Source: a virus
Strand: one strand, 5' to 3'
Length of the DNA stretch: 64,000 nucleotides
IMG/VR virus record: IMGVR_UViG_3300027733_000032
Positions 1-64,000 of the stretch are shown here, piece by piece. Below the pieces are notes generated by a model. The model was not told where the DNA came from and did no database searches. It saw nothing but the letters and a program-made list of their open reading frames with translations. A program made the position numbers and the translations under genes. Every line of letters begins with the position of its first letter. Within the stretch, counting starts at the first letter, position 1.

Positions 1-151
1 ATGCACTTAATTTCTGCAACCAAGTCAGAGTCATAGGGAAACTCCGCAACGATGATGTCATCAACCAAAGTGAGAGTACTTGCCTCATCCCCTTTGTCAT
101 CACCCAACCGCTTCTTCATGCCACTCATCCTAGCCCCGCCCATACGACCCG

Positions 152-355
152 TCAACTATCAAGAGCATCATCAGCAAAGTCTCGCAACCGTGGATACGCC
201 CAACGAACAGCGAACACCAATCCGACGAGGAAGGCGACTCCCCAGTTCACGAAGCCCGAGGCAAACCCAAGCACTCCGAAAATAATCTGACTGGTCGGCA
301 AAAATAATCCCAGCAGGATGGCTACGAACAGTTTATGTTTCTTGATGAGTTCCAT
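152..355 (-). CDS. small membrane protein
   Basis: Leaderless ATG 6 nt after class A promoter; two hydrophobic segments. Confidence 0.75.
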   Translation of the reverse strand: MELIKKHKLFVAILLGLFLPTSQIIFGVLGFASGFVNWGVAFLVGLVFAVRWAYPRLRDFADDALDS

Positions 356-742
356 ACCTTAGTATCGGTAACAGTATTACGCTAGTTGTCAGATAGTTTA
401 TCCACAGGCTGAGAAGTAGACCCTACATTTACACGAAGGCACAAACATATCAAAATGATATAGATGTGACGCTTATAAGGTATAAGGGGTAAGAGTCCCG
501 ATAAATCTACCCTCAACAAATGACGGTGGTGGAAAGCAACTTGCTGATAGGAGATTCGCCCTCCCCTTCGTGCTCGCAATGGAAAAGCGCATACATCTAG
601 AAGCGAAACGACTAGATGCTGAAAGGGAGGGAGGATGGAGCCATTTGAAAGGGCAAACCGTGGCATCTCCCACCATCCTTACGAAGAAGGCGAAACATTT
701 CTTCCTCAATGGAAAGAACGGGGCTCACCAGCATAGAGACAA

Positions 743-958
743 TCACACAGAGAGAGGGCGACTCGCAAGAGAACCAAGGAACTCATTGCCATCCATCTCC
801 ATCAACGCCCAGTAAGCATCTTTGTAAGAAGGGAACACTGATTCAAAGACAACTTCACCCGTGGCTTTATTCTCCAGCGTCCCCAGAACCTCAGAGCCCC
901 GCACAGGAGCGATACGAATCAGATAGACAAGTCCATTGAGGAGCGGTTGATGTTTCAT
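743..958 (-). CDS. hypothetical protein
   Basis: ORF track; same strand as neighbours. Confidence 0.55.
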   Translation of the reverse strand: MKHQPLLNGLVYLIRIAPVRGSEVLGTLENKATGEVVFESVFPSYKDAYWALMEMDGNEFLGSLASRPLSV

Positions 959-1040
959 GTCCGCACCCTACCCACAAAGCCGTTGAGAAGCAAGTACCGA
1001 ATCTCCGGGGCTGACTCGCTCCCCTATCCAGCCCGAACCG

Positions 1041-1247
1041 TCACACTGCCCCTTCGTACTCACGGGAGTGGAGTGTCTTGCCCGCATAGCGGAGGTCGTA
1101 GGCGAACGAGATGAGCCACGAACCGATGTCATCAAAGGGGTACTCACGAGTGAACTCAAAGGCTCCACAGGCTTTACCGTCGGTCACGACAGCCGTGACA
1201 GAGATGATGTTGGTTTCTAGATTGACTGAGTAGGTGAGGTTGTTCAT
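1041..1247 (-). CDS. hypothetical protein
   Basis: Leaderless ATG after class A promoter. Confidence 0.75.
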   Translation of the reverse strand: MNNLTYSVNLETNIISVTAVVTDGKACGAFEFTREYPFDDIGSWLISFAYDLRYAGKTLHSREYEGAV

Positions 1248-1352
1248 ACTTAGGTATCGGAACAGCCGTTACCTTAGTTGGGCGAATGTTTATCCACAGG
1301 TTGTGAATAAAGTATGAGACAACTACCGTAATACTCCTACCGATATATAGAC

Positions 1353-1547
1353 ATGAGCCACTCCACCTACACCCCCTCCCCCCTGTGCGATGCCTGTAGT
1401 CTCCACGAGCCAACCATGGACTGGTACGACCATGACGAGTTCTTTTGGAACCTGTGCGACGAGTGCTTCACCCGTGACGCTCTCATGGGGGGCGAATGCA
1501 CCTCAGCCTGCGACGGGGACTACGCCTGTGCCCACAACTCCCACTAG
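1353..1547 (+). CDS. Cys/His-rich putative Zn-binding protein
   Basis: Leaderless ATG after divergent class A promoter; CDAC, CDEC and further Cys/His. Confidence 0.75.
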   Translation: MSHSTYTPSPLCDACSLHEPTMDWYDHDEFFWNLCDECFTRDALMGGECTSACDGDYACAHNSH

Positions 1548-1770
1548 TGGGCGACCACTCTGAGTGAGAAAACCACCGAGAGTGAGAGTCCCGCATCCCA
1601 CTAACACGCTTAGATAAATCTATCTGAGTGATATTGGGGGTCGTAGGGGGCTAAAAGAGCGACAAAACTCCGAAATATTTGAAAATGCCGAGAATTCGCA
1701 AGTATTTCGTCCCCTATCAGGTCTTTTGCTGCGAACGCAGAGCGTGATTCTTCACCACTCTCCGTGAGGT

Positions 1771-2031
1771 CTAAAGGTGTATAGCACCCATTTCCTCAGG
1801 TGTGCTTTCCGACGGGGCTCGGCTTACCTTGATTTCCCATAGGGATAGCCAGCCATTCCATCCCTTCCCATTAACCCCTTTCAAGAGGATTTGGTCAGCA
1901 CGGTTCTTGTTCGGCACATAGACGAAGCGAGGTCCATGTTCTTTCACTCGGTTGCGGGTTCTCTTAGATGCGGTAGCCCCGTTTATTGAGACGAGGACTT
2001 CGGTTGGTTCGGTGATGTCGCTCAGGCTCAC
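1771..2031 (-). CDS. hypothetical protein
   Basis: Overlap-coupled ORF in minus-strand operon. Confidence 0.6.
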   Translation of the reverse strand: MSLSDITEPTEVLVSINGATASKRTRNRVKEHGPRFVYVPNKNRADQILLKGVNGKGWNGWLSLWEIKVSRAPSESTPEEMGAIHL

Positions 2032-2267
2032 TAGTTCACTTCTCCTACTCTGATACTTTCGTTATCCCTTGTCATACCCTTCATCAGCATCATGTACTTG
2101 CTTGACCACGATAACGGGACTACCCGTGAGTGTTGCTTGTCGTCATAGCCCGTCCATGTAATACGGAACTTGATTTGCTCTTCGTCTTGTATGTCGTTCT
2201 CCATAGTGATGTCTTTCTGTCTCTTGTAGGTATTAGAGAGTTTGCCAACACTGGAGTTGATATCCAT
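2031..2267 (-). CDS. hypothetical protein
   Basis: ORF track; operon context; start may be downstream. Confidence 0.6.
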   Translation of the reverse strand: MDINSSVGKLSNTYKRQKDITMENDIQDEEQIKFRITWTGYDDKQHSRVVPLSWSSKYMMLMKGMTRDNESIRVGEVN

Positions 2268-2306
2268 TGAGGGAAATACGCCCGCTTTTATCGTCTGTGT
2301 TCCCTT

Positions 2307-2606
2307 TTAGTGGACGAGGAAGCCTTCGTTCAGAACAGTAATCTGCTCCTGACCAGCAGAAACGCTGATAACGAGGTGTTCCATACGCTCGTCGGCAAAG
2401 TAGTCCTGCCATTGGGGGTCGTAGGTTTCGCGCCCGATATAGACACGGTACTCATCTCCACCACCAAGAGCGTTCAGAGCGGTGATAGCAGAGTCGTGAA
2501 TGTCCCGAAATGAGCCCCGATAGACGGTTTTACCGACCTGCTCGTTGTCCCATTGGTCGGCAGAAACCTTGACCAACTTCAGAATGTAGTGGTGATACCG
2601 TTCCAT
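2307..2606 (-). CDS. hypothetical protein
   Basis: Start overlaps stop of upstream gene. Confidence 0.7.
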   Translation of the reverse strand: MERYHHYILKLVKVSADQWDNEQVGKTVYRGSFRDIHDSAITALNALGGGDEYRVYIGRETYDPQWQDYFADERMEHLVISVSAGQEQITVLNEGFLVH

Positions 2607-2953
2607 CAGACGCTCACCGTTGTTCGGTAGTGAGTGAGAACTCGGGTTGCTATATCGCTAGAGGTCGCAGTTTCCCACTTAGTGACCTGCTCGTAGATGG
2701 CACTAATCGTGCTGTCGTTCAGTCGTTCCGTGAGAAACAAGTTCCAGCCAGCACCAGCACCGTGACAGTCAAGGACTGTGACAGAGTGAAAATGACCCTT
2801 GTAGGTGTCCATAGCGACGAACCAGCCCTCATCGTTACCGTCTTGGTAGGCACGCTCAATGTCTTTGCGGTCTATGTCAGACATAATGTCGTCAAGCGTA
2901 TTCCACGCAGAGATACTTCCTGTCAGTGGGCGGTATGTGATGTTGATTTCCAT
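2606..2953 (-). CDS. hypothetical protein, paralog of 9409-9798
   Basis: Start moved to leaderless ATG at 2953; shares FHS.T.LD...GAGWNLFL....D..I..IYE.V. Confidence 0.8.
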   Translation of the reverse strand: MEINITYRPLTGSISAWNTLDDIMSDIDRKDIERAYQDGNDEGWFVAMDTYKGHFHSVTVLDCHGAGAGWNLFLTERLNDSTISAIYEQVTKWETATSSDIATRVLTHYRTTVSV

Positions 2954-3063
2954 ACTTAGGTATCGGTTGGTCTGTTTCGTTAGTTGGGTCACTTTTTATT
3001 CGGGCAGATTATCGCCCTATAGGGGGACTTCGCAACCGGGGCTCCCCGTGCTACATTGGGCAT

Positions 3064-3261
3064 ATGGACTTAAACGACCGTTTCGCTGAATTGGATGCCA
3101 AGTTGGCTGTCCTTGAGGCTGAGGTGGAGTTTCTGTGCCGTGATGTCGCCCGACTTTGGCTGGATACGACGCTGACGCAGCCCCGTCCCGAGGGTTCGCA
3201 GGGTTTATTTAGATTTGTAGAGAAGCCTCGTTGGAAAGCGTGGGACTCTTCGGGGGAATGA
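3064..3261 (+). CDS. hypothetical coiled-coil protein
   Basis: ORF track; heptad-like N-terminus. Confidence 0.5.
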   Translation: MDLNDRFAELDAKLAVLEAEVEFLCRDVARLWLDTTLTQPRPEGSQGLFRFVEKPRWKAWDSSGE

Positions 3262-3276
3262 AAATGGGGACTCTTG

Positions 3277-3349
3277 CGTCTCAGGCAGGGGTCGAACCTA
3301 CAACCTACAGATTAGAAGTCTGTTGCGCTATCCATTGCGCCACTGAGAC
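3277..3349 (-). tRNA. tRNA-Arg (anticodon UCU)
   Basis: Minus strand: acceptor stem GTCTCAG/CTGAGAC, D arm TGGCGCAATGGATAGCGC, anticodon arm ACAGAC-TTCTAA-TCTGT, T loop GGTTCGACCC; 73 nt; no encoded CCA. Confidence 0.93.
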
Positions 3350-3421
3350 AGTTTGACTCTCAGGGAATAGTAGCCCCGTTTCTACGGTCACGCAACGGCG
3401 GTGATAGCAGAGGTATTCCCC

Positions 3422-3598
3422 TTACTTTGGCTTGTCGCCTTGCTTGACTAAGGGGTTGTTCATTGCCTCACGAAACGCTCTGTCGTGGCTTACGCCGTTG
3501 AGGTGTCGCTCTAGGGTGTAAGCCTCACTGAACGGCATACTCCAGCCGTACTTGGCTTTCGTGCGAAGTGTCAGGTGTTTTATGCTTATCTCGCTCAT
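3422..3598 (-). CDS. 58-aa hypothetical protein, paralog of 13486-13665
   Basis: Below ORF-track cutoff; leaderless ATG after class A promoter; GWS..F...Y....H..G.SHDRA...AM..P.V. Confidence 0.75.
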   Translation of the reverse strand: MSEISIKHLTLRTKAKYGWSMPFSEAYTLERHLNGVSHDRAFREAMNNPLVKQGDKPK

Positions 3599-3650
3599 AC
3601 TCAGATATCGGTTTGGGAGTTACGCTAGTTGGGTAACACTTTATCCACAG

Positions 3651-3935
3651 TCAGGATAGTGATTGGTCAATGGCAAGTATCAAGAGGCGTGCCTTTTCCC
3701 ACTCCGACCACTTGATAGCAGCCCCGAGTATCTGAATGAGCACTTTCGCATCATTACTGGTGGGATAGATGTCATCACCATTATCGTGTTCTTTCCCAAG
3801 CCACTCTGCCACAGGGACAAAGGAGAAATCGGGGCTACTGGTGCGCAACACGGCGACTTCGTAACGCCCGTCAATAGCGGTCATAGAGAAAGTATCTCCG
3901 CTGGGTAGGGTGTAATGGAGATTGTCGTGCTTCAT
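3651..3935 (-). CDS. hypothetical protein
   Basis: Start moved to ATG (MKHDNL) preceded by GAAAGGA. Confidence 0.7.
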   Translation of the reverse strand: MKHDNLHYTLPSGDTFSMTAIDGRYEVAVLRTSSPDFSFVPVAEWLGKEHDNGDDIYPTSNDAKVLIQILGAAIKWSEWEKARLLILAIDQSLS

Positions 3936-4037
3936 GAGGGTTGTCCTTTCGGTAAATCTAGGGGAATGATAGCCCCGTTTCTGTGTTCGTGTAATGGTTT
4001 GGGGGGAAGGGTTGCCCCTCACCCCCTTATCAACTAC

Positions 4038-4205
4038 TCAGAGCCACTCAAAGAGGTCTCCGTCAGCGATTTCGCTGTAGTCAAGGTCATTCGCATCAGC
4101 GATTGCCTGCCACACGGCATCCTCTGTCAAAGGAGCGTCAGGGTCAAGAAAATCTTGCCACTGTTTCGTAGGTTCTGTCATTTGGTCACCCCCATTCCCT
4201 GTCAT
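4038..4205 (-). CDS. 55-aa acidic hypothetical protein
   Basis: Leaderless ATG after class A promoter (MTGNGGDQMTEP...); an internal SD-led start is also possible. Confidence 0.7.
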   Translation of the reverse strand: MTGNGGDQMTEPTKQWQDFLDPDAPLTEDAVWQAIADANDLDYSEIADGDLFEWL

Positions 4206-4274
4206 ACCTAGGTATCGGTATCAGAGTTCCGTTAGTTGTCTATGGATTTATCCACAGGGCGGAAATAGCATTAT

Positions 4275-4303
4275 GGGGAGAGAGCGGTCGATGCTCCCTC
4301 CCC
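4275..4303 (-). terminator. GC-rich hairpin downstream of candidate ncRNA
   Basis: GGGGAGGGAGC-7 nt loop-GCTCTCTCCCC on the minus strand. Confidence 0.6.
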
Positions 4304-4324
4304 ACCCTGCCACGATGGACAAGT

Positions 4325-4440
4325 ATCAAAGTAGCCGTGCCATGCCCTCTCAGCACTCTGTCCCTCAGCCAGCATTGAGGTCGGCGCGATGATATCGCTC
4401 GCTCACTGGCTCGGTCGGGTCACATGGGGGCTACCCTGAT
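4325..4440 (-). ncRNA. candidate structured ncRNA, ~116 nt, rod-like
   Basis: Class A promoter with no ATG; 5' ATCAGGGTAGCC pairs with 3' GGCTACTTTGAT; inner helices CCATG/CATGG, AGCCAGT/GCTGGCT and GCGAT/ATCGC. Confidence 0.65.
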
Positions 4441-4839
4441 ATCTAAGTATCGGTTTCAGTATTGCGTTAGTTGGCTAGAAGTTTATCCACAGATTTATCC
4501 ACAGGCTCATATCAGCAGTTTCGCAGGAGTGTTTACTCGGTACGGATAGCCCCGGGTTTACAACCCGATTATGTGTTGCGCAACCAACGACGGTGGCGGA
4601 AAGGAAAATGCCCACAGGCACGGAAATAAATAGCCGTTACGCTGGTCTTTTCTAACAACAAAATCAACGACAAAAGACGGGACTCCAGAGGCACGGGAAA
4701 CAGGGGTACTGGGTGGGTTGCCTAGGGGTGATAGCACTCCGTTTTTGAGTACCTTCACAGCCCCGACATAGTAATCAGCCCCACACCGTTTGGCGTGAGG
4801 CTGACCACTGACAGGGAATTGCTTGGTTGAGATTAGTTA

Positions 4840-5094
4840 CTAGGGCAGGGGGAGCGTCGCTCCATCTACTCCCCAGTACGAGTCCTCCCAACAGCGAACG
4901 AACTGGGGGTCAATGCCCAACAGTACGCCGTAACGCTGGGCAATGGCGGTTGCCTGCTCCTTGTTGAAGCAGGGCATGGTCATAATGCCTGAGTCGCATT
5001 CATCACCCGTAGGTGACCGAAACCAAAAGTGGAGTTCGGTGTCAAGGATACGGATGGCAGTGATATCGCCCTTATGGATTGTCGTGGGTGTCAT
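4840..5094 (-). CDS. hypothetical protein
   Basis: Coupled to 5094-5309. Confidence 0.7.
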   Translation of the reverse strand: MTPTTIHKGDITAIRILDTELHFWFRSPTGDECDSGIMTMPCFNKEQATAIAQRYGVLLGIDPQFVRCWEDSYWGVDGATLPLP

Positions 5095-5309
5095 TACTGT
5101 CCTTCCTTGTTGATGATGCGGAGAATGTCTTGGCTCATGTTGAGACCGCCAACGAGAGCAGTCTGAATGGCGTTCTTCAATGCCCGTGGCGTTGCCAACG
5201 GCAAGTAGTTGTCAATTTCGTCCCAAGCCTTGAGACCAGCACGGATTGCTTCGCAGGTCTCTTGGGCGTACTGGGCGTACTTTTCTTCGTGGGTTGTAGT
5301 TGTTTCCAT
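5094..5309 (-). CDS. hypothetical protein
   Basis: Leaderless ATG after class A promoter. Confidence 0.75.
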   Translation of the reverse strand: METTTTHEEKYAQYAQETCEAIRAGLKAWDEIDNYLPLATPRALKNAIQTALVGGLNMSQDILRIINKEGQ

Positions 5310-5415
5310 ACTTGGGTATCGGTATGTCTATCCCCTTAGTTGGGTCAGAGTTTATCCACAGGGCTGTGGATAAAGTGCCGCACAACTACCGCAACACTGA
5401 GACCGATACCTTATT

Positions 5416-5532
5416 ATGATTGACCTTATAAAAGAAATTGCATACATCGTCGGCACACTAACAGCGTGGGCATTGTGTATCTCGCCATTGGCGATTACGC
5501 TACTCACCAACCTACCCGATGACGACCAATGA
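5416..5532 (+). CDS. 38-aa single-TM peptide
   Basis: Leaderless ATG after divergent class A promoter; MIDLIKEIAYIVGTLTAWALCISPLAITLLTNLPDDDQ. Confidence 0.7.
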   Translation: MIDLIKEIAYIVGTLTAWALCISPLAITLLTNLPDDDQ

Positions 5533-5543
5533 AGGGAACGGAC

Positions 5544-5723
5544 ATGAAGTACCGAGTTACATACACACGCCACGATGACCGACTCTTTGTCGGCAGTCAG
5601 GGAGTTTCTTTCTTTCGCACGGAACACGGGGCTGCCCGTTTCCTCGGACAGTTGGAAGAGTCTTACAACATTGACCAAGACTCCATCGTCGTCCACATCT
5701 TTGAGGATGGCGAACAGGCGTAA
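5544..5723 (+). CDS. hypothetical protein
   Basis: AAGGGA SD before ATG 5544; track starts at 5529. Confidence 0.65.
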   Translation: MKYRVTYTRHDDRLFVGSQGVSFFRTEHGAARFLGQLEESYNIDQDSIVVHIFEDGEQA

Positions 5724-5807
5724 CAAGGATAAGCGGAAGCCCCGGCTATTCTTGAGATGTGAGTGTGGTTAGCAGGTCGGAAGCCAACGCCTCCACACCA
5801 CAAAACG

Positions 5808-5845
5808 AAAGCCCCCCACCAAGTCAATCAGCGGTGGGGGGCTTT
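5808..5845. terminator. bidirectional intrinsic terminator
   Basis: AAAGCCCCCCACC-12 nt-GGTGGGGGGCTTT between convergent genes. Confidence 0.8.
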
Positions 5846-5955
5846 TGTGCTTGCTCGGACTTAGAAACGGGGCTCCCTCGGATTTAGAAACGGAGAGTGT
5901 AGATATGCGAAAGTTCCCCACCGTGATGAACGGCAGGGAACTAGGGGGAGGTGGG

Positions 5956-6078
5956 TCAGAGCGACCGTAGTACTCGCTCAACTCTGCCATCTCGGCACTC
6001 GCAGTCGGTTTCTACGACTTCGCAGGCTTGGCAGACAGGCTCGTCATTATCTTGGGCTGGGGTTGATGTGTTGTTCAT
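5956..6078 (-). CDS. 40-aa Cys-rich peptide
   Basis: Leaderless ATG after class A promoter; CQAC...CEC. Confidence 0.65.
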   Translation of the reverse strand: MNNTSTPAQDNDEPVCQACEVVETDCECRDGRVERVLRSL

Positions 6079-6133
6079 ACTTATGTATCGGTATGAGAGT
6101 TACGTTAGTTGGGTCATTATTTATTCGCTTGGG

Positions 6134-6343
6134 CTAGATGGATGAGGCTCCGAACCGTGCTCCACCAAGAGCGGAGTCGCAGGCATCACATTGACTCCAA
6201 GAGAAGTCAGTTGTATCTACTGAGTCCACCACTAGGGGTCCCGTGCGCCCTATCCCCGACTTGACACGGAGTTCAGTCTCCGAGTCCATACCCGAGAAGT
6301 CGTTGTTGGCGTGCGCCATAGCGCAGTCTACGCAAATGTTCAT
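6134..6343 (-). CDS. small Zn-finger-like protein
   Basis: C-x2-C at both ends (CVDC, CDAC); SD-led ATG at 6343. Confidence 0.7.
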   Translation of the reverse strand: MNICVDCAMAHANNDFSGMDSETELRVKSGIGRTGPLVVDSVDTTDFSWSQCDACDSALGGARFGASSI

Positions 6344-6441
6344 TGTTTCATCTCCATACCTGTGTATCGGTTTCAGTATTCTATTAGTTGGGCGAGAGTT
6401 TATCCACACCCAACGAAGATGTGCTCGAAACTCGGGGCTTC

Positions 6442-6663
6442 TCAGTCTAAGAGTGGTTTGAGTATGTTGCGCAAGTCAAGGAGAGAGTCGGTCATTTCCG
6501 ATGACGAACAGATGTTCGTGTTGCCGATGTCCTTCAGTACGCCATCAATAATTGCGAGTGACTTGCGGATGGCGGTGATTTCTAAGTCCCGCTCTCCGAC
6601 TGCCATCTCAACAATAGTTGCGGTGTCGTCAATGATGTTGTGTGAGTTTGTCATTTTGCTCAT
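6442..6663 (-). CDS. hypothetical protein
   Basis: ATGA overlap with upstream gene. Confidence 0.7.
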   Translation of the reverse strand: MSKMTNSHNIIDDTATIVEMAVGERDLEITAIRKSLAIIDGVLKDIGNTNICSSSEMTDSLLDLRNILKPLLD

Positions 6664-7025
6664 TCCTCGTCCTCGTCATCCTCATCGTCTTGACTGAGAA
6701 ACTCCTCATCGGTCATCCAGTCGCCCTGCCCGATGAGACTTGTGTAGCCAGCGTTCGGGTTCTCGTGGTCTGTGGTGACTGCGTTGATGAACTTTAGCCC
6801 GCAAGACTCGTCCCACCAGACTTTTAGGGTGGCGAACATTTCCTCGGGAGTCCCCGTGAAAGTGCGGTCGGTACAACTTCTACCGTTGTAGTTCTGACGG
6901 AACCAGTCTGCTTGTTCCTCATCCATTGCCACATAGATTTTGTGGCAACCGTCAAAGGCTACGAGGAGTGCGTCCTCAACAGCAGTTTCTACTCGGTCAA
7001 ATAATTCGTCAAGTGTTTTGGTCAT
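6660..7025 (-). CDS. hypothetical protein, paralog of 23743-24078
   Basis: Leaderless ATG; DALLVA[FW]DGCHKIYVA motif shared. Confidence 0.85.
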   Translation of the reverse strand: MTKTLDELFDRVETAVEDALLVAFDGCHKIYVAMDEEQADWFRQNYNGRSCTDRTFTGTPEEMFATLKVWWDESCGLKFINAVTTDHENPNAGYTSLIGQGDWMTDEEFLSQDDEDDEDEE

Positions 7026-7091
7026 ACTCAGGTATCGGTTCTGTCGTTGCGTTGGTTGTGTCTAAGTTTATCCACAGGTTTATCCACAGTG

Positions 7092-7427
7092 TCATCGGCT
7101 ATCAATGTGTAAGTCGGAATGGTTCTGAGCAATGACCGCAGCCTCAACCCACGGAGCCCCGTCTTCCCACTTGTGCTCGGGGAAGTCGCATAACTTTGTT
7201 GCTTCGTCACCGAAGTACCACAATGAGTAATGCCAAGTAGGGTCGTTGTCGCCATCAAAGTAATCCCACACCTGAACAAGCAAGTAGTGGTAGATGTCAA
7301 GGTTGAAGTGAGCGCACGGGGCTACCGCACCAAGAGAACTCTCTTGCTCGTAACCTTTTATCAAGGTGTCGTGTACAAGTTCAGTGATACATCGCAGGTC
7401 GCTCATCTGTTTTCCATTCTTATCCAT
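7092..7427 (-). CDS. hypothetical protein
   Basis: ORF track; operon context. Confidence 0.65.
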   Translation of the reverse strand: MDKNGKQMSDLRCITELVHDTLIKGYEQESSLGAVAPCAHFNLDIYHYLLVQVWDYFDGDNDPTWHYSLWYFGDEATKLCDFPEHKWEDGAPWVEAAVIAQNHSDLHIDSR

Positions 7428-7474
7428 TATAGGTGAACCTAGAGCGCAGTTTGTTAGCCCCGAGTTCCACTCTC

Positions 7475-7756
7475 TTAGAGACGACCGCCGTAGTCACGCT
7501 CGTGCCAGTAGCGGGTTTCCCAGCGAGCCTGCTCGTCGGCATCTCGGATTTCTTTTTCAATCTCGTTATAGATTTCGGTCATTGCCTCAATCACCCGTGT
7601 GTTCAGGATATCGGCGAATGTGTCGTGTGGGATTTTGTCGCTCTTTGTTTCGTCGTACCAGTTGAATAGCGCGTGCCATTCTCCGATGTTTCTCGCATCG
7701 TATGCGTCTGCGATGATGCCTCTGACGATTTCTGTGAAGTGTGCGGTGGTTTTCAT
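7475..7756 (-). CDS. hypothetical acidic protein
   Basis: Leaderless ATG after class A promoter. Confidence 0.8.
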   Translation of the reverse strand: MKTTAHFTEIVRGIIADAYDARNIGEWHALFNWYDETKSDKIPHDTFADILNTRVIEAMTEIYNEIEKEIRDADEQARWETRYWHERDYGGRL

Positions 7757-8005
7757 ATCTAGGTATCGGTTGCGATGTTTCGTTAGTTGGGTGGTTATTT
7801 ATTCGGGGTCGGTGCGTGCGAATGAGAGCCCCGCACCTGTGTGCCGAACGAAACGGGGCGGAATGGAAACTCGGGGCTGTCACGCCAATGCGGTCGTGGG
7901 GTCGTGTGTGATGTTTCCGAGAACGGCACTAGGGGGCTTATCCAGCCCCCCTACCTTGGGGTCAAGCCCCTGCGCCCCTGTGTTGGGGGCTATGTGCGCT
8001 CGGTG

Positions 8006-8164
8006 CTAGGCGAGCAGTTCAGCCACTTGGCGAGCCACCAACGCCTGTAGGCGATGGCAGTCATTGCCGTGAGCCGACTGCGCCTCAGCGAGCAAGCGCA
8101 AGAGTTCCTGCGCCATAGCCACTCGGTATGAGACTTTCATATTTTCACCTCCGTTCCCTGTCAT
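8006..8164 (-). CDS. small hypothetical protein
   Basis: Leaderless ATG at 8164 (MTGNGGENM...) or SD-led ATG at 8140. Confidence 0.65.
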   Translation of the reverse strand: MTGNGGENMKVSYRVAMAQELLRLLAEAQSAHGNDCHRLQALVARQVAELLA

Positions 8165-8337
8165 ACCTAAGTATCGGTTCGGGTGTTGCGTTAGTTGGGT
8201 CGCCACTTATCCACAGAGTCGCCACTCGCCCACGGGGTGGTGTCCCCAGCGGGTGCGTGCGAGCGTGCGCCCTCGTGCGTATGCGGGGGCGGAGCCCCGT
8301 TCTTGTGTTACGCAACAAGTGACGGTGGCGGAAAGGA

Positions 8338-8544
8338 TTACCCTACGAGAGTTTCTATTTCAGTTGAGACAGACCTGACATCCCAGCCGTATTGGAAGGT
8401 GAGGCACCTCGACGCAAGTTCGGTTGCGACCTCCAACAGTTCGTCGGGGCTCATGCCCGCTATATCGGGTTCTTCGGGGTCAAGTTCCACGCTTGTTATT
8501 AGCGTGAAGTAGTCGCCAATGAAGGTGACGGTGTACGGGTTCAT
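8338..8544 (-). CDS. hypothetical protein
   Basis: ATGA overlap with upstream gene. Confidence 0.7.
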   Translation of the reverse strand: MNPYTVTFIGDYFTLITSVELDPEEPDIAGMSPDELLEVATELASRCLTFQYGWDVRSVSTEIETLVG

Positions 8545-8924
8545 TCGTCATTCACCTCAATGGGAGTGACGGTGATAGTTCCGCTAGCGTCGTGGTGCGA
8601 AAGAAAGCCCGTCAGGTGAGTGGCGTGAACGGTAAGTTCTAAACGCCATTCAGTGCGGTCAGGCGTAATTGACTCAAGCAATTTTTCGGCGGTTCGGGCG
8701 TGAAATGTTCCGCTGACCGTTCCATCCCATCGGGGGAAGCCCTCAATGCGAAACTCTTGGTTGTTTTCGGTGAACAAGTGTTCCGTAATTTCCTGAAAAT
8801 GCTCAACTTGGTCAGTCCAGCAGTCTCCCCAACATTCGGGGGCTTCATCCCAGTCGCCTGAGTCATCGTTGTAAGTGACGCAGGTACAAGTATTGGTGAG
8901 TGTGGCGGTTGTTGTGGTGGTCAT
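8541..8924 (-). CDS. hypothetical protein
   Basis: Start moved to 8924, 6 nt after class A octamer; poly-Thr N-terminus. Confidence 0.8.
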   Translation of the reverse strand: MTTTTTATLTNTCTCVTYNDDSGDWDEAPECWGDCWTDQVEHFQEITEHLFTENNQEFRIEGFPRWDGTVSGTFHARTAEKLLESITPDRTEWRLELTVHATHLTGFLSHHDASGTITVTPIEVNDE

Positions 8925-8966
8925 ATCCATATATCGGTATCACTATTCCGTTAGTTGGGTCATTAT

Positions 8967-9317
8967 TTATTCGCCCTTGAGTATTCTCAAGACTTCTTTG
9001 AGGTCGTCTTTGACTTGCTCTTGTTCGTCGTGAGTCCAAGCGTCGTCATCAACTATGAACTTGGTTGCGATGAACGCCGTAATCGTTGGTACAACCACGA
9101 ACACGGCAGACATAACTAACAGTATGCCCATAATCCTGCCACTGACAGTGTGAGGGTACTCGTCGCCGTAGCCAACAGTGGTAAGCGTCATCATTCCCCA
9201 CCAAGCAGAGTCCCAAGCATTGTGGTGTTCTGTGACTCCATAGGTTGCTATTGCGCCTATGTAAACAGAGGTCAAATAGCCAGCAAGCAAGAACATCCTG
9301 CGATGTGTTGTGTTCAC
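8967..9317 (-). CDS. two-TM potassium channel (KcsA-like, Ion_trans_2)
   Basis: Pore helix and filter WDSAWWGMMTLTTVGYGDEYP flanked by two TM helices; leaderless GTG after class B promoter. Confidence 0.9.
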   Translation of the reverse strand: MNTTHRRMFLLAGYLTSVYIGAIATYGVTEHHNAWDSAWWGMMTLTTVGYGDEYPHTVSGRIMGILLVMSAVFVVVPTITAFIATKFIVDDDAWTHDEQEQVKDDLKEVLRILKGE

Positions 9318-9408
9318 TACTTCAGCAAACTGTCTATTGGTATAAGAAACAACCTGTGTATAGATTTATTTGTCCACAGGGTGTGGATAACTCGGGGCTT
9401 CGGCAGCA

Positions 9409-9798
9409 TCAGGTGATTAGGCAGTCGCCATCAACGACAACCGTTTCCATGTATCGCATGAGTACCGCCTCACGCAAGTTGCTTGGCGTTCCTACGCTAT
9501 CCCATAGGGAGACGAGTTCGTATATTTCCTCAATGACTTCATCGGCTAAGTAGTTGCTCAGAAACAAGTTCCAACCAGCCCCGCTCTCAAACACATCAAG
9601 TGCTGTCATTGAGTGAAAGTAATCCAACCCGTCGGCGTGTCTAGTGGCGATAGCGACATGCCAGTCCCCATTTTCGGGTGCGTCAATATATGAGCAATCC
9701 AACCTGCCTCGCTCTTCGTCAGTCATCGTGTTATCTACATCACTCCATAGCGTGAGTGAATGTGAGAATGGGCGATAACAAATATGGATAATGGTCAT
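9409..9798 (-). CDS. hypothetical protein, paralog of 2606-2953
   Basis: ATGA-coupled start at 9798; shared GAGWNLFL motif. Confidence 0.8.
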   Translation of the reverse strand: MTIIHICYRPFSHSLTLWSDVDNTMTDEERGRLDCSYIDAPENGDWHVAIATRHADGLDYFHSMTALDVFESGAGWNLFLSNYLADEVIEEIYELVSLWDSVGTPSNLREAVLMRYMETVVVDGDCLIT

Positions 9799-10166
9799 GT
9801 CATCAGACTTGCTCTCCACTCAGCGTGGGTGACAATGAAGTTTCTTGCTGAGTATCGCTTATCCTCGTAAACAATGAACGGCTCTCCATCTCCCTGAAAG
9901 AATACTGTAGGGATAGGGTATTCATTATCGCCTGCTGGTTCTCCGACCATAATGCCGTAGCCCGTTGCCTCGCCCGTACAACCCGTAAGGGTGTCAAAGA
10001 TAATGCGACTAGCGTATGTCTCATCGTCAAGCCTGCCGTTATCGTGTGCCTTGTATAAGCCTTCAGCCAATATGCGAGCAATGTCATCGCCGTGCCAATG
10101 TGTATAGAAGTAGATAGGCGTTGCGTTCGTACTCTGAACGATGCCGATATGTCCTCGTGAGCCCAT
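9795..10166 (-). CDS. conserved phage hypothetical protein (MG.R...Y.HW.G type)
   Basis: SD-led ATG at 10166 (GAGGGAG); MGSRGHI...YTHWHG resembles a widespread phage family. Confidence 0.75.
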   Translation of the reverse strand: MGSRGHIGIVQSTNATPIYFYTHWHGDDIARILAEGLYKAHDNGRLDDETYASRIIFDTLTGCTGEATGYGIMVGEPAGDNEYPIPTVFFQGDGEPFIVYEDKRYSARNFIVTHAEWRASLMT

Positions 10167-10218
10167 GATAGGTACTCCCTCTCTGTAGGTGTACCTATCT
10201 ATCGGTATGGGAGTTTCG

Positions 10219-10584
10219 TTAGTTGGGCGACTTTTTATTCTTATGCCCGAACAGTCGGTTGAGCCACCCGAGTCCCGCATCCGAGCGTGACCGCTCTTCG
10301 TTTTCTGGCAAAGAGTCATTCCAATGAGGAAGGTTTTGTTGGTGAACCATCTCCAATAATCTGTGTGGGTTCAGCGTATGTCGCCACACACGGTCACCGC
10401 TATCCTCGTATAAGTCCAAGACAAAAGAGTCAATCTCGTAATCGGCTGTAACCCACTCACCATCGGGGCTCTCAACCTGCGGGCAGTTGAGTATGTCCGC
10501 TATACCAATGGTCAAGTCGCCGAGTTCCAAGTCAGTTGCGTCGTCATCTGTGGTGAAGGTTATGTTGATGTTATAGACAGCCAT
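10219..10584 (-). CDS. hypothetical protein
   Basis: GGAG SD before ATG. Confidence 0.7.
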   Translation of the reverse strand: MAVYNINITFTTDDDATDLELGDLTIGIADILNCPQVESPDGEWVTADYEIDSFVLDLYEDSGDRVWRHTLNPHRLLEMVHQQNLPHWNDSLPENEERSRSDAGLGWLNRLFGHKNKKSPN

Positions 10585-10589
10585 TGAGT

Positions 10590-10755
10590 TCTCCGAGGTC
10601 CCGCCGTCACAGTAGCATTTACGGGGATAAAGCGAAGCACCCCCACACCAAGTCGAGGGTGTGAGGGTGCCGTCTCCCCGACATAACAGGGATTAGGTGA
10701 AGGTTGTCGGGGGAGATGTCTTAGGGCAGGGCTTGCGCCCCACCCCCTAGCCCGT
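10590..10755 (-). ncRNA. candidate multi-hairpin RNA element
   Basis: Four stacked hairpins incl. GGGC-GCAA-GCCC (GNRA loop), TCTCCCCCGACAA/TATGTCGGGGAGA, GCACCCTCACACC/GGTGTGGGGGTGC; no ORF. Confidence 0.45.
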
Positions 10756-10758
10756 GAC

Positions 10759-10965
10759 TCAGAGTTCGTTAGCCATACGACTAGCCATACGAGCCATTGT
10801 CTCGCTGAGTCTGGCGTACGCTATGCCCAAGTTTTCGTTGGTGACGAAAGGGCAGAACGGTGACTCAACTCCAGCAGAGATGAGGGCTTGGACTCCAGCG
10901 ATTGCGCTGATGAGTTCGGAAATGGTCATTGCCTGCGTTGTGCGCTCGGCGTAGGTGGTGGTCAT
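10759..10965 (-). CDS. hypothetical protein
   Basis: Leaderless ATG after class A promoter. Confidence 0.75.
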   Translation of the reverse strand: MTTTYAERTTQAMTISELISAIAGVQALISAGVESPFCPFVTNENLGIAYARLSETMARMASRMANEL

Positions 10966-11070
10966 ATCTATGTATCGGTATGGGTATCTCGTTAGTTGCG
11001 TGTTTGTTTATCCACAAGGTGTGGATAAGTTCTGAGACAACTAATAAAACTCCCGAACCGATAAGTGAGT

Positions 11071-11277
11071 ATGACAGAGTTTATCTATCCCGAAGTTGGC
11101 AAAGTAGCCAACATAAACAACTTTAACCGCTCGGGCATTAAGGCGTTCGTTAGCGATGGTGGCACTAAATGTCGCCGTTGCGATAGGCTCATTGCTGAGG
11201 GCGAAACCTTTACTTGGGTTCGTGGCAAGGGTAACTATCACATCGGAAGTTGCCCCAAACCTGAGCAGGAGAAGTAA
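11071..11277 (+). CDS. small Zn-binding protein
   Basis: Leaderless ATG at 11071; CRRC...H...C. Confidence 0.75.
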   Translation: MTEFIYPEVGKVANINNFNRSGIKAFVSDGGTKCRRCDRLIAEGETFTWVRGKGNYHIGSCPKPEQEK

Positions 11278-11453
11278 TGGGCATCATTTCTAACATCGTC
11301 GCCTACAAAATCGGCAAGAGTCGTGGAAGTCGGGACTCCGAAGTTGTTGTCGTGAATGAAAGTCGTGACCCTGAGTGTCTCAACTACGAGTCGTTCTGTA
11401 AAAACTTTGGTTCGTGCGACGGGCAGGAATGTGATTACGGCGATGATGAATGA
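11277..11453 (+). CDS. 58-aa Cys-rich hypothetical protein
   Basis: TAATG overlap with upstream stop; below track cutoff. Confidence 0.6.
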   Translation: MGIISNIVAYKIGKSRGSRDSEVVVVNESRDPECLNYESFCKNFGSCDGQECDYGDDE

Positions 11454-11673
11454 CAATGCCAGCGTCTTTATTGACGGCGTTCCTAGCCCCGAGGAAATGG
11501 AAGAGTTCAACAAAGGTCCATTTATGGCTATGCGGACACGAATGGGTCCGACTGTTTACTGGGGTCCGTTCGCCACTCTTGACGATGTTCGTTCGTGGGT
11601 GTCACAGCAACACTTCAGCGTTGCGATAATCAAACTAAATGACCCGAACGGCAATCCTGACTCTTGGTGGTAA
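11443..11673 (+). CDS. hypothetical protein
   Basis: Start moved to 11443, overlapping previous stop. Confidence 0.6.
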   Translation: MMNDNASVFIDGVPSPEEMEEFNKGPFMAMRTRMGPTVYWGPFATLDDVRSWVSQQHFSVAIIKLNDPNGNPDSWW

Positions 11674-11686
11674 AAAACGGGGCTAG

Positions 11687-11875
11687 TCACCACGCCTTGC
11701 GTATGTAAGCAAAGTCCTTTTCAGTTACTCTGACTCGCCTATTCACCCGTTGCTTAGGCAATAACTCAGGTCGGAGTTCTTTGAGTTCCATCACGAAGCA
11801 CTCAGAGAACGGAATGTGAGCCCCGCACTCTTGGTAACGCTGGTGAACGGCGTTGAGGAAGTCAGCGAATGTCAT
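11687..11875 (-). CDS. hypothetical protein
   Basis: ATGA-coupled start at 11875. Confidence 0.55.
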   Translation of the reverse strand: MTFADFLNAVHQRYQECGAHIPFSECFVMELKELRPELLPKQRVNRRVRVTEKDFAYIRKAW

Positions 11876-12180
11876 CGCATTGAGGGGTGTGTCACGGGAA
11901 TGAGTAGTGAGCGAGAACGCCCGTACCACAGCCCACTTAAACCTCTGTATCGGTACACCTTGTCTGTCCCCACGAAGCGAACATAGCGAGGTGCCCCACC
12001 ATTGCGCCACCTATTGCGGATTGGCTCAACGCAAACGGAGTTAAGACCCGTGTTCAGATAAAACTGCGGACTGAACCAACTGAACCTATAAGTCAAAAAT
12101 GCCATAACGCCGACAGCCCCGTACACGGGGTCAGTCTTGACATCAACGATGCCGTACACGCCATTGGGGAGAGTGTTCAC
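11872..12180 (-). CDS. hypothetical protein
   Basis: Overlap-coupled. Confidence 0.6.
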   Translation of the reverse strand: MNTLPNGVYGIVDVKTDPVYGAVGVMAFLTYRFSWFSPQFYLNTGLNSVCVEPIRNRWRNGGAPRYVRFVGTDKVYRYRGLSGLWYGRSRSLLIPVTHPSMR

Positions 12181-12437
12181 TTGGTCACCATTCCTGCTAT
12201 TTCGTCGTAGCCCTGTGTGTAGCCATTCTCAAACATTGCAATGAGTCCAGCCTTGACTTTTTCGTCGCTGTTGGGGTTGTCATTGTCCCCGAACACAACG
12301 GCAATGAGCCATAGGTCGGAAACATAATCCCAAGGCTCGGTGTCCTCAAGCGTGAACATTCCAACGACTGCGTCGGCTGTACCTATTTCGTAGCCACGCT
12401 GATATGCCTGCTGTGCGATTTTCAAGTTGTTTGTCAT
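12177..12437 (-). CDS. hypothetical protein
   Basis: Leaderless ATG at 12437 after class A promoter. Confidence 0.75.
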   Translation of the reverse strand: MTNNLKIAQQAYQRGYEIGTADAVVGMFTLEDTEPWDYVSDLWLIAVVFGDNDNPNSDEKVKAGLIAMFENGYTQGYDEIAGMVTK

Positions 12438-12498
12438 ATTCATCTATCGGTTCGGTGATTTCCTTAGTTGGGTCAAAGTTTATCCACAGGAATAGAGA

Positions 12499-12727
12499 AG
12501 CCCACCAACGAGAGGGCGACTCTCCATCGGTTGCTCTCCATCTAGATAGAGAGCCGAGGCGTTCATAGTCCTTGCGGGTGCGTGTCGGGCAGAGGGTGGC
12601 GTGAGTGATGGAGGGACTGGGTACACCGCCTAGGACAGGTAGAGCCAGTATCGCATACTCAGAGGCGGTCGTAACCTTCAGAGGCTTGCGGTGCTATGTC
12701 CGCCCCCCGATGTTGCTGGTGGGCTAC
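12499..12727 (-). ncRNA. candidate structured ncRNA, ~229 nt
   Basis: Class A promoter with no ATG; 5' AGCCCACCAGC pairs with 3' GTTGGTGGGCT; CATCGG/CCGATG, ACCGCCT/AGGCGGT, CTCTCTATC/GATGGAGAG, GAGAG/CTCTC helices; C-rich central tract. Confidence 0.7.
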
Positions 12728-12905
12728 ATCTGAGTATCGGTTAGGCGATTGCGTTAGTTGTCTCAATGTTTATCCACAGATTTATCCACAGGATGATTTC
12801 AATAAGTACGCCATACATTTCACGATGCGTGTACGCACGGGGGAAGCCCCGGCTTCATAACGCAACGCTTGACGGTGGCGGAAAGGAACTATAAAGTTAC
12901 ATTCC

Positions 12906-13196
12906 ATGCCGACAATCAAAGAAATTAAAAAACGCAACATAGAGGCAGATGAACACTTCTTTGATGTGGAAACAATCAACTTCTTTAACAGCAAGGTTTA
13001 CAGGACTACTCACGGGTTTCACTTCACAACCTCAGAGCGGGGCCCCTCGGGAGTTCGTTGTTACTCGGTTCGTGTGATTGATTGGGAAACAGGAAGAATT
13101 AAAACCGTAGGTAAGTTCCAGCAGTTTTCCACTTTGCGAGAAGCATACAAGTTTGCTGACAAGCAGAACACTTGTTCGTCGCAGTTGAATAACTAG
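12906..13196 (+). CDS. conserved phage hypothetical protein
   Basis: HFFD..T..FF.S+V...F.TSE motif resembles a known phage family. Confidence 0.7.
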   Translation: MPTIKEIKKRNIEADEHFFDVETINFFNSKVYRTTHGFHFTTSERGPSGVRCYSVRVIDWETGRIKTVGKFQQFSTLREAYKFADKQNTCSSQLNN

Positions 13197-13489
13197 AGTT
13201 TGTAGTCGCCAATACATTTGTAGGAGTCCGAGCCCAACTCCATAACATACAAGGTGTAGCCCTTAGGGAACTGCGGACGGTTGCGTTCTACCAAGCCCCG
13301 CACGGTGGACACTCGTTCCATTGCTTCTTTCTTAGTTGCGTAAGAGCGATAACAACGACCATCGGTTTCCCATTGCGACAGAACACAAAACTCGGGGCTC
13401 TGCGGAAAGGCTACGACCTCAACGCCATTAGGAAGGGCGAAGGTTGCTGTTGGCTTTGCGCCTTTTTTGAGTGTCCCTGTGGGCTTCAT
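13193..13489 (-). CDS. hypothetical protein
   Basis: ATGA-coupled. Confidence 0.65.
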   Translation of the reverse strand: MKPTGTLKKGAKPTATFALPNGVEVVAFPQSPEFCVLSQWETDGRCYRSYATKKEAMERVSTVRGLVERNRPQFPKGYTLYVMELGSDSYKCIGDYKL

Positions 13490-13665
13490 GTGCTTCTCGG
13501 TTTCTCTGATGTCCTGACATAAGGGGACTTCATAGCATGAGCATACGCCCTGTCGTGACTAAGTCCGTGTATGTGCTTGCCCATTATGTATTCGGTGGCA
13601 AACTTGCGTGACCACCCGTGTTCATTGACGGAACGAAGGATAAGCAAGTCAAGGCTCAACGCCAT
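13486..13665 (-). CDS. 59-aa hypothetical protein, paralog of 3422-3598
   Basis: MALSLDLLILRSVNEHGWSRKFATEYIMGKHIHGLSHDRAYAHAMKSPYV...; below track cutoff. Confidence 0.75.
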   Translation of the reverse strand: MALSLDLLILRSVNEHGWSRKFATEYIMGKHIHGLSHDRAYAHAMKSPYVRTSEKPRST

Positions 13666-14060
13666 TCCCTACTCCTGACTAGATAGAAGGGAAGGTTTGT
13701 CAGCCGACTAAAGAACCGCCGAACCCGATGAAGGAAACGCCAGCCAATACCGCTGTGCCACAGTTTAATGTCGTGCTCCTCGTAAAGAGCCCAAGGTTCG
13801 TTTTCTACCAAAGACTCAAACCAGGCGTCCAAGTCTTGTGAATACTCAGGCGAAGTGAGGTAAGCGTCCGTTACCGAACCCATGAAAGGCATACCATTAG
13901 GGCGAGCCTGAATGGCAGGCAGGCAATCTCGTTGCCAAGCCTCAAAGTTCTCCTCGTACTCAGCGGACTCTAGGTATTCGTCCTCTAAGGCTTCTAGTTC
14001 CTCTCCGTGTTGGATACTGTCTTGGAAGGGTTGTTCTAACCATGCGTCGTAGTTGCTCAT
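13656..14060 (-). CDS. hypothetical acidic protein
   Basis: Leaderless ATG after class A promoter. Confidence 0.8.
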   Translation of the reverse strand: MSNYDAWLEQPFQDSIQHGEELEALEDEYLESAEYEENFEAWQRDCLPAIQARPNGMPFMGSVTDAYLTSPEYSQDLDAWFESLVENEPWALYEEHDIKLWHSGIGWRFLHRVRRFFSRLTNLPFYLVRSREWR

Positions 14061-14095
14061 ACCTACCTATCGGTTCGGGTATTTCATTAGTTGGG

Positions 14096-14365
14096 TCAAA
14101 GTTTATTTGAGTTACGGCTGACGAGGTCTATGACTGCGTCGTTCGGCGTAGCCCCGCGCCCAATGAACTGCGCTTTTTCACTCAACCAAAACTCTTGACA
14201 CTCGGAGTCCTCGGATATTGCCTCTTCGGGTATTTCGTGACAGTTAGCAATAGCGAACCAAGCACCATCTTCGTATGCGCCCCCATAACGGGACTGCCGA
14301 ACGACAATCGGGTACGGGTTGAACGGCAACGCCCGACCACCGCTGAGTACCGTCGCTAAGGTCAT
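14096..14365 (-). CDS. hypothetical protein
   Basis: ATGA-coupled; SRYGG.YE.G.W motif. Confidence 0.7.
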   Translation of the reverse strand: MTLATVLSGGRALPFNPYPIVVRQSRYGGAYEDGAWFAIANCHEIPEEAISEDSECQEFWLSEKAQFIGRGATPNDAVIDLVSRNSNKL

Positions 14366-14700
14366 GTGTAGAAGGGCATGACGATAATGGGAGTTGTCTC
14401 TCCCATGTACGCACCTACGCAGTTGAAGTCAATGTATTCCATCGCTGTCTCGTCGTCCATGCCGTCCCGCTTCATGAGTACCTCAACCATCTTGTCGTAT
14501 GAATAGACGGCGAGGAGTGGTTCGTTGATGCGTTGCGAGTAGCCAATACAGGCTTCATCAAAACCGTCCATGAGAAGTGGGGTCTCTCCCATTTCCTGTA
14601 GTTGTTCTTCAATGATTGCTCTAGTAATCACGGTTGCCCCTTTCGGCATTGTGTCGTATTCGGTTGATGCGTCTTTATAGCGAAATGGATTAAACTCCAC
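14362..14700 (-). CDS. conserved phage hypothetical protein
   Basis: DGFDEA.IG...AVYSYDK...A.EY.DFN..GAY.GE.TP motif common in aquatic phages; GTG start overlapping upstream TAG. Confidence 0.8.
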   Translation of the reverse strand: MEFNPFRYKDASTEYDTMPKGATVITRAIIEEQLQEMGETPLLMDGFDEACIGYSQRINEPLLAVYSYDKMVEVLMKRDGMDDETAMEYIDFNCVGAYMGETTPIIVMPFYT

Positions 14701-14795
14701 TACCGCTTCCAATACTTAATAGCGAACATTCCCCCCACTCCAAGAGCGAGAGCGAAACATAAGAAAATAGAGTCAAAGTTAAGTGTCACGGACAT
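14700..14795 (-). CDS. 31-aa single-TM peptide
   Basis: AAGGAG SD; MSVTLNFDSIFLCFALALGVGGMFAIKYWKR. Confidence 0.6.
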   Translation of the reverse strand: MSVTLNFDSIFLCFALALGVGGMFAIKYWKR

Positions 14796-14829
14796 AAGTT
14801 ACTCCTTGATAGTGATACAGACAATAACA

Positions 14830-15186
14830 CTAGCCTCTGTCTCTAACCGCCTCTGCCACCATACGCAAGACACCGTAGTGGTGCGAGATGATTTCTAGGT
14901 CATGAGCAGGAACATCGTGGTCATCACCGTCGTATTCCCCGTTCTCGTTCATTGCGCCAAACACGACGCAAGTTCCGCAGAGGATACGCCCGAACAAAGC
15001 GGTAGCGATGGGATTAACGGGGAGTCCGTCAATAAGACCCGTGTCGTGGACATAGCCAATAATGGTCTCGCTACGAACGCAGTCAAACCAACCGCCCACC
15101 ATTTCGTGGATTTCGCTATGGGTCACGCCCACATCAAAGGTCTTTGCGGTTACTGAGTTCTCTGTGATGATGATTGCTGTTGTCAT
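14830..15186 (-). CDS. DUF3846-like protein
   Basis: Leaderless ATG; VGG.FD.V...GLPVN..AT.L.G..LCG..VV.G. Confidence 0.75.
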   Translation of the reverse strand: MTTAIIITENSVTAKTFDVGVTHSEIHEMVGGWFDCVRSETIIGYVHDTGLIDGLPVNPIATALFGRILCGTCVVFGAMNENGEYDGDDHDVPAHDLEIISHHYGVLRMVAEAVRDRG

Positions 15187-15228
15187 ATATCCCTATCGGT
15201 TTCGTGATTTCTTTAGTTGGGTCACTTT

Positions 15229-15474
15229 TTATTCACCCTTACTGAAGGCGATGACGGCTCGTTGGGTTCTGCCATTTTTGATTGCGACGGCGACGCAGTT
15301 CTCAAAGTCCTCGTCCACTTCCCACGCCCAATGGTAGAGGTCGCAGATAAGGTCAATGAGTAGTTCCTCGCTATTGCGGGGGTCGCCATCAGGAGTCCCG
15401 TATCCGTCCGCTTCCCAACTCAGGTTGCGGAAGTATTCCATTACTTTGTCGGCTCTGTCTAGTGGCGTACTCAT
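15229..15474 (-). CDS. hypothetical protein
   Basis: ATGA-coupled start; DLI.DL.HW motif. Confidence 0.7.
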   Translation of the reverse strand: MSTPLDRADKVMEYFRNLSWEADGYGTPDGDPRNSEELLIDLICDLYHWAWEVDEDFENCVAVAIKNGRTQRAVIAFSKGE

Positions 15475-15893
15475 ACTGTCTCCCAATACTCGTCGTCGGC
15501 AAGCAGTTCTGTTGCTGACGCAATAGCCTCGGTGAGAGTGTGCTGTACGCAGTCACTCCAACCTTGCTCTTCGGCATATAGGTCAAACCAAGAGTTGTTT
15601 ATCCAATCAAGGCGACCACTTTCGGAAGCCTCGTAAATGTCGTTGTCGTTTTTGATATCGCCCCATTGGTCGCAATACCTGATAACTTCGTGACCTTTGC
15701 TCCAATCGGTGGGGTCGTATGCGAGGTGTGCCCTCTGCTCCCCATCGGAGTAGATATAGACTGTACGCTCGCCGTTGCTGACGCTTGCCACGATGTCGTG
15801 GTGGTCTGCTGAGTGTGTGTACCAAGCAGAGTCTTCACGCCCTTGCGAACGCTCGTCGGGTTGATGCCATGTGATGTTGATGGTGGTGGTCAT
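15471..15893 (-). CDS. hypothetical protein
   Basis: Leaderless ATG after class A promoter. Confidence 0.8.
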   Translation of the reverse strand: MTTTINITWHQPDERSQGREDSAWYTHSADHHDIVASVSNGERTVYIYSDGEQRAHLAYDPTDWSKGHEVIRYCDQWGDIKNDNDIYEASESGRLDWINNSWFDLYAEEQGWSDCVQHTLTEAIASATELLADDEYWETV

Positions 15894-16165
15894 AAGTATG
15901 TATCGGTATCAGTATTGCGGTAGTTGGTTGATGGTTTATCCACAGAGTTATCCACAAGACCTTGTAGGATTTTGTAGATTGCGAGGTCTGCTTGCTCTAG
16001 TTCCTCTGTAACGGGGCTCCACTCCATCTCGCTGTCGTTCCAAATGGTTCGCTGTGAGTCAATGGCTATGTCAGGCTGTACGACGAAACGCAGTTGCCCG
16101 TCCCGCATCTCCGCCATCACGGGGAAATAGAACTGTAAGCCTTCGGGGATTTCAGGTGCGTCCAT
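15890..16165 (-). CDS. hypothetical protein
   Basis: Start moved to MDAPEI just after upstream stop. Confidence 0.6.
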   Translation of the reverse strand: MDAPEIPEGLQFYFPVMAEMRDGQLRFVVQPDIAIDSQRTIWNDSEMEWSPVTEELEQADLAIYKILQGLVDNSVDKPSTNYRNTDTDTYL

Positions 16166-16167
16166 TG

Positions 16168-16374
16168 CTAGACCTCGCAGTCGTGTCCGTAGAGCCACTC
16201 GGCGTGGTCAATCTCATTAGCAAGGTCAAACGCTCGCTCACACTCAACGCAAACATTGAGAAGTAGGTTTCCCCGTCCATCACACACATCGCATTGCGTT
16301 GCGTCGCCGTGTCCTGTCCACACTCCACCATGACCCGTACAGGCAGGGCAGATTTTTTTAGTTGTGTCGTTCAT
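16168..16374 (-). CDS. Zn-ribbon protein (DnaJ-like CxxCxGxG repeats)
   Basis: Leaderless ATG; CPACTGHG, CDVCDGRG, CVEC. Confidence 0.75.
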   Translation of the reverse strand: MNDTTKKICPACTGHGGVWTGHGDATQCDVCDGRGNLLLNVCVECERAFDLANEIDHAEWLYGHDCEV

Positions 16375-16468
16375 ACCCAAGTATCGGTTCTCTCGTTACG
16401 GTAGTTGGTTGAGAGTTTATCCACAGACTCAGAAGCAGGAGCCCCGTATCCGTAGTTGGCAGGGGGCT

Positions 16469-16714
16469 TCACCACCCTTCCTGCTCCATCTCAAAGCGAA
16501 TATTATCTCGCTCTCGTTCTTCAGGTGTCATATCCATATAGTAAGGGACGGGCTCTTCACCAAGAGACTGTCGCCACGCTTGTGGTGCGTCGCTGGCAAG
16601 TCCGCCACCCATCACCCAATTCATGACGAACTCTCCGTAGGCTTCGCCTTCTGCGTCGTACTCTGCTTCGGCTAGGCTTTCGTGGGTTTCATCAATCAAG
16701 TCGTTGTTGTCCAT
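16469..16714 (-). CDS. acidic hypothetical protein
   Basis: Start moved to leaderless ATG 5 nt after class B motif. Confidence 0.75.
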   Translation of the reverse strand: MDNNDLIDETHESLAEAEYDAEGEAYGEFVMNWVMGGGLASDAPQAWRQSLGEEPVPYYMDMTPEERERDNIRFEMEQEGW

Positions 16715-16889
16715 AACTTCATTGAACACTCTAATATTAATAGTAACAACCTATAGTGAGATTTATTTACTTACAGCCACCACATCGGCGCACTTTGACA
16801 ATGCGCTGGACATAGGCAGGACGATGACGCTCAGGCTTCTTAGCCTCTGGTTGTTCTGGTTGTTCGGGTTCATTTGCCATGTCTCTATT

Positions 16890-17162
16890 TTACACGGTGG
16901 CGGAAAGGGAACTGCGCAACAGCGAACCGTGAGTACAGCCCCGCACTTGGACATTAGCGTACCTGTCTCGGTAGTAATCCACCCGTGCTTCGGCGACTTC
17001 TCGCTCGTCAGAGTTTGAGATGCTATGGATTTCCCACTCAACAGGTTCTATGATGCCCTTAGCAAACTCCTCGTCATCAGGATTTAGTGGATAATGAGCG
17101 AGGATAATGATGTGAGACAAGTCTGTGCTCTCATCGGGGAACTTAATGTATGTTTGCTTCAT
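16890..17162 (-). CDS. hypothetical protein
   Basis: Leaderless ATG 5 nt after class B variant GTTTGCTG. Confidence 0.7.
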   Translation of the reverse strand: MKQTYIKFPDESTDLSHIIILAHYPLNPDDEEFAKGIIEPVEWEIHSISNSDEREVAEARVDYYRDRYANVQVRGCTHGSLLRSSLSATV

Positions 17163-17223
17163 ACATACAGCAAACTATCTAATCTGACTATCCACAACCC
17201 CCTGTGGATAAAGTCTCATAGAT

Positions 17224-17658
17224 TTATGGGTTGCCCCACATCAGCCTGAGTTCATCTACCTCGTCGTTCACCAAACCCGGGGCTGTCAGCATAAGTCCCC
17301 GTAGGTCTATTTCGTCAGTCTCCCAAAACTCCTCGTACTCCTCATCGTCCATTTCACGAACGCCCCTATCAAGCAAGAGCCATTCACCAATGTCGGACAG
17401 ATAACGGAGTTCGTCCTCGCTAATACCGCTTTCCTTTGAGAGAGTTGTGATGCCTTTAGTGAAGGGTATGTTGTCGTTGAGTGCGATGGTACGCAAAAGA
17501 CGGACTGCGACATTGGCAATAACCGCACCATTGGGTCGCCAAAGAGTCCCGTGTTCACCGTGTCGCCTAAGCGTTGCTGAGAGGTAACGCAATCTGCGTC
17601 GGTCACTCTTGTCCATTAGAACAACGAGTTCATCGTTATGCCTACGGAGATGAGGCAA
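17224..17658 (-). CDS. hypothetical protein
   Basis: ORF track; operon context. Confidence 0.65.
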   Translation of the reverse strand: MPHLRRHNDELVVLMDKSDRRRLRYLSATLRRHGEHGTLWRPNGAVIANVAVRLLRTIALNDNIPFTKGITTLSKESGISEDELRYLSDIGEWLLLDRGVREMDDEEYEEFWETDEIDLRGLMLTAPGLVNDEVDELRLMWGNP

Positions 17659-17813
17659 TATTCGTGAACATAGGAAGGGAACTCGTCCTCAATCTTCACA
17701 ATGGTTTTCTTGTTGGGTTTTGCCCAGCCCTTTATCATCTGAAGTGTCTGTTGCGACTTCAGGTTTACTTCCAGCCCACACTTGGAACAGGTGTAGAGGG
17801 GCGGTAGTCCCAT
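17616..17813 (-). CDS. small Zn-binding protein
   Basis: CSKC...HEYC; GGAG SD. Confidence 0.55.
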   Translation of the reverse strand: MGLPPLYTCSKCGLEVNLKSQQTLQMIKGWAKPNKKTIVKIEDEFPSYVHEYCLISVGITMNSLF

Positions 17814-17967
17814 TTGTGTCCGTAACATTGACTCTCCTAATTTTTGGCGACCAGCGTGTTTCAGCGAACCGTTTTGTTTCTTTCAGCAGGATAGCAAACT
17901 CGTTATCGGGCAGTTCGGCTATTTCGGGTGGACGGAATGTGTCCTTGATGGTTATTGCGTGAACCAT
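17689..17967 (-). CDS. hypothetical protein
   Basis: ORF track; overlaps neighbour by >100 nt, so uncertain. Confidence 0.45.
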   Translation of the reverse strand: MVHAITIKDTFRPPEIAELPDNEFAILLKETKRFAETRWSPKIRRVNVTDTNGTTAPLHLFQVWAGSKPEVATDTSDDKGLGKTQQENHCED

Positions 17968-17970
17968 CGG

Positions 17971-18177
17971 TCATACTTCCATATTGTCAGGCTTGTGTCC
18001 CTTGCGACGCAGTACGAACGAGTTGGCACACGACCTACCCTTGTATTCGGGGTCAAGCACATCAGCCTCATACAGAGAAACATCGGACGAGAGAAACATC
18101 TTGGCGAAGTTCTCCACTTCATCACGGCTAGCGAAGTTTACGACGAGAGAGAAAGTCTTGCTCATTTTGTCCACCAT
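17971..18177 (-). CDS. hypothetical protein
   Basis: Operon context. Confidence 0.55.
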   Translation of the reverse strand: MVDKMSKTFSLVVNFASRDEVENFAKMFLSSDVSLYEADVLDPEYKGRSCANSFVLRRKGHKPDNMEV

Positions 18178-18575
18178 TCGTTCAGGGCATCACAAATCGC
18201 ACCTTGACCATCGCCACCTAAGTCTTGAGGCTCGTCAGGGTCGTCCTCACGGCGCATAATGTTTGAGAACCCGTCAATCGTTTTCATAGTTACGATACGG
18301 ATACGGTAACGGTCAGGGTGCTGACTCGGACGGATACCGTCAGGATTTTCGGGATTGTGAGGCGAGGCGTATCCAACCATCACTAACGCAACGGCGTTGA
18401 TGTACGAGGGTCGTTGAGTTTCCTCTAACAACTCGTAAGGGTTAGGGTTTGTTCCCAGCAGATAAGCCCCGTCGTTGTCGCAGGCGTAAAGCAGAGCGTC
18501 TATCTCAAACGGGTCGTCTGTGTGGTTGTGAACCAAGTCGTCAATAGTCATTGCCATTGCGGTGATATTCGTCAT
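18162..18575 (-). CDS. hypothetical protein
   Basis: ATGA-coupled start at 18575. Confidence 0.7.
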   Translation of the reverse strand: MTNITAMAMTIDDLVHNHTDDPFEIDALLYACDNDGAYLLGTNPNPYELLEETQRPSYINAVALVMVGYASPHNPENPDGIRPSQHPDRYRIRIVTMKTIDGFSNIMRREDDPDEPQDLGGDGQGAICDALNEWWTK

Positions 18576-18820
18576 TCCGTTTCTCCTGTTTCGTTGATTT
18601 CGGACTTTTCTACAACTGCGTCGGCAATCCATTCGGATACATCGTTTCCTGCGTTGTCCCATTCGTCAAACTCCTTACAGATTTCTGCCCACGCTTCATC
18701 GGTGAGGGTGTGTTCGTCAATCGTTGGGTACTCCATATTCTCTTTGAGCCATATGAGAGCGCAGATGTTTTCGTCAGGGCTTTTACCCTCTAGGATTTTC
18801 AGGAGAGATGAAACTTTCAT
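18572..18820 (-). CDS. hypothetical protein
   Basis: ATGA-coupled. Confidence 0.7.
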   Translation of the reverse strand: MKVSSLLKILEGKSPDENICALIWLKENMEYPTIDEHTLTDEAWAEICKEFDEWDNAGNDVSEWIADAVVEKSEINETGETE

Positions 18821-19128
18821 TGCCCTACTCCAATCCCGATGTGGGCGAGTGCTTCCTGAATGTCGTGGAAGTAATGCCCGTGACAGATGTACCAGCCGTT
18901 GTCATTGGCGATAACCGTCCAAGAGGCGTAGGCGTGAAAGTTCTTACCCTCACGGACTGCCACTACTTCCCAAGTAGAGAAACTTGCGCCACCCCATTGT
19001 GATGGTTCGGCAGGTCGGAAGTCCTGAACCTTGCGGAACGCAATGACAGTTGCCTCGTTGTAGAGGCGTGTGCCTACTGCGATGTCGGCAGTGGTGTGGT
19101 CGTATTCGGTGATTGTTTCAGTAGTCAT
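18817..19128 (-). CDS. hypothetical protein
   Basis: Leaderless ATG after class A promoter. Confidence 0.8.
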   Translation of the reverse strand: MTTETITEYDHTTADIAVGTRLYNEATVIAFRKVQDFRPAEPSQWGGASFSTWEVVAVREGKNFHAYASWTVIANDNGWYICHGHYFHDIQEALAHIGIGVGQ

Positions 19129-19180
19129 ATATACCTATCGGTTAGGAAGTTTCGCTAGTTGTTCGGTTATTTATTCGGAC

Positions 19181-19645
19181 TCACCACGACGATGAATACT
19201 CAAAGTCCCAATCGTTGGGCATAGTGAGCAAACGGTCAATAGTGTCGGCGGTATAGGTCAAGCCCTCTATGTACCACTCGCTGTAGTCCGTTGAGCCGAA
19301 GAAGAAACCGTTAGAAGTCGGCAACAGTTCATTGGCGAGCGTGGTATCGGCAAGTACCTTACGGCAAGTGTCTCGCAGTTCCTCTAACTTCTCACGCCCG
19401 ACAAAAACCGTCTGACATTCGTCCTCACCACCCTGACACTCCTGAACAAACCAGTTATGGATAGCGTTCTGCTTGCGCCATTGAGCGACTTTCACTTCTA
19501 TAAAAGCCGTTGGGAAGTCTGTTTCCATAAACTCCTCAACCTTACTGAGAGCGACAAGCGAGGCAAACAGTTGCTTGCTCTCGTCATTGCCCCAGTCTCC
19601 GCTGTGGGCAAACTTCTTTGCGTACAAGTATTGGTCTAATCCCAT
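19181..19645 (-). CDS. conserved phage protein, MGLD family
   Basis: MGLDQYLY...WRKQNAIHNWFV...GFFFGSTDY..WY motif. Confidence 0.85.
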   Translation of the reverse strand: MGLDQYLYAKKFAHSGDWGNDESKQLFASLVALSKVEEFMETDFPTAFIEVKVAQWRKQNAIHNWFVQECQGGEDECQTVFVGREKLEELRDTCRKVLADTTLANELLPTSNGFFFGSTDYSEWYIEGLTYTADTIDRLLTMPNDWDFEYSSSW

Positions 19646-19663
19646 TTTATATTCCCCCTATTT

Positions 19664-20005
19664 TCAGACCGCTACGAAGCGGTCACGGACTTTGCTACGG
19701 AGTGCGCTGTTGGCACTTACGACCTTGAGGCAGTTGTTGTCTTTCTTGATGAAAGCATTGACCCACTTGCCAATGGACAGGTTCTCAGACGAGAACAAAC
19801 TCGCCAAGATGTTTGAGTAGGTCAGGTTCTCGCCCGTATAGGCATAGACCGAACCATCTTTCATAGCCACGACAACCAACATCTTGTCGGTATCGGGCAT
19901 AGCGTGGAGATGGATACCAGCCACGAATGACGACTTCTCACTGTCAATGAAGTAGCCCGTGTCGGTTTTGTTGATGGTGATTTCTGTGGTGGTCATAGTG
20001 TTCAT
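19664..20005 (-). CDS. hypothetical protein (weakly KTSC-like)
   Basis: Leaderless ATG after class B promoter; G.VYAY...SIGKWVN..IK resembles KTSC domain. Confidence 0.7.
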   Translation of the reverse strand: MNTMTTTEITINKTDTGYFIDSEKSSFVAGIHLHAMPDTDKMLVVVAMKDGSVYAYTGENLTYSNILASLFSSENLSIGKWVNAFIKKDNNCLKVVSANSALRSKVRDRFVAV

Positions 20006-20165
20006 ACTTTCAGTGAACAGGCTAACTACTACAACTACAACCTCAATATAGATTTATTTGAGATTGTTTACTGAGTAGGTAGCGATGGATATACCTGTGT
20101 ATCGGTACAACAGTTTCGTTAGTTGTCTTGAAACTTATCCACAGCCTGTGGACAACCGCTAGGGG

Positions 20166-20179
20166 CGAACAAGTGTTCG
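20166..20179. promoter_or_regulatory. LexA/SOS-like box
   Basis: CGAAC-AAGT-GTTCG palindrome. Confidence 0.55.
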
Positions 20180-20223
20180 GAGCCCCGCACTCATATACGC
20201 AACAAGGTACAGTGACGGAAAGA

Positions 20224-20643
20224 CTAGTGGACTAGAGGACGCAGGGCGATTTCCTCTGCCTTGGCGAATTGGTCTTTACACAAGTTCTCTCCGCCAGCCT
20301 GAACGATGGAGCGGTGAAGTTTTGCGTCATCATTGTCAATCGCACCTTCGTTGATACGACCAATCACATCATCGGCGGTCATACCATCGGTCATCAACTG
20401 ACACCACAACTCACCCATCTCTACGATTTCGTCGTCAGCCATTGGTGGCGTAGCCCCGTATAGGAAGTACACATCATCTATGAAGGATGTTTGTTCCTCT
20501 GTGAATATTCTGTCCGTAGTCGGGATTGTGTCAATGACAGGGATGCCCGTTGTGGGTAGTGGGGCGAGGGTACTCTCCCCGTCAGTTGCTCCCGACGAGC
20601 AACCAACGAGGAGAAGAACTGTTAGTGGTAGTAAGCGTTTCAT
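20224..20643 (-). CDS. lipoprotein, DUF732-like
   Basis: Lipobox LVGC; F...V......DDE.VE.GE.WC..M..G pattern. Confidence 0.7.
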   Translation of the reverse strand: MKRLLPLTVLLLVGCSSGATDGESTLAPLPTTGIPVIDTIPTTDRIFTEEQTSFIDDVYFLYGATPPMADDEIVEMGELWCQLMTDGMTADDVIGRINEGAIDNDDAKLHRSIVQAGGENLCKDQFAKAEEIALRPLVH

Positions 20644-20649
20644 TTGAGG

Positions 20650-20718
20650 TCACCATTGCCTTTTGTTGTAGAGAAATGTGAGAGTAATGATTATGATGAT
20701 GATGATTAGTGAGTTCAT
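20650..20718 (-). CDS. 22-aa poly-Ile TM micropeptide
   Basis: CAGGAA SD; MNSLIIIIIIITLTFLYNKRQW fills the intergenic gap. Confidence 0.5.
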   Translation of the reverse strand: MNSLIIIIIIITLTFLYNKRQW

Positions 20719-20732
20719 ATTCCTGTTTTGTT

Positions 20733-21011
20733 CTATATCTCGGATTTTTCTGACTGTGAAACCAGCAGTGTTGCGTCCCATTCGTTGATGGCATCGCAAG
20801 TATCGCAAACAGTATATTCATCGCCACGAAACTCGTAGCGAAGCCAAAGCAAGAACTTCTGCTCGGGGCTGGTGGCTTCTGAAGTTATCTTATTCATAAA
20901 GGCAAGGTACTCCGCATACTCAGAAGTCGGCACACAAACGCAAGCACGGCTAGTCAAGAGCAGGTCACGGAGTCGCTGTCCTTTATCAGCCAACAACATC
21001 GGGTCGGTCAC
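20733..21011 (-). CDS. hypothetical protein
   Basis: ORF track; C.C and CDTC. Confidence 0.6.
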   Translation of the reverse strand: MTDPMLLADKGQRLRDLLLTSRACVCVPTSEYAEYLAFMNKITSEATSPEQKFLLWLRYEFRGDEYTVCDTCDAINEWDATLLVSQSEKSEI

Positions 21012-21381
21012 GACCTTCTACCTCACGGGCTTTCCACGACTGAATGTCTGCGTCAAGCCGACCATCCATACTTCCGTCTGGATTAGGGGTGTACGAAACC
21101 CAAATGTCAATCAGACCATTGTCGTTCTTTCGTGAACACCATCGGAGTTGCTTGTATTTGGACAAGGCTGAAGCGAGAGAAGTGCGGTTCGGTGAGTCCC
21201 GCCGTGCGAGTACCCACTTGTTTGGGTGTAGGGCTACCTCGCTGATGATTTTCTGAACCACGCCAACACGATAGGTGTAGCGATTAGCCCCTCTGATGTT
21301 GCGGTGAGGTACTTCGTCAAGAACGATGAGTCCTTCGTGTGCGGATGGGTGTGCGTATTCTGTTTCGTGGTCAGGAGACAT
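20986..21381 (-). CDS. basic protein, probable paralog of 29233-29574
   Basis: G.VQ..I......P.KW...SK...L....R.N..G...V..Y pattern. Confidence 0.7.
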   Translation of the reverse strand: MSPDHETEYAHPSAHEGLIVLDEVPHRNIRGANRYTYRVGVVQKIISEVALHPNKWVLARRDSPNRTSLASALSKYKQLRWCSRKNDNGLIDIWVSYTPNPDGSMDGRLDADIQSWKAREVEGRDRPDVVG

Positions 21382-21482
21382 TGCTTCTTCTTTCGTTTAG
21401 GCGGTTAGCCTCAGGTGTTGATTATGTTTGATGTTGCCCAAACGAGCAGTGGGGCAGGATTTTCCCACCCCACTCACTCATT

Positions 21483-21893
21483 TCAGACTGATAGTTCCTC
21501 AGCCGTTGATACAGCGTTGTCGCTGACACGGACTGCCGTGTAGAAAGTTGGCTTCACGACTGCCTGCTCAATCTCAGGAGCGATGAGTCCTTTTTCCATT
21601 GCCTTATCAAAGGCTTTGCTCTCAACGCTGGTCTTGGTGACCATTGCGAAAGTGTCCTCGCTGACGAGGGTGCGGAGTGCCTTAGCGTCAAAGTTGCGAC
21701 GCACTGCTTCTACAGCGACAACTCGCTTACCCTCAACGACGCACTCGTCAATACCCGCAGAAGCGTAGGACTCAAGCATTAGGGACTTCGCAGTCTCCAT
21801 TGCCTTTTCTACGGACTCTTTCATCTCCAAAGCACGGAGATACTGGATGGTTGCCTTTTCAGCGTCGGATGTGGTTGATGTAGTAGTTTCCAT
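21483..21893 (-). CDS. coiled-coil phage protein
   Basis: Start moved to leaderless ATG after class B motif. Confidence 0.8.
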   Translation of the reverse strand: METTTSTTSDAEKATIQYLRALEMKESVEKAMETAKSLMLESYASAGIDECVVEGKRVVAVEAVRRNFDAKALRTLVSEDTFAMVTKTSVESKAFDKAMEKGLIAPEIEQAVVKPTFYTAVRVSDNAVSTAEELSV

Positions 21894-22136
21894 AAGTTCA
21901 GTGAACTCCCTATTCATAACTTTCACAACCTATAAAGCAAACTTTCTTTAGGAATGTTTACCTTGGTTGTGTGGGCGTTCGGTAGCCCATCCGTGTATCG
22001 GTATAAGAGTTACAGTAGTTGTGTGTAAGTTTATCCACAGGACTGTGGACGACAGGTCGGCACATATGTAGTAGCCGTGCATCACCCGTGAGCGCACCCG
22101 TGATGATTGCTTCTACAAGCGACGGTGGCGGAAAGG

Positions 22137-22355
22137 CTAGTCAATGACCGTCCATCTGTCGCCAAACTCGGCGTTCAGCCCCAAAGACGAACCATCGTCC
22201 CAGTTCACAGAGACAGTACCCGTGTCATCCACGAACTTGATTACTCCCTCGTTACCTTGGCGGAGCCCCGTGTATGGGTCGTTGGTGTACTGAAGTCGGA
22301 CTCGCTTGCCGATAAGGGCGAGCAGGTGCTTAGGTGCGTTACCCGTGTGGTTCAT
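22137..22355 (-). CDS. DUF4314 family protein
   Basis: G.RV.L....DPY..L..G..G.I..VDD.GTV.V.WD.GSSLGL....D. Confidence 0.85.
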   Translation of the reverse strand: MNHTGNAPKHLLALIGKRVRLQYTNDPYTGLRQGNEGVIKFVDDTGTVSVNWDDGSSLGLNAEFGDRWTVID

Positions 22356-22609
22356 AGGTCGTTCCCGTCCTCGTCTTGGAATACAAGTTCACTCAATCGC
22401 ATACCAGCGAAGTCGTCCTCTACATATGACTCAACACGGTCAATGATTTGCTCAATCGTGAATGGTTCGTCCGCTGATAGACGATGAGAACCGTCTTTGT
22501 CGTAGATGATTTCGGAGTCACGCTCGTCTTGGAGTTGCTGAACAATGCCAGCAACATCGTAAGTAACGACTTTCATAACATTTATTCGTTGAGGTAGTAA
22601 GTCACTCAT
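22352..22609 (-). CDS. hypothetical acidic protein
   Basis: ATGA-coupled start at 22609. Confidence 0.7.
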   Translation of the reverse strand: MSDLLPQRINVMKVVTYDVAGIVQQLQDERDSEIIYDKDGSHRLSADEPFTIEQIIDRVESYVEDDFAGMRLSELVFQDEDGNDL

Positions 22610-22728
22610 CGGTTGTTGCTTCTCCATTCGCAGTAGGCGTTGTAGGTTTCGTCATCGTCGGGGTCAAAACCATTGGCTTCGCACCATTGGTCGTAGGACG
22701 GATTGGACTCAAAGACCTTGATAGTCAT
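22606..22728 (-). CDS. 40-aa acidic peptide
   Basis: Overlap-coupled at both ends; MTIKVFESNPSYDQWCEANGFDPDDD... Confidence 0.65.
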   Translation of the reverse strand: MTIKVFESNPSYDQWCEANGFDPDDDETYNAYCEWRSNNR

Positions 22729-22925
22729 TGCTTCACTCCATGAATGCTTGGCATAAACCACCAAGAGTTGTCGGTAATGAACATCGTTGCGTCACTAAAG
22801 GTCGCAAACCGATGGGTTGTAGAGGAAGGTTGGAGTTCCACACACCAACCAAGTCCGTCTGCGTCTTTCATGTCTGCGTCATAGTAAATGACAATGTGTC
22901 GTACTGTGAGGTCGCTCATTACCAT
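22725..22925 (-). CDS. hypothetical protein
   Basis: Overlap-coupled. Confidence 0.65.
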   Translation of the reverse strand: MVMSDLTVRHIVIYYDADMKDADGLGWCVELQPSSTTHRFATFSDATMFITDNSWWFMPSIHGVKQ

Positions 22926-23194
22926 TTCTCCAATGAGATGACTTTGTAATCTTGTAAGCCAGCCTCGTCATCCGCAATCTTGTCAAGCCCGTCATCATCG
23001 TCGCACTCAACCCAGCCCTTGACCCAATGGCAGTTAGCGTCCTCATTGAGATACTCCGCCCTGTCATCGTCGGACATTCCTATCCAAGCAGAGGGCATAA
23101 GTGACTCGTCAATGACCGTGTAGTAGTTCCACTCAAAGGTCTTAATACCCGATGGGTAAGTCTGCTCGGCGCAAACCTTGTAGCCGATAGTCAT
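22919..23194 (-). CDS. hypothetical protein
   Basis: ATGA-coupled. Confidence 0.7.
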   Translation of the reverse strand: MTIGYKVCAEQTYPSGIKTFEWNYYTVIDESLMPSAWIGMSDDDRAEYLNEDANCHWVKGWVECDDDDGLDKIADDEAGLQDYKVISLEKW

Positions 23195-23496
23195 TTGTCC
23201 CCCAAGTCAATAGCGAGAGGCTCAATCTGCTGAAAGTGAAAGAGGAGTTCGTCCCAATCGGCTTCAGACCAATCAGGGTGGTCGCCCGATTTATCGGCAA
23301 AGTTGAGCAGAGCGAGAGCGTCGTCCTCGTTCCAGCCCAAGTGGATAACCGTGTTCACCATATGAGGCGACTTGCCACGAAACTTCTCAGGTAGGCAAGA
23401 GTTGTTGTAGCCAGCAGTCATAGACTGACGAACTTCCTCGTTCCACTTGCGTCCCCGTGTCGGGGTCATCTCTAGGTATTTCATATTGGTAGTCAT
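23191..23496 (-). CDS. hypothetical protein
   Basis: Leaderless ATG after class B promoter. Confidence 0.8.
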   Translation of the reverse strand: MTTNMKYLEMTPTRGRKWNEEVRQSMTAGYNNSCLPEKFRGKSPHMVNTVIHLGWNEDDALALLNFADKSGDHPDWSEADWDELLFHFQQIEPLAIDLGDK

Positions 23497-23557
23497 AGGT
23501 TCAGTAAACCTTCTAGTAGTAGTAATAACAACCTCAGTTGAGATTTATCGGAAAGAT

Positions 23558-23746
23558 TTATTCCTCATAGGTGTCAAACCCGTCAAGGGCTTCGGGGTAC
23601 TCAGAGGAAGGCGACCCAAGTTGAGCAAGGCGTTCGTATAGCCCCGCCATCACTAGTGCCTTCTCGTTGGTAACACATTCCGTCCAGTCCTCGTATTGCG
23701 AGCCACTGACAGAGAATGCGATGGTGAAAGCGTGGTTGTAGGTCAT
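23558..23746 (-). CDS. hypothetical protein
   Basis: ATGA-coupled; YNHAFTIAFSV motif. Confidence 0.7.
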   Translation of the reverse strand: MTYNHAFTIAFSVSGSQYEDWTECVTNEKALVMAGLYERLAQLGSPSSEYPEALDGFDTYEE

Positions 23747-24078
23747 TCATCATCCTGTTCGTCGTCGTAATCCCAAGAGTCACCCTGACTAATGAGACTG
23801 ATGAAACCAGCGTTCGGGTCGGCGTGATTAGTGGCGACAGCATTGACAAACCTCAGACCGCAAGAGTTGGTGTACCAACAGTCAAGTGCGGTAAGCATTT
23901 CGTCGCTTGTCCCCCGTACGGAGTATTCGTAGTTTTCCTCAAACCACTGTGCCTGCTCGTCGTCTAGAGCCACATAGATTTTGTGGCAACCGTCCCAAGC
24001 GACAAGGAGAGCATCGCACATAGCGTCTGCGACTTTATCGGCAACCAGTGGGTGTAAGTCTCGGAGTTTCATCAGCAA
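23743..24078 (-). CDS. hypothetical protein, paralog of 6660-7025
   Basis: DALLVAWDGCHKIYVA and C.L+F+NAV.T.H..PNAG motifs shared. Confidence 0.85.
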   Translation of the reverse strand: MLMKLRDLHPLVADKVADAMCDALLVAWDGCHKIYVALDDEQAQWFEENYEYSVRGTSDEMLTALDCWYTNSCGLRFVNAVATNHADPNAGFISLISQGDSWDYDDEQDDE

Positions 24079-24590
24079 ATCTCAAATCCACCGCAGTCAA
24101 GCAGGAACTCAGCAAACTCTTGGACATTTTCCGTTGAGAATGGGTAGTTTGTTGCGAAGTGTTCTACCTTGCCGTGTCCACGACAGGCATTACACCACCC
24201 GTGAGTGCGTCCGAGAATGATTGCGTCCGCTTCCTCTAGTTCTTTATCGGGCATACCGTTATCAACGCCGACAGTATCCGAACGGATACCCGTACCTTGA
24301 CAGTAGTCGCAGTCCGATGTTGGTAGCGAGGCTAGGTGTTCACGGTATTCGGTTTCGTACTTGGCGGTTACACCCGTAGCGAGGTCGTTGAGTAGTCGCT
24401 GACCGAGAGCGAGTGCGTCATCTGCGTCAAGACCATCACCGTCGTTGGAGTATCCGCTATCAACTTTACGAGCGATGTCGCCGTGTAGTTCCTCACAGTA
24501 GTTCCATAGTGGTCGCCACCACCAAACATTGTTGCGGAAGTAAGAACCTTTTTCGCTCGTTGTGTTTTTGCCGTATACATCCATACCCAT
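24072..24590 (-). CDS. MG[LM]D-type phage protein with Zn-finger insert
   Basis: MGMDVYG...FRNNVWWWRPLW; CDYCQGTG and CNACRGHG. Confidence 0.85.
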   Translation of the reverse strand: MGMDVYGKNTTSEKGSYFRNNVWWWRPLWNYCEELHGDIARKVDSGYSNDGDGLDADDALALGQRLLNDLATGVTAKYETEYREHLASLPTSDCDYCQGTGIRSDTVGVDNGMPDKELEEADAIILGRTHGWCNACRGHGKVEHFATNYPFSTENVQEFAEFLLDCGGFEIC

Positions 24591-24898
24591 TAGTTGTCAC
24601 CTTCCTCAAGGCAGGCGACTTGGCTTTCGTCCATCTCAATAACCCTCACCCAAGAAAGGATGATGCGGAGAAAAACGGAGTAGTCGTTTGGCGAGTATGT
24701 ATGAGTCTGAGTGCGGAACTCCTCAATTTCGTGTTGGGGGACTCCCTCTCGTCGGAGAAGGTGAGTGACCTCTGCGATGATTTCGGAGTCGGTCATTCCA
24801 CAAGTGCTAAGGCTGATGTCATATTTGGGCTTGATGTCTAGGTGTGTCATACTCCCCTTTTCGCTCGTTTGGTTCTTGCCGTATATATCCATTCCCAT
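24590..24898 (-). CDS. hypothetical protein with N-terminus copied from 24072-24590
   Basis: AAAGGA SD; MGMDIYGKNQTSEKGS vs MGMDVYGKNTTSEKGS. Confidence 0.75.
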   Translation of the reverse strand: MGMDIYGKNQTSEKGSMTHLDIKPKYDISLSTCGMTDSEIIAEVTHLLRREGVPQHEIEEFRTQTHTYSPNDYSVFLRIILSWVRVIEMDESQVACLEEGDN

Positions 24899-25196
24899 TG
24901 GAGTTTCCTTTCGTCGTTGTATTTACAGTGAACAGCGTAGGTTTACACAACACAACCTGTTCGTGGGATTTATCTAAGTATCGGTTAGGCAGTTACCGTA
25001 GTTGGGCGTAACTTTATCCACAGGCTGTGGACAACTGAATAAAAATGCGGGGCTCGGTCTGAGTCTTTGGATAAATCATTTAGCGAGGTTGTTGTTACTA
25101 CTACTAGGCGGTTCACTGTATCTAACGCCCGACGGTGGCGGATACCAAAAATAAAAACTGACCCAACTAACGAAATAGCAGAACCGATACCCCACT

Positions 25197-25580
25197 ATGA
25201 ACACACTTACTATGCCCGAAGCAACAGCCATTGCCATTATGGAATGGGCTAAGAACAAACTTGCCACCGTCGGCTACTTGGAGTTCTCCGACGATTGGTG
25301 GGAGTCCTATGACAACGATTGGGATATCAACATTTGGCGTTCCGATATGAGCGAGGAAATCCGTGTCAATGCCTACCCGATGACATTCACTAATGGTGAA
25401 TGGAATACCGACTTCTCCAACTGGGTGAGTTTGGGGACTCTCCGTGAGCCTATCTCTTGGCAGGACGGACATTCGTGCGACCAATGCGGTGACCCGATGG
25501 GTGGCAAGTATGACGGCGACCAACCAACTTCCTACGGTGAGGACGGCGTTGCTCATCTCCGTTGTACGCCCATTGAATAA
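25197..25580 (+). CDS. acidic hypothetical protein
   Basis: Leaderless ATG after class A promoter. Confidence 0.8.
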   Translation: MNTLTMPEATAIAIMEWAKNKLATVGYLEFSDDWWESYDNDWDINIWRSDMSEEIRVNAYPMTFTNGEWNTDFSNWVSLGTLREPISWQDGHSCDQCGDPMGGKYDGDQPTSYGEDGVAHLRCTPIE

Positions 25581-25629
25581 ATCTAAATCACAGGTTGTTA
25601 TTACTACTATTAGGAAGTTCAATAGAACT

Positions 25630-25974
25630 ATGACCACTACACTCTTACAACGAACCAAAGACGCTATCGCTGACGGGAAAATCATTGGCGACGGGCATAC
25701 CATCTTCAATCCCGACTTCTACGCCCCTCACTTCAGTGAGGACGAACTGAGTAAAGCGAAACTCATCCAAACTTTCAAGTCAGACAAGTCTGACCACAAG
25801 TCCACCATTTTTGGCAAGGACGGTAAGCCGATGGAGAAACTCAAGGGCGTGTACAACCTCACTTTCTTGTATTGGCTCTGCGGTGCGCTTGGTATCAACT
25901 CTCACAACGACTACAACGGGCGTGGCTCGCAGGCAGACGAACTCGCTCGCCGTATCCGCAAGGAACTGGCATGA
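25630..25974 (+). CDS. hypothetical protein
   Basis: Start moved to leaderless ATG after class B motif. Confidence 0.8.
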   Translation: MTTTLLQRTKDAIADGKIIGDGHTIFNPDFYAPHFSEDELSKAKLIQTFKSDKSDHKSTIFGKDGKPMEKLKGVYNLTFLYWLCGALGINSHNDYNGRGSQADELARRIRKELA

Positions 25975-26225
25975 GAAGCGACAAAGCACCATTCACCATT
26001 ACCCATCACGATGAAGCCTCGTCTTGGTGTGACTCATCACTTCTGAAGGCATTAGCCAAGACATTCAGTACCGTCTTGGTCACAACACTTGATGGCGACA
26101 TCTACGAGGGCGAGGTGCTTGCCGTTGAGAACGGAATACTCGTCCTCTCCAATAGCAATCTTGGCAATGCGTGGGCAGAAATGGAAATCACGCTAACGAG
26201 TATCACCAACATTCATTATTGCTAA
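25971..26225 (+). CDS. small beta-barrel protein, Sm/Hfq-like pattern
   Basis: ATGA-coupled; TVLVTTLDGDIYEGEVLAVENGILVLSN resembles Sm1 motif. Confidence 0.6.
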   Translation: MRSDKAPFTITHHDEASSWCDSSLLKALAKTFSTVLVTTLDGDIYEGEVLAVENGILVLSNSNLGNAWAEMEITLTSITNIHYC

Positions 26226-26279
26226 AGAAATCTCACCCGTGAGGTTGTTATTACTACTAATAAGGAGTTCACTGTAACT

Positions 26280-26465
26280 ATGACCACCTACCACATTGAG
26301 TACATCATTCACTTAGAGATAGAGGCTGAGAGCGAGGACGAGGCACTAAAACTCGGCTCGCAGGAACTTCACGCCCTTGACGGTGACGGACTCGCTAACT
26401 GTTGCGAGTTCTTAGATATTGAGATAGCACTAACCGACGACTACTACTTAGGAGAAACCGAATGA
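26280..26465 (+). CDS. small acidic protein (EA.SEDEA motif)
   Basis: Leaderless after class B; tandem paralog of next gene. Confidence 0.75.
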   Translation: MTTYHIEYIIHLEIEAESEDEALKLGSQELHALDGDGLANCCEFLDIEIALTDDYYLGETE

Positions 26466-26659
26466 AGTATTACCGTGTAGGCATTTTTGCGTCCGTGAAT
26501 GTGGAAGCAGAGAACGAGGACGAAGCAATACGCCAAGCCCGTGACATTGTTATTGAGGGCGCAATCAAGACGCACGATTACGAGTTTGAGGCTCAGGACA
26601 GAGAACTTGACCCCGACTTGGACTTCTTGGAAATGATGGCTCAGGAGAAGGCGAAATGA
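26462..26659 (+). CDS. small acidic protein (EA.NEDEA motif)
   Basis: ATGA-coupled; DpnD/PcfM-like pattern. Confidence 0.75.
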   Translation: MKYYRVGIFASVNVEAENEDEAIRQARDIVIEGAIKTHDYEFEAQDRELDPDLDFLEMMAQEKAK

Positions 26660-27084
26660 CGAAACTCGTTGTTCATATTGGTACAGGGACTATTATTGAC
26701 GCTGACGAATGCGTTATCGTTGATGTGGAGAAACTGGACGACCACGACACGACACTCGTGAACGATGGTGATGACTCTGACCTTGTTGAGATTGCCGAAC
26801 GACTCGGTAAGCCACTCAACCTGACGGACTTGACCTATCGCAATACGGTGGCGTTCTCTCCATCATCTCTCCGTAGCGAAGCAGAGGAACAGTTGAGTAA
26901 CGGTTACGCCACTGACGATGACGCTATTGCGTATCTGACTTGGACTGCCGAGGTAGCCACTGATGACGAACTGAGCGGTGTTGCTGACTACATTCTCAAT
27001 GACGACACAATGTGGAACGAATACAACACGACGGTAATGGACGGTATGCGCCAAGGTTACAGATGGTCTAAGGAGAGCAAGTAA
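26656..27084 (+). CDS. acidic hypothetical protein
   Basis: ATGA-coupled. Confidence 0.75.
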   Translation: MTKLVVHIGTGTIIDADECVIVDVEKLDDHDTTLVNDGDDSDLVEIAERLGKPLNLTDLTYRNTVAFSPSSLRSEAEEQLSNGYATDDDAIAYLTWTAEVATDDELSGVADYILNDDTMWNEYNTTVMDGMRQGYRWSKESK

Positions 27085-27365
27085 TGGGACTCATCGCTTT
27101 TCATACACCCGAAGATGGATTTACACTCAACGGCGTTGAGGTAGAGATTATTTGGGACGACACTCCCGAAGCAACAGAGGGTGTTCGTATCATTGTTGAT
27201 GAGAACGCCGTACGGGTGACGGATATTTTGTCAGACCCCGACCACTCCGAACACGATATGTGGTCTGCGTGGGACGACGACATCTTCTACTACTGCGAGT
27301 CCGAACAAGAATGGAAAGAACTTCTCGTCACAGGACATCACGACGGATGGAGAGTTCTCCAATAA
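27084..27365 (+). CDS. acidic hypothetical protein
   Basis: TAATG-coupled. Confidence 0.75.
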   Translation: MGLIAFHTPEDGFTLNGVEVEIIWDDTPEATEGVRIIVDENAVRVTDILSDPDHSEHDMWSAWDDDIFYYCESEQEWKELLVTGHHDGWRVLQ

Positions 27366-27414
27366 ATCTGTCCGACAGGTTGTTGTTACTACTAATAGAG
27401 AGTTCAATGAACTT

Positions 27415-27621
27415 ATGACCATCACACTTGACCAACACACTTGCCCTCGTTGTTTCGGGGGTATCCCTAATGACTTACAGCGAGGTCAGTACATCGGAGC
27501 ATTATCACGCACCGATAACAAGACCTACATCTGTTCAGACTGCGGAACGGCAGAGGGACTAGAGGACTATTTTGACCTTGGCTGTTCACCTCAATCCGAA
27601 TGGCGGGTGAACCAATCGTGA
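27415..27621 (+). CDS. small Zn-finger protein
   Basis: Leaderless after class B; CPRC...ALSRTDNKTYICSDCG. Confidence 0.8.
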   Translation: MTITLDQHTCPRCFGGIPNDLQRGQYIGALSRTDNKTYICSDCGTAEGLEDYFDLGCSPQSEWRVNQS

Positions 27622-27956
27622 CCACCATCATTGACCCTTGTATCCATTGCGGAGAACCCACTGCGTTTGGCTCTGTCCGTGAGGACGGAACGCTCGTCGG
27701 CAAGTTCGTGAACCGTATTCCTGCTGACACTATGGACGAGGAAACGGGCGAATACAAAGACGGGTATGCGTGTGCCGAGTGCGCTGGGTATGGGTGCGAC
27801 GAGTGCGATAAGCCGATTTACCTTGACTGCGAAACCCGTGTGGATTATCAGGACGAGAGTGACAAGTACCACTACGGCAACTTTCATACCGAGTGTTACG
27901 ACGAAGCGAAGCACGGCAAAGCCGAATACGGCGAGAACATCAAGGAGACTCTGTAA
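27618..27956 (+). CDS. multi-Zn-finger protein
   Basis: GTGA-coupled start; CIHC, CAEC, CDEC, H..C. Confidence 0.75.
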   Translation: MTTIIDPCIHCGEPTAFGSVREDGTLVGKFVNRIPADTMDEETGEYKDGYACAECAGYGCDECDKPIYLDCETRVDYQDESDKYHYGNFHTECYDEAKHGKAEYGENIKETL

Positions 27957-28270
27957 TGCGTGAAATAGACCTATCCGTACGGAACGCCGACAACTCTTGG
28001 TATTGGCAACAAATCCGTGAATACAGCAACAAGCAAGTCCATCGGTTACGAGCGAACATTCGTCGCAATGCTTACGATGTTCAGTCGTATGCCAACATTG
28101 AGAAGTGGTCGGACGAGCGAGGCTGGGCAATCATCTCCTCTCACCCCATCACGGACTACCCGTGCGTCAAGGTTTCGTACATGACGAAAGAACTCACCGA
28201 CAACGACCATGAGTGGTTCATTCAGACCGCCGAGGAACTGTTCACTATTGGGGTGACATTCGCACGATGA
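27956..28270 (+). CDS. hypothetical protein
   Basis: TAATG-coupled start. Confidence 0.7.
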   Translation: MREIDLSVRNADNSWYWQQIREYSNKQVHRLRANIRRNAYDVQSYANIEKWSDERGWAIISSHPITDYPCVKVSYMTKELTDNDHEWFIQTAEELFTIGVTFAR

Positions 28271-28542
28271 GAACTATCACCGTTACACAAACATACGAAC
28301 TCATCGTATCCATTGAGACTCAAGTCCCCGACGACTACAAGTACGAGGATATGGAAAACTCATTCATTGACTTCCCCATTCGGGTTGATGTGAACCCCGT
28401 ATGGGAAGATACCGAGAATGTCAAGGTCGTTGGAGTATGCGTGGACGCTCTTGTATCTCTAACGGGTGAGGACGCTTTCGCTCTTTATGAAATGAAGGAC
28501 GACGAATACACTCGCCTAGTTGAGGAGAGTGACGATGAGTGA
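28267..28542 (+). CDS. acidic hypothetical protein
   Basis: ATGA-coupled start. Confidence 0.7.
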   Translation: MRTITVTQTYELIVSIETQVPDDYKYEDMENSFIDFPIRVDVNPVWEDTENVKVVGVCVDALVSLTGEDAFALYEMKDDEYTRLVEESDDE

Positions 28543-28768
28543 ATACCACGATTATAGGGGGGTCATCCGTATGGACTTTGATTGTGCTAAAGACTCTCGT
28601 AAAGAGGTAATCGTACAGTTACCTACAGACCCCGACGCAAAATACGAGCAACCCGTGTGTTGTGTTGTGTTTACTGAAGAAGGTATTGTTTTGGACTTCT
28701 TTGAAGATGGTGAACTTGTTCGTTCGCTTGGTCGCACTTATGAAGAGTGGTCTGACTTAGCACTATGA
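28535..28768 (+). CDS. hypothetical protein
   Basis: GAGGAG SD before ATG 28535. Confidence 0.7.
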   Translation: MSEYHDYRGVIRMDFDCAKDSRKEVIVQLPTDPDAKYEQPVCCVVFTEEGIVLDFFEDGELVRSLGRTYEEWSDLAL

Positions 28769-28843
28769 GTGTCGTTAGTCACTCAGGTTGTGATTACGCC
28801 TATCTGTTCTTATTATCAACTATCAAGTAAACGAAAGGGAAAT

Positions 28844-29236
28844 ATGAATACAACAAACATTGTTCGCAAGCCAAACGGCACTGTTGATTTTGACGCATAC
28901 AAGGGACTAGAGGGAAGTATCGGACTAACGGGCATGACCTTCACTATCAAGGTGATTGACGCTCGCCAGTCCTTTGGACGACTAGACCTCTGCGTTGAGC
29001 CGCTTAACGGCGAAGGCTCTCGTTGGATGGAAAGCCGCAAGGTGGAACTCAAGAGCGAGCCAGTGCCTACAGAAGTCATACCAACACAAGCAATGACAGT
29101 CCGAGAGCAGATTGCTCAACGAGCGATTGACGCTTCTCGGGAAAATGGGTCGGTTAATGCCGACCTCATTCAGCGACTGCTGAACCAAATCAACAACGGC
29201 AACTTTGCCACAGAAACAAAGGAAACAATTAAATGA
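28844..29236 (+). CDS. hypothetical protein
   Basis: AAAGGGA SD before ATG 28844. Confidence 0.7.
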   Translation: MNTTNIVRKPNGTVDFDAYKGLEGSIGLTGMTFTIKVIDARQSFGRLDLCVEPLNGEGSRWMESRKVELKSEPVPTEVIPTQAMTVREQIAQRAIDASRENGSVNADLIQRLLNQINNGNFATETKETIK

Positions 29237-29574
29237 AGCGCATCGTATTTGAGAACCCCACCGTCGCCAAGCGTGGACGCAGTGGCGGGGCTGTACAAGA
29301 GTTCATCACCAAACTGAGCGAGACCCCCGACAAGTGGGCTGTCTATACCCGTAGTGCCAATCACATCTCCTACTACTACACAGTGGCGAGCAAGATGGGT
29401 AACCTCAAAATCGCCGTTCGTGCGAATAGCGATGGCAAGACTCATACTGTTTACATGATGTACTTGGGCGTGGAAGCAACCAAGACTCGTGTTGCGGAGA
29501 AGGCAAACAAGAAGGCGAACAAGAAGGTAGCCGTCAAGAAGGCGACTGCCAAGAAGGTCACCGTCAAGAAGTGA
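29233..29574 (+). CDS. basic putative DNA-binding protein with Lys/Ala-rich tail
   Basis: C-terminal KKANKKVAVKKATAKK histone-like repeats; paralog of 20986-21381. Confidence 0.75.
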   Translation: MKRIVFENPTVAKRGRSGGAVQEFITKLSETPDKWAVYTRSANHISYYYTVASKMGNLKIAVRANSDGKTHTVYMMYLGVEATKTRVAEKANKKANKKVAVKKATAKKVTVKK

Positions 29575-29579
29575 TTGTG

Positions 29580-29605
29580 TCAGGGGTGGGGAAACCTGCC
29601 CCTGA
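29580..29605 (+). terminator. hairpin terminator
   Basis: TCAGGGGTGGG-GAAA-CCTGCCCCTGA. Confidence 0.65.
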
Positions 29606-29686
29606 TAAATCCATCTAGTCGGGTTGCTATTACAATAACTAGACTGTTCACTGAAAGTACAAACACTACTACTAAAGGGGACTACT

Positions 29687-30424
29687 ATGCCGAACTGGTG
29701 CTATAACCGAATGAATGTTGCGGGTGACCGTGACTCACTAGTCAAACTCACTGAAGCGATTACCCGTCAGTACGACTCGTCGCTCGCTGAGACAACAATG
29801 GGCGTTGAGCAAGTGGACTACGACCTATCTGTCTTGTTCCCTGTTCCTGAACCGTTGGCTATTCGTGCCGTCATGTTTAATACCGATAGCACTGACCCTG
29901 AATATCAAGAACTTCTCAAAAAGTACGAAGCAAATAAGGCGGAGTACGGTCACACCACTTGGTATGACTGGGCTATTGAGAACTGGGGTACGAAGTGGTC
30001 GCCTCGTATTGAGGAATGGGAAATCATTGACCACTTTGATGGCGGTGCTGGTATCTATGCGTACTACGAAACTGCGTGGTCACCTGCTGACGGACTTATC
30101 CGTGAAGTGAGCAGGCAGTTCCCGACACTTCTGTTCACGGTTTCATCTGACGAGGAAGGTCGCTCGTTCTCTTGTGTTTCGGCGTTCAGTAATGGCGAGA
30201 TGGTCGCTGAGGCTGGTTGCGAACTAGAACCCAACAAAGTTCCCGAACAGTTCCGTGAGGACTATGCGAGGATAGACAAGGACATAGAGACTGGCGTAAG
30301 TGCTGTCGGCTACGACGCTTGGGACGAGATGAGCGAACTTGACAGTGATGTTCTCGGCTGGTTAGAGACTCAAGTGAACGACAAACTGGTTGAGTTGGGA
30401 CTGCTACCGAAGGTGGATGTATGA
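29687..30424 (+). CDS. DUF1281 family protein
   Basis: MPNWC.N; WYDW..ENWGTKW; YETAWSP motifs. Confidence 0.85.
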   Translation: MPNWCYNRMNVAGDRDSLVKLTEAITRQYDSSLAETTMGVEQVDYDLSVLFPVPEPLAIRAVMFNTDSTDPEYQELLKKYEANKAEYGHTTWYDWAIENWGTKWSPRIEEWEIIDHFDGGAGIYAYYETAWSPADGLIREVSRQFPTLLFTVSSDEEGRSFSCVSAFSNGEMVAEAGCELEPNKVPEQFREDYARIDKDIETGVSAVGYDAWDEMSELDSDVLGWLETQVNDKLVELGLLPKVDV

Positions 30425-30448
30425 CCCGTAGGTCACCCGTGAGGCTTC

Positions 30449-30697
30449 TCAGACTTCTTCTGAAGTCTCTTCAGCGTCGGCTTTCTTTGTGGACTTACGC
30501 TTTGGCTTATCGTCGGCTGGGGCTTCCTCGGGAGAAGCGTCCTCAGTAGGCACTTCAGCAGACGGGGCTTCCTCGGCTACTGGGGCTACCTCTAAGTGTC
30601 CACAGTTTTCGTCGTGGGTGTGCTCCTCGGCTACGGCGTTTTCGGCGAGATAGGCTAACTTCTTGACTTCTCGCTGTTCTGGGGTGAGTTTACGCAT
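30449..30697 (-). CDS. low-complexity acidic protein
   Basis: ATG at 30697 (MRKLTPEQR); Glu/Ala/Pro-rich. Confidence 0.65.
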   Translation of the reverse strand: MRKLTPEQREVKKLAYLAENAVAEEHTHDENCGHLEVAPVAEEAPSAEVPTEDASPEEAPADDKPKRKSTKKADAEETSEEV

Positions 30698-30807
30698 GAT
30701 AGAAACCTCGCTAGTTGTAAGTGTGGATACCATGATACCTAACTTATCCACATCCCTGTGGATAAAGTACCACACAACTAGTGAAACAACCAAACCGATA
30801 GGGAGTT

Positions 30808-31305
30808 ATGACTACTCAGATGACACAAACTGAAGCAGAAAATCGCTACAAGCAGGGCGTTCGTGACCTTGCCGAGAAATGGGGCGGGCATAGCAATATC
30901 CCGTCCGCTGAGTTGCGAGATATATCTGAGGAACTACGGGCGTACTACATTGTCCTGAAACATGAGGGTGCTGTCACACGGCAGATACTTAGTCAATACA
31001 TGGTGTCACCAACCATCATTGAGCGTGTCATGTCTAGTATCGGAGTAGACGGGGAAGTGGGGACTATTACCCCTAGGACTAGTCGCTCCGACCAATACAA
31101 GGCTTTCACTAAGTGGGCTTGCGAGCATGACCGTGAGCAGTTCACTACCGACCAACTAGTTGAGGCATCGGGCTTCTCGTATCAAACGACGCTGAAGTTC
31201 GTGGACTCTGACCCCAACTTCATTCGTATCAAGAAGGGTCTGTATGAGTGCCGTGACTACAACGCCTTACGCATTGAGTCAAAGAAGTTAGAAAAATCTC
31301 AGTAA
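30808..31305 (+). CDS. putative winged-HTH DNA-binding protein
   Basis: Leaderless ATG after class A promoter; FT..QLVEASGFSYQT.LKF HTH-like C-terminus. Confidence 0.75.
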   Translation: MTTQMTQTEAENRYKQGVRDLAEKWGGHSNIPSAELRDISEELRAYYIVLKHEGAVTRQILSQYMVSPTIIERVMSSIGVDGEVGTITPRTSRSDQYKAFTKWACEHDREQFTTDQLVEASGFSYQTTLKFVDSDPNFIRIKKGLYECRDYNALRIESKKLEKSQ

Positions 31306-31354
31306 TAGGTTGTTGTTATAACTAATAGCCTGTTCACTGTTACTACAAGGGCAA

Positions 31355-32101
31355 ATGCCCACTACTACAAATAGGGAGAAAACAATGACCACCATTGACT
31401 TGCCAAAGTGTTGGCAGAAGTACAAGAACGCACTTGAGGGCGGTATTGACCGCATCATTCTGTTCGGACCATCGGGTACGGGCAAGACCTACGGGGGACT
31501 CAACTACGGAGATACCCGTGGCGGTGCTTTCAGACTCGTATGTACTGAGGATATGACAAACGCCGATGTATCGGGTTCATTCATGCCTTCCGCTAATGGC
31601 GGTTTCTCATGGGTTAGCGGTTCGGCACTGAGGGCTTGGGAAGGTAACGGCTACTCAGGTGGACGAGTCGTTGCTGACGAGATTGACAAGGCTGGTGGCG
31701 ATGTGCTTGCTACCTTGCTCTCGTTCTTTGACTCACCTGAGTCTGCCTCGTGGGAACACCCTGAGACTGGCAATATCCATAAGCCTCGTAACGGTTTCTC
31801 TGTGGTGATGACCACGAACATTGAGAACATGAGAGAGTTGCCAACGGCACTCACTGACCGCTTCCCTGTTCGTATTCGCATTGACGAACCGCACCCTGAT
31901 GCGATTGAGCGTTTGTCAGTAGACCTGCGTGGTATCGCTGTTCGTATGGCTGATGCTGGCAAGGAGCGCATCTCACTGCGAGCGTTCTACGCCTTTGACC
32001 AACTGCGTTCATCCCTCTCTGTTGAGGAGAGTGCGGAGATTGTGTTCGGTGACCGTGCTGGCGCAATCATGGATGCGATGCGAGTGGACTCACTGTCGTG
32101 A
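31355..32101 (+). CDS. MoxR/CbbQ-like AAA+ ATPase (AAA_5)
   Basis: Walker A GPSGTGKT, Walker B VVADEIDK, sensor TTN, ALTDRF; alternative start 31385. Confidence 0.9.
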   Translation: MPTTTNREKTMTTIDLPKCWQKYKNALEGGIDRIILFGPSGTGKTYGGLNYGDTRGGAFRLVCTEDMTNADVSGSFMPSANGGFSWVSGSALRAWEGNGYSGGRVVADEIDKAGGDVLATLLSFFDSPESASWEHPETGNIHKPRNGFSVVMTTNIENMRELPTALTDRFPVRIRIDEPHPDAIERLSVDLRGIAVRMADAGKERISLRAFYAFDQLRSSLSVEESAEIVFGDRAGAIMDAMRVDSLS

Positions 32102-33588
32102 GCGTGAAGGTCAAGCATGATGTATCACGCCGACCTCTCCCTGAAGTATTGGGTCGTGGTGATGTAGACAAGGGCGGTGCGTGGACTGTAGAAGCCTGCC
32201 CACCTACCCGTGGACTACCCGTGACCTCTGTTGAGGGTCGCTTTATGAATGTACCTATGTCGGGCGACGCTCTGTCTACGGTCATTCGTATTCATGAGAT
32301 GGTTCATGCGAAGGTGTCCCCTAAGGACTTGAGTCCGTTCATTGCTAGGGGTTTCGCAACTGAGGAGTCACTGCGCTCTGTTGAGGAGATGCGAGTGAAC
32401 TACCTCGCTACTCACTTGGGTTATGACATGAGTGTTCTTAGTGATGGTGGCGAGAAAGAGTTAGGCGAACGCCTCGTTGCTATGGGTGACTGGAACAATG
32501 CTGTTCAGTTCGCTATCGCCACTGTTGGTACGGGCGGTCATAAGAAGTTCATCGCTGGAGTGCGCCGACATAACAAGGTATGGGGCAGTGTGCTTGCCGA
32601 CATTAGTAAGCGAGCGATGAGAGAGATAAAGAAAGTGCCACGGAACAAACTCACTAGCACCTCTCTCACTGCTGATGGTCTGATAGAAGGCTTTGGTTAT
32701 ACCGAAAGTATTGCTTCTTGGATTGACCGCCTATGCGATAAGCAACCTGATGACAAGAGTGATAAGAGTGACAGTACTGATAGTTCTGATAAGGACGACT
32801 CTGATGCTGATACCTCTGATACTGATGAGTCAAAGAGAGATGAGAAGGGCGAGATAGATAAGGCTCTTGCTGAGTCTCGTAAAGAGACTCTCGTTGATAG
32901 GACTCCTATCCCCTCTTGGTTCCCTCTTAAGGTGGAACGGTTGCCTATGCCTGAAGTATTGAGTGGGTCACTAGGTAAGAAGCGTGTCGCATCCAATAGT
33001 GGCAAACATCCTCGTCGCCTTCATCGTTACTTGACTGACCCTCAGAAGCGTGTCTTTGATAAGACGGTTCGTGGTCAAGGTGGCATCGTTGTCATTGACA
33101 CTAGTGGCTCTATGCGTCTTGACCGTGATGATGTAATGGGTATCGTTATGGCATCGCCTGGATGTACTGTGCTGTCTTATAGTGTCCCCTCATTCGGCAT
33201 TGACGATAATGGCGAGGCTATTGAGACCAATGCTTATGTCCTTGCTAGTCGTGGTCGTATGGTGGACGAGATGCCTGAGTTCGGCTCTGCTAATGCTGTA
33301 GACCTACCTGTGCTGAAGTGGGCAGTGAGTGAACGACGAAGTAGTCGCACTCCTGTCGTGTGGGTATGTGATGGGTATGTGACTGGTCATGGTGATGTGG
33401 CTCACGAGACACTGACGCTTCAGGCGGTTGAGTATTGCTTGGCTCACGGTATCTCTATCGTGCCTGATGCTGAGTCGGCTGTGAAGTACCTGACCGAGTT
33501 GAGCAATGGTATGCGACCTGCTAAGTCATTCCCTCATATCATGAAACGGGCATACGAGTTGGCGACTGGAGATAGGTTGGTCGCATAG
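32098..33588 (+). CDS. VWA-domain protein with N-terminal HExxH metallopeptidase-like motif (DUF2201-like)
   Basis: HEMVH; acidic linker; MIDAS DTSGSM; follows the AAA+ gene. Confidence 0.85.
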   Translation: MSVKVKHDVSRRPLPEVLGRGDVDKGGAWTVEACPPTRGLPVTSVEGRFMNVPMSGDALSTVIRIHEMVHAKVSPKDLSPFIARGFATEESLRSVEEMRVNYLATHLGYDMSVLSDGGEKELGERLVAMGDWNNAVQFAIATVGTGGHKKFIAGVRRHNKVWGSVLADISKRAMREIKKVPRNKLTSTSLTADGLIEGFGYTESIASWIDRLCDKQPDDKSDKSDSTDSSDKDDSDADTSDTDESKRDEKGEIDKALAESRKETLVDRTPIPSWFPLKVERLPMPEVLSGSLGKKRVASNSGKHPRRLHRYLTDPQKRVFDKTVRGQGGIVVIDTSGSMRLDRDDVMGIVMASPGCTVLSYSVPSFGIDDNGEAIETNAYVLASRGRMVDEMPEFGSANAVDLPVLKWAVSERRSSRTPVVWVCDGYVTGHGDVAHETLTLQAVEYCLAHGISIVPDAESAVKYLTELSNGMRPAKSFPHIMKRAYELATGDRLVA

Positions 33589-33614
33589 TTCTTGCCTTCC
33601 CTATAAGGTAAGTG

Positions 33615-33670
33615 GAGAGTAGTCCTCTAGTCATTGGTGGTCAGTGACTTGAGTGGCTACTCTCTTTTGT
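33615..33670 (+). terminator. hairpin terminator ending the early region
   Basis: GAGAGTAGTC...GGCTACTCTC followed by TTTT. Confidence 0.7.
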
Positions 33671-33679
33671 ATATATCAA

Positions 33680-33980
33680 GTGAGTAAGTAGTGGCGTGTA
33701 TGTAATGAGTGAGTGATATGTGATGATGATGATATAGGTAGGTAGGTAGGTAGGTAGGTAGGTAGGTAGGTAGGTAGGTAGTAGTGATGTATGTATGTAT
33801 GTGTTAGATGAGTAGTGGTAGTAGTAGTAGTGGTAGTACCCATAGCAATACCCGTAGGCACTTTTTTTACTAATGATGAAACGATGATGAGAACGAAGTG
33901 ATGATGGGGTAATGATGATGTACCTATATGTATACGAGTATGAGGGTATAGGGGTATAGGGGTAGGGGTATAGGGGTACT
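33680..33980 (+). repeat. C-poor microsatellites and G4-like tract
   Basis: (TAGG) ~11.5 copies at 33735-33780; (GAT)n, (TATG)n, (GTA)n; five G-runs at 33944-33976. Confidence 0.9.
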
Positions 33981-33984
33981 ACTT

Positions 33985-34210
33985 ATATACCCGTGATATA
34001 CCCGTGAGCATTGCGACGACTCAATGACTTAGCGATGACGACTTAGTGATGACGACTCAATGACTTGACTGTCAATGATGGTAATGATGACGAGTCAATG
34101 ATGATGACGATATGACGATGACTCAATGCTATTGACGATGACTCAATGACGATGACGATGATGTGATGCTTTGTAATACTTTGTGATACTCAGTAATACT
34201 TTGTGATACC
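33985..34210 (+). repeat. iteron-like direct repeats
   Basis: ATATACCCGTGA x2; GAYGA(C/G)TCAATG x5 (34015-34148); GTAATACTTTGTGATAC x2 (34173, 34193). Confidence 0.75.
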
Positions 34211-34281
34211 TGATAATGAATGTGATGATGAATGGGGCAACGCTGTCAATGTGTACGACATATGTAATGCCGTGTCTTGCT

Positions 34282-42700: not shown

Positions 42701-44730
42701 TTAATTCGACTAGTGCTACTCAAGCCAAGTGGTGTTGGTATAAGTTTTCCAGGACGTGCTGGCTTAAAGCCCGCTTGACCAGAGCCACGACTTAAAGGTT
42801 CTCCGAATTTACCAATTTCCTTAGGTATGGATACGCCTTTTGAAAGTTTGAGCATTTCGTCATAGATTTCTTGGCGTTTTTTAACGTTCTTCTCATCACG
42901 ATACTTTTCATAAAGAGGTGTAAGTTTATTTTTTAATCGATAAGAAGATGGCGTATGGAATTGGATTTCATAAAAGAATCCGTCAGGATGGTCCACCATT
43001 ACGTTAATACCCTTGTAGGGGTCTCCTGACGTCCAGTAATTTGTCACCGATGCATTGTGCCCCTTCTTGGCCAAGGCAGAGATGACACCAAGAACGTCGT
43101 TTGTATATTTATTCACATCATCTGATTCAAATGTATAACGCAATGGGTCGTTCATTGACGTAATTGAGTCAGTGAGGTCTCCATCGAACAGGTTTTGCAA
43201 GCGTTGAGCCTTCAGGGCAAGTGATTCGACTGGTTTTTGTCTGTTTTTAAGACCACGCAAGTAAAGACTTGAGCCCTTTTTGTCGGCGAGACCCTTCATC
43301 ATTTGTGTTAGTTCAGGTTCATGTTGCGAAACAAACTTCATGAATTCTTGCGCTTCCTTTACGGCACGCTGAGAAGCAATATTTGATTTACCTACAGAAC
43401 GCAAGCCAGCGATAATTGGTGAACTTGGCAATGATGGACGCATCCATGGCGTTGCGTCTTGAACTAGACCATCATTATCAGCATCAATTGCGTCTGGGTC
43501 ATAAATTTGTACGGAGTTAATGGCACGTAGGGCAGGACCAAGTGCTTTTTCTGTCATGTACTTGTCGGCAATTCGCTTAATTGTATTTTTAATTGACTGT
43601 CTACGTGATTCAAAACCATCACCAGCCAACTCCGCAATTTTCTCAATCGGGTGCATGGATATTATTGGCTTCTTTTTATCGCGATAAGAAATTTCTTCTT
43701 CAATATCCTTGAGCCACTCCAGGTATTGCTCTGCATCTTCTCGCGATTTAAACTTGCCAAGATGTTCCCCATTTTTTGAAAAATAGGAAGAAGCGTTAGA
43801 TTGCTCTATTGTCTGCCCAAATTTTGTTATTAGCGGAACAATAATAAACATTCCTGCCTCGTCGCCAGAACCGTCAATTATGATTGGCTCAATAAGTGCC
43901 AAACTTCCATTTTGTTTTTCAATTGGCTCCCTATTGTCGATATCTAGATTCCCGGGAATAAAAGGTTTTACGGGTGGGTCGCCACCATATGACGGCGCAT
44001 TGGTAATTTCATTTAGTTTTTCTTTATTTGGAGAAAATGCTTGTTCTAATGGTTCCGTACTGACCATGCGGTCTTTTTCTGATGATGTATCAGAAAAAAC
44101 TTTTGGTGCATCAGGATTATTTGCAACTTCTTGAACGCTCGGCCCAAGTGTCTTTGAACGTGTTTTCTTGGAGGCATTAGCCGCCCTTTGTGTGTTTGCT
44201 ACGAATTGCTTACCTGTCTTGTCTCCCGCTAGTTTTTTGGCAATTGTCGCTCGTCTCTGAGAGGGGGTGAGTCGTTTCCATGCTGCCGCTGGGAGATAGC
44301 GGGTCATCCCACCTTTTCTTCGTGCAGGCTTGCCGTCCGAGGTCGTCCATCGTTCGCTTGTCCATTTTTTCAAAGAACGCTGGGTCCTACCAGGCTTGCC
44401 TCTATAGCCTCCACCAGCACGACGGTATGCTTGCGCTACGAGTTGTGCTTTTCGAGCAGACCACTGGCCCGGTCGACCGCCATCCGAACCAGCCATGATT
44501 CGCCGTTTGATTGTTTCGCGTAATTGTGGACGAGTGTATGGGATTTGTTTAATACCAAAACTGGGCTCGGTATCCCCTGCGTCATCTAGGAAATCTTTAG
44601 TTGCCTTTTCAACCCATCCAGGGGTGCTTCCATAGGCGCTGCGAGAAGAAGGGACCCTAAAGTTGCTTTGGCTTAATCGAGGCCGACCATTTCTATCCGT
44701 ATGTTCAACTTCTTGCATAAATTCTCCCAA
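39745..44730 (-). CDS. 1661-aa multidomain (polyvalent-type) protein: DUF5872-like, RelA/SpoT-like, HDxxGH peptidase-like, HTH repeats
   Basis: GGRPGQWSARKAQL; D.LRYT...NYW...YKGINV...YEIQFHTP; HDILGH..G.GF...GE; three C-terminal HTH-like repeats. Confidence 0.85.
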   Translation of the reverse strand: MGEFMQEVEHTDRNGRPRLSQSNFRVPSSRSAYGSTPGWVEKATKDFLDDAGDTEPSFGIKQIPYTRPQLRETIKRRIMAGSDGGRPGQWSARKAQLVAQAYRRAGGGYRGKPGRTQRSLKKWTSERWTTSDGKPARRKGGMTRYLPAAAWKRLTPSQRRATIAKKLAGDKTGKQFVANTQRAANASKKTRSKTLGPSVQEVANNPDAPKVFSDTSSEKDRMVSTEPLEQAFSPNKEKLNEITNAPSYGGDPPVKPFIPGNLDIDNREPIEKQNGSLALIEPIIIDGSGDEAGMFIIVPLITKFGQTIEQSNASSYFSKNGEHLGKFKSREDAEQYLEWLKDIEEEISYRDKKKPIISMHPIEKIAELAGDGFESRRQSIKNTIKRIADKYMTEKALGPALRAINSVQIYDPDAIDADNDGLVQDATPWMRPSLPSSPIIAGLRSVGKSNIASQRAVKEAQEFMKFVSQHEPELTQMMKGLADKKGSSLYLRGLKNRQKPVESLALKAQRLQNLFDGDLTDSITSMNDPLRYTFESDDVNKYTNDVLGVISALAKKGHNASVTNYWTSGDPYKGINVMVDHPDGFFYEIQFHTPSSYRLKNKLTPLYEKYRDEKNVKKRQEIYDEMLKLSKGVSIPKEIGKFGEPLSRGSGQAGFKPARPGKLIPTPLGLSSTSRINFIKEETTRQEKLLDKITNRQFKEKWGPLFDILDMNLELSDSEIRLKDKKGNNLLSQAGLNDLNKVFMYKRDKIRENPLNYDSPELERIIDAIDKFALDDEKKEFVLNQAREMLRLRKLFENTGRIKGANKRPMNRDFISAREFVKVPYRGAWIYPDGEIYPVFWHGDEHNYINSFKDGILRLDTARVTIQGEGAHLNLDAKIEKLTPSQIETVVELYEGFGRPKLVWEIQGHFFRFDEDGEIKKQSKDARQKILRESLDNDIYTNLTSVGGMSSRRRDMTDSEKERFRPIELAPDEKIKLQPGTTLVYADEDDRIIRTELIGPQLVRVRGISGIKLYTDPSPDNQNAVDAQMREWDELYGPVSSPQRQARGRGGQPDRTAREQSRPRVTNEDPIDRILRETEEARGRRGMSSRTDTYPILDGRDFEEILDELELNETEKDAARQALLQIYEDENNSTFATRQKTIDKIKNLLSDNPTTPIDEKTKEAIKSISIKVSSNGIPVIFAQPHPTISSILPNRDWSEIEAPSVEYLASILPQLKYKIKSPKDTSYTNQFRVGRDHRATEEAREKFEKQFRDIIRKLQGHDLSEKYQEYKNLDGSWVQQYVGLLLNPARGSAIPDIEHDILGHFGTGRGFDRHGEWANAMAITSFILDSDLLDLTEEERDAMALYWLGEYGIPQIFKQTYPERETSEELQGVVDLLGKIRFGEFNHAFDGSTRELIALLDAENTSREGVRSTSTRSIKLTEVSPELLLRAEKEASKDRYEFVLKSTLENLSSRPDKNKIISGMSSRTRLTDEQKQQMLEMLADGAGNSEIMKKLGVTMGAVRQFRIKNNIPPTGNNRLTDEQIQQIFEMLAYGMSDIQIAEKLGVTRGAIRNHRINNNIPSNLKAGQAATGKWGKAGIPASVVARNKKIIALHKLGKVDTEIARELGIGKTTVREIRVEAGLTRNDYRKWNSPSQLGRERSQNENMSQTREQIGKNKKSI

Positions 44731-44740
44731 GTGAGCGGGA

Positions 44741-45118
44741 TTAATTCATCTTCACGACGCCGTCGGGAATGACAGCGAATCGGCATTTTCCTTCTGGTTC
44801 AACGGGCATCGCTATAATCTTGCAGGAACCTCCACCCTCCCATAGGGTGCAATTCGAGCACTTTACTCCAATGTCTTTTTTGTTATTCTCAGCCGCCGAC
44901 TTATATCCAGCCCAGACTCCGGTGGCATCCTCGTTGAATTTTCCGTATTTCTGAGTTATAGCAATGAGAAAATCGGCCAATTCGTGTTCCTGTGGGTCAA
45001 GTTTGGCAGCAGTCAGGGCTACGGGGAGAGGGGAGGACGCTGTTAGGGGCGTTGATTCGACGACGAGGCTGACTTTACCGTTGAGTATTTCTTGAATAGT
45101 AGAAGGCTTCTGTTCCAT
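44741..45118 (-). CDS. HiPIP-like small Fe-S protein
   Basis: CSNC-x7-C-x10-C with W.G...C and V.P.G.C. Confidence 0.6.
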   Translation of the reverse strand: MEQKPSTIQEILNGKVSLVVESTPLTASSPLPVALTAAKLDPQEHELADFLIAITQKYGKFNEDATGVWAGYKSAAENNKKDIGVKCSNCTLWEGGGSCKIIAMPVEPEGKCRFAVIPDGVVKMN

Positions 45119-45144
45119 AACATTTATTATGCCATAGTTAACTA

Positions 45145-45306
45145 CTAGCGGGAGCGACCCTGTCCACGATATGCCTTTTTGTAGTTTTTGGATGACTTTA
45201 GGGCTGATGTTCCTCTTTTTGAATGGACGCCCTTATTTTTGGTCGTCTCTTCAATAACACGAGCAATTGTCGTTGTTGTTCTTGTTTTTGGTGAAGGTTT
45301 TGCCAT
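45145..45306 (-). CDS. 53-aa basic protein
   Basis: Below track cutoff; ends SKNYKKAYRGQGRSR, a motif seen in aquatic phages. Confidence 0.7.
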   Translation of the reverse strand: MAKPSPKTRTTTTIARVIEETTKNKGVHSKRGTSALKSSKNYKKAYRGQGRSR

Positions 45307-45364
45307 ACCTAATAATACACTAATACTAAGTAAAATATATAAAAGATTATTTATACTATAAAGT

Positions 45365-45574
45365 TCAACGCATTAGTTTCTGTATTTCTTGCATCTGAAA
45401 ATAAAGTAACTGAATCGTACGATTTGCCAAATCAGTAATATCTGGATTGGATGAATTCTTCGCAAAGTCGTTACACATTTGAATCCCTATTTTATGATTG
45501 CTCTCTATCATGCCAAGAAATCTCTCTTCTTCGGCTGAATATTCATTGTTGGTGGGATTCATTAGCCACCCCAC
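45365..45574 (-). CDS. short DUF305-like (ferritin-like) protein
   Basis: FL.MI..H...I.M......NP.I..LA...I......E...Q. Confidence 0.6.
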   Translation of the reverse strand: MGWLMNPTNNEYSAEEERFLGMIESNHKIGIQMCNDFAKNSSNPDITDLANRTIQLLYFQMQEIQKLMR

Positions 45575-45864
45575 ATTTGGGCCAATGTCGGCCTAGTAGG
45601 AGATATCCCCCTGCGCCGCTGCTCTGCTGCTAATTGCCTACTTGTTAGACCGGCCCAAACACCATGCATGTCTGCTGGCGGAAACTCAAGAGCATATTCA
45701 AGGCATCTAGCCTTTACTGGACACTCAGAACATAGTGCCCTGGCCTCAACAATATAGGTAATGTCTTTGTGTTCTTTTGGGAACATCAAATTACCCTTAC
45801 CCTTACATGAAGCATCTTTCATCCATTGGTGGTCACTGATTCCAAATGGTGGGAAATCATTCAT
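45562..45864 (-). CDS. whiB: WhiB family transcriptional regulator
   Basis: W...A.C; A...C..CPV...CLEYAL; GVWAGL turn. Confidence 0.93.
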   Translation of the reverse strand: MNDFPPFGISDHQWMKDASCKGKGNLMFPKEHKDITYIVEARALCSECPVKARCLEYALEFPPADMHGVWAGLTSRQLAAEQRRRGISPTRPTLAQMWGG

Positions 45865-46496
45865 GTACTTTTTTTCCTAGACTGTATTGTGTTTTCGTCC
45901 TGATGGTAAATGGCATACGGCGGACCTGTGTGAGGGTCGTATTTCGCCGTAATGGACATCGCTTTCAGAACGTGTTTTTTTGCTACAGCAAGTGAGAATG
46001 GGCGAGGCGGCATTAGTGCAGAAAGGGAACCGAGCGCATACTGTAATCCGCTTCCTATTGAGTACATGCCGCTTGAGTCAATTGACCACGCGTAATCATT
46101 TTCTATTTGATAAATTGTTCTATTGACAACAACCAGCATTTCGGAACCATGTTCCGCCAAGTGTTGGGACGCTTCCCTCGGAGGCGGCGAATATCCATTT
46201 GCATCAAAACACTCGCGCAATGCAGGAGTGAATTTATTTGTAACAAACTCATCAAGTTTCTTTCCCTTAAGTCCTGGAGCGGGCTGAGGAGGTTGAAACG
46301 AGTAATTTATGAGATTTATAGCGCGAAGGTCGCCTGCGACACCAACTAAGATATTGCCAATTTGAGCAATCTTCGAGATTCCCGCAGCGAGCGTTTGAAT
46401 TCGAGAAACATATCCCTCATCATCAATGCTTGAGATGCGACTATCGGAACACAGAACAGCAAAACCATCCCCCTGAATTCCGATAATTGTTGTCAT
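45861..46496 (-). CDS. Ntn-hydrolase peptidase (HslV/proteasome-beta-like)
   Basis: N-terminal M-TTIIG, DSRIS, KI, SIGSG..YALG. Confidence 0.85.
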   Translation of the reverse strand: MTTIIGIQGDGFAVLCSDSRISSIDDEGYVSRIQTLAAGISKIAQIGNILVGVAGDLRAINLINYSFQPPQPAPGLKGKKLDEFVTNKFTPALRECFDANGYSPPPREASQHLAEHGSEMLVVVNRTIYQIENDYAWSIDSSGMYSIGSGLQYALGSLSALMPPRPFSLAVAKKHVLKAMSITAKYDPHTGPPYAIYHQDENTIQSRKKST

Positions 46497-46497
46497 T

Positions 46498-47733
46498 TTA
46501 GGACTTGCTCTTTTTTACAGGAGTCTTTGTGCTTGCGAGGGTCTTTGTGCGGTCTGAAATAAATTCTTTCCCGCGGAACATTCCCCAGCCTGAATAAATT
46601 GGCATACATTCATATGAGAACTTATGGTCGCCGCCATCCTCGTACATTACGACTCCAAGACCTTGCTGCCAGTTTTCGTGGCGCACGAGAGGGCGACCGT
46701 CTAGGTCGACTCCACCTCGCGTGCTAGGAATGGCTCCATCGATGCGAGCAAGACATCCAGGTGAAGCGGCCATGATTGTTCGTGCGCCATCCCAGTCTTC
46801 ACGAGTCTTGAATGCACACTCAATGCGGTGAATGTGGCCGTAAATAACGCTACTTTTTTCAGCATTCAGGTACACGTGGGCGGTTGAGCCACCACTTTTC
46901 ACGCGGTCACCGTGAATGATGCGCAATTTCTGATTAACCCAAATGTCAGAAGCCGGATATCCAGGCCTGTACTCCACACCAAAATCATCCATTCGACATA
47001 GATATGGAACCGACATAACTGGCCAGGATTCCGGCGTATTGCCCTTGCGCAATCCATAAGCGGCACCAGCATTTTGAACAAGATACTTAGGCATCCGCTC
47101 TTCATGGTTGCCAGCAAGCCAGACAATTTGTGCATGTGGGGCAGCGTGGCGCATTTCGGCACAGAATGTAGTCGCTCTGTCGATTGTTGCCTGTGTTGTC
47201 AGCGCATAACTTGGATAAATCACATACTTGCCCATTTCTGGCAAGTCAAGGTTGTCTCCGACACAAACAATAAGTTCTGGCTTCAAGTGCTTGATGACGT
47301 TGAGCGCAACACTAATGGCGTCCTCGTCATGTGTTGGCTCCAAATCCCCATCACGATTTCTGAAATAACCAAATTGGATATCAGGTATGACGACACATGT
47401 CTTGAAAGTTTCAGCAGCCCTTGGAACTGAGGTGTTTTTGGGCAATCTGACTTCTGGGCCGCGTTGAATAATTGGCCATTCTGGGCCAGTTTCCCACTTG
47501 GGAGAAATTTGAATTGCAGCAAGGTCCACAATCTGTGGCTCGCCGTTCTCGTCCTTGAGCATTGATTGATAAATGGAGATTCTAGTAATATCGCCAACTT
47601 CATTAATATCAATGTTCTTGGAAGCAAGAAGGTCAGCGATTGCCCCAATCGTCTTAGCATTGGTCTCTTTTTGTTTTTCTTCGCCGATTTTATCTGAGAT
47701 ACTCATTTGCTTGTCTCCCGCATAAATCCGCAT
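46498..47733 (-). CDS. calcineurin-like metallophosphoesterase
   Basis: PDIQ, GD.LD, GNHE, HG, GHIHR motifs. Confidence 0.9.
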   Translation of the reverse strand: MRIYAGDKQMSISDKIGEEKQKETNAKTIGAIADLLASKNIDINEVGDITRISIYQSMLKDENGEPQIVDLAAIQISPKWETGPEWPIIQRGPEVRLPKNTSVPRAAETFKTCVVIPDIQFGYFRNRDGDLEPTHDEDAISVALNVIKHLKPELIVCVGDNLDLPEMGKYVIYPSYALTTQATIDRATTFCAEMRHAAPHAQIVWLAGNHEERMPKYLVQNAGAAYGLRKGNTPESWPVMSVPYLCRMDDFGVEYRPGYPASDIWVNQKLRIIHGDRVKSGGSTAHVYLNAEKSSVIYGHIHRIECAFKTREDWDGARTIMAASPGCLARIDGAIPSTRGGVDLDGRPLVRHENWQQGLGVVMYEDGGDHKFSYECMPIYSGWGMFRGKEFISDRTKTLASTKTPVKKSKS

Positions 47734-47969
47734 TTACAAAGATGGTTGTTTTCAAAGCAAAGACGTGCCTTAATGAGCGTGTCTTTGCATAATTGAATGC
47801 CTTCGCTATAAAGAATTTTTTCTAATGCCCGTGCGGATATTGAATTTGATGTCACTGCATCCATGAGGGCTTTCTGGTCGTCTGCAGACAAGCCCTCCAC
47901 GGTCTTGGCAAAATGGCACGTCTTGGTGCTCGCGCTTTGCTGGAACAATGTGATTTTTTCTGAAAGCAT
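47703..47969 (-). CDS. small HTH-like protein with Cys cluster
   Basis: IS.R.L..IL..EG; C...H.CKC; upstream of phosphoesterase. Confidence 0.65.
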   Translation of the reverse strand: MLSEKITLFQQSASTKTCHFAKTVEGLSADDQKALMDAVTSNSISARALEKILYSEGIQLCKDTLIKARLCFENNHLCKCGFMRETSK

Positions 47970-48037
47970 TGCTTACCTCCCTTTATTCTGTGTAATCTTG
48001 CTTTTATCGAACATTAGTTCTATGAGAGAAGTACTTA

Positions 48038-48370
48038 ATGGATTCAAACAAAATGTTAAATTTGTGGGGCAGTAATATTGAATCGTTAAAAAGTGGCGGC
48101 ATTCTTTCAACCAATGGGAGAGTGCTCTTGGCAATTATTTATGATAATCGAATTACGCAAATTGCAATTTCGGTGACGTTGAATCTTTCTGAGTCCGCAA
48201 TTGAAAAATCTGTTGCGTTCTGGAAGAACGCAGGTATTATCGAAGTGCGGAAGATTGGAAGACGAAATGTCTACGCCATTAATTTCGACACCCTGCACAC
48301 TCACCCTGATTTTGTAATAATGAAAGCACTTATAGAAAATGAAAATCAAATACAACTCAAAGTCACATGA
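48038..48370 (+). CDS. winged-HTH (MarR/ArsR-like) protein
   Basis: ITQ..IS..LNLSES.IEK.V..W..AG.IE.RK.GRRNVY. Confidence 0.8.
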   Translation: MDSNKMLNLWGSNIESLKSGGILSTNGRVLLAIIYDNRITQIAISVTLNLSESAIEKSVAFWKNAGIIEVRKIGRRNVYAINFDTLHTHPDFVIMKALIENENQIQLKVT

Positions 48371-48599
48371 CTTACTCAAGATTGCAAAAGTTTTTAATCG
48401 TCCGTTTACGGTCAAGGACGTTCGCCACATACTGGCAGTATTTGATAGGGACTCTCGTGTAAAAGAAAGTGCCGAGATTCTCATTACACACGGGCTACTT
48501 GTGAGGGTCGACGAGAATTCATATGCAATTACGCCAAAGGGAAGAGATGGGCTTTTTGAATTAGTGAGGCAGTATTCGTTAAAAACAATGCTTTCTTAA
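48339..48599 (+). CDS. winged-HTH protein
   Basis: L...GLL......YAITPKG wing motif. Confidence 0.7.
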   Translation: MKIKYNSKSHDLLKIAKVFNRPFTVKDVRHILAVFDRDSRVKESAEILITHGLLVRVDENSYAITPKGRDGLFELVRQYSLKTMLS

Positions 48600-48606
48600 T
48601 TGCTGT

Positions 48607-48942
48607 TTAATTTGACTTCGATATGAGCCAAGCCTGAAATACTTCATCATCAAGTGGGACGAACCAAAGTTGACTAGCCTCTGGGTCGTAGGAGTCACCA
48701 ACAAGTGACCAGCAAATTTGCAAAGTATCTTTTGCTGCGCATGAACCGACGTTGCAATCGAGCCCAAACCTGCTAATAAAATGGACAACTATGCATCCGA
48801 ATCTGTCGGTATGACATTCTCCGGAATCTCCAAATGGGCAAAATATATCAACTATTTCTACGTCAGATTTATTGATATGTAGTGTAATCAGGTGGCCGTC
48901 ATTATGCCACAGCATCTCGCTATCATTTACTACGGTGCTCAT
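48607..48942 (-). CDS. Cys-rich hypothetical protein
   Basis: ORF track; four Cys plus His. Confidence 0.7.
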   Translation of the reverse strand: MSTVVNDSEMLWHNDGHLITLHINKSDVEIVDIFCPFGDSGECHTDRFGCIVVHFISRFGLDCNVGSCAAKDTLQICWSLVGDSYDPEASQLWFVPLDDEVFQAWLISKSN

Positions 48943-49005
48943 TGTTGCCTTTGTTTAGATTTACATTTTTAGCCTACGTTTTGAGGCGAAGTTAACATGA
49001 GCCTA

Positions 49006-49239
49006 CTATTTGCTATCGGCTCTGTCAACTTTATTGAATACGGAGTTTATTTCTCCTACAGATAGTTTACCGTCATCTAGGTACGCCCGGGACAACCCTT
49101 CGACAACTTGCGCCACTCCGGCGACGCCAGCCATGAAGACTGCCTTCCATAAAGGAATGTTGGCGATAGCGCCAGCGCCGATAACACCAAGCCCTGAGGC
49201 TGCAAATGTTGCCAAAATACGAAATGCAAGAGTTTTCAT
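49006..49239 (-). CDS. holin-like membrane protein
   Basis: Two TM segments; within lysis cassette. Confidence 0.65.
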   Translation of the reverse strand: MKTLAFRILATFAASGLGVIGAGAIANIPLWKAVFMAGVAGVAQVVEGLSRAYLDDGKLSVGEINSVFNKVDRADSK

Positions 49240-49263
49240 AATTTTATCCCCTAATAATTGTTT

Positions 49264-49443
49264 TTATTCTTCAAATTCACCTTTTGCGTGGTCGTTGATA
49301 TGACCATCAATTTTAATCTCAATGCGATTTAATGACTGCACCACAAGGCTGTGGTCGTCCTTGTTCTCTTTGCGACCCTTCTGAATAATCACCGTCAAAA
49401 CGGCAAACACCCCACCGATGACTGCAACAAGTACCGCCTCCAT
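49264..49443 (-). CDS. 59-aa N-terminal TM plus coiled-coil protein
   Basis: Below track cutoff; MEAVLVAVIGGVFAVLTVIIQ...HINDH; typical of actinophage lysis cassettes. Confidence 0.7.
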   Translation of the reverse strand: MEAVLVAVIGGVFAVLTVIIQKGRKENKDDHSLVVQSLNRIEIKIDGHINDHAKGEFEE

Positions 49444-49712
49444 CAGATTTCCGAATCCGGGTTGTCGTTGCCTTTTCGAGAGTTAGAAATCATCAATCCA
49501 GCAAGGGTTCCGGTAATAAACGTGGCAACACTTGAAAGAACGCTAAAAAACATTTTGTCGTTCTCTGCTTGAGCACCGATGGGCTGGGTCACAAACACGA
49601 GCGCATACAAAATTGCCCCTGTCGTAAGGAGAAGAACTCCACCAAGGACGCAACCAATGACAAACTTGAGGCGAGCGTCCAATTCGTCTGCCGTGTAGCG
49701 TTTCTTCCTCAT
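49443..49712 (-). CDS. two-TM membrane protein
   Basis: GGAAAAG SD before ATG 49712; two TM segments. Confidence 0.7.
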   Translation of the reverse strand: MRKKRYTADELDARLKFVIGCVLGGVLLLTTGAILYALVFVTQPIGAQAENDKMFFSVLSSVATFITGTLAGLMISNSRKGNDNPDSEI

Positions 49713-49900
49713 GGTTGACTTCCTTTTCCGATAAGCGTGAACCAGCACGAGCCATTTACTTCGCAAATAGGTGGATTGCATTCTTCGTTCTCCCAGTTTG
49801 CGGGGTCTTGACATGGGTACCTAAAATGCCCATCACTACATGAAGTGAGCATTGGGGTAAGTAGCAAAGACAGACCAATTATTAATTGAGTAATTTTCAT
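49709..49900 (-). CDS. small Cys-rich lipoprotein
   Basis: Lipobox LTSC; YPCQDP.NW...C.PP.C...G.C. Confidence 0.7.
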   Translation of the reverse strand: MKITQLIIGLSLLLTPMLTSCSDGHFRYPCQDPANWENEECNPPICEVNGSCWFTLIGKGSQP

Positions 49901-49919
49901 GGCTCCCTTTCTGGGAATA

Positions 49920-50726
49920 TCAGCCAAACATTTTCTTCCATGTCACAGGACCAACGGAACCGTCGGTAGCCAAGCCATTAGCCTTTTGCCAAGCCTTCAA
50001 CGCCTCGACGGACTTGGGACCGAAATCGCCGTCAGCCTTGGCACCAATGATTGCTTGAACCAATGATGCGCTTGCGCCCTTGGAGCCCAAACCTACAGGT
50101 GTTCCTGGATAATCAAAGTGCATCCCACCGCCACCGGCAGGTGCAGCAGCAGCAGCGGCAGGAGCAGGTGCGGCGGAACCGTCGGGGGAAGCATCACCGA
50201 GAGCGTACTGCCAGTGCCATAGTTCAAATTCCTTAGAAGCCGGGTTGTCACCCTGTAGGTAAAAGCCGTACTTGGGAGCATTGGCACACATCCATGCGCC
50301 ACAAGCGCCACCCATTGAGGTGAGTTTGCCATTGACGTCATAACCAAGGTCGATTGCGAGTCCCCAGCCATGGTTGGAACCCTTGAGTCCAGTGGGGTCC
50401 GGTGCTGCCGAAGGGGCCTTGCCCTTCTTGAGGTACCAAGTCTTACCTTCATACTGACGGGTAACGCCAGTGCCAGTGTCTTCGGTGACGTAGCGGTCCA
50501 TGAACATGGTGAGTTGACCTTCAAAGGAACGGTAGTCGCCAACGTTCTTAAGTTTAAAACCTGCAGCGAGAGCAGCGTCGTATAACTTGTTAAATTGTTC
50601 TGCTACTGGGGCATACATCTGTCCACCAGTTTTTACTTTTGCTAAAACATTTGCTGGTAATTGGCCATTCTTGAACTGCTTGAGTGGCGTCGGTACAACA
50701 AGTTTAATGAAAGGGTACTGACTCAT
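49920..50726 (-). CDS. endolysin: M15 (VanY-like) peptidase plus peptidoglycan-binding domain
   Basis: YRS; S.HGWGLA.D; E.WHW; C-terminal DG.FGP.T...WQ..GL..DG.VGP.TW. Confidence 0.9.
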   Translation of the reverse strand: MSQYPFIKLVVPTPLKQFKNGQLPANVLAKVKTGGQMYAPVAEQFNKLYDAALAAGFKLKNVGDYRSFEGQLTMFMDRYVTEDTGTGVTRQYEGKTWYLKKGKAPSAAPDPTGLKGSNHGWGLAIDLGYDVNGKLTSMGGACGAWMCANAPKYGFYLQGDNPASKEFELWHWQYALGDASPDGSAAPAPAAAAAAPAGGGGMHFDYPGTPVGLGSKGASASLVQAIIGAKADGDFGPKSVEALKAWQKANGLATDGSVGPVTWKKMFG

Positions 50727-50959
50727 AAAAATCTCCCAAAGATACTAAAGTTATAGAAGTATATTGTACAGGGTTTACTCCTACTCGTCAGATGGTTTGA
50801 TGATTGCAATGAGCAGATGTAGCAATAAAGCAAATATAAATATCTGAATTCCTTGAGATTTTGTTGGTCCACTGAGAGTGATAAGAACCAAGATTGTCCC
50901 TGCCACTGTCCAGTTCAAGCCGTCAAGAATATTTAGTAATTTTTTAAAGTATTTTTTCA

Positions 50960-53900
50960 TTATTTCCTCTTTCCAGTATTTTTGTTTTTGTTATCAGTTG
51001 CGGCGACAGGGCCACTACTTGAAGGGGTAGGTGCTGGCTGTGGCAGCATTGTCATCGTTAAGCCAGCAGCGGCGATAATGACACGACGAGTACTGACGGG
51101 GACGTTTGACCCAACAGGGACATAGGTGTCTACGTTGCCTGCAGAAAAAATGTCAATTTCACTCTCAAAAGCAGCCTTGACTTCGGTTGGAGCATTTTGA
51201 ACTGCCTCAACAAGAGCCGCCGCTTCTTCGTCGGTAATCTCCGAAATAGGAACTTCAGCAAAAATTTCTGAAGCCTGGTCACCCGTGATAGATTGCAGAA
51301 CTTCGCCACTCGTAGCAATACTCACAGCCTGTGATTCAGTGATTCCATTGTCAATAATGGAGGTAACGGCTGATTGGACTTGCTCATCAGTAACACTGTC
51401 GCCACCCAAAACATCAACCAACTCATCAAATGCAGCATCTGAAATTGGTTCATCTAAAATGGCATCGATAACCGAGTTAAATGCTTCATCGCTTAATGGT
51501 TCCTCAAAAATAGTATTAAGAACCTCAGCAAATGCTTCATCACTAATATCTGCTGTGAAAACCTGGTCTACTACAGCGGCTATTTCTTGGTCGGATAAAT
51601 CTTGACTAAAAACTTGGTCAACAAGTTCCGTTAATGCATCGTCTGATAAATATTGACTAAATACTTCAGCAACGACAGAAGCGAATTCTTCAGAACTTAA
51701 GTCCGATGCTAATAACGCACTAGCGACGCTTACTAATTCTTCCTCAGAGTCAGTATTGCTTAAAGCATCACTAACTGCATTGCCTAGTTCTTCAGGAGAT
51801 AGGTCACCTGAAAGAATGTCTCCAACAACCTCTTCTGCAGTTGGTGTTTCTTCTACCGGTATGTCCGGGGTTGTAGTTGTCGTTTCTTCTTCTGGGGCTG
51901 ATTCAGGTACGGTTGCTTCGGGTGACGTTGTGTCTTCGGAATCTCCGGTTCCTCCATCAGTGCCTCCATCGGTAGTATCTGGGGTTGTATCTATTGTATC
52001 TTCTGGTTCTGTATCGGGAGGTAAAGTAACTGGAAGTTCAGTTGTTGTTGGTTCCTCTGTTGTTGTAGGTGCTTCAGTTGTCGTCGGAGCCTCTGTAGTT
52101 GTGGTGGTTGGTGCTTCTGTTGTTGTGGTGGGAACTTCTGACGTAGTTGTTGTCGGAACTTCAGTTGTCGTTGTCGTAGGTGCTTCTGTTGTAGTAGTTG
52201 GGTTTGGGTCGTCTCCGTATTTGAGAACTATTGCGTATGTTTTTGCGGTGCCGCTACATGGGTCGCCAAAAGTAGAATTGTCAAACGTTAAACTTCCATT
52301 ACTTTTTCCAATGAATTCTTCAACAATGATTTGGTTTGATGTTTCTGCATGGCATGAACCTTTTTGGTATTGGCCATCAGTGCCCGTCGGGTTTCCGTAA
52401 CTAGCAAACAAAACTTCTGTAAATATTTTGCCTTCTGGAACAAATACTAGAATCGAATCACCCTCGGAGCCTGTTCGCCAAATTACATTTTCCGGCAATT
52501 CATATGGAGGGCTAGTTGTTGTTGTCGGAGTTTCTGTTGTAGTTGTCGGTACTTCTGTGGTCGTAGTCGTACTTGTCGTAGTTGTAGTGGTAGTAGTTGT
52601 TGTGGTTGTAGTTGTTGTAGTGGGCGTTTCTGTGCCAAGTAATTTAATGTAATAGCCACACCATTCACTACCCCACGTATAGGTTGAGACACCATTTGCA
52701 ATGCTGCCATCGTAGGATGAGTAGTTGTCTATTAGATATGGCTCAATGACCGCGGTCTCGCCGACTTCAATTAATCCTGCATGAACAGCAGCGGCAGCGA
52801 ATGTTGAATCATCCGTGTATGGTCCAGAACCCCATACGGCTCCTCCGGTAGACCCAGTTACAGTGAAGGCTCTGTATGGACCACACCCATTGCTTCCACC
52901 AATCAACGGCAAGGTAGTGGTGGTAGTTGTAGTGGGCGGAGTTGGGTCAAGAACAATTGCGTCTGCGTTTGTGCTTGGACCATATAAACAAGAGCCTTCG
53001 CCAACTCCAGCACAGGGTCCGTTCATTGCGTAGACCTTAAAACGAACAGGACCGTATCCGGTTGTGACTGGGTTGCTGCCATCGAACATCCAGTGACCAA
53101 GCGAGTAAGTAGTGTTTGCGACCTCTGTCGAAACACCCCAGCCGCCACGCTCAACGCCATCATCAAAGTCAACAAAGTTAATTGAGTAGCCGTAGATTTC
53201 GGTATTACTTGCAACTGGTGCATCCCACGCAAGATTGACGCTTCCGTCTTCATTTGCTGTTGCCGTCAAGTTTTGAACTGCATTGAAATAAGGAGCAACG
53301 ATTACTATTTCTTCATCGGCACCTAAATCACATATTGAAGAAGACTGCAATAAGGTACAGGTGTCATCTCCGCCCTCGCCGTAAAATAACGACTCTTCGC
53401 TGAGTGTTGAAACGGTGTCGTCACCATATCCACCATAAAACACCGAATACCACATTTGAGTGACAGTGTCGTTTCCTGCGCCACCCCAAAAATAGTCTTT
53501 CGTCCCACTATTAGAGTCAAGGTTGGGTGATTGATTGTTTTGACTGTTTCCACAATAGACATCTGGGCGATTCCCGTAGTCTTCTCCGAAGTTGCCGGAA
53601 CCAGAAGCAATATACACACCCCATGTACCAGCGTTGTATGCAGTAATGAACGTTGCTTCGGTATTGAGTCCAGTGGCGGAAAGAATTGACTGCTTGGTTA
53701 CTAAAGCATCATCAATATTATTGACGCATAAATCCAAAATACTAAGTTCATAGTTTGTGTGATATGGCGCATTTTCTCTATCTACACACAATGTGGATGT
53801 GTAGAGACCCTGGCAAGTATCCCATGCTGTATTTGTGTAGAGAGTCCAGTCATCTGGGGCGTTGTCCGTTACGTCATTGAAGTCGTAGTTGGTTAATTGC

Positions 53901-54415
53901 TCGTAAGTTGTTCCGTCACTTTTTGTTCCAATGAGGCTCACGTAGTCCACTATTGGCCCGTAGTTCCCGCCCCACCCTTCGCTATCTTGCCCATATACAG
54001 AGACCGCAATATGTTTAATATCCGACCACGCAATACCGGACGGAAGACCTGCATTTGTGGGGTTGATTGTGTATGTGGATACTTGATAATCGGCCAATAA
54101 AGTGATGTTGCCCGATTCAGGGTATCTAACCGTACTTAATGTTGACCATGCGTCATCATAGAGAGTAATTTCGGAGTATAAATTATCTGGTCCGTAAGCC
54201 CCATATCTCGCCTTAATAGAAAACGTCAATGACGAGTAATTAGAAATGTTTTCGGTATCGATTTGTTGACGAATATGGTTGGATGTATAGGAAAATCTGA
54301 CAACACCATTTGAATAATCATCAGCATAAACACGGGCCTGACTAGGCGCAAACCACGCCACAAGAGCGATAATCCAAAATATCCATTGCCCCTTACGGGT
54401 GCCCCTTTTTCGCAT
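50960..54415 (-). CDS. 1151-aa secreted/surface protein with FN3, LCCL, SUEL galactose-lectin domains and Thr-rich stalks
   Basis: N-terminal signal peptide; VWGSGPYTDDS.FAAAAVHAG (LCCL); FASYG.P.G...CHA...FGDPC.GT.K (SUEL); acidic helical repeats; hydrophobic C-terminal segment. Confidence 0.85.
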   Translation of the reverse strand: MRKRGTRKGQWIFWIIALVAWFAPSQARVYADDYSNGVVRFSYTSNHIRQQIDTENISNYSSLTFSIKARYGAYGPDNLYSEITLYDDAWSTLSTVRYPESGNITLLADYQVSTYTINPTNAGLPSGIAWSDIKHIAVSVYGQDSEGWGGNYGPIVDYVSLIGTKSDGTTYEQLTNYDFNDVTDNAPDDWTLYTNTAWDTCQGLYTSTLCVDRENAPYHTNYELSILDLCVNNIDDALVTKQSILSATGLNTEATFITAYNAGTWGVYIASGSGNFGEDYGNRPDVYCGNSQNNQSPNLDSNSGTKDYFWGGAGNDTVTQMWYSVFYGGYGDDTVSTLSEESLFYGEGGDDTCTLLQSSSICDLGADEEIVIVAPYFNAVQNLTATANEDGSVNLAWDAPVASNTEIYGYSINFVDFDDGVERGGWGVSTEVANTTYSLGHWMFDGSNPVTTGYGPVRFKVYAMNGPCAGVGEGSCLYGPSTNADAIVLDPTPPTTTTTTTLPLIGGSNGCGPYRAFTVTGSTGGAVWGSGPYTDDSTFAAAAVHAGLIEVGETAVIEPYLIDNYSSYDGSIANGVSTYTWGSEWCGYYIKLLGTETPTTTTTTTTTTTTTTTTSTTTTTEVPTTTTETPTTTTSPPYELPENVIWRTGSEGDSILVFVPEGKIFTEVLFASYGNPTGTDGQYQKGSCHAETSNQIIVEEFIGKSNGSLTFDNSTFGDPCSGTAKTYAIVLKYGDDPNPTTTTEAPTTTTTEVPTTTTSEVPTTTTEAPTTTTTEAPTTTEAPTTTEEPTTTELPVTLPPDTEPEDTIDTTPDTTDGGTDGGTGDSEDTTSPEATVPESAPEEETTTTTPDIPVEETPTAEEVVGDILSGDLSPEELGNAVSDALSNTDSEEELVSVASALLASDLSSEEFASVVAEVFSQYLSDDALTELVDQVFSQDLSDQEIAAVVDQVFTADISDEAFAEVLNTIFEEPLSDEAFNSVIDAILDEPISDAAFDELVDVLGGDSVTDEQVQSAVTSIIDNGITESQAVSIATSGEVLQSITGDQASEIFAEVPISEITDEEAAALVEAVQNAPTEVKAAFESEIDIFSAGNVDTYVPVGSNVPVSTRRVIIAAAGLTMTMLPQPAPTPSSSGPVAATDNKNKNTGKRK

Positions 54416-54507
54416 TTCTCACCACTTTGCAGGATAGTGTAATACTTTCTATTGTACTACTGACTATCTTTGAGTAGTAGTAACGACACTAGTGAGTGTG
54501 TCAGATA

Positions 54508-56352
54508 TTACGAAAATGAGCCACCAGTAGTTTCAACACCAGTGAGTTCTATTACTTTTCCTGCAAAATAGTCACCTACAAGACTGAGAACACATCCAGA
54601 ATTCCACGGTTTACCTAAAGTGGTAGACGTTGCAAAAAAGACCTTATTATGAAGTGCCGTTCCGCCTACGCTTACATACCGGTACAGGAATGAGTCCGTC
54701 ACACCAAGACTTCCGGCTCCACCATATATGTCTGGCCTAGCGGCATCTTGGGTTCCTTCACTTCCAATGGTAGAAAAACTAAATCTAAGATTCGTTGTAT
54801 TGCAGAGTGCGGCTCGGTCAAAGTTTGCCAGGTCAGATGGTCTCTTAAGTGTATTGCCACACCTAAAATAGGCACCTATTAAATCTACTCTTTGATAACC
54901 AACGTCATTTGGGGTTGCGCCAATTCCACTTGAACCAAAAGTTATAGCCAGTCTTGCTGGCTCGCATACATTTGTTGGGATGACGTATGTGTAATCGGAG
55001 TAGTATGTCTGACCAAAGTCGCTTCCTCGCCAAACTTTTGCAACGTCCTTTTTGGGCGTCACCCAAGTTTTTGTATTTCCTAAACCACTGTCAGCAGTAG
55101 TAACTCCGTCTGCGAACAAGCGAGTCCTTACGTATGCCCTATATGTGTACGTCGCGTTATATGACTGGCTCCCAATGCTGACGCTAAAGGTTGAACCTGC
55201 GAGCGTCGCTGCGTAAGTTCCAGTTCCAGTTGCGCCACCAGTACTACTAGAAACGACGACAAAACCCGATGAGGCGTATGTCGGTTTAGAGAAGGTCAAG
55301 GCAACCGTACTAGTGCTGCTGGTTGTCATTCCACTAAAGGCAAGGTCTGTCGGTGCTGCTGGCGTCCCTGGGTTTGTGGTTGCTGTTGCCGAAGTTGATA
55401 TTGTCTCCGCTCCGCTTGTGGCAGCAACCGCCTTTACCTGAACCCTGTGACCGGTATCTACGGCGAGACCAGTAACTGCCGCTGTCGTATTGGGCATAGC
55501 AATCCATGCGCCACTCGGGGTTGTTCCTTCGTAGACGCGAAACTGGTAGTTGCTGATTGGGTATGTCCCTGCCGTCGAAGTTCCTCGACTTACGGTTGCT
55601 GTAGTGGTTCCCGTTATGGACAGCGTTGCTCCTGGTGCGCCGGGAGCAGTTTCCGCCGTAGTAGATATGGTAGTAGAAACCGTACTTGTTCCAACACCAG
55701 GCGACGATGCCGTATATCTAAAAGATACGGTGTAATTAGTTTTGGGCACTAACGCTGCTCCACTAGCATTGGTTGTTGTGCGCCTATCGTAGACTGTTTC
55801 CGTAAATGGAACATATGAAGCAGTACTGCCGGTAAGGTGTAGTGAGTATTCGCGTGTACCGATTGCGTATGTCCCAGCAGTTCCGTCTGAATAGGCGAAA
55901 GATACCCCAAGCGCAGTAGAACTAGGTGATGGCGTGGGTGCTGTTGGACCGACTTCTGCTGCTGTAGTAAATCGAATTCTGCTTGTTGGTTCGCTGACTA
56001 GACCAGCAACGTCTACGGTTCGCATGTAAAGACCGTATCTTGTGCTTGTTAGAAGATTGGAAAGCAAAAAAGAAGTGGCACCGGCAGAAGCGGCAGTTTG
56101 GTATGTCCCCGCAACGACGATATTGTCACTACTGTCCAGTTGGTCTACTTTGAATTCAAAACTGGCAATGGCAAAAGAAGTTACAGTTGATGTGAAACTG
56201 ACCGTCGTATTGATTCTATTTGTAGTATTTCCCGAACCGGTCAGTGTCGCGTTGTCTGATGGAGCCGAAATTGTTGGGGGCAATGGAGGACTGCCGTTAC
56301 GCAGCCCTAGGGCCCTTGATGAAGCGGAACTAAAAGTACCAAACAGGGGCAT
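54508..56352 (-). CDS. FN3-repeat virion/tail-associated protein
   Basis: Thr/Ser/Ala-rich beta repeats; L...T.Y.....A..G FN3 pattern. Confidence 0.7.
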   Translation of the reverse strand: MPLFGTFSSASSRALGLRNGSPPLPPTISAPSDNATLTGSGNTTNRINTTVSFTSTVTSFAIASFEFKVDQLDSSDNIVVAGTYQTAASAGATSFLLSNLLTSTRYGLYMRTVDVAGLVSEPTSRIRFTTAAEVGPTAPTPSPSSTALGVSFAYSDGTAGTYAIGTREYSLHLTGSTASYVPFTETVYDRRTTTNASGAALVPKTNYTVSFRYTASSPGVGTSTVSTTISTTAETAPGAPGATLSITGTTTATVSRGTSTAGTYPISNYQFRVYEGTTPSGAWIAMPNTTAAVTGLAVDTGHRVQVKAVAATSGAETISTSATATTNPGTPAAPTDLAFSGMTTSSTSTVALTFSKPTYASSGFVVVSSSTGGATGTGTYAATLAGSTFSVSIGSQSYNATYTYRAYVRTRLFADGVTTADSGLGNTKTWVTPKKDVAKVWRGSDFGQTYYSDYTYVIPTNVCEPARLAITFGSSGIGATPNDVGYQRVDLIGAYFRCGNTLKRPSDLANFDRAALCNTTNLRFSFSTIGSEGTQDAARPDIYGGAGSLGVTDSFLYRYVSVGGTALHNKVFFATSTTLGKPWNSGCVLSLVGDYFAGKVIELTGVETTGGSFS

Positions 56353-56360
56353 GATTAAAC

Positions 56361-56924
56361 CTAGTTATCAAATTCGGTTTTAGATGCAAAAACTGTATAT
56401 GTGTTTGCTGCAGTCTTGATTATTGTGTATGTATAAACATCAAATGCAGTCAAACTTCCGGCAGAAGGAGCAATACCACCCTGCCAATAAACGGTAGTCG
56501 CTGCCCCATCTATTGTTAGTGCGGTTGCGTATGCTGCGACGTTCGATATGTAGACGGCTAATGAAATCGTAATACTCTCGCCAGTTGCTAAATAGTTATT
56601 TAAGGAATCGGCATTAGCATTACTGCTTGCATGTCCAATATTTACAGTCCATGTTCCTGATGTATTGCCCGTATATAACCAAGCAGATTTGGTTTCTGTT
56701 TTTGGATTGAGATTAATGCTGGTAGTTATTAGGGTGAGACTAATTCCAGCGTTGGTATTTACTGCCCAGGATTCCCTTGGAGTTGCCAAAAGAGAATTAT
56801 TGACTGTGGGGGTATTGAGAATGGGAGCAGTCAGGGTCTTGTCGGTGATTGTTTCAGCACCGCTGATTTCGACGATACGGTCGATGCCACCAATACTGTC
56901 ATACTTATTGATGAGTCTTCCCAT
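56361..56924 (-). CDS. tail-fibre-associated structural protein
   Basis: TLT.P.L..P repeat; WQGG.AP..G.....DVYTYTIIKT motif. Confidence 0.75.
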   Translation of the reverse strand: MGRLINKYDSIGGIDRIVEISGAETITDKTLTAPILNTPTVNNSLLATPRESWAVNTNAGISLTLITTSINLNPKTETKSAWLYTGNTSGTWTVNIGHASSNANADSLNNYLATGESITISLAVYISNVAAYATALTIDGAATTVYWQGGIAPSAGSLTAFDVYTYTIIKTAANTYTVFASKTEFDN

Positions 56925-56925
56925 G

Positions 56926-57276
56926 TTATGCGGTCTCGACTATTCCACTGATTGTTATTGTAATTTTGCTTGCAATGCTCGCCTTCCCGTAAATTTTTTC
57001 GCTAGCGACCATAACTAGGGAAAGATTAATTAGTCTAGTTTCACCCGGGTCAAGAGCAACTGCACTGAAAATTAGGTCGTTTGGCTCTGTCGCCGTAGTA
57101 TCACTAGAGCCCAGTAGGCATAAACTAAAAGTTATCGTTGCTGATGGGTCGGTATTACAAACCATTATTTGCTTGACAATAGTAGTTATGGCCGATGCGC
57201 CAGCGTTATAAATTTCTCCGTACGTGCTTGCGAGGAGGTCCGGGCCTAATCCTAGGCGTGTCTGTGTGTAAGCCAT
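56926..57276 (-). CDS. virion structural protein (tail-associated)
   Basis: T.IVK.I.VCN...PGET..I.LSLV...EKI motif. Confidence 0.7.
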   Translation of the reverse strand: MAYTQTRLGLGPDLLASTYGEIYNAGASAITTIVKQIMVCNTDPSATITFSLCLLGSSDTTATEPNDLIFSAVALDPGETRLINLSLVMVASEKIYGKASIASKITITISGIVETA

Positions 57277-57502
57277 TGTGCCTCCATAAATGCATGAACA
57301 TCTATATCTTAGCGCATATTAGGGCCAGGATTGATGAATTCAGAGCCCATCAAAGAGGTCATCAAGAAAAGTAAGGTGTTTATCAGCAATAATTACAACA
57401 TTTTATTGAATCAAATCATTATGTTGCCATTGAGTAGTCTGGGGGGTATGTGCTGCTTGTGTATCATTTTCTTTATATGCAAGCATTTAATGCCGTAATT
57501 TA

Positions 57503-58348
57503 TTAATTCTCCAATGAGGATAATTTTTCTTTCACAATTTTTATCTGTAAACAAATTTCGTATATGTCAGCAAATTGTTTATTGTGCAAATTTAAAATTC
57601 CTATTCTTGCCAACCATAGTTTGAATTCTACTGGTTCTGGTGGCGCAATCTCCGGTAGCGAGCACGTACCAGTTTTAAAGTATTGTGCAACTTGCATGTC
57701 GGGCAGTTGCATGAGCGACCTTACTGGTTGAACTGAATCTTGTTGGTCAACATGAAGCCCGAGACTGGTCAATATTTCGTGAGCAACTTCTGCCATTGGC
57801 TCACGACTTTCTGCGTAAACGTATGCCCATTGCCATTCAAGCAATAGTTTAAATAGTTCGTGTAGTGATGGCGCCCCAGGATATGGATGAATCATCTGAT
57901 ACTGCTTGATTAGGTGTTCAGAGCCTGGAGTTAGTTCGTTGTAGATAATTGAGGCTCCACCTGGGATGTTGTAAATTACGACATGGCTTACGACTTTATT
58001 CAAGAAATCGGAGTCCATGAGGATATCTTTGAATTCAGTACGACCGTAGAGTTCGTCCATTGGGACGTTCATATGAGTGTCGGTTGATGAGCATGTTGGC
58101 GCCATCCAGTGGTCTGGTTGTTCGGAAATTGGGACACTTTTCCATACTCTGAATCCGTATCTGAATCGTATTGCTGGCGTAATAAATGGACTAAACATTG
58201 AACCAATTTGATTGATGACGTCGTCTTCGGATTCAAATAAATCCAAATCAAAACCAGTGCTAGCAAGTGACTTGTAGAGAGACACTTCAAGTTCATCAAT
58301 TGTTTCTCTAAGTGCTTCAATTTTTATTTGATTTGACAGATTTGCCAT
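57503..58348 (-). CDS. hypothetical protein
   Basis: ORF track; N-terminus resembles 62368-62607. Confidence 0.75.
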   Translation of the reverse strand: MANLSNQIKIEALRETIDELEVSLYKSLASTGFDLDLFESEDDVINQIGSMFSPFITPAIRFRYGFRVWKSVPISEQPDHWMAPTCSSTDTHMNVPMDELYGRTEFKDILMDSDFLNKVVSHVVIYNIPGGASIIYNELTPGSEHLIKQYQMIHPYPGAPSLHELFKLLLEWQWAYVYAESREPMAEVAHEILTSLGLHVDQQDSVQPVRSLMQLPDMQVAQYFKTGTCSLPEIAPPEPVEFKLWLARIGILNLHNKQFADIYEICLQIKIVKEKLSSLEN

Positions 58349-58521
58349 AGAATACCTCCGAATACATTACATATTATCTTATTATTTGGGTGTGATGGGA
58401 AGATTGCGGTCTCTATTAACTTGGTATTTCGTCATCCAAGACCTTAACGAACCTCTCGTGCGACCAATATTGTTTACTTCGGCCCGTGCGCCACCCGTGA
58501 TGAGGTGGTACGGTAAGGGAA

Positions 58522-59187
58522 TTGGCGGCTTGCGCCCTCAACCGTGAAACACTTTTGGAGTTTTTGAACAACATGATTTTACACACACAATATTCATATA
58601 ACGAAGAGTTTTCCCAAAAACTTGCTTTTGAATTTACCGCCGTGGGTTCAGACAAATCGTCGTATCATGGGTACGAGGACATATACTCGCACCTTTTATC
58701 CGATATGTCGCCAACGTCATTCCTGGAAATTGGTCTCTTTCTTGGGGAGACTCGTAGTACTGACCTTTTTGCTTGGGAACAGATGTTTCCTGAAGCAAAA
58801 ATTTATGGGGCAGACATAAAGTCTCATCTCCTTTTCAAAAGTGGCAATATTCAAACATTTTTTGTTGACCAGTCACGCCCAGAAACCTTTTTGGATTTGA
58901 AGAACTCAATTGGCGACAAGGTCGACATCATCCTGGATGACGCTTCGCATGTTCTTGATTTGACAATCTCCACTTTTGAGAACATGTTTGATTTTCTTGA
59001 AGATGATGGCATTTACCTCATAGAGGACATTCTTTACGAGGATTACAATATGGACAGTTGGGAACAGCGTTCATCTGAATTAAAAGAATATTTTGACAAA
59101 ACTGGTCTTTCTTACGAGATGTATGCAACATCAAAGGTTCATTCCTGTGTGGATAGTGTTGTTTTAGCGGTATTCAAGGGCAAATGA
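58522..59187 (+). CDS. SAM-dependent methyltransferase (class I)
   Basis: LEIG; G.DI; VDQ; DIILDDASH; GIYLIED; start may be 58573. Confidence 0.88.
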   Translation: MAACALNRETLLEFLNNMILHTQYSYNEEFSQKLAFEFTAVGSDKSSYHGYEDIYSHLLSDMSPTSFLEIGLFLGETRSTDLFAWEQMFPEAKIYGADIKSHLLFKSGNIQTFFVDQSRPETFLDLKNSIGDKVDIILDDASHVLDLTISTFENMFDFLEDDGIYLIEDILYEDYNMDSWEQRSSELKEYFDKTGLSYEMYATSKVHSCVDSVVLAVFKGK

Positions 59188-59639
59188 CTCCTGATAGGAT
59201 ATCTTTCATGACAAAAACTACCGACAGGTTCTGGAGCAAAGTAGATATCGGTTCTCGTGAGGAGTGCTGGCCATGGCGTGCATTTACCCATAAAGGATAT
59301 GGCATATATCGGGATGATGGGAAAAAAGTTAGGGCGCATCGATATTCTTTCTTTATTCACAACGGCTTTTATCCGCCAGTCGTGATGCACGCCTGCGATA
59401 ATCCGCCTTGCGTCAATCCAGCGCACCTACTGGCGGGAACACCGGCTTTGAACACCAGAGACATGATGGCCAAAGGTAGACATGTTGAACCCAACTCCAG
59501 CAAAACACACTGCCCGACGGGTCACGAATACACAGAAACAAACACTTACGTGTATCCATCGGGCGCGCGTAAATGTCGCACCTGTCGCAACGAACAAAGT
59601 CGTATACATCGTGCAAAGAAAGTTAAGGAAAATACTTGA
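59184..59639 (+). CDS. HNH endonuclease (free-standing homing type)
   Basis: RFWSKV; AHR; H.CDNPPCVNP.HL..GT...N; C-terminal HCP.GHEY...C..C. Confidence 0.9.
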   Translation: MTPDRISFMTKTTDRFWSKVDIGSREECWPWRAFTHKGYGIYRDDGKKVRAHRYSFFIHNGFYPPVVMHACDNPPCVNPAHLLAGTPALNTRDMMAKGRHVEPNSSKTHCPTGHEYTETNTYVYPSGARKCRTCRNEQSRIHRAKKVKENT

Positions 59640-60718
59640 GATTCCACATCGTTTCCCTACCACACACGAACACCACCGAAGACTTCACCGCCTGTGCTTA
59701 CACAGAGAAGGTGCGCAAGTTCTGTATCATGATGAAAAATCTCGGACACACCGTATTTCTCTATGGCGGCGAGTTCAATGAAGCACCCTGCGATGAACAC
59801 ATCGTCTGCATTACCGAGGAGCAACGACTAAAGGCCGTTGGTAACAACCACTACTCTGCGGCGTCATTTGACTGGAACCTGCCTCATTGGGTTGAGTTCA
59901 ACGGCAACGTCATCAAGGGCATTCAAGAACGCCTAGAACATAAAGATTTCATCTGCCTCATAACTGGATATGCCTCTAAGCCAATTGCTGATGCTTTTCC
60001 CAACGAACTGAGCGTGGAGTTTGGGATTGGATATGGCGGGTGGTTTGCTAACTACAAGGTGTTTGAGTCCTATGCATGGATGCATGCCTGTTACGGGTCT
60101 AAAGTTACTGACCCTCACACTCTTGACGGCAAATTCTTTGACACCGTTATCCCAAGTTATATCGACGTTGACGACTTCGCCCTACAAGAAGAACCCGACG
60201 ACTACTACCTATACATAGGTCGACTGACGGAGCGTAAGGGTTATCAGGTTGCTGTAGACGTATGCAAGGCACTTGGTAAGCGTTTAGTGATTGCTGGTCA
60301 AGGAACTCCACCTTCTTACGGTGAATATGTGGGCGTAGTTGGGACTGAAGAGCGTTCAAAACTCATGGGTGGGGCAATCGCTACCTTCACTCCAACCATC
60401 TATGTCGAACCTTTTGGCACCGTTGCTATAGAAGCAATGGCATGTGGTTCTCCTGTGATTTCTACCGATTGGGGAGCATTTACGGAGACTGTCATTGATG
60501 GCGTCACTGGATTCAGGTGTCATACTTTGCAAGAATTTATGGATGCTGCGGAGGCGGCAAAACACCTTGACCGCAAGGCAATAAGCCAGTACTCCAAGGA
60601 CCGCTACGGCCTCGATACGGTGGGGCTTATGTATGAGAAGTATTTTACGCGGCTACAAACCCTCTGGGGTAAGGGTTGGTATGAACTCAATAGTAGCCCT
60701 CCAGTTGAAGAAGACTAA
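59636..60718 (+). CDS. GT4-like glycosyltransferase
   Basis: YIGR....KG; EPFG.V.IEAMACG.PVI. Confidence 0.9.
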   Translation: MRFHIVSLPHTNTTEDFTACAYTEKVRKFCIMMKNLGHTVFLYGGEFNEAPCDEHIVCITEEQRLKAVGNNHYSAASFDWNLPHWVEFNGNVIKGIQERLEHKDFICLITGYASKPIADAFPNELSVEFGIGYGGWFANYKVFESYAWMHACYGSKVTDPHTLDGKFFDTVIPSYIDVDDFALQEEPDDYYLYIGRLTERKGYQVAVDVCKALGKRLVIAGQGTPPSYGEYVGVVGTEERSKLMGGAIATFTPTIYVEPFGTVAIEAMACGSPVISTDWGAFTETVIDGVTGFRCHTLQEFMDAAEAAKHLDRKAISQYSKDRYGLDTVGLMYEKYFTRLQTLWGKGWYELNSSPPVEED

Positions 60719-60768
60719 AAGGAATGACCACCGACGCAAAGTTTTAGGCTTCGGCGCAATGAAGGAAA

Positions 60769-61065
60769 TTATACAAAATGTTTTACAATCGAAGCGATTG
60801 CTAAGACAGTCCAGGCAACGTTGAATAGAATGATGGTCGGCAAAGTTTTCTTAGTAGATGACCAAATCAGCGCCGTACTTGAAATGATAGCAAAAATGTA
60901 AAGCCACCACCACTGCTTGCCCAAAAGTAGGCCAGGAAAAATAATGAGAATCTTTGTTGCAAAACCCCACGCCTCGACGGCATTGGGACGATTCCAATAT
61001 TCCTTCTTGGACATCGTTTTAACAGCATCAACTATCTTTTGACTGAACTGGACAAATTTATTCAT
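60769..61065 (-). CDS. small three-TM membrane protein
   Basis: Three hydrophobic segments. Confidence 0.7.
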   Translation of the reverse strand: MNKFVQFSQKIVDAVKTMSKKEYWNRPNAVEAWGFATKILIIFPGLLLGKQWWWLYIFAIISSTALIWSSTKKTLPTIILFNVAWTVLAIASIVKHFV

Positions 61066-61685
61066 GTGCCTTTGATTCCATTCTTTTTCTGATACTCATG
61101 TCTAGCACGAGCAACTTCATGTAAGTGGGACGGACCCTTGGTAAAATACCAATGTTCTGGTTCGGCAAAATGAAAGAAAATCATTTGCACTTCATTGTTC
61201 GCTGGGTCAGGGAAACTTTCGCGCCAATGGTATTGGTCCTCACCGTAATAACAAACCGCTTGGTTTGGTTCTGGTAACATCTCTTGTTCTTCAACATAAA
61301 TAGGCCACTGAGTCTTATACGAGAGACATAAGTCCATTGTGTAGGTACAGGCATTGTCGTCGACATGGCTTGGGAGTTGCGCCCTAAAGCCACGATAGGA
61401 AACCCACAAACAGTATGTCGGCTTTAATGTTGGGCTAAATGTAGACCTGGCTTTGTCTAATAAAATTTTGTGGTATTCCCTAAGTGGCGATTCAGTTTTA
61501 TCTGTGCTATTTATACCAAATCTACCTAAAGATGGTTCATAGGAAATAACTTTGGTTTCTTGCAGCAAAGATAAATCTTCATTCAATTTAGTAAACACAG
61601 ATGGCTCAAAAACTTCATCAACAATAAATGCCGGAGGTCTTCTATATAAAGTCCGATTTGTTAGTGGGTCATAGTAGGTGTTCAT
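61062..61685 (-). CDS. 2OG-Fe(II) oxygenase
   Basis: HVD...C; W.IY; G.DQ.HWRE; IFFH. Confidence 0.85.
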   Translation of the reverse strand: MNTYYDPLTNRTLYRRPPAFIVDEVFEPSVFTKLNEDLSLLQETKVISYEPSLGRFGINSTDKTESPLREYHKILLDKARSTFSPTLKPTYCLWVSYRGFRAQLPSHVDDNACTYTMDLCLSYKTQWPIYVEEQEMLPEPNQAVCYYGEDQYHWRESFPDPANNEVQMIFFHFAEPEHWYFTKGPSHLHEVARARHEYQKKNGIKGT

Positions 61686-62352
61686 TACCTAAAGACCCTC
61701 CATTGTCAATCATGTCAAGAGACTGATTTTCACTATTTTCCAATATGAACGTACTGACAATCCATTTATCATTAGAAATTGGCACGCACCCTTGATGTGG
61801 ATGTGTCCAATATGCTGGAAATAATGCTATAGACCCAGCCTTGGCAGGCACATAGACGTCTTGCTGACGAAAATATGTTTCTCCCCCAGTATCTACGGTA
61901 TTGAGATAAACAACAGCACCAAGAATACGATTCAGGACAACGGTGGGGACCGGTCCACCATCAATATGCTCGCGATAAAACCCCTTACCCTTAATATATC
62001 TTTGCATCCTGAATCCCGTATCACACATTCCTGGCCATTCCCATAACCACTTGAATTGTTCCTGATAATACCCAACAGCAGAAAATATTGCGTTAGAAAC
62101 TTCTAGTTCATAGGAATAGAGTGGTTCTATTGGGACGTTCTTTTCGGCAAGATTTGAGGTAGACCAACTCATATCCATGGTATTTTTAATATTTGGCATA
62201 ACGCCGCTAAGGACTGGTCCTGGAGAGAATAATTTCTCGTAATACTTTGATGATTCTTCAATAATAGAAGAACAAATTTCTTCATTAAGAATATTTTCGG
62301 CAACCATAATTGCAGATGATTTACCTGCTGGCCAGCAAAATTCGATGGTCAT
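61669..62352 (-). CDS. 2OG-Fe(II) oxygenase (prolyl-4-hydroxylase-like)
   Basis: QRY..G..FY..H.D; YLN.V..GGET.F; FP..W.H.H.G.. Confidence 0.9.
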   Translation of the reverse strand: MTIEFCWPAGKSSAIMVAENILNEEICSSIIEESSKYYEKLFSPGPVLSGVMPNIKNTMDMSWSTSNLAEKNVPIEPLYSYELEVSNAIFSAVGYYQEQFKWLWEWPGMCDTGFRMQRYIKGKGFYREHIDGGPVPTVVLNRILGAVVYLNTVDTGGETYFRQQDVYVPAKAGSIALFPAYWTHPHQGCVPISNDKWIVSTFILENSENQSLDMIDNGGSLGNEHLL

Positions 62353-62367
62353 GACCGACCTTTCGGT

Positions 62368-62607
62368 TTAGTTTTGAGATAAAAACTTTTCGTAGACATT
62401 AAGAATGTCTCGCAGATGCATTTGCGCTGTATCGCTATAGGCTGAATTAGAAAAATCTGGTTGCCAAGAAAAAGAGCCATTAACTAACTCTAGGTCATCT
62501 GGGTCTACTCCTGCAAGTAAGACTGCAGTGAATAACTCTGTTTCTAGACGGCGGCGCGCTGTTTCTCTAGCAACAGTCTTTTGATTTTCTGTAATATTAA
62601 ATTCCAT
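62368..62607 (-). CDS. hypothetical protein
   Basis: ORF track; LE.ELF...L..G.DPD. Confidence 0.65.
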   Translation of the reverse strand: MEFNITENQKTVARETARRRLETELFTAVLLAGVDPDDLELVNGSFSWQPDFSNSAYSDTAQMHLRDILNVYEKFLSQN

Positions 62608-62616
62608 GTTAGAACC

Positions 62617-63432
62617 TCAGTCGTTTCGTCTCATTATTTTATCAACAAATGTTTTCTTTTGTGTGGCTAACTCTGAATCTGCGTCACGTTGCATTTTTTT
62701 ATATTTGCTTTTTTGTTTTTTGGGCATGAAGCCGCCTCCAAATCCTCTGTGTCTGAGGAGATTGTAGGCACTTGAGTTCCCCCATAGGAGTTCTGATTCT
62801 TTAGTTCTCTTAAATGGTATGACGTGCCACATTGGGCGTCCGATTTCAAGTTCAAAAGGCTCGTTAGTTAATACGTTAATAACCATATGTGCATTATGAT
62901 AATAATCTGTATTAACTACTGCTGGGAGCATTGTGTAGTTCGGATTTGGGTTCCAGAGTGGGGGTAGGAATAATGATGACCAACCTGGAGGAGTTTTTAC
63001 TAACCAAGGGTTGATGACTTTAATGTAATTTGATTCTTGAAGTTTCCGTGCTTTTGAAACAGGACATTCACCTGTTTGTGAATACATGAAACTTTCAATA
63101 CCAAAGTCGCCACAATCAGTAGTTAAATCAAATCTGGCATCCCAGTTTTTGCCATTCAAAGATGGGCGAATCATTAATTTTGCCCATAGGGGAATTGTAA
63201 AACCTGTTGCAAGATAGTCGGAGGTACCCGAGCATCTCTTCAAACTTCCATCTGAGCCACTTAATTCTTTCCACCATTCAGGCCAATTCCCATTATTGGC
63301 ATATGGACGACATGAATCATCCATCAAATTAGGGTCAACGCAAGAAAGAAACACTTGATTTTTCTTCAATTTTGGTAAATCATGAAAAATGTCCGGTTTA
63401 ACTATTTGCAGTTTTTCTGAGCGCTTCCGCAT
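62617..63432 (-). CDS. DUF6065-like beta-barrel protein
   Basis: P.WWK; K.C....DY...G..IP.W; K..NPW...TP.GWS.LF; PAVV.TD; start moved to MRKRSE. Confidence 0.7.
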   Translation of the reverse strand: MRKRSEKLQIVKPDIFHDLPKLKKNQVFLSCVDPNLMDDSCRPYANNGNWPEWWKELSGSDGSLKRCSGTSDYLATGFTIPLWAKLMIRPSLNGKNWDARFDLTTDCGDFGIESFMYSQTGECPVSKARKLQESNYIKVINPWLVKTPPGWSSLFLPPLWNPNPNYTMLPAVVNTDYYHNAHMVINVLTNEPFELEIGRPMWHVIPFKRTKESELLWGNSSAYNLLRHRGFGGGFMPKKQKSKYKKMQRDADSELATQKKTFVDKIMRRND

Positions 63433-64000
63433 GGTCCACCAATTTCTGGTTAATGAGTTCCGATGATATTTGTGAAATATTCTTTCTAGAAGATTCACGA
63501 GAATTGTATGCTTCCAATTGTATTGACGCAACTTCTTTATTAAGTACTCCCTGCCCTTGCGCTACATGCCACAAATGTGCTGGACCGAATAGTTCAAAAC
63601 CCGTTGATGGGATGTCGTGATGTTCTGGACATCTGGTATTCCATAATTCAAGGAGGTGTTGCAGAAGGGCAGGTTTTTCTGCTTTTTGCTGTTCCGCCCA
63701 CATAGGAGTATCACTCCTATCTGAAACATAATGAAGTGAAATCATACAAAGGATATTTTCCATGATTGAATCCATAACACGATGGTATTCCTTGATTCCG
63801 TATGTTCTTTCACGAGAAAAAGTTGGAAGATATGAGCAGATGAGGCGAGCCTGTTGGATTGTTGTAGAAATTGATGTTGCTTCAAGGGGTTCCACGAATG
63901 AGGCCGCCAACCCGACTGCAACACAATTATTTTTCCATGTAGTACTAAAATATCCTGATTTGAAATTGAGCGTTTTTGCTGGTTCTACTTCAAATCCATG
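63398..64000 (-). CDS. tryptophan-halogenase family flavoprotein, C-terminal part (runs off window end)
   Basis: Frame open to 64000; W.NNCVAVGLAASFVEPLEATSI motif. Confidence 0.88.
   Translation of the reverse strand, partial: HGFEVEPAKTLNFKSGYFSTTWKNNCVAVGLAASFVEPLEATSISTTIQQARLICSYLPTFSRERTYGIKEYHRVMDSIMENILCMISLHYVSDRSDTPMWAEQQKAEKPALLQHLLELWNTRCPEHHDIPSTGFELFGPAHLWHVAQGQGVLNKEVASIQLEAYNSRESSRKNISQISSELINQKLVDHAEALRKTANS

What the first reader, a model, noticed from the sequence alone, without database searches (positions are those of the whole stretch)
355..30807. Array of ~30 near-identical sigma28-geometry promoters driving leaderless micro-gene cassettes
Seen: 30 copies of CAACTARY-N11-ACCGATAN, with ATG 6 nt downstream in most, one every 0.3-1.5 kb across the first 25 kb. 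Known: the E. coli sigma28 (FliA/WhiG family) consensus is TAAAGTTT-N11-GCCGATAA, so the 8-11-8 geometry and CCGATA -10 match while the -35 differs. Leaderless mRNAs are common in Actinomycetota. Inference: a phage-encoded or redirected group-3 sigma factor reads a large early regulon of unknown proteins. No sigma gene is in this window.
Basis: partly seen in the sequence, partly recalled or inferred. Interest (0 to 1): 0.85.

Follow-up and report, generated by a model that had tools for sequence, protein, structure and literature searches.

The report
Sigma-28-type leaderless promoter array in phage
An uncultured freshwater phage, probably of actinobacteria, drives about 30 small early-gene cassettes from near-identical promoters that look like targets of a flagellar/WhiG-type sigma factor and start transcription on the ATG itself, a layout I found described for no other phage.

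Summary
The window has exactly 30 sites (19 exact, 9 with one mismatch, 2 with two; 0.3 expected), all between 355 and 30808. They score 37-53 bits and nothing else exceeds 12 bits.

The element has four blocks: cTGTGGATAAA (a perfect DnaA box in 20 of 30; ATAAA always), CAACTAacGnAAy, wACCGATAc, and TArgT|ATG. ATG sits at the fixed position in 23 of 30. T-1/A+1 is kept even where there is no ATG, and third-codon-position drift starts at that ATG. They are therefore very probably promoters for leaderless mRNAs.

The -10 block (CCGATA, invariant CGA) and the spacing fit the FliA/WhiG consensus. The -35 block fits only partly.

No sigma gene is in the window, in a 39-kb relative, or in the complete distant relative DSL-LC01. 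A candidate host lineage, a freshwater Actinomycetes MAG that carries one such promoter, encodes a true WhiG. A host WhiG is therefore my leading reader, but this is unproven, and I could not search the rest of the phage genome.

A 90%-identical relative has 31 such promoters, all switched from cC to tG at -34/-33, with scrambled spacers and recombination breaks at +1. This resembles the PeSL cassettes of T4-type phages.

I rate it a new variant of a known kind. Other notes of this scan touch the same stretch.

The parts
353..30810 (.). Whole array: 30 class A promoters with their transcription units (early arm of the phage).
353..407 (-). Class A promoter, +1 = 355. ATG at +1, 67-aa ORF. Perfect DnaA box at -51..-43.
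1245..1299 (-). Class A promoter, +1 = 1247. ATG at +1, 68 aa. DnaA box plus inverted partner. Head-to-head with the 1353 promoter.
1301..1355 (+). Class A promoter, +1 = 1353. ATG at +1, 64 aa. Box with 1 mismatch (TGTGAATAA). Divergent partner of 1247.
2951..3005 (-). Class A promoter, +1 = 2953. ATG at +1, 115 aa. GAATAA upstream form (no full box).
3596..3650 (-). Class A promoter, +1 = 3598. ATG at +1, 58 aa. The same unit carries tRNA-Arg(TCT) at 3349-3276.
4203..4257 (-). Class A promoter, +1 = 4205. ATG at +1, 55 aa, with an in-frame second ATG behind GGGGGTG at +25.
4438..4492 (-). Class A promoter, +1 = 4440. No ATG (ATC). Tandem DnaA boxes. Drives a non-coding stretch that ends at a strong terminator at 4305-4273.
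5307..5361 (-). Class A promoter, +1 = 5309. ATG at +1, 71 aa. Head-to-head with the 5416 promoter through a DnaA-box palindrome.
5364..5418 (+). Class A promoter, +1 = 5416. ATG at +1, 38 aa.
6076..6130 (-). Class A promoter, +1 = 6078. ATG at +1, 40 aa. GAATAA form.
6355..6409 (-). Class A promoter, +1 = 6357. The ATG at +1 opens only 5 codons. The real gene starts behind GGAG at +15 (short leader).
7023..7077 (-). Class A promoter, +1 = 7025. ATG at +1, 121 aa. Tandem boxes. CAACCA variant.
7754..7808 (-). Class A promoter, +1 = 7756. ATG at +1, 93 aa. GAATAA form.
8162..8216 (-). Class A promoter, +1 = 8164. ATG at +1, 52 aa, with an in-frame second ATG behind GGAGGTG at +25.
8922..8976 (-). 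Class A promoter, +1 = 8924. ATG at +1, 127 aa. GAATAA form.
10190..10244 (-). Class A promoter, +1 = 10192. No ATG (ACA). 26-nt leader with a 9-bp hairpin around GAGGGAG, then ATG.
10963..11017 (-). Class A promoter, +1 = 10965. ATG at +1, 68 aa. Head-to-head with the 11071 promoter.
11019..11073 (+). Class A promoter, +1 = 11071. ATG at +1, 68 aa.
12435..12489 (-). Class A promoter, +1 = 12437. ATG at +1, 86 aa.
12725..12779 (-). Class A promoter, +1 = 12727. No ATG (GTA). Tandem boxes. Drives about 230 nt of non-coding sequence.
14058..14112 (-). Class A promoter, +1 = 14060. ATG at +1, 134 aa. AAATAA form.
15184..15238 (-). Class A promoter, +1 = 15186. ATG at +1, 118 aa. GAATAA form.
15891..15945 (-). 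Class A promoter, +1 = 15893. ATG at +1, 140 aa. Tandem boxes.
16372..16426 (-). Class A promoter, +1 = 16374. ATG at +1, 68 aa. In the relative the same promoter heads a different gene, with the break at +1.
19126..19180 (-). Class A promoter, +1 = 19128. ATG at +1, 103 aa. GAATAA form.
20090..20144 (-). Class A promoter, +1 = 20092. No ATG. Followed by class B promoter 20042-20013 and an ATG at 20005.
21986..22040 (-). Class A promoter, +1 = 21988. No ATG. Followed by class B motif 21930-21901.
24969..25023 (-). Class A promoter, +1 = 24971. No ATG. Followed by class B promoter 24957-24928. Leftward edge of the divergence point.
25145..25199 (+). Class A promoter, +1 = 25197. ATG at +1, 127 aa. 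AAATAA form. First rightward unit.
30756..30810 (+). Class A promoter, +1 = 30808. ATG at +1, 165 aa. Heads the unit with the AAA ATPase and the 496-aa CobT-like protein.

Best explanation
The 30 elements are promoters for a bacterial multi-subunit RNA polymerase carrying a sigma-28 (FliA/SigD/WhiG) family sigma factor. The wACCGATAc block is the -10 element. Its CGA is the melting core, and the A of CGA lies at -10 or -11. The (c/t)(C/G)AACTA block is the -35 element, 15-16 bp upstream. The invariant ATAAA at -46..-42 acts like a proximal UP element. In two thirds of the promoters it is extended into a perfect DnaA box (TGTGGATAA, -51..-43) that could let host DnaA modulate them.

Transcription starts on the A of the ATG 7 nt after ACCGATA, so most first genes are translated from leaderless mRNAs. 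Later genes in each unit use Shine-Dalgarno sites.

The sigma is most likely the host's own WhiG-type sigma (inferred, not shown). Together the promoters express the roughly 31-kb early arm as about 30 short units.

The repeated promoters also serve as recombination joints at which gene cassettes are exchanged. Shown here: the anatomy, the statistics, conservation in relatives, coding from +1, and the absence of a sigma gene in the window. Inferred: the start site, the sigma family, which sigma it is, and the roles of ATAAA and DnaA.
For: Statistics and anatomy:
- 30 sites against 0.3 expected.
- The sites score 37-53 bits and nothing else exceeds 12 bits.
- Four conserved blocks are separated by variable spacers. 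T-1 is kept in 29 of 30 and A+1 in 28 of 30, including the 7 sites without ATG.
- The sites sit at all divergence points, as head-to-head pairs at 1247/1353, 5309/5416 and 10965/11071, and at 24971/25197.

Leaderless reading:
- ATG is at +1 in 23 of 30 sites, and 22 of these open ORFs of 38-165 aa.
- In 13 orthologous pairs, mismatches in the first 12 codons fall 20:5:2 on codon positions 3:1:2.
- An SD-like 4-mer lies upstream of 2 of 23 such starts, against 18 of 52 other predicted genes.

Phylogenetic footprint against a relative with about 90% DNA identity (19 orthologous pairs):
- -32..-30, -28, -22 and -12..-8 are 100% kept.
- Spacer positions are 21-47% identical.
- Downstream coding sequence is about 90% identical.

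Match to the sigma-28 family:
- Consensus -35 TAAA / -10 GCCGATAA (PMC8325347).
- Actinobacterial WhiG2 consensus T(A/C)AA-N16-GCCGATAA with an invariant central CGA (bioRxiv 10.64898/2026.01.14.699351).
- In the P. aeruginosa fliC promoter the -10 is GCCGATAA at -15..-8, with -11A flipped out (PMC12784957).
- E. coli FliA-bound promoters include TCAACTTC-N11-GCCGATAT at modA (PMC4203485).

Other points:
- Sigma-70-type sites are not enriched in 0-40 kb (19 found vs 17.2 expected; 11 vs 21.8).
- No sigma gene was found in the window, in the relative G001 or in the complete relative DSL-LC01.
- The candidate host lineage has a WhiG scoring 255 bits against a cut-off of 189.6, with E = 1e-74 to S. 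venezuelae WhiG and a near-identical region 4.2 helix.
Against: - No transcript data exist, so the start site is inferred.
- The -35 block matches the sigma-28 consensus only partly: 2 of 4 in the N15 register and 3 of 4 in the N16 register. The match depends on lineage: cCAA in the window, tGAA in G001, cGAA in L214.
- All promoters of the relative differ from the window's at -34/-33. This is hard to explain with a host WhiG whose recognition helix is highly conserved.
- The host assignment rests on one promoter copy at the end of a 4.4-kb MAG contig and on gene content shared with DSL-LC01.
- The candidate host chromosome shows no class A-like or clear WhiG-type promoters. The matches found were antisense inside genes.
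- Running an early programme on an alternative sigma that hosts often keep sequestered would be unusual.
- About 100 kb or more of the phage genome could not be searched.
Confidence: 0.5

Rival explanations
1. This keeps the same promoter logic, but the sigma is the phage's own. It would be a sigma-28-like or highly diverged sigma encoded outside this window, or delivered with the DNA as part of the capsid cargo proteins. It would co-evolve with its promoters.
For: All 31 promoters of the 90%-identical relative carry tG instead of cC at -34/-33, and their DnaA box lies 1 nt closer. Lineage-specific promoter variants of this kind are typical of phage-encoded specificity factors. Each site carries 37-53 bits, far more information than host regulons show. 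Earlier notes of this scan describe giant cargo polyproteins in this genome, and the 1661-aa protein in the window ends in three HTH modules.
Against: No sigma-70-family gene was found in the window, in G001 (39 kb) or in the complete 129-kb relative DSL-LC01. A sigma needed for the first genes cannot itself be made from them. No actinophage with a FliA/WhiG-like sigma turned up in 50,697 phage records. Contig L214 carries C-type and G-type promoters side by side, so position -33 may be tolerant rather than discriminating.
Confidence: 0.2
2. The promoters are read by an ECF-type (group 4) sigma through AAC at -32..-30 and CGA at -12..-10 (AAC-N17-CGA). This could be one of the diverged sigma-like paralogues that lie just downstream of the single class A promoter found in an Actinomycetes MAG.
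For: The only part of the -35 block invariant across lineages is AAC(T)A. AAC in the -35 and CG(T/A) in the -10 are ECF hallmarks (my own knowledge, for example B. subtilis SigX/SigW; not checked here). In L225 the class A promoter precedes an operon with two sigma-like paralogues of 215 and 204 aa. The evidence for their sigma nature is a Sigma70_r4_2 hit at E = 6.5e-5, 27% identity between the two, and JGI naming relatives sigma-70/sigma-24. ECF sigmas are commonly autoregulated.
Against: The seven invariant bases ACCGATA match the long sigma-28 -10 element far better than the short ECF -10. The syntenic host locus in G009 lacks the promoter. No class A motif lies near the paralogues in five other genomes. 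Their fold could not be confirmed, as the model had a mean pLDDT of 50. The family is absent from IMG/VR.
Confidence: 0.12
3. The contiguous -15..+4 part (wACCGATAcnTArgTATG) is the promoter of a phage-encoded single-subunit (T7-like) or other phage RNA polymerase, and the upstream blocks are separate regulatory sites.
For: The information content is very high, the distribution is all-or-none and the initiating bases are conserved, as in T7-type promoters. Promoter variants are lineage-specific.
Against: No RNA polymerase gene was found in the window, and none is annotated in DSL-LC01. The strongest conservation lies in two blocks 15-16 bp apart with a scrambled spacer, which is the signature of a sigma-70-family holoenzyme. 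The CCGATA core coincides exactly with the sigma-28 -10 element.
Confidence: 0.06
4. The elements are not promoters. They would be start-associated signals acting on RNA or translation (like the start-associated sequences of Cluster K mycobacteriophages, recalled from memory), processing sites, or mere recombination sites.
For: The distance to the start codon is fixed. Synteny breaks cluster at the elements.
Against: Head-to-head pairs sit where no upstream transcript can exist. Seven copies have no start codon yet keep every block. There is no SD-like content. The spacers are scrambled without compensatory pairing. No other promoter class covers 0-16 kb.
Confidence: 0.05

Closest known systems
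FliA/SigD/WhiG (sigma-28, group 3) dependent promoters. Sources: PMC8325347, PMC12784957, PMC4203485, bioRxiv 10.64898/2026.01.14.699351.
   Same: The -10 core CCGATA with invariant CGA. The -35 to -10 distance of 15-16 bp. A start about 6-7 nt after the -10 8-mer. A CAACT-type -35 occurs in real E. coli FliA sites.
   Different: The first base of the -10 8-mer is A, not G, and the last is C, not A. The -35 lacks the canonical T and the third A. Two extra conserved blocks are present (GnAAy in the spacer, ATAAA/DnaA box at -42..-51). There are 30 near-identical copies in a phage rather than a scattered host regulon, and the transcripts are leaderless.
PeSLs (promoter-early stem-loops) of T4-type phages. 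Sources: PMC2839356, PMC4122927.
   Same: Many near-identical early promoters, often with an adjacent stem-loop, flank small non-essential genes in a plastic genome region. Differences between close relatives map to these cassettes.
   Different: PeSL promoters are sigma-70-like and their stem-loops are tested terminators. Here the -10 is sigma-28-like. The stem-loop is a DnaA-box palindrome present in only about a third of copies and is untested. The mRNAs are leaderless.
Early-promoter array of Actinomycetia phage DSL-LC01 (OQ999401; genome described in PMC10611076, which does not mention promoters).
   Same: A distant relative by gene content: VanY, TauD, AAA ATPase plus CobT-like protein, HslV-like protein, Trp halogenase, and a giant protein in the head module. 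It has 33 near-identical promoters in front of small genes.
   Different: Its promoters read CTAAAGnTGTTATAAT (housekeeping extended -10 type), followed by 35-45-nt leaders with a conserved GAAAGGA ribosome site. They have no CCGATA, no DnaA box and no leaderless starts.
T7-type phage promoter sets that co-evolve with the phage polymerase (own knowledge).
   Same: All-or-none, very information-rich sites with conserved initiating bases and lineage-specific variants.
   Different: The architecture here is bipartite with a variable spacer, and no phage polymerase was found.

Membership tests
Sigma-28 (FliA/SigD/WhiG) dependent promoter | -10 element GCCGATAA with invariant central CGA | tested here: met
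   ACCGATAc: CCGATA is invariant in 30 of 30 sites, which is 6 of 8 against the consensus. It is also kept in 31 sites of G001 and in other relatives.
Sigma-28 (FliA/SigD/WhiG) dependent promoter | -35 element TAAA or T(A/C)AA, 15-16 bp upstream of the -10 8-mer | tested here: inconclusive
   In the N15 register it reads CAAC (2 of 4). In the N16 register it reads cCAA in the window, tGAA in G001 and cGAA in L214 (3, 3 and 2 of 4). TCAACTT variants are bound by E. coli FliA (PMC4203485).
Sigma-28 (FliA/SigD/WhiG) dependent promoter | Transcription depends on a sigma-28 family sigma | not testable with these tools
   This needs in vitro transcription or a whiG mutant host.
Sigma-28 (FliA/SigD/WhiG) dependent promoter | A sigma-28 family gene is available in the phage or the host | tested here: inconclusive
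   None was found in the window, in G001 or in DSL-LC01. One is present above the cut-off in the candidate host lineage, but the host is not proven and the rest of the phage genome was not searchable.
Leaderless mRNA | Start codon at the transcript's 5' end, with no Shine-Dalgarno site | tested here: inconclusive
   The sequence side is met: ATG lies 7 nt after the -10 block in 23 of 30 sites, coding constraint starts at that ATG, and only 2 of 23 have an SD-like 4-mer. The 5' ends were not mapped.
PeSL-type mobile regulatory cassette | Repeated early promoter with an adjacent stem-loop terminator | tested here: inconclusive
   The repeated promoter is present. Nine sites have an inverted partner to their DnaA box and 5 have a tandem direct box (one site has both), so 13 of 30 have a second box. 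These palindromes have no T-run, and their terminator function was not tested.
PeSL-type mobile regulatory cassette | Differences between close relatives map to the cassettes | tested here: met
   By my count, about 12 of some 32 alignment-block ends fall within 70 nt of a class A +1, where about 4 would be expected. Promoter 16374 is kept while its gene is replaced. Spacers are scrambled next to 90-99% identical genes.
PeSL-type mobile regulatory cassette | Sigma-70-like promoter | tested here: not met
   The blocks contain no TAnnnT or TATAAT. Sigma-70-type sites are not enriched.
T7-like single-subunit polymerase promoter | A cognate phage RNA polymerase gene | tested here: inconclusive
   None was found in the window or in relatives. 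The rest of the genome was not searched.

The most novel reading that the evidence does not exclude
A large lytic-type actinophage runs its whole early programme on the host's WhiG-type alternative sigma instead of the housekeeping sigma, with host DnaA bound 9 bp upstream of two thirds of the promoters. The onset of infection would then be wired to the host's developmental (c-di-GMP/anti-sigma) state and to its replication state. In the alternative version, the phage brings the sigma in with its capsid cargo. Either would be a transcription take-over strategy not described so far.
Probability: 0.3. Interest if true: 0.85.

Novelty: new variant of a known kind. Interest (0 to 1): 0.65.

Why it matters
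Phage early genes are normally read by the host's housekeeping holoenzyme or by an injected phage polymerase. A 30-promoter early regulon with a sigma-28/WhiG-type -10 element, uniform leaderless starts and a DnaA box at a fixed distance would be a third strategy.

It would also give a clean natural system for three open questions:
- How leaderless mRNAs are made and translated efficiently.
- What WhiG-type sigmas do in non-motile, non-sporulating freshwater actinobacteria.
- Whether DnaA acts as a transcription cofactor for phages.

The comparison with a close relative shows promoters that are recognisably the same yet rewritten at two positions in every copy. This makes the co-evolution of promoters and their reader directly testable.

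Practically, the promoters are compact (55 bp), very specific, and define leaderless expression cassettes for actinobacteria.

Tried and rejected
The rest of the phage genome could therefore not be searched for a sigma or polymerase.
- Two collection scans used a pattern with one N too many and are void. (CAACTAAC only) and one search returned chance singletons.
- The corrected pattern found only short contigs of the same phage family and one MAG contig.
- No near DNA match for 1-12 kb in the 50,697 phage records. The 496-aa protein gave no protein match there either. The 614-aa protein gave nothing in IMG/VR.
- The sigma-like paralogues next to the MAG promoter copy have no relatives in the window or in G001 and none in IMG/VR. 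There is no class A motif at their loci in other genomes. Their AlphaFold model was too poor to search with.
- Host-chromosome searches for TAAA-N16-CCGATA, SAAC-N16-CCGATA and TMAA-N16-GCCGATA gave either counts near the control or sites antisense inside genes. The host WhiG regulon therefore remains unseen.
- A DNA search of 201 genomes of the MAG's family found only a low-complexity tail and a distant ATPase.
- Rfam found only the tRNA.
- Literature searches found no phage described as using FliA/WhiG-type promoters. This covers only the open-access library.
- I considered a housekeeping -10 (TAnnnT) hidden in the blocks and rejected it, because no register fits.

Full report
**Observation.** The motif CAACTARY-N11-ACCGATA occurs 19 times exactly. 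With up to two mismatches it occurs 31 times against 0.30 expected. Thirty copies lie between 363 and 30800. The 31st, at 50491, is a two-mismatch hit inside a gene and lacks everything else. A weight matrix built over -36..+1 scores the 30 sites at 37-53 bits, and no other position in the 64-kb window exceeds 12 bits. The class is therefore all-or-none. 24 sites are on the - strand and 6 on the + strand, always pointing the way the genes run: leftward from about 25 kb to 0, rightward from 25.2 to 39.7 kb.

**Anatomy.** I number from the A of the downstream ATG as +1. Conservation forms four blocks:
- cTGTGGATAAA at -52..-42, with ATAAA invariant.
- accCAACTAacGnAAy at -36..-21.
- wACCGATAc at -15..-7, with CCGATA invariant.
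- TArgT|ATGa at -5..+4.

Twenty promoters carry a perfect DnaA box (TGTGGATAA) at -51..-43 and one carries a one-mismatch box. Nine have only GAATAA/AAATAA in that place. Thirteen have a second box: 5 tandem, 9 inverted, and one site has both. The inverted boxes include the three head-to-head promoter pairs at 1247/1353, 5309/5416 and 10965/11071.

**Start site and leaderless reading.** ATG sits exactly 7 nt after ACCGATA in 23 of 30 sites, and 22 of these open ORFs of 38-165 aa. T-1 (29 of 30) and A+1 (28 of 30) are kept even in the seven sites without ATG, as expected for a pyrimidine/purine start-site preference.
- Of the sites without ATG, two precede non-coding stretches (4440, which ends at a strong terminator at 4305-4273, and 12727). 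One has a 26-nt hairpin leader with GAGGGAG (10192). Three sit just upstream of a second promoter class.
- One ATG site (6357) opens only five codons and is followed by GGAG and the real start.
- In 13 orthologous gene pairs between the window and a relative, mismatches in the first 12 codons fall 20:5:2 on codon positions 3:1:2. Over 40 codons the split is 99:44:29. Coding constraint therefore begins at the +1 ATG.
- An SD-like 4-mer precedes 2 of 23 such starts, against 18 of 52 other predicted genes. The start calls for the latter are rough.

With the -10 block only 7 nt upstream there is no room for a leader. The 5' ends themselves are inferred, not measured.

**Relatives.** IMGVR_UViG_3300027732_000054 (39,087 bp; handle G001; CheckV completeness 26%) is colinear with window 1-33.7 kb at 82-95% DNA identity. 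It has 31 class A promoters. Every one reads ctGAACTA instead of ccCAACTA, and the DnaA box lies 8 rather than 9 nt upstream of the first letter of that hexamer.

Across 19 orthologous promoter pairs:
- The core positions are 100% identical.
- The spacers are 21-47% identical, which is essentially random.
- Positions -34/-33 are 0% identical.
- Identity jumps to about 90% at +1.

Alignment blocks often end within a few bases of +1. Promoter 16374 is retained with an identical spacer while its gene is replaced.

Pattern scans found only short freshwater contigs of this family:
- One contig is 99.6% identical to the window (L211).
- Most are of the G type.
- One divergent contig (L214) has gcGAACTA promoters and a CAACTA promoter 65 bp apart.

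The promoter is thus under strong selection at its blocks. It changes in concert within a lineage and behaves as a recombination joint, much like the PeSL cassettes of T4-type phages (PMC2839356, PMC4122927).

**What reads it.** The invariant CCGATA equals the core of the FliA/SigD/WhiG -10 element GCCGATAA (PMC8325347).
- For actinobacterial WhiG2 the reported consensus is T(A/C)AA-N16-GCCGATAA, with the central CGA the most conserved part (bioRxiv 10.64898/2026.01.14.699351).
- In the P. aeruginosa sigma-28 open complex the -10 is GCCGATAA at -15..-8 and the A of CGA (-11) is flipped out (PMC12784957). Here that A is at -10, within normal start-site play.
- The -35 block is only a partial match: CAAC against TAAA in the N15 register, and cCAA, tGAA or cGAA against T(A/C)AA in the N16 register.
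- Real E. coli FliA sites include TCAACTTC-N11-GCCGATAT at modA, which is FliA-dependent (PMC4203485).
- No register gives a housekeeping TAnnnT. Sigma-70-type sites are not enriched in 0-40 kb (19 found vs 17.2 expected, 11 vs 21.8).

I therefore read the elements as sigma-28-family promoters, with the caveat that AAC-N17-CGA also recalls ECF promoters.

**Which sigma.**
- Pfam on 84 ORFs of 0-39.7 kb gave only one Sigma70_r4 hit (E = 3.3e-5). I attribute it, by inspection of the sequences only, to the C-terminal helix-turn-helix of the 126-aa ORF at 35063-35440(-).
- Twenty of the larger ORFs at 29.7-64 kb gave only a weak region-4 hit (Sigma70_r4_2, E = 6e-4, below the cut-off) in the HTH tail of the 1661-aa protein, and no full sigma.
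- phmmer with a WhiG, and an HMM of a sigma-like family, found nothing in the six frames of the window and G001.
- The distant but complete relative Actinomycetia phage DSL-LC01 shares VanY, TauD, AAA plus CobT-like, HslV-like and Trp halogenase genes and a giant head-module protein (OQ999401, 129 kb; PMC10611076). It has no sigma-70-family gene.
- DSL-LC01 drives its own array of 33 small-gene units from CTAAAGnTGTTATAAT promoters with SD leaders. The array architecture is thus shared, and the promoter type is what is special here.

**Candidate host.** A scan of 185,579 species genomes found one true class A promoter of the window type with all four blocks. It lies at nt 80-130 of a 4.4-kb contig of a freshwater 'Actinomycetes bacterium' MAG (L225). 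Its syntenic locus in a related genome sits on a 98-kb chromosomal contig and lacks the promoter.
- That MAG and three of four relatives encode a FliA/WhiG sigma above the curated cut-off (255 bits against 189.6). The match to S. venezuelae WhiG (6PFJ) has E = 1e-74 and a near-identical region 4.2 helix. These genomes have no flagellin.
- The MAG chromosome has one or two class A-like sites in 2.2 Mb, against 30 in 31 kb of phage.
- I could not detect the host's own WhiG promoters.
- The host assignment remains a lead, supported only by this contig and by the DSL-LC01 relationship.

**Weighing.** That these are promoters starting at or next to the ATG I hold at about 0.85. That the -10 is read by a sigma-28-family sigma I hold at about 0.6. 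A host WhiG is ahead of a phage-borne sigma for three reasons: no phage sigma is seen, a sigma for the first genes cannot come from those genes, and the complete relative manages without one. The concerted cC-to-tG switch argues the other way. It could also reflect a phage factor reading the AACTAA block, or homogenisation by promoter exchange.

**Limits.** Two scans were wasted on a mistyped spacer. Earlier notes of this scan on the same genome gave context only: DnaA boxes, a second promoter class, ncRNA candidates, a restriction-site-free early arm and cargo polyproteins. Follow-up reports overlapping my stretch were withheld.

Noticed in passing
window 16722-31337 (e.g. 20013-20042 -, 24928-24957 -, 25087-25116 +, 26243-26272 +, 31308-31337 +): A second promoter-like class, GGTTGTTrTTACTACTAnTAGnnnGTTCAC (GGTTGT-N18-GTTCAC). 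There are 6 exact copies against 0.15 expected, and by my reading about 13 with up to 2 mismatches. They cluster around the 25-kb divergence point. Several have an ATG 7 nt after GTTCAC, so these too may be leaderless. Three lie directly downstream of class A promoters that lack an ATG.
   Followed up: partly
window 4270-4440 (-) and 12499-12727 (-): Two class A promoters with tandem DnaA boxes and no start codon drive non-coding stretches that both begin GTAGCCC. The first ends at a 13-bp terminator hairpin at 4305-4273. Rfam has no match.
   Followed up: partly
window 10166-10192 (-): The one clearly leadered class A unit has a 9-bp hairpin (GATAGGTAC...GTACCTATC) that encloses its GAGGGAG ribosome site just before the ATG. 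This may be a translational switch.
   Followed up: no
L225:261-2915 (+) and G009:C9 (L241:2234-4835): Freshwater Actinomycetes MAGs carry a chromosomal operon of a macro-domain protein, two diverged sigma-like paralogues (215 and 204 aa, 27% identical, only region 4 detectable) and DeaD. The family occurs in 10 of 41 related genomes, always as tandem copies. In one MAG a phage-type class A promoter sits about 130 nt upstream of the operon.
   Followed up: partly
L266:22607-43318 (Actinomycetia phage DSL-LC01, OQ999401): There are 33 near-identical CTAAAGnTGTTATAAT promoters, each followed by a leader of about 40 nt ending in ACGACGAAAGGACAA and an ATG, in front of small genes. The paper describing this genome mentions no promoters.
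   Followed up: partly
window 4205 and 8164 (-): Two paralogous first genes (MTGNGG...) have a leaderless ATG and, eight codons later and in frame, a second ATG behind a strong GGAGGTG/GGGGGTG site. One unit may therefore yield two protein forms.
   Followed up: no
window 1-34000 versus G001: Promoter spacers are fully scrambled (21-47% identity) next to genes that are 90-99% identical, and the boundary lies exactly at +1. The promoters evolve faster than neutral sites, or are swapped among loci.
   Followed up: partly
window 34282-34561: Six further perfect DnaA boxes cluster here, outside any class A promoter. Of the 33 perfect boxes in the window, 20 sit at -51..-43 of class A promoters.
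   Followed up: no

Follow-up and report, generated by a model that had tools for sequence, protein, structure and literature searches.

The window, a single 64,000-nucleotide stretch of viral DNA, raises the question of why perfect DnaA boxes recur at one fixed position upstream of a large set of predicted early promoters, and which protein reads them. Its source is a large whiB-carrying freshwater actinophage; the whiB gene (45562..45864, minus strand), a marker of an actinobacterial host, has its closest cellular matches in Acidimicrobiia, which is probably the class of the host. The phage would be lytic and infect freshwater Actinomycetota, with the leftmost 34.8 kb as its early arm, probably the first to enter. 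This arm (1..34800) is purged of 4-bp palindromes (ACGT, 1 versus 82; GGCC, 1 versus 63; TGCA, 6 versus 120; TCGA, 5 versus 84), and the purge ends abruptly at about 34.8 kb.

Promoters and DnaA boxes of the early arm

Class A comprises 30 sites of the form CAACYA-N13-WCCGATA between 355 and 30808, 25 on the minus strand and 5 on the plus strand. At 20 of the 30, a perfect DnaA box (TGTGGATAA) ends exactly 9 nt before CAAC (-51..-43); one plus-strand promoter (+1 at 1353) has a one-mismatch box, TGTGAATAA, of the TTWTNCACA type; and in the other nine the box is replaced by an A-tract, only AATAA being kept. The counts of 20, one and nine among 30, reported in the initial annotation, were reproduced. 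The 21 full or one-mismatch boxes share a single register and a single orientation, and both ATAA at -46..-43 and CCGATA at -13..-8 are present in every class A promoter. With +1 assigned from the position of the ATG, ATG stands at the predicted +1 in 24 of the 30, and we infer that these promoters are leaderless.

Minus-strand promoters with one perfect box (first position of the box in brackets) are located at 355..406 (398-406, with ATG at +1), 1247..1298 (1290; divergent partner of the promoter at 1353), 3598..3649 (3641), 4205..4256 (4248), 5309..5360 (5352), 6357..6408 (6400), 8164..8215 (8207), 10965..11016 (11008), 12437..12488 (12480), 16374..16425 (16417) and 21988..22039 (22031; leadered). 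Those at 5309 and 10965 belong to divergent pairs, and the plus strand carries perfect boxes at 5365..5416 (5365) and 11020..11071 (11020). Tandem perfect boxes precede four further minus-strand promoters: 4440..4503 (4483, 4495) and 12727..12790 (12770, 12782), both without ATG at +1, 7025..7088 (7068, 7080) and 15893..15956 (15936, 15948). The perfect box is accompanied by an inverted TTGTCCACA at 20092..20155 (20135; minus) and at 24971..25034 (25014; minus), the divergence point of the early arm, and by an inverted perfect box (30744) at 30744..30808 (30757; plus). The one-mismatch box belongs to 1302..1353 (plus). A-tracts occupy the box slot at 2953..3004, 6078..6129, 7756..7807, 8924..8975, 10192..10243 (leadered), 14060..14111, 15186..15237 and 19128..19179 on the minus strand and at 25146..25197 on the plus strand.

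The left 34.7 kb or so contains 33 perfect boxes, against 0.27 expected from dinucleotide composition in the left arm, and none is found right of 34.6 kb in the 64-kb window, which confirms what had been claimed. They consist of 20 primary boxes, 5 second boxes at an additional distance of 12-13 nt upstream, 2 boxes belonging to class B promoters (9382, 17203) and 6 in a cluster at the arm boundary. Box partners are DnaA-type variants (TTATCAACA, 16; TTGTCCACA, 10; TTATACACA, 5) separated by gaps of 3-4 nt; the variants differ at positions 3, 5, 6 and 7 in the phage versus 1, 2, 3 and 9 in host origins.

Thirteen class B promoters (RGGTTG-N18-DGTTYRMT-N6-start; 9317..31345) have their +1 at 9317, 16714, 17162, 20005, 21893, 23496 and 24920 on the minus strand and at 25124, 25630, 26280, 27415, 29659 and 31345 on the plus strand. 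Most are without a box, often with a ATAAATCT-like A-tract upstream. One (9317..9390, minus) has a box of the TTGTCCACA type, whose end lies at -53, together with an inverted perfect box (9382), and another (17162..17211, minus) has a pair of boxes (17203, perfect; 17188, one mismatch) overlapping the -35 region. The boundary cluster (34282..34561) holds 15 DnaA boxes, 6 perfect and 9 with one mismatch, mostly with a period of 11-12 bp. It is adjoined by four LexA-type GAAC-N4-GTTC sites (34562..34637), which occur also in relatives without the DnaA boxes.

Sigma class of the class A core

The initial annotation missed the sigma type: the class A cores resemble leaderless promoters of the sigma-28/WhiG type rather than housekeeping promoters, and their reader is quite probably a sigma factor of the sigma-28 family, encoded by the host or by the phage. 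The -10 motif (G/A)CCGATA at -14..-8 has the same position as in sites of the host family. The -35 octamer previously used as a reference does mark an element, but this is better read as -35..-31 (SMCAA in the window; CTCAA in a sister lineage), so that the gap between box and -35 becomes 7 nt. Compared with the WhiG -35 consensus T(A/C)AA, which is placed 16 nt from the -10, the window has MCAA and its relative G001 has TGAA, and the match is exact in L452 and L460 (CTCAA) and in L066 (CTAAA). Housekeeping sigA was considered for class A and rejected, as it needs TANNNT at -12..-7 where class A has CGATAN; only two sigA-type leaderless candidates, near 155 and 993, were noted in the early arm. 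ECF40 (SigD/ShbA) was also rejected: AAC and CGAT are present, but GT before AAC is missing in all lineages.

Within the presumed host class, 79 of 101 genomes from one family have a TIGR02479 (WhiG) score above cut-off, and the pattern CTVAA-N17-CCGATA-N7-ATG is found in 32 of 251 host-family genomes versus 0 controls. These sites, which precede GGDEF/EAL, prepilin and response-regulator genes, are in line with the WhiG-type promoter pattern of Actinomycetota (PMC8325347, PMC12871210). In small-genome hosts, matches to the pattern do not stand in front of real genes. All 47 host WhiG-type sites lack a box at the upstream slot. Class A promoters contain extra conserved bases, CTA at -30..-28 and GNAA at -25..-22, both of which host WhiG promoters lack, and those of the window phage never use the host-optimal T at -34; the extra bases and the missing T point to a further, phage-specific reader.

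Candidate readers of the box and their effect

The architecture of box and promoter was sought in related phage contigs, as had been proposed, and was found in G001, L020, L032, L095, L108, L117, L125, L066, L452, L459 and L460. The supposedly invariant spacing holds throughout the window genome at 9 nt but is 8 nt in G001, a relative of about 88% identity in which 23 of 28 promoters are boxed at -42. Between these 88%-identical phages the -35 is respelled in concert across all promoters, and over the lineages as a whole (AAA identities of 100 to 65%) it is spelled SMCAA, STGAA, CTCAA or CTAAA while the box is unchanged. Drift of a site along with its phage reader, the feature of a phage-private operator, is thus seen in the -35 region and not in the box. 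In lower-GC genomes of the presumed host class (n=27), TTATCCACA is the commonest 9-mer beside dnaA, and their DnaA has a canonical domain IV. Neither a DnaA domain IV nor a DnaA-like protein was found in the 64-kb window or in relatives. The proposal that host DnaA reads the boxes is supported on comparative grounds, by the invariant box beside a drifting -35, the host-origin 9-mer, the DnaA-type variants and the 12-bp pairing, and binding of host DnaA to the boxes at -51..-43 is very probable.

A phage protein, either an injected HTH module of head polyproteins or a phage sigma-28 factor with a partner, might read the box together with the longer element at -36..-22, the site being a private operator that arose from a DnaA box. 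The concerted respelling of the -35 despite an invariant WhiG recognition helix in the host speaks for this, as does a triple-HTH module after a GMSS motif (39745..40347, minus) that closes a 1661-aa head-morphogenesis-domain protein and is a candidate injected promoter reader. A WhiG-like sigma factor is encoded on unrelated actinophage contigs, and no sigma-28 gene was found in the phage DNA searched, which covers about one third of the window phage's genome. A private code should drift, however, and the box is identical in all lineages; the 12-bp pairs and origin-like clusters are DnaA-like, and a domain IV homologue is missing. Such a reader appears unlikely for the box and more likely for the -35 region. 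An HA + HTH protein (35060..35440, minus) was considered as a lineage-specific reader and rejected.

Bound DnaA may activate or repress. We infer a positive effect on transcription, and the chances that host DnaA acts as an upstream co-activator interchangeable with an A-tract appear evenly balanced. The upstream slot (-51..-39) would hold either a UP-element-like A-tract or a DnaA box, built on a common ATAA core; DnaA at -51..-43, in many cases paired with a second molecule 12 bp upstream, would sit beside polymerase on a fixed face of the helix and help to recruit or stabilise the enzyme, in the manner of individual host promoters like nrdAB. Orthologous promoters exchange box and A-tract in register: the A-tract promoter at 2953 is boxed in G001, the box at 12480 is an A-tract there, and the orthologue of the one-mismatch box is perfect. 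This exchange would also be expected if the 9-mer were merely a strong UP element or DNA-shape signal, its identity with a DnaA box being incidental, but TGTGG is G-rich, unlike UP elements, and no UP role exists for inverted or tandem partners or for a cluster of 15 boxes remote from promoters, which makes that explanation extremely improbable.

The earlier argument from fixed spacing to polymerase contact stands in part. In distant relatives with sigA-type promoters the proximal box end lies at -52, -53 or -54 in the same orientation, one helical turn further out than -43/-42, and there no common ATAA core underlies the box. The back-to-back boxes of the 5309..5360 divergent pair are preserved in one of these, G021, before a sigA-type promoter. 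The outer register rests on about six independent sites, because the loci of G021-G023, in which just 1-3 of 14-22 promoters are boxed, are partly orthologous. Since ATAA at -46..-43 is present in 30 of 30 class A promoters, the register, which this core partly explains, may be dictated by a promoter element instead of by DnaA, and the nine class A promoters that manage without a box count against co-activation. So do the relatives with few or no boxes, the empty slot at the 47 host WhiG-type sites and the differing variant positions of phage boxes and host origins.

Host DnaA might also bind for a purpose other than transcription, namely tethering or pacing of DNA entry (the T5 injection-stop model), DnaA titration, or replication, with promoters being the only free non-coding places and ATAA providing half a box. 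The palindrome-purged arm ends at a cluster of 15 boxes in which the T5 variants TTATCAACA and TTATCCCCA occur and gaps measure 3 nt (bioRxiv 10.1101/866236), a replication-initiator-like gene without DnaA domain IV (37093..37506, plus) lies 2.5 kb off, and ATAA is kept whether a promoter is boxed or not. This leaves unexplained why sigA-type relatives keep a narrow register at a distance of one turn; class B promoters offer free A-tracts yet mostly lack boxes, and the boundary boxes are absent from L140 and L455. Such a purpose is rather unlikely. Starvation of host oriC, formerly suggested as the purpose, finds no support, since in the close relatives G002, L455 and L140 these early genes have canonical sigA promoters, and boxes are few or missing.

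DnaA activates transcription of nrdAB, gcrA and polA and at the lambda ori (PMC8203912), acts more often as a repressor (bioRxiv 10.1101/2021.05.20.444958), and in its ATP form represses dnaA, nrdAB and iraD (PMC8203912; bioRxiv 10.1101/2021.05.20.444958). In the phage, DnaA-ATP spreading from paired boxes could block the alpha-CTD site and the -35, so that boxed genes would be delayed relative to A-tract genes, or off until phage replication dilutes DnaA. The proximal UP site normally lies where the box is, and the box pair overlapping the -35 at 17162 is preserved in G001. Repression or timing of this kind is very unlikely, given that it needs neither an exact register nor helical phase, that the box lies upstream of the core and leaves it uncovered in 29 of 30 cases, and that repressing two thirds of its earliest genes would be costly for a lytic phage.

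Under co-activation, host-cell state would probably govern when the first phage genes are turned on, and early expression would report DnaA level and nucleotide state jointly with WhiG activity. In Actinomycetota, a low c-di-GMP level frees WhiG, which drives pili. We tentatively raise the possibility, though on balance a doubtful one, that the whole early regulon is a two-input gate on host state, with DnaA beside polymerase and a WhiG-type sigma factor; lineages would have shifted the box exactly one helical turn on changing sigma class while still respelling the -35.

Significance and closest known systems

To our knowledge, T5 DnaA arrays and single DnaA-activated promoters have been described, but no phage-wide DnaA regulon. 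If true, the two-input gate would have no precedent either as a DnaA-activated regulon spanning a phage or as activation of an alternative-sigma holoenzyme by DnaA. The rules of DnaA activation (position, contact surface, ATP or ADP form) are known from few, unlike promoters, and this phage family, with dozens of natural promoters with and without a box and two registers one turn apart, makes them testable. It also offers phage DnaA boxes, which in T5 have lacked an explanation since 1987, a function that can be tested. It further suggests that growth or cell-cycle state of slow-growing lake bacteria is sensed by their lytic phages, and that these can transfer an entire early regulon from one host sigma class to another.

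Among known systems, the DnaA-activated promoters (E. coli nrdAB and polA; Caulobacter gcrA, ftsZ and mipZ; lambda ori) likewise have high-affinity boxes in the promoter region, and stabilisation of or contact with RNA polymerase has been proposed for them (PMC8203912); they are single and use housekeeping sigma, whereas the phage has about 20 in one register, leaderless and with a sigma-28-type core, predicted from sequence. The first-step-transfer region of T5 (Davison, bioRxiv 10.1101/866236) also belongs to a lytic phage, with boxes in pairs 3 bp apart, the shared variants TTATCAACA and TTATCCCCA, and a cluster ending the early arm. The window shares the T5-type feature of a terminal early arm without restriction-type palindromes and with a DnaA-box array at its end. 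The 7-8 boxes of T5 form two inverted-repeat blocks, and promoters go unmentioned in that paper (bioRxiv 10.1101/866236), whereas those of the window phage are mostly dispersed, one per promoter, in a 35-kb arm, with an actinobacterial host and no A1 or A2 homologue recognised among the top 25 families listed for 85 arm proteins.

WhiG/FliA promoters (PMC8325347, PMC12871210) share the -10 CCGATA and its spacing to a T(A/C)AA-type -35, with an exact match in the sister lineage (CTCAA) and L066 (CTAAA) and the leaderless geometry of host-family sites; unlike host sites, those of the phage are phage-borne, one base off at the -35 in the window lineage, and equipped with CTA, GNAA and an upstream DnaA box. 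ECF40 promoters (SigD, ShbA: GTAAC-N16..18-CGAT; PMC12019637) have AAC and CGAT similarly spaced, but the phage lacks GT before AAC in every lineage and has an invariant C at -13 and A instead of G at -8; WhiG is the better fit to the CTCAA of the sister lineage. Many high-affinity boxes outside oriC are likewise a feature of datA and the B. subtilis DnaA-box clusters, but these are compact chromosomal loci; the 34.3-kb cluster alone is similar to them, and it is missing from some relatives. Finally, T4 middle promoters (MotA box) and mycobacteriophage stoperators are repeated, oriented sites at fixed spacing in an early regulon, possibly read in common with host polymerase as in this phage; they are private to a phage protein, whereas the 9-mer described here is the consensus of a host protein and does not drift.

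DnaA boxes and class A promoters of the early arm

A scan for CAACTA-N13-ACCGATA identified 30 class A promoters, all in the left 31 kb of the window (25 on the minus strand and 5 on the plus strand), of which 24 have ATG at the presumed start. With the A of the downstream ATG numbered +1, the box occupies -51 to -43, CAACYA -33 to -28, GNAA -25 to -22 and CCGATA -13 to -8. The perfect DnaA box TGTGGATAA ends 9 nt before CAAC in 20 of the 30 promoters, TGTGAATAA stands at the same position in one, and the remaining nine have AATAA alone, before an A-rich run. Perfect boxes number 33 to the left of 34.6 kb, where 0.27 would be expected, and are absent from the right: 20 are primary boxes, 5 are partners at a distance of 12-13 nt, 2 belong to class B promoters and 6 lie in the cluster at 34.28-34.56 kb. 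On recount, the promoter and box numbers of the initial annotation were correct. An initial stricter pattern had given six single occurrences, all in unrelated contigs. The arrangement of DnaA boxes and promoters is real and conserved.

The class A promoters at 4440 and 12727 have tandem boxes but lack ATG at +1, and possibly drive small RNAs. The candidate RNA of promoter 4440 (4300-4447) folds no better than shuffled sequences (z -1.2), and the sole match of an Rfam search was tRNA; a tRNA-Arg(TCT) gene lies in the early arm at 3276-3349.

The second promoter class, class B, has 13 copies between 9317 and 31345 that resemble AGGTTG-N18-GTTCACT, with a sigA-like -35 and a TTCACT-like -10 without A-11. 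These promoters are identical in the window, its ~88%-identical relative G001 and the related locus L460, and their orthologues in G002 and G008 have canonical TANNNT; class B is best read as sigA promoters, of the kind present in relatives, that have lost A-11. In host genomes its pattern was found 8 times versus once in the control, about three times at real starts.

A promoter core of the sigma-28/WhiG type

The class A core lacks TANNNT, and only two sigA-type leaderless candidates are present in the arm, at its left end. Of 101 genomes from a single family of Acidimicrobiia, the presumed host class, 79 have a FliA/WhiG sigma-28 that scores above the cut-off. The pattern CTVAA-N17-CCGATA-N7-ATG, with the geometry of class A, was found at 37 sites (36 of them CTCAA) in 32 of 251 host genomes and at none in the control, and many of these sites precede real genes (for GGDEF/EAL proteins, prepilin and response regulators). 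The published WhiG consensus is T(A/C)AA-N16-GCCGATAA, and its regulon agrees with the genes at the host sites (PMC8325347, PMC12871210). A sister lineage (L452, L460; MoxR-type AAA protein 84% identical) has box-N7-CTCAACTA-N13-RCCGATA, in which the -35 is the exact host form; the -35 is CTAAA in the related locus L066, STGAA in G001 and SMCAA in the window. The host geometry, the host-form -35 of the sister lineage and the lineage-specific spellings thus indicate that class A is a sigma-28-type promoter whose -35 changed in concert within each lineage. The ECF40 promoter (GTAAC..CGAT; PMC12019637) was judged a poorer fit. A leaderless WhiG regulon, CTCAA-N16-GCCGATA, was noted in the host-class genomes L415-L444 and L357-L371, before GGDEF/EAL, prepilin, CheY-like and LysM/NlpC genes. 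The host tallies for sigma-28, the CTVAA pattern, the window-type -35 and class B each include one genome marked as unpublished, G376, on which no conclusion depends.

The recognition helix of host WhiG is invariant, and the window-type -35 was found in 7 of 251 host genomes versus 2 controls, never at a real gene start and not above chance; nor was the strict class A pattern including GNAA enriched among 151 host-class genomes. It is therefore a real possibility that the phage encodes a paralogue or helper for the -36 to -22 region. No phage sigma-28 was found in the window and related phage DNA (~130 kb of the genome lies beyond the window), and no Sigma70_r2 in 36 related contigs, which are fragments mostly of sigA-type lineages. 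Sigma70_r4_2 matches in the relatives G021 and G023 were rejected as sigma factors, being HTH proteins, and the HA-HTH protein (35060-35440) was rejected as a lineage-specific reader, its recognition helix being the same in sigA as in class A lineages. Genes for WhiG-like sigma factors do occur in unrelated actinophages: in two large actinophage-like contigs a WhiG/FliA-type sigma-28 gene lies close to one that is ribonucleotide-reductase-like (7923-8666 in L468, 145 kb; 8001-8726 in L467, 70 kb), and both contigs lack the class A array and the boxes. The window also encodes a 1661-aa protein (39745-44730) that combines a head-morphogenesis domain with a RelA/SpoT-like EIQFHT motif, has GMSS linkers at residues 947, 1085 and 1462, and ends in a triple HTH; in distant relatives just its N-terminal ~120-190 aa are present, as a separate small gene. 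Atlas searches with the replication-initiator-like gene and the triple-HTH module yielded no name.

The box, its reader and its history in relatives

The 9-mer is unchanged across lineages while the -35 varies in at least four ways, as expected if the reader is a conserved host protein. In lower-GC host-class genomes the commonest box beside dnaA is TTATCCACA, and domain IV of DnaA is canonical. Paired boxes of the phages include the variants TTATCAACA (16), TTGTCCACA (10), TTATACACA (5), TTATCCCCA (4) and TTTTCCACA (4); the gap is 3 nt in 34 of 38 tandem pairs and 3-4 nt in back-to-back pairs. DnaA very probably binds these boxes. That a phage-coded protein reads them instead is unlikely; the DnaA domain IV profile matched nothing in the window or its relatives.

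The same architecture, which the initial annotation had proposed seeking in related phage contigs, is present in G001, L452, L457-L460 and L066, with the -43 register retained in all of these except G001. There, boxes at 23 of 28 promoters all lie at -50 to -42, one base nearer, so the 9-nt spacing described as invariant is constant within a genome but not absolute. At orthologous promoters (12437, 2953) box and A-tract are exchanged in register, in both directions. That the box is a plain UP element is very improbable.

More distant relatives (G021-G023 and 19 loci; AAA identity ~66%) have sigA-type promoters, with only 1-3 boxed promoters per genome, many at orthologous loci. Their boxes have the same orientation and end at -52, -53 or -54, a position that differs from -43/-42 by one helical turn. 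Partner boxes lie at -64 to -66, and one lone box is at -66; the back-to-back boxes of the divergent pair 5309/5416 are preserved in G021 ahead of a sigA core. G002, L455 and L140 have most early genes in common with the window, canonical TTGACA/TANNNT promoters and few or no boxes, and L461 has boxes at the boundary alone. Together with L461, the class A lineages form one weakly supported group in the AAA tree, beside the G002/L455 group. The sparse boxes of relatives and this grouping thus mark the regulon as derived, having expanded from an older and sparser link between DnaA boxes and promoters.

The fixed spacing had been taken to suggest contact with RNA polymerase. Spacing alone is no proof, since ATAA occupies -46 to -43 in 30 of 30 class A promoters and so a promoter element may set the register; the one-turn shift in sigA relatives argues for contact independently of the ATAA core. 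On the likeliest model, to which we give an even chance, DnaA directly upstream of the -35 would substitute for the A-tract/alpha-CTD contact and help to hold the sigma-28 holoenzyme; at nrdAB and in lambda a comparable role has been proposed (PMC8203912). On this model, boxed genes would track the level and nucleotide state of DnaA. That DnaA-ATP instead represses or times these promoters is quite improbable. The lineages without boxes argue against starvation of host oriC, which was suggested earlier, as the purpose; it may be a side effect after genome replication.

Host, early-arm composition and comparison with known systems

The left arm contains ~80 small genes, together with a MoxR-type AAA gene adjoining that of a 496-aa protein, which has no match among cultured phages. 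In the right part lie whiB and auxiliary genes, as well as genes for an HslV-like peptidase and an endolysin. The sequence stems from freshwater metagenome runs, and the window start is a contig end. The closest cellular WhiB proteins are from Acidimicrobiia (42-46%), and four LexA-type GAAC-N4-GTTC sites (34562-34637) directly follow the DnaA-box cluster; the host therefore appears to be actinobacterial, probably of the Acidimicrobiia. Further LexA-type sites are at 6506, 8772, 13166 and 20167, and the boundary group is retained even in the box-less relatives L140 and L455. Phage whiB contigs (L232-L239) binned in unrelated MAGs (Pseudomonadota, Planctomycetota and an archaeon) are likely misbinned phage DNA. 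A small early-arm gene missing from G001 (8967-9317) is a putative potassium-channel (Ion_trans_2) match, and such a gene is present in the early arm of L460 too.

The early arm is depleted of 4-bp palindromes (ACGT 1 versus 82, GGCC 1 versus 63, TGCA 6 versus 120, TCGA 5 versus 84), a depletion that stops abruptly at 34.8 kb; GATC and AGCT occur nowhere in the window (1-64000), the others being depleted solely left of that point. The polar word ACGGTGGYGGAAA, also found in relatives, has 10 copies (523-37216) on the plus strand only, spaced by ~4 kb within the early arm, and could signal nicking or translocation or act in the manner of Chi. AGCCCCG has 52 early-arm copies (132-35843) on both strands, within and between genes, and nearly none rightward; it is enriched in the early arm of almost all relatives examined. 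L461 encodes a DNA methyltransferase (N6_N4_Mtase; 13466-14551) at the boundary, just past its DnaA cluster.

In the literature, which was partially covered, no paper was found on a phage regulon built on DnaA boxes or on WhiG-type phage early promoters, and nothing relevant on DnaA boxes at early promoters of phages or on phage use of sigma-28/WhiG. The palindrome-depleted arm is reminiscent of the part of the T5 genome that enters first; in the injection-stop region of T5, DnaA boxes are paired 3 bp apart and include the variants TTATCAACA and TTATCCCCA, according to a paper that makes no mention of promoters (bioRxiv 10.1101/866236). A boundary DnaA-box array is common to the window and T5, and injection might pause there in the window's phage as well. 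DnaA might be used for entry of the DNA, for titration or for replication, the position at promoters being a by-product, which seems fairly unlikely beside the separate argument for polymerase contact from the one-turn shift. With contact as the preferred reading, the window promoters can be likened to known DnaA-activated promoters, binding and activation being predicted.

What the first reader, a model, noticed from the sequence alone, without database searches (positions are those of the whole stretch)
12499..12792. Candidate ~229-nt multi-domain ncRNA sharing an identical double-DnaA-box promoter with the 4.4 kb RNA
Seen: no ATG at +1; 11-bp terminal helix; several internal helices; a C-rich central tract. 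The upstream 24-mer TTTATCCACAGATTTATCCACAGG is identical at 4482-4505 and 12769-12792; both RNAs have GTAGCCC near the 5' end and both loci have the polar 15-mer ~80 nt away. Known: actinobacterial Ms1/6S-like RNAs of 200-300 nt bind RNA polymerase. Inference: a phage RNAP-binding or decoy RNA.
Basis: partly seen in the sequence, partly recalled or inferred. Interest (0 to 1): 0.72.

Follow-up and report, generated by a model that had tools for sequence, protein, structure and literature searches.

The report
Orphan early small RNA of actinophage
A 230-base gene-free stretch in the early region of an uncultured lake phage most likely makes a compact folded RNA of unknown job. It is one of three such RNAs that begin exactly at a promoter type otherwise used for leaderless protein genes, and nothing ties it to RNA polymerase.

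Summary
The "double-DnaA-box promoter" is not private to two RNAs. It is one copy of a ~55-nt promoter module found 30 times in window 1-31 kb; 24 copies place an ATG at a fixed position, and 23 of those open ORFs of at least 38 codons (leaderless mRNAs). The "4.4 kb RNA" is not supported: that promoter drives a second small closed RNA (4440->4325), followed by ordinary genes.

Window 12727->12497 (minus strand) is a credible stand-alone non-coding RNA gene:
- It has no start codon at +1 and no conserved ORF.
- An 11-bp helix joins nt +3..+13 to the last bases of the conserved block.
- It is 97.8% identical in the only relative found, against 89% genome-wide and about 67% in the adjacent promoter.
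- Conservation stops at the helix end.

Among 59 promoter-anchored transcripts in both phages, only the start-codon-less units (three different RNAs) have a +1-anchored helix of 10 bp or more.

The support is limited. There are only two near-identical sequences and no covariation, the fold z-score is only moderately unusual, and there is no transcript data. No Rfam family matches (6S included), and the fold is branched, not a 6S-like rod. Function is unknown; the closest analogue is the abundant Pleft non-coding RNAs of mycobacteriophages L5/D29.

The parts
12769..12792 (-). Two tandem DnaA-box-like upstream elements (CTGTGGATAAA x2, 12-bp phasing) of the RNA-1 promoter
   Evidence: The relative also has two boxes here. 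Tandem boxes also occur at 7067-7089 and 15935-15956, ahead of protein genes.
12727..12760 (-). Class A promoter core (CAACTAACGCAA-N8-CCGATAC-N-); the predicted +1 is G12727
   Evidence: One of 30 cores with fixed spacing. It ranks 17 of 30 by leave-one-out weight-matrix score. The +1 is inferred from the fixed ATG position in 24 sister promoters.
12497..12727 (-). RNA-1: predicted ~231-nt non-coding RNA, a compact multi-branch fold
   Evidence: MFE -92 kcal/mol, z -2.9. 5 mismatches in 233 nt against the relative. No conserved ORF. No Rfam match.
12715..12725 (-). 5' strand of the closing helix P1 (nt +3..+13)
   Evidence: pair probabilities 0.87-1.0, and unchanged in a read-through context.
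12499..12509 (-). 3' strand of the closing helix P1. Homology with the relative ends 2-3 nt further on.
12437..12489 (-). Next class A promoter (single box 12479-12489, core 12470-12437), serving the leaderless gene 12177-12437
   Evidence: The homologue P0001 starts at the same MTNNLK.
12870..12886 (+). Polar motif GACGGTGGCGGAAAGGA, about 80 nt upstream of the boxes
   Evidence: 8 copies, all on the + strand. It overlaps a sigma-70-like TTGACG-17-TAAAGT facing the + strand gene 12906-13196.
4325..4440 (-). RNA-2: a second promoter-anchored closed RNA (116 nt, 12-bp helix from +1), the true product of the partner promoter
   Evidence: It is followed by a 13-bp terminator-like hairpin at 4273-4305. 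It is absent from the relative.
4440..4505 (-). Promoter of RNA-2, carrying the identical 24-mer (4482-4505)

Best explanation
Window 12727->~12497 (minus strand) is a stand-alone gene for a ~231-nt non-coding RNA of an uncultured freshwater phage, probably of actinobacteria.

It is transcribed by the same machinery as the early leaderless mRNAs, from a class A promoter with two upstream boxes. Instead of AUG, the transcript starts GUAGCCC and folds on itself. An 11-bp helix seals nt +3..+13 to the 3' end and encloses a branched, GC-rich core.

I infer that it accumulates as a stable free RNA early in infection and acts in trans by binding (titrating) a host or phage macromolecule. The partner is unknown, and RNA polymerase is only one candidate among many.

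Shown here: the anatomy, local conservation, absence of coding signal and absence of any Rfam match. Inferred: the transcription start, the discrete 3' end, stability and trans action.
For: 1. Promoter context. There are 30 class A cores with fixed spacing. 24 carry an ATG at one fixed position, and 23 of those open ORFs of at least 38 codons, against 33% of random ATGs reaching 40 codons. RNA-1 has GTA at that position.

2. Helix test. Over 59 promoter-anchored transcripts in both phages, the only +1-anchored helices scoring 10 or more are RNA-1 (11 bp, in both phages), RNA-2 (12 bp) and RNA-3 of the relative (11 bp). Every promoter with the fixed ATG scores 8 or less. One other start-codon-less promoter of the relative (30261) scores 9.

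3. Conservation. Mismatches to the relative are 5 in 233 nt inside the RNA, 23 in 69 nt in the adjoining promoter, and about 10% in neighbouring genes. Homology breaks 2-3 nt after the helix, where the relative has a different promoter and a translocated gene.

4. Independence from the downstream gene. That gene has its own promoter in both phages (class A here, class B in the relative). In the window it has no Shine-Dalgarno sequence, so a read-through transcript would not serve its translation.

5. No coding signal. The longest ORF (48 codons, GTG start) has 3 amino-acid changes and a different C-terminus in the relative.

6. Folding. z = -2.9 to -3.1 on the minus strand against -0.9 on the plus strand. 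P1 pair probability is about 1.

7. Precedent. L5, D29 and StarStuff make very abundant, stable, ORF-free RNAs directly from their early promoter Pleft (PMC5712189).
Against: - Only two sequences exist, 98% identical. There is no compensatory change, and 4 of the 5 substitutions fit the fold on either strand, no better than chance (chance of 5 of 5 about 0.15).
- 5.5% of all 230-nt windows are at least as conserved, because the two genomes are mosaic.
- 2 of 26 random windows fold as far below their shuffles, and the GC-regressed energy is only about -1.1 SD.
- There is no conserved U-tract terminator after the helix, so a discrete 3' end is not demonstrated.
- There is no expression data.
- No further homologue was found in IMG/VR, phage GenBank records, plasmids or sampled Actinomycetota.
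Confidence: 0.5

Rival explanations
1. It is a cis-acting operon leader. The upstream promoter gives a read-through transcript whose structured 5' domain acts on its own transcript or polymerase: a 5' stabiliser, an attenuator, or a put-like antitermination RNA that makes RNA polymerase termination-resistant.
For: - There is no conserved U-rich terminator after P1, and P1 forms equally well in a read-through transcript.
- Four of the eight polar-motif copies lie 80-110 nt upstream of class A boxes (4592, 8324, 12874, 22124). The promoters behind them all have non-standard starts: RNA-2, an ATG followed by an internal SD-led ATG, RNA-1, and an ORF-less leader. This suggests operon-initial leaders.
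- Class A then class B tandem promoters with short ORF-less spacers exist at 20092, 21988 and 24971.
- An earlier scan note (e1-5901520) reads a similar closed RNA in another actinophage as a leader.
Against: - The next gene has its own promoter in both phages and, in the window, no SD for translation from a longer transcript.
- The RNA is conserved while its downstream neighbour differs.
- RNA-2 is followed by a 13-bp terminator-like hairpin.
- RNA-3 of the relative points away from the adjacent gene.
Confidence: 0.22
2. It is a spacer with no function of its own: a remnant between tandem promoters that looks conserved because this segment was exchanged recently between two mosaic phages, with structure at the level expected for GC-rich DNA.
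For: - 5.5% of windows are as conserved.
- About 8% of random windows have as low a z.
- The substitutions are uninformative.
- It is an orphan sequence.
Against: - The +1-anchored helix is specific to the start-codon-less units in three unrelated sequences.
- The edges of the conserved block coincide with the predicted +1 and the helix end, while the promoter next to it has 33% mismatches.
- A 230-nt ORF-free stretch is unusual in a region where 23 promoters start translation at +1.
Confidence: 0.17
3. It is a DNA-level element rather than an RNA: for example a transcription-primed or DnaA-dependent replication start (boxes, then a promoter, then a G-run that could favour an R-loop), or a protein-binding or recombination site.
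For: - Tandem DnaA-type boxes lie upstream.
- G6-G7 runs sit near the 5' part of RNA-1 and in RNA-3.
- A module breakpoint lies exactly at the 3' edge.
Against: - The boxes accompany most of the 30 promoters, so they are not specific.
- Folding is strand-asymmetric.
- There is only a single copy, and no target-site duplication flanks the inverted repeat.
Confidence: 0.06
4. A small protein is encoded: the 48-codon GTG ORF 12626-12480 (minus strand), or the 42-codon ORF 12605-12733 (plus strand).
For: Both ORFs are open in both phages.
Against: - The 48-codon ORF has 3 amino-acid changes and a divergent, longer C-terminus in the relative.
- Neither ORF covers more than about 60% of the uniformly conserved 233 nt.
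- No SD and no promoter-anchored start serves either ORF.
Confidence: 0.03

Closest known systems
[quoted passage not shown] 2017, PMC5712189)
   Same: Both are in an actinobacterial phage and are the first thing transcribed from an early promoter. Both regions are ORF-free (there, no ORF over about 30 codons that is conserved), and function is unknown in both.
   Different: There is no sequence similarity: a blastn of 12100-13300 against 50,697 phage records found nothing. The L5 region is about 500 nt at a genome end and gives several species, and its abundance and toxicity were measured. Here nothing is measured, and the RNA is a single 231-nt closed fold inside the early arm.
6S RNA (Rfam RF00013) and mycobacterial Ms1, RNA-polymerase-binding RNAs
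   Same: Similar size range (about 180-300 nt), paired 5' and 3' ends, and a promoter-driven stand-alone gene.
   Different: No covariance-model match at any threshold. The predicted fold is multi-branched without a large central bubble. No look-alike was found in sampled Actinomycetota genomes.
Promoter-proximal cis-acting phage RNAs: HK022 put RNAs and the lambda pR'-tR' 6S transcript (from my own knowledge, not tested here)
   Same: A structured RNA immediately downstream of a phage promoter, which could act on the transcribing polymerase or be extended by antitermination.
   Different: put is about 70 nt with two stem-loops and needs no 5'-3' closure. The lambda 6S transcript ends at a canonical terminator. 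Here the next gene has its own promoter and there is no conserved terminator.
5'-terminal stem-loop mRNA stabilisers (ompA, aprE and SP82 early leaders), cited as closest by earlier scan note e1-5901520 for a closed 131-nt RNA in another actinophage
   Same: A helix begins within 1-3 nt of the 5' end, and the host group has 5'-end-dependent RNases.
   Different: Stabilisers are short hairpins in front of a translated gene. RNA-1 is 231 nt and is followed by a promoter, not by a translatable start.

Membership tests
6S RNA (RF00013 and related Rfam models) | Match to the family covariance model | tested here: not met
   cmscan against all 4227 Rfam 15 models found nothing at gathering scores over the window. 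At E <= 5 over 4000-13200 and E <= 10 over 12480-12760, only irrelevant hits appeared: flg-Rhizobiales at 20.6 bits, a snoRNA, and HOTTIP.
6S RNA | Long irregular rod with a large central bubble that mimics an open promoter | tested here: not met
   The MFE, centroid and two-sequence consensus folds are multi-branch with 4 branch points. The largest unpaired stretch is a 13-nt hairpin loop. This is prediction only.
6S RNA / Ms1 | Binds RNA polymerase (holoenzyme for 6S, core for Ms1) | not testable with these tools
   Needs co-immunoprecipitation or a gel-shift assay.
Ms1 (mycobacterial 6S-like RNA) | Sequence or structure similarity to actinobacterial Ms1 genes | tested here: inconclusive
   No Rfam hit, but I did not verify that Rfam 15 holds an Ms1 model. 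BLAST over 401 and the covariance model R1 over 151 sampled Actinomycetota genomes gave only chance-level hits. The host genome is unknown.
Early-promoter non-coding RNAs of actinophages (L5/D29 type) | ORF-free region directly downstream of an early promoter | tested here: met
Early-promoter non-coding RNAs of actinophages (L5/D29 type) | Very abundant, stable transcript that is toxic to the host | not testable with these tools
   There is no transcriptome and the phage is uncultured.
Early-promoter non-coding RNAs of actinophages (L5/D29 type) | Sequence homology to the L5/D29 right-end RNA | tested here: not met
   No blastn match in 50,697 phage records.
tRNA / tmRNA / Y-RNA-like | Detected by ARAGORN or the Rfam tRNA, tmRNA or Y-RNA-like models | tested here: not met
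   The only tRNA is tRNA-Arg at 3276-3349. Nothing was found at 12.5 kb.
MITE-like mobile element (terminal inverted repeat reading of P1) | Multiple copies and a target-site duplication | tested here: not met
   One copy per genome by covariance model and BLAST. No direct repeat flanks the inverted repeat.

The most novel reading that the evidence does not exclude
RNA-1, RNA-2 and RNA-3 form a class of start-site-sealed decoy RNAs that this phage lineage fires from the DNA arm that probably enters first. Each would neutralise a host factor (RNA polymerase or sigma, an RNase, or an RNA- or nucleic-acid-sensing defence). The variable ones would be swapped between phages like anti-defence cassettes: RNA-2 is replaced by the unrelated, inverted RNA-3 at the same locus.
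Probability: 0.13. Interest if true: 0.7.

Novelty: new member of a known kind. Interest (0 to 1): 0.4.

Why it matters
Phage-encoded stable RNAs made in the first minutes of infection are known, but almost none has a function; the L5/D29 Pleft RNAs have been unexplained since their discovery.

This lineage offers a clean case. A single promoter type gives either leaderless mRNAs or, when AUG is replaced, RNAs whose 5' end is sealed by a helix. One of these RNAs is conserved, while another is swapped between close relatives. If expression is confirmed, these RNAs are compact candidates for pull-down of their partners. They also give a simple computational rule for finding more phage RNAs: a promoter without a start codon plus a +1-anchored helix.

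As it stands, this is a computationally plausible orphan RNA, not a mechanism.

Tried and rejected
Searches for a known family or a homologue:
- Rfam at three stringencies found no family.
- ARAGORN found nothing here.
- blastn of the locus found nothing in phage records or plasmids.
- The promoter pattern in genome, viral and metagenome collections found only a 3-kb near-identical fragment (L002), one Actinomycetes MAG contig with a single promoter copy (L001; only one copy in that MAG), and nothing new in IMG/VR.
- Protein-anchored searches with both neighbours, an alignment and a 496-aa early protein found only IMGVR_UViG_3300027732_000054.
- Three more IMG/VR pattern scans (promoter core, promoter plus GUAGCCC, RNA interior) gave only chance hits.
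- BLAST and covariance-model searches of sampled Actinomycetota genomes gave weak hits with many non-canonical pairs and were rejected.

Other ideas tested:
- RNA-1, RNA-2 and RNA-3 as paralogues: they share only GTAGCCC, and the pairwise alignment z-scores are 0.5, 2.3 and 3.7, which is not convincing.
- Substitution pattern as evidence for structure: uninformative.
- Small-ORF explanation: rejected.
- MITE reading: rejected.
- Neighbouring proteins: all of unknown function (DUF7447, DUF3846, PHROGs without function), so they give no RNA-related context.

Full report
**What the window is.** Bases 1 to about 38,000 (about 50% GC) are a dense block of small ORFs, mostly on the minus strand. No whole genome is held for the window. 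Earlier notes of this scan describe it as the early arm of an uncultured freshwater phage of about 150 kb, probably of actinobacteria. I did not re-test that. It fits the leaderless gene starts found here and the single promoter copy on an Actinomycetes MAG contig.

**The "double-DnaA-box promoter" is a 30-copy module.**
- TTTATCCACAG with up to 1 mismatch occurs 30 times, against 1.3 expected.
- Read in the direction of transcription, the sites align over about 55 nt. The consensus is CTGTGGATAAA-nnnTnACC-CAACTAACGnAA-N7-ACCGATAC-nTAnnT-ATGA, with fixed spacing. A minority carry GAATAAA instead of the box.
- In 24 of 30 copies an ATG sits at one fixed position. 23 of these open ORFs of 38-165 codons, whereas only 33% of random ATGs open 40 or more codons.
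- No Shine-Dalgarno sequence precedes these ATGs. I therefore read the module as a promoter whose +1 is the A of a leaderless start codon. This is an inference, in line with the known frequency of leaderless mRNAs in Actinobacteria.
- Six copies lack the ATG: 4440, 10192, 12727, 20092, 21988 and 24971.
- The exact 24-mer is shared only by 4482-4505 and 12769-12792. Tandem boxes also precede the protein genes at 7025 and 15893. By weight-matrix score the two RNA promoters are ordinary members, ranks 4 and 17 of 30.

**Anatomy of the flagged element.**
- From the promoter-aligned +1 (G12727) the minus strand reads GUAGCCCACCAGC.
- Nt +3..+13 pair with 12509-12499 (11 bp, one G-U), with pair probability about 1.0. 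This also holds when 200 nt of downstream sequence are added.
- Inside is a branched fold with 79 pairs, about 60% GC and 34% C.
- Ten bases after the helix, the upstream box of the next class A promoter begins. That promoter serves the leaderless gene 12177-12437.

**The partner locus is the same kind of unit, not a 4.4-kb RNA.**
- Promoter 4473-4440 starts AUCAGGGUAGCC, which pairs from +1 with 4336-4325 (12 bp). This closes a 116-nt RNA, which I call RNA-2.
- A 13-bp terminator-like hairpin follows (4305-4273). After it comes another class A promoter with a coding ATG at 4205.
- Bases 1-4205 hold further promoter-anchored ORFs and a tRNA-Arg.

**The one relative found.**
- IMGVR_UViG_3300027732_000054 (39 kb) is collinear with window 1-33.6 kb at 89.2% identity.
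- RNA-1 has 5 mismatches in 233 nt. The adjoining promoter has 23 in 69 nt, and neighbouring genes differ by about 6-16% per 50 nt.
- Homology ends 2-3 nt after the 3' strand of the closing helix. At that point the relative carries a class B-type promoter and a gene that lies at 24597-24851 in the window.
- So the RNA is a module with its own boundaries, and in both phages the next gene has its own promoter.
- RNA-2 is absent from the relative. At the same intergenic site the relative has a class A promoter pointing the other way, which starts GUAGCCCGCAC and closes an 86-nt RNA (RNA-3) with an 11-bp helix.

**The most telling test.**
- For all 59 class A promoters of both phages, I looked for the longest helix between the first 8 nt of the predicted transcript and anything 40-300 nt downstream.
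- Scores of 10 or more were found only for RNA-1 (both phages), RNA-2 and RNA-3.
- All promoters with an ATG scored 4-8.
- Three unrelated sequences thus share the format "no start codon plus a helix anchored at +1". This is hard to explain if they were mere spacers.

**Limits of the evidence.**
- The two RNA-1 sequences are too alike for covariation. On the single-sequence fold, four of the five changes are compatible with pairing on either strand, as expected by chance. The two-sequence consensus fold looked better only because it left one site unpaired.
- The genomes are mosaic: 5.5% of all 230-nt windows are at least as conserved.
- Against its own shuffles RNA-1 folds at z about -3, and the plus strand at -0.9. 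However, random windows of this genome average -0.67 +/- 1.28 and 2 of 26 reach -3.1. The energy regressed on GC is only about 1.1 SD below expectation.
- No canonical terminator is conserved after the helix.
- There is no expression data.
- Further homologues could not be reached. IMG/VR, GenBank phages, plasmids and sampled Actinomycetota gave nothing.

**Coding alternatives.** The longest ORF in RNA-1 has 48 codons, a GTG start and no SD. In the relative it has three amino-acid changes and a different C-terminus. A 42-codon plus-strand ORF covers only 129 of the 233 evenly conserved bases.

**Comparison with known RNAs.**
- Nothing in Rfam 15 matches, including 6S, even at E <= 10 on 281 bases. 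The same holds for RNA-2.
- The predicted shape is branched, not a 6S-like rod with a bubble.
- The RNA-polymerase-decoy reading therefore rests on size alone.
- The nearest documented analogue in behaviour is the set of very abundant, stable, ORF-free RNAs that L5, D29 and StarStuff make directly from their early promoter Pleft. Those are toxic to M. smegmatis and still of unknown function (PMC5712189). There is no sequence similarity to them.

**Verdict.**
- A stand-alone early non-coding RNA is the best reading (about 0.5). I favour trans action as a stable binder or decoy, but only weakly.
- A cis-acting operon leader (stabiliser, attenuator or put-like) is the main rival (about 0.2). It gains some support from the recurrent order polar motif, hairpin, boxes, promoter, non-standard start at four sites.
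- A functionless spacer remains possible (about 0.17).
- Interest is moderate. This is an orphan member of a known but poorly understood kind, with a useful structural rule and an intriguing cassette swap, but without function or expression evidence.

Noticed in passing
window 1-31000 and relative G001 (L023/L024): The -35-like block of the class A promoter is (C)CAACTA in 30 of 30 window promoters, but (T)GAAC(T/C)A in 29 of 29 promoters of a phage that is 89% identical overall. This is a wholesale switch of promoter specificity, and it implies a phage-specific recognition factor that co-evolved with the promoters. The factor was not identified: the early ORFs gave no informative Pfam match, and the 1661-aa protein at 39745-44730 has HTH and sigma-r4-like hits.
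   Followed up: partly
window 4325-4440 (-) versus G001 8448-8533 (+): RNA-2 of the window is replaced in the relative, at the same intergenic site, by an unrelated closed RNA (RNA-3) on the opposite strand with its own class A promoter. All three RNAs share only GUAGCCC at or near +1.
   Followed up: partly
window 4588-4604, 8320-8336, 12870-12886, 16892-16908, 22120-22136, 25130-25146, 36473-36489, 37202-37218 (+): The polar motif GACGGTGGCGGAAAGG has 8 copies, all on the + strand. Four of them lie 80-110 nt upstream (in the minus sense) of class A boxes, with a hairpin plus GGGGCT between at least at 4592 and 12874. This may be an operon-boundary or terminator module, or a + strand promoter (TTGACG-17-TAAAGT at 12869-12897).
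   Followed up: partly
window 4701-4985 (-), 10851-11185 (+), 5626-6035 (+), 10626-10860 (-), 7901-8160 (-): These are the strongest GC-corrected predicted folds in the early arm (residual z -2.7 to -3.5), stronger than RNA-1. 4505-4840 appears ORF-poor and may hold another RNA.
   Followed up: no
window 4205 and 8164 (-); G001 8344, 13653, 7730, 11082: Paralogous starts ATGACAGGGAAYGGRGGTGAnnAAATATG combine a promoter-anchored leaderless ATG with an in-frame SD-led ATG 8 codons later. This suggests possible dual initiation. They also share an 8-bp helix between +7 and about +245.
   Followed up: no
window 20092, 21988, 24971 (-): Class A promoters without a start codon are followed after about 50-60 nt by a second promoter type (AAAGTTTGCnTTATAGGTTGT...AATAGGGAGTTnACTGAAnTTATG) with an SD-led gene. 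The same second type follows RNA-1 in the relative.
   Followed up: partly
L001 (JBAWVW010000113.1, Actinomycetes MAG, 78-122): There is a single complete class A promoter of the window's CAACTA type at the end of a 4.4-kb MAG contig, and it is the only copy in that 2.2-Mb MAG. It is probably a binned phage fragment, and a weak host clue.
   Followed up: partly
window, both strands: GTAGCCC occurs 18 times, often as GTAGCCCCG / CGGGGCTAC, including just upstream of tRNA-Arg (3370). It is an over-represented word of unknown meaning.
   Followed up: no
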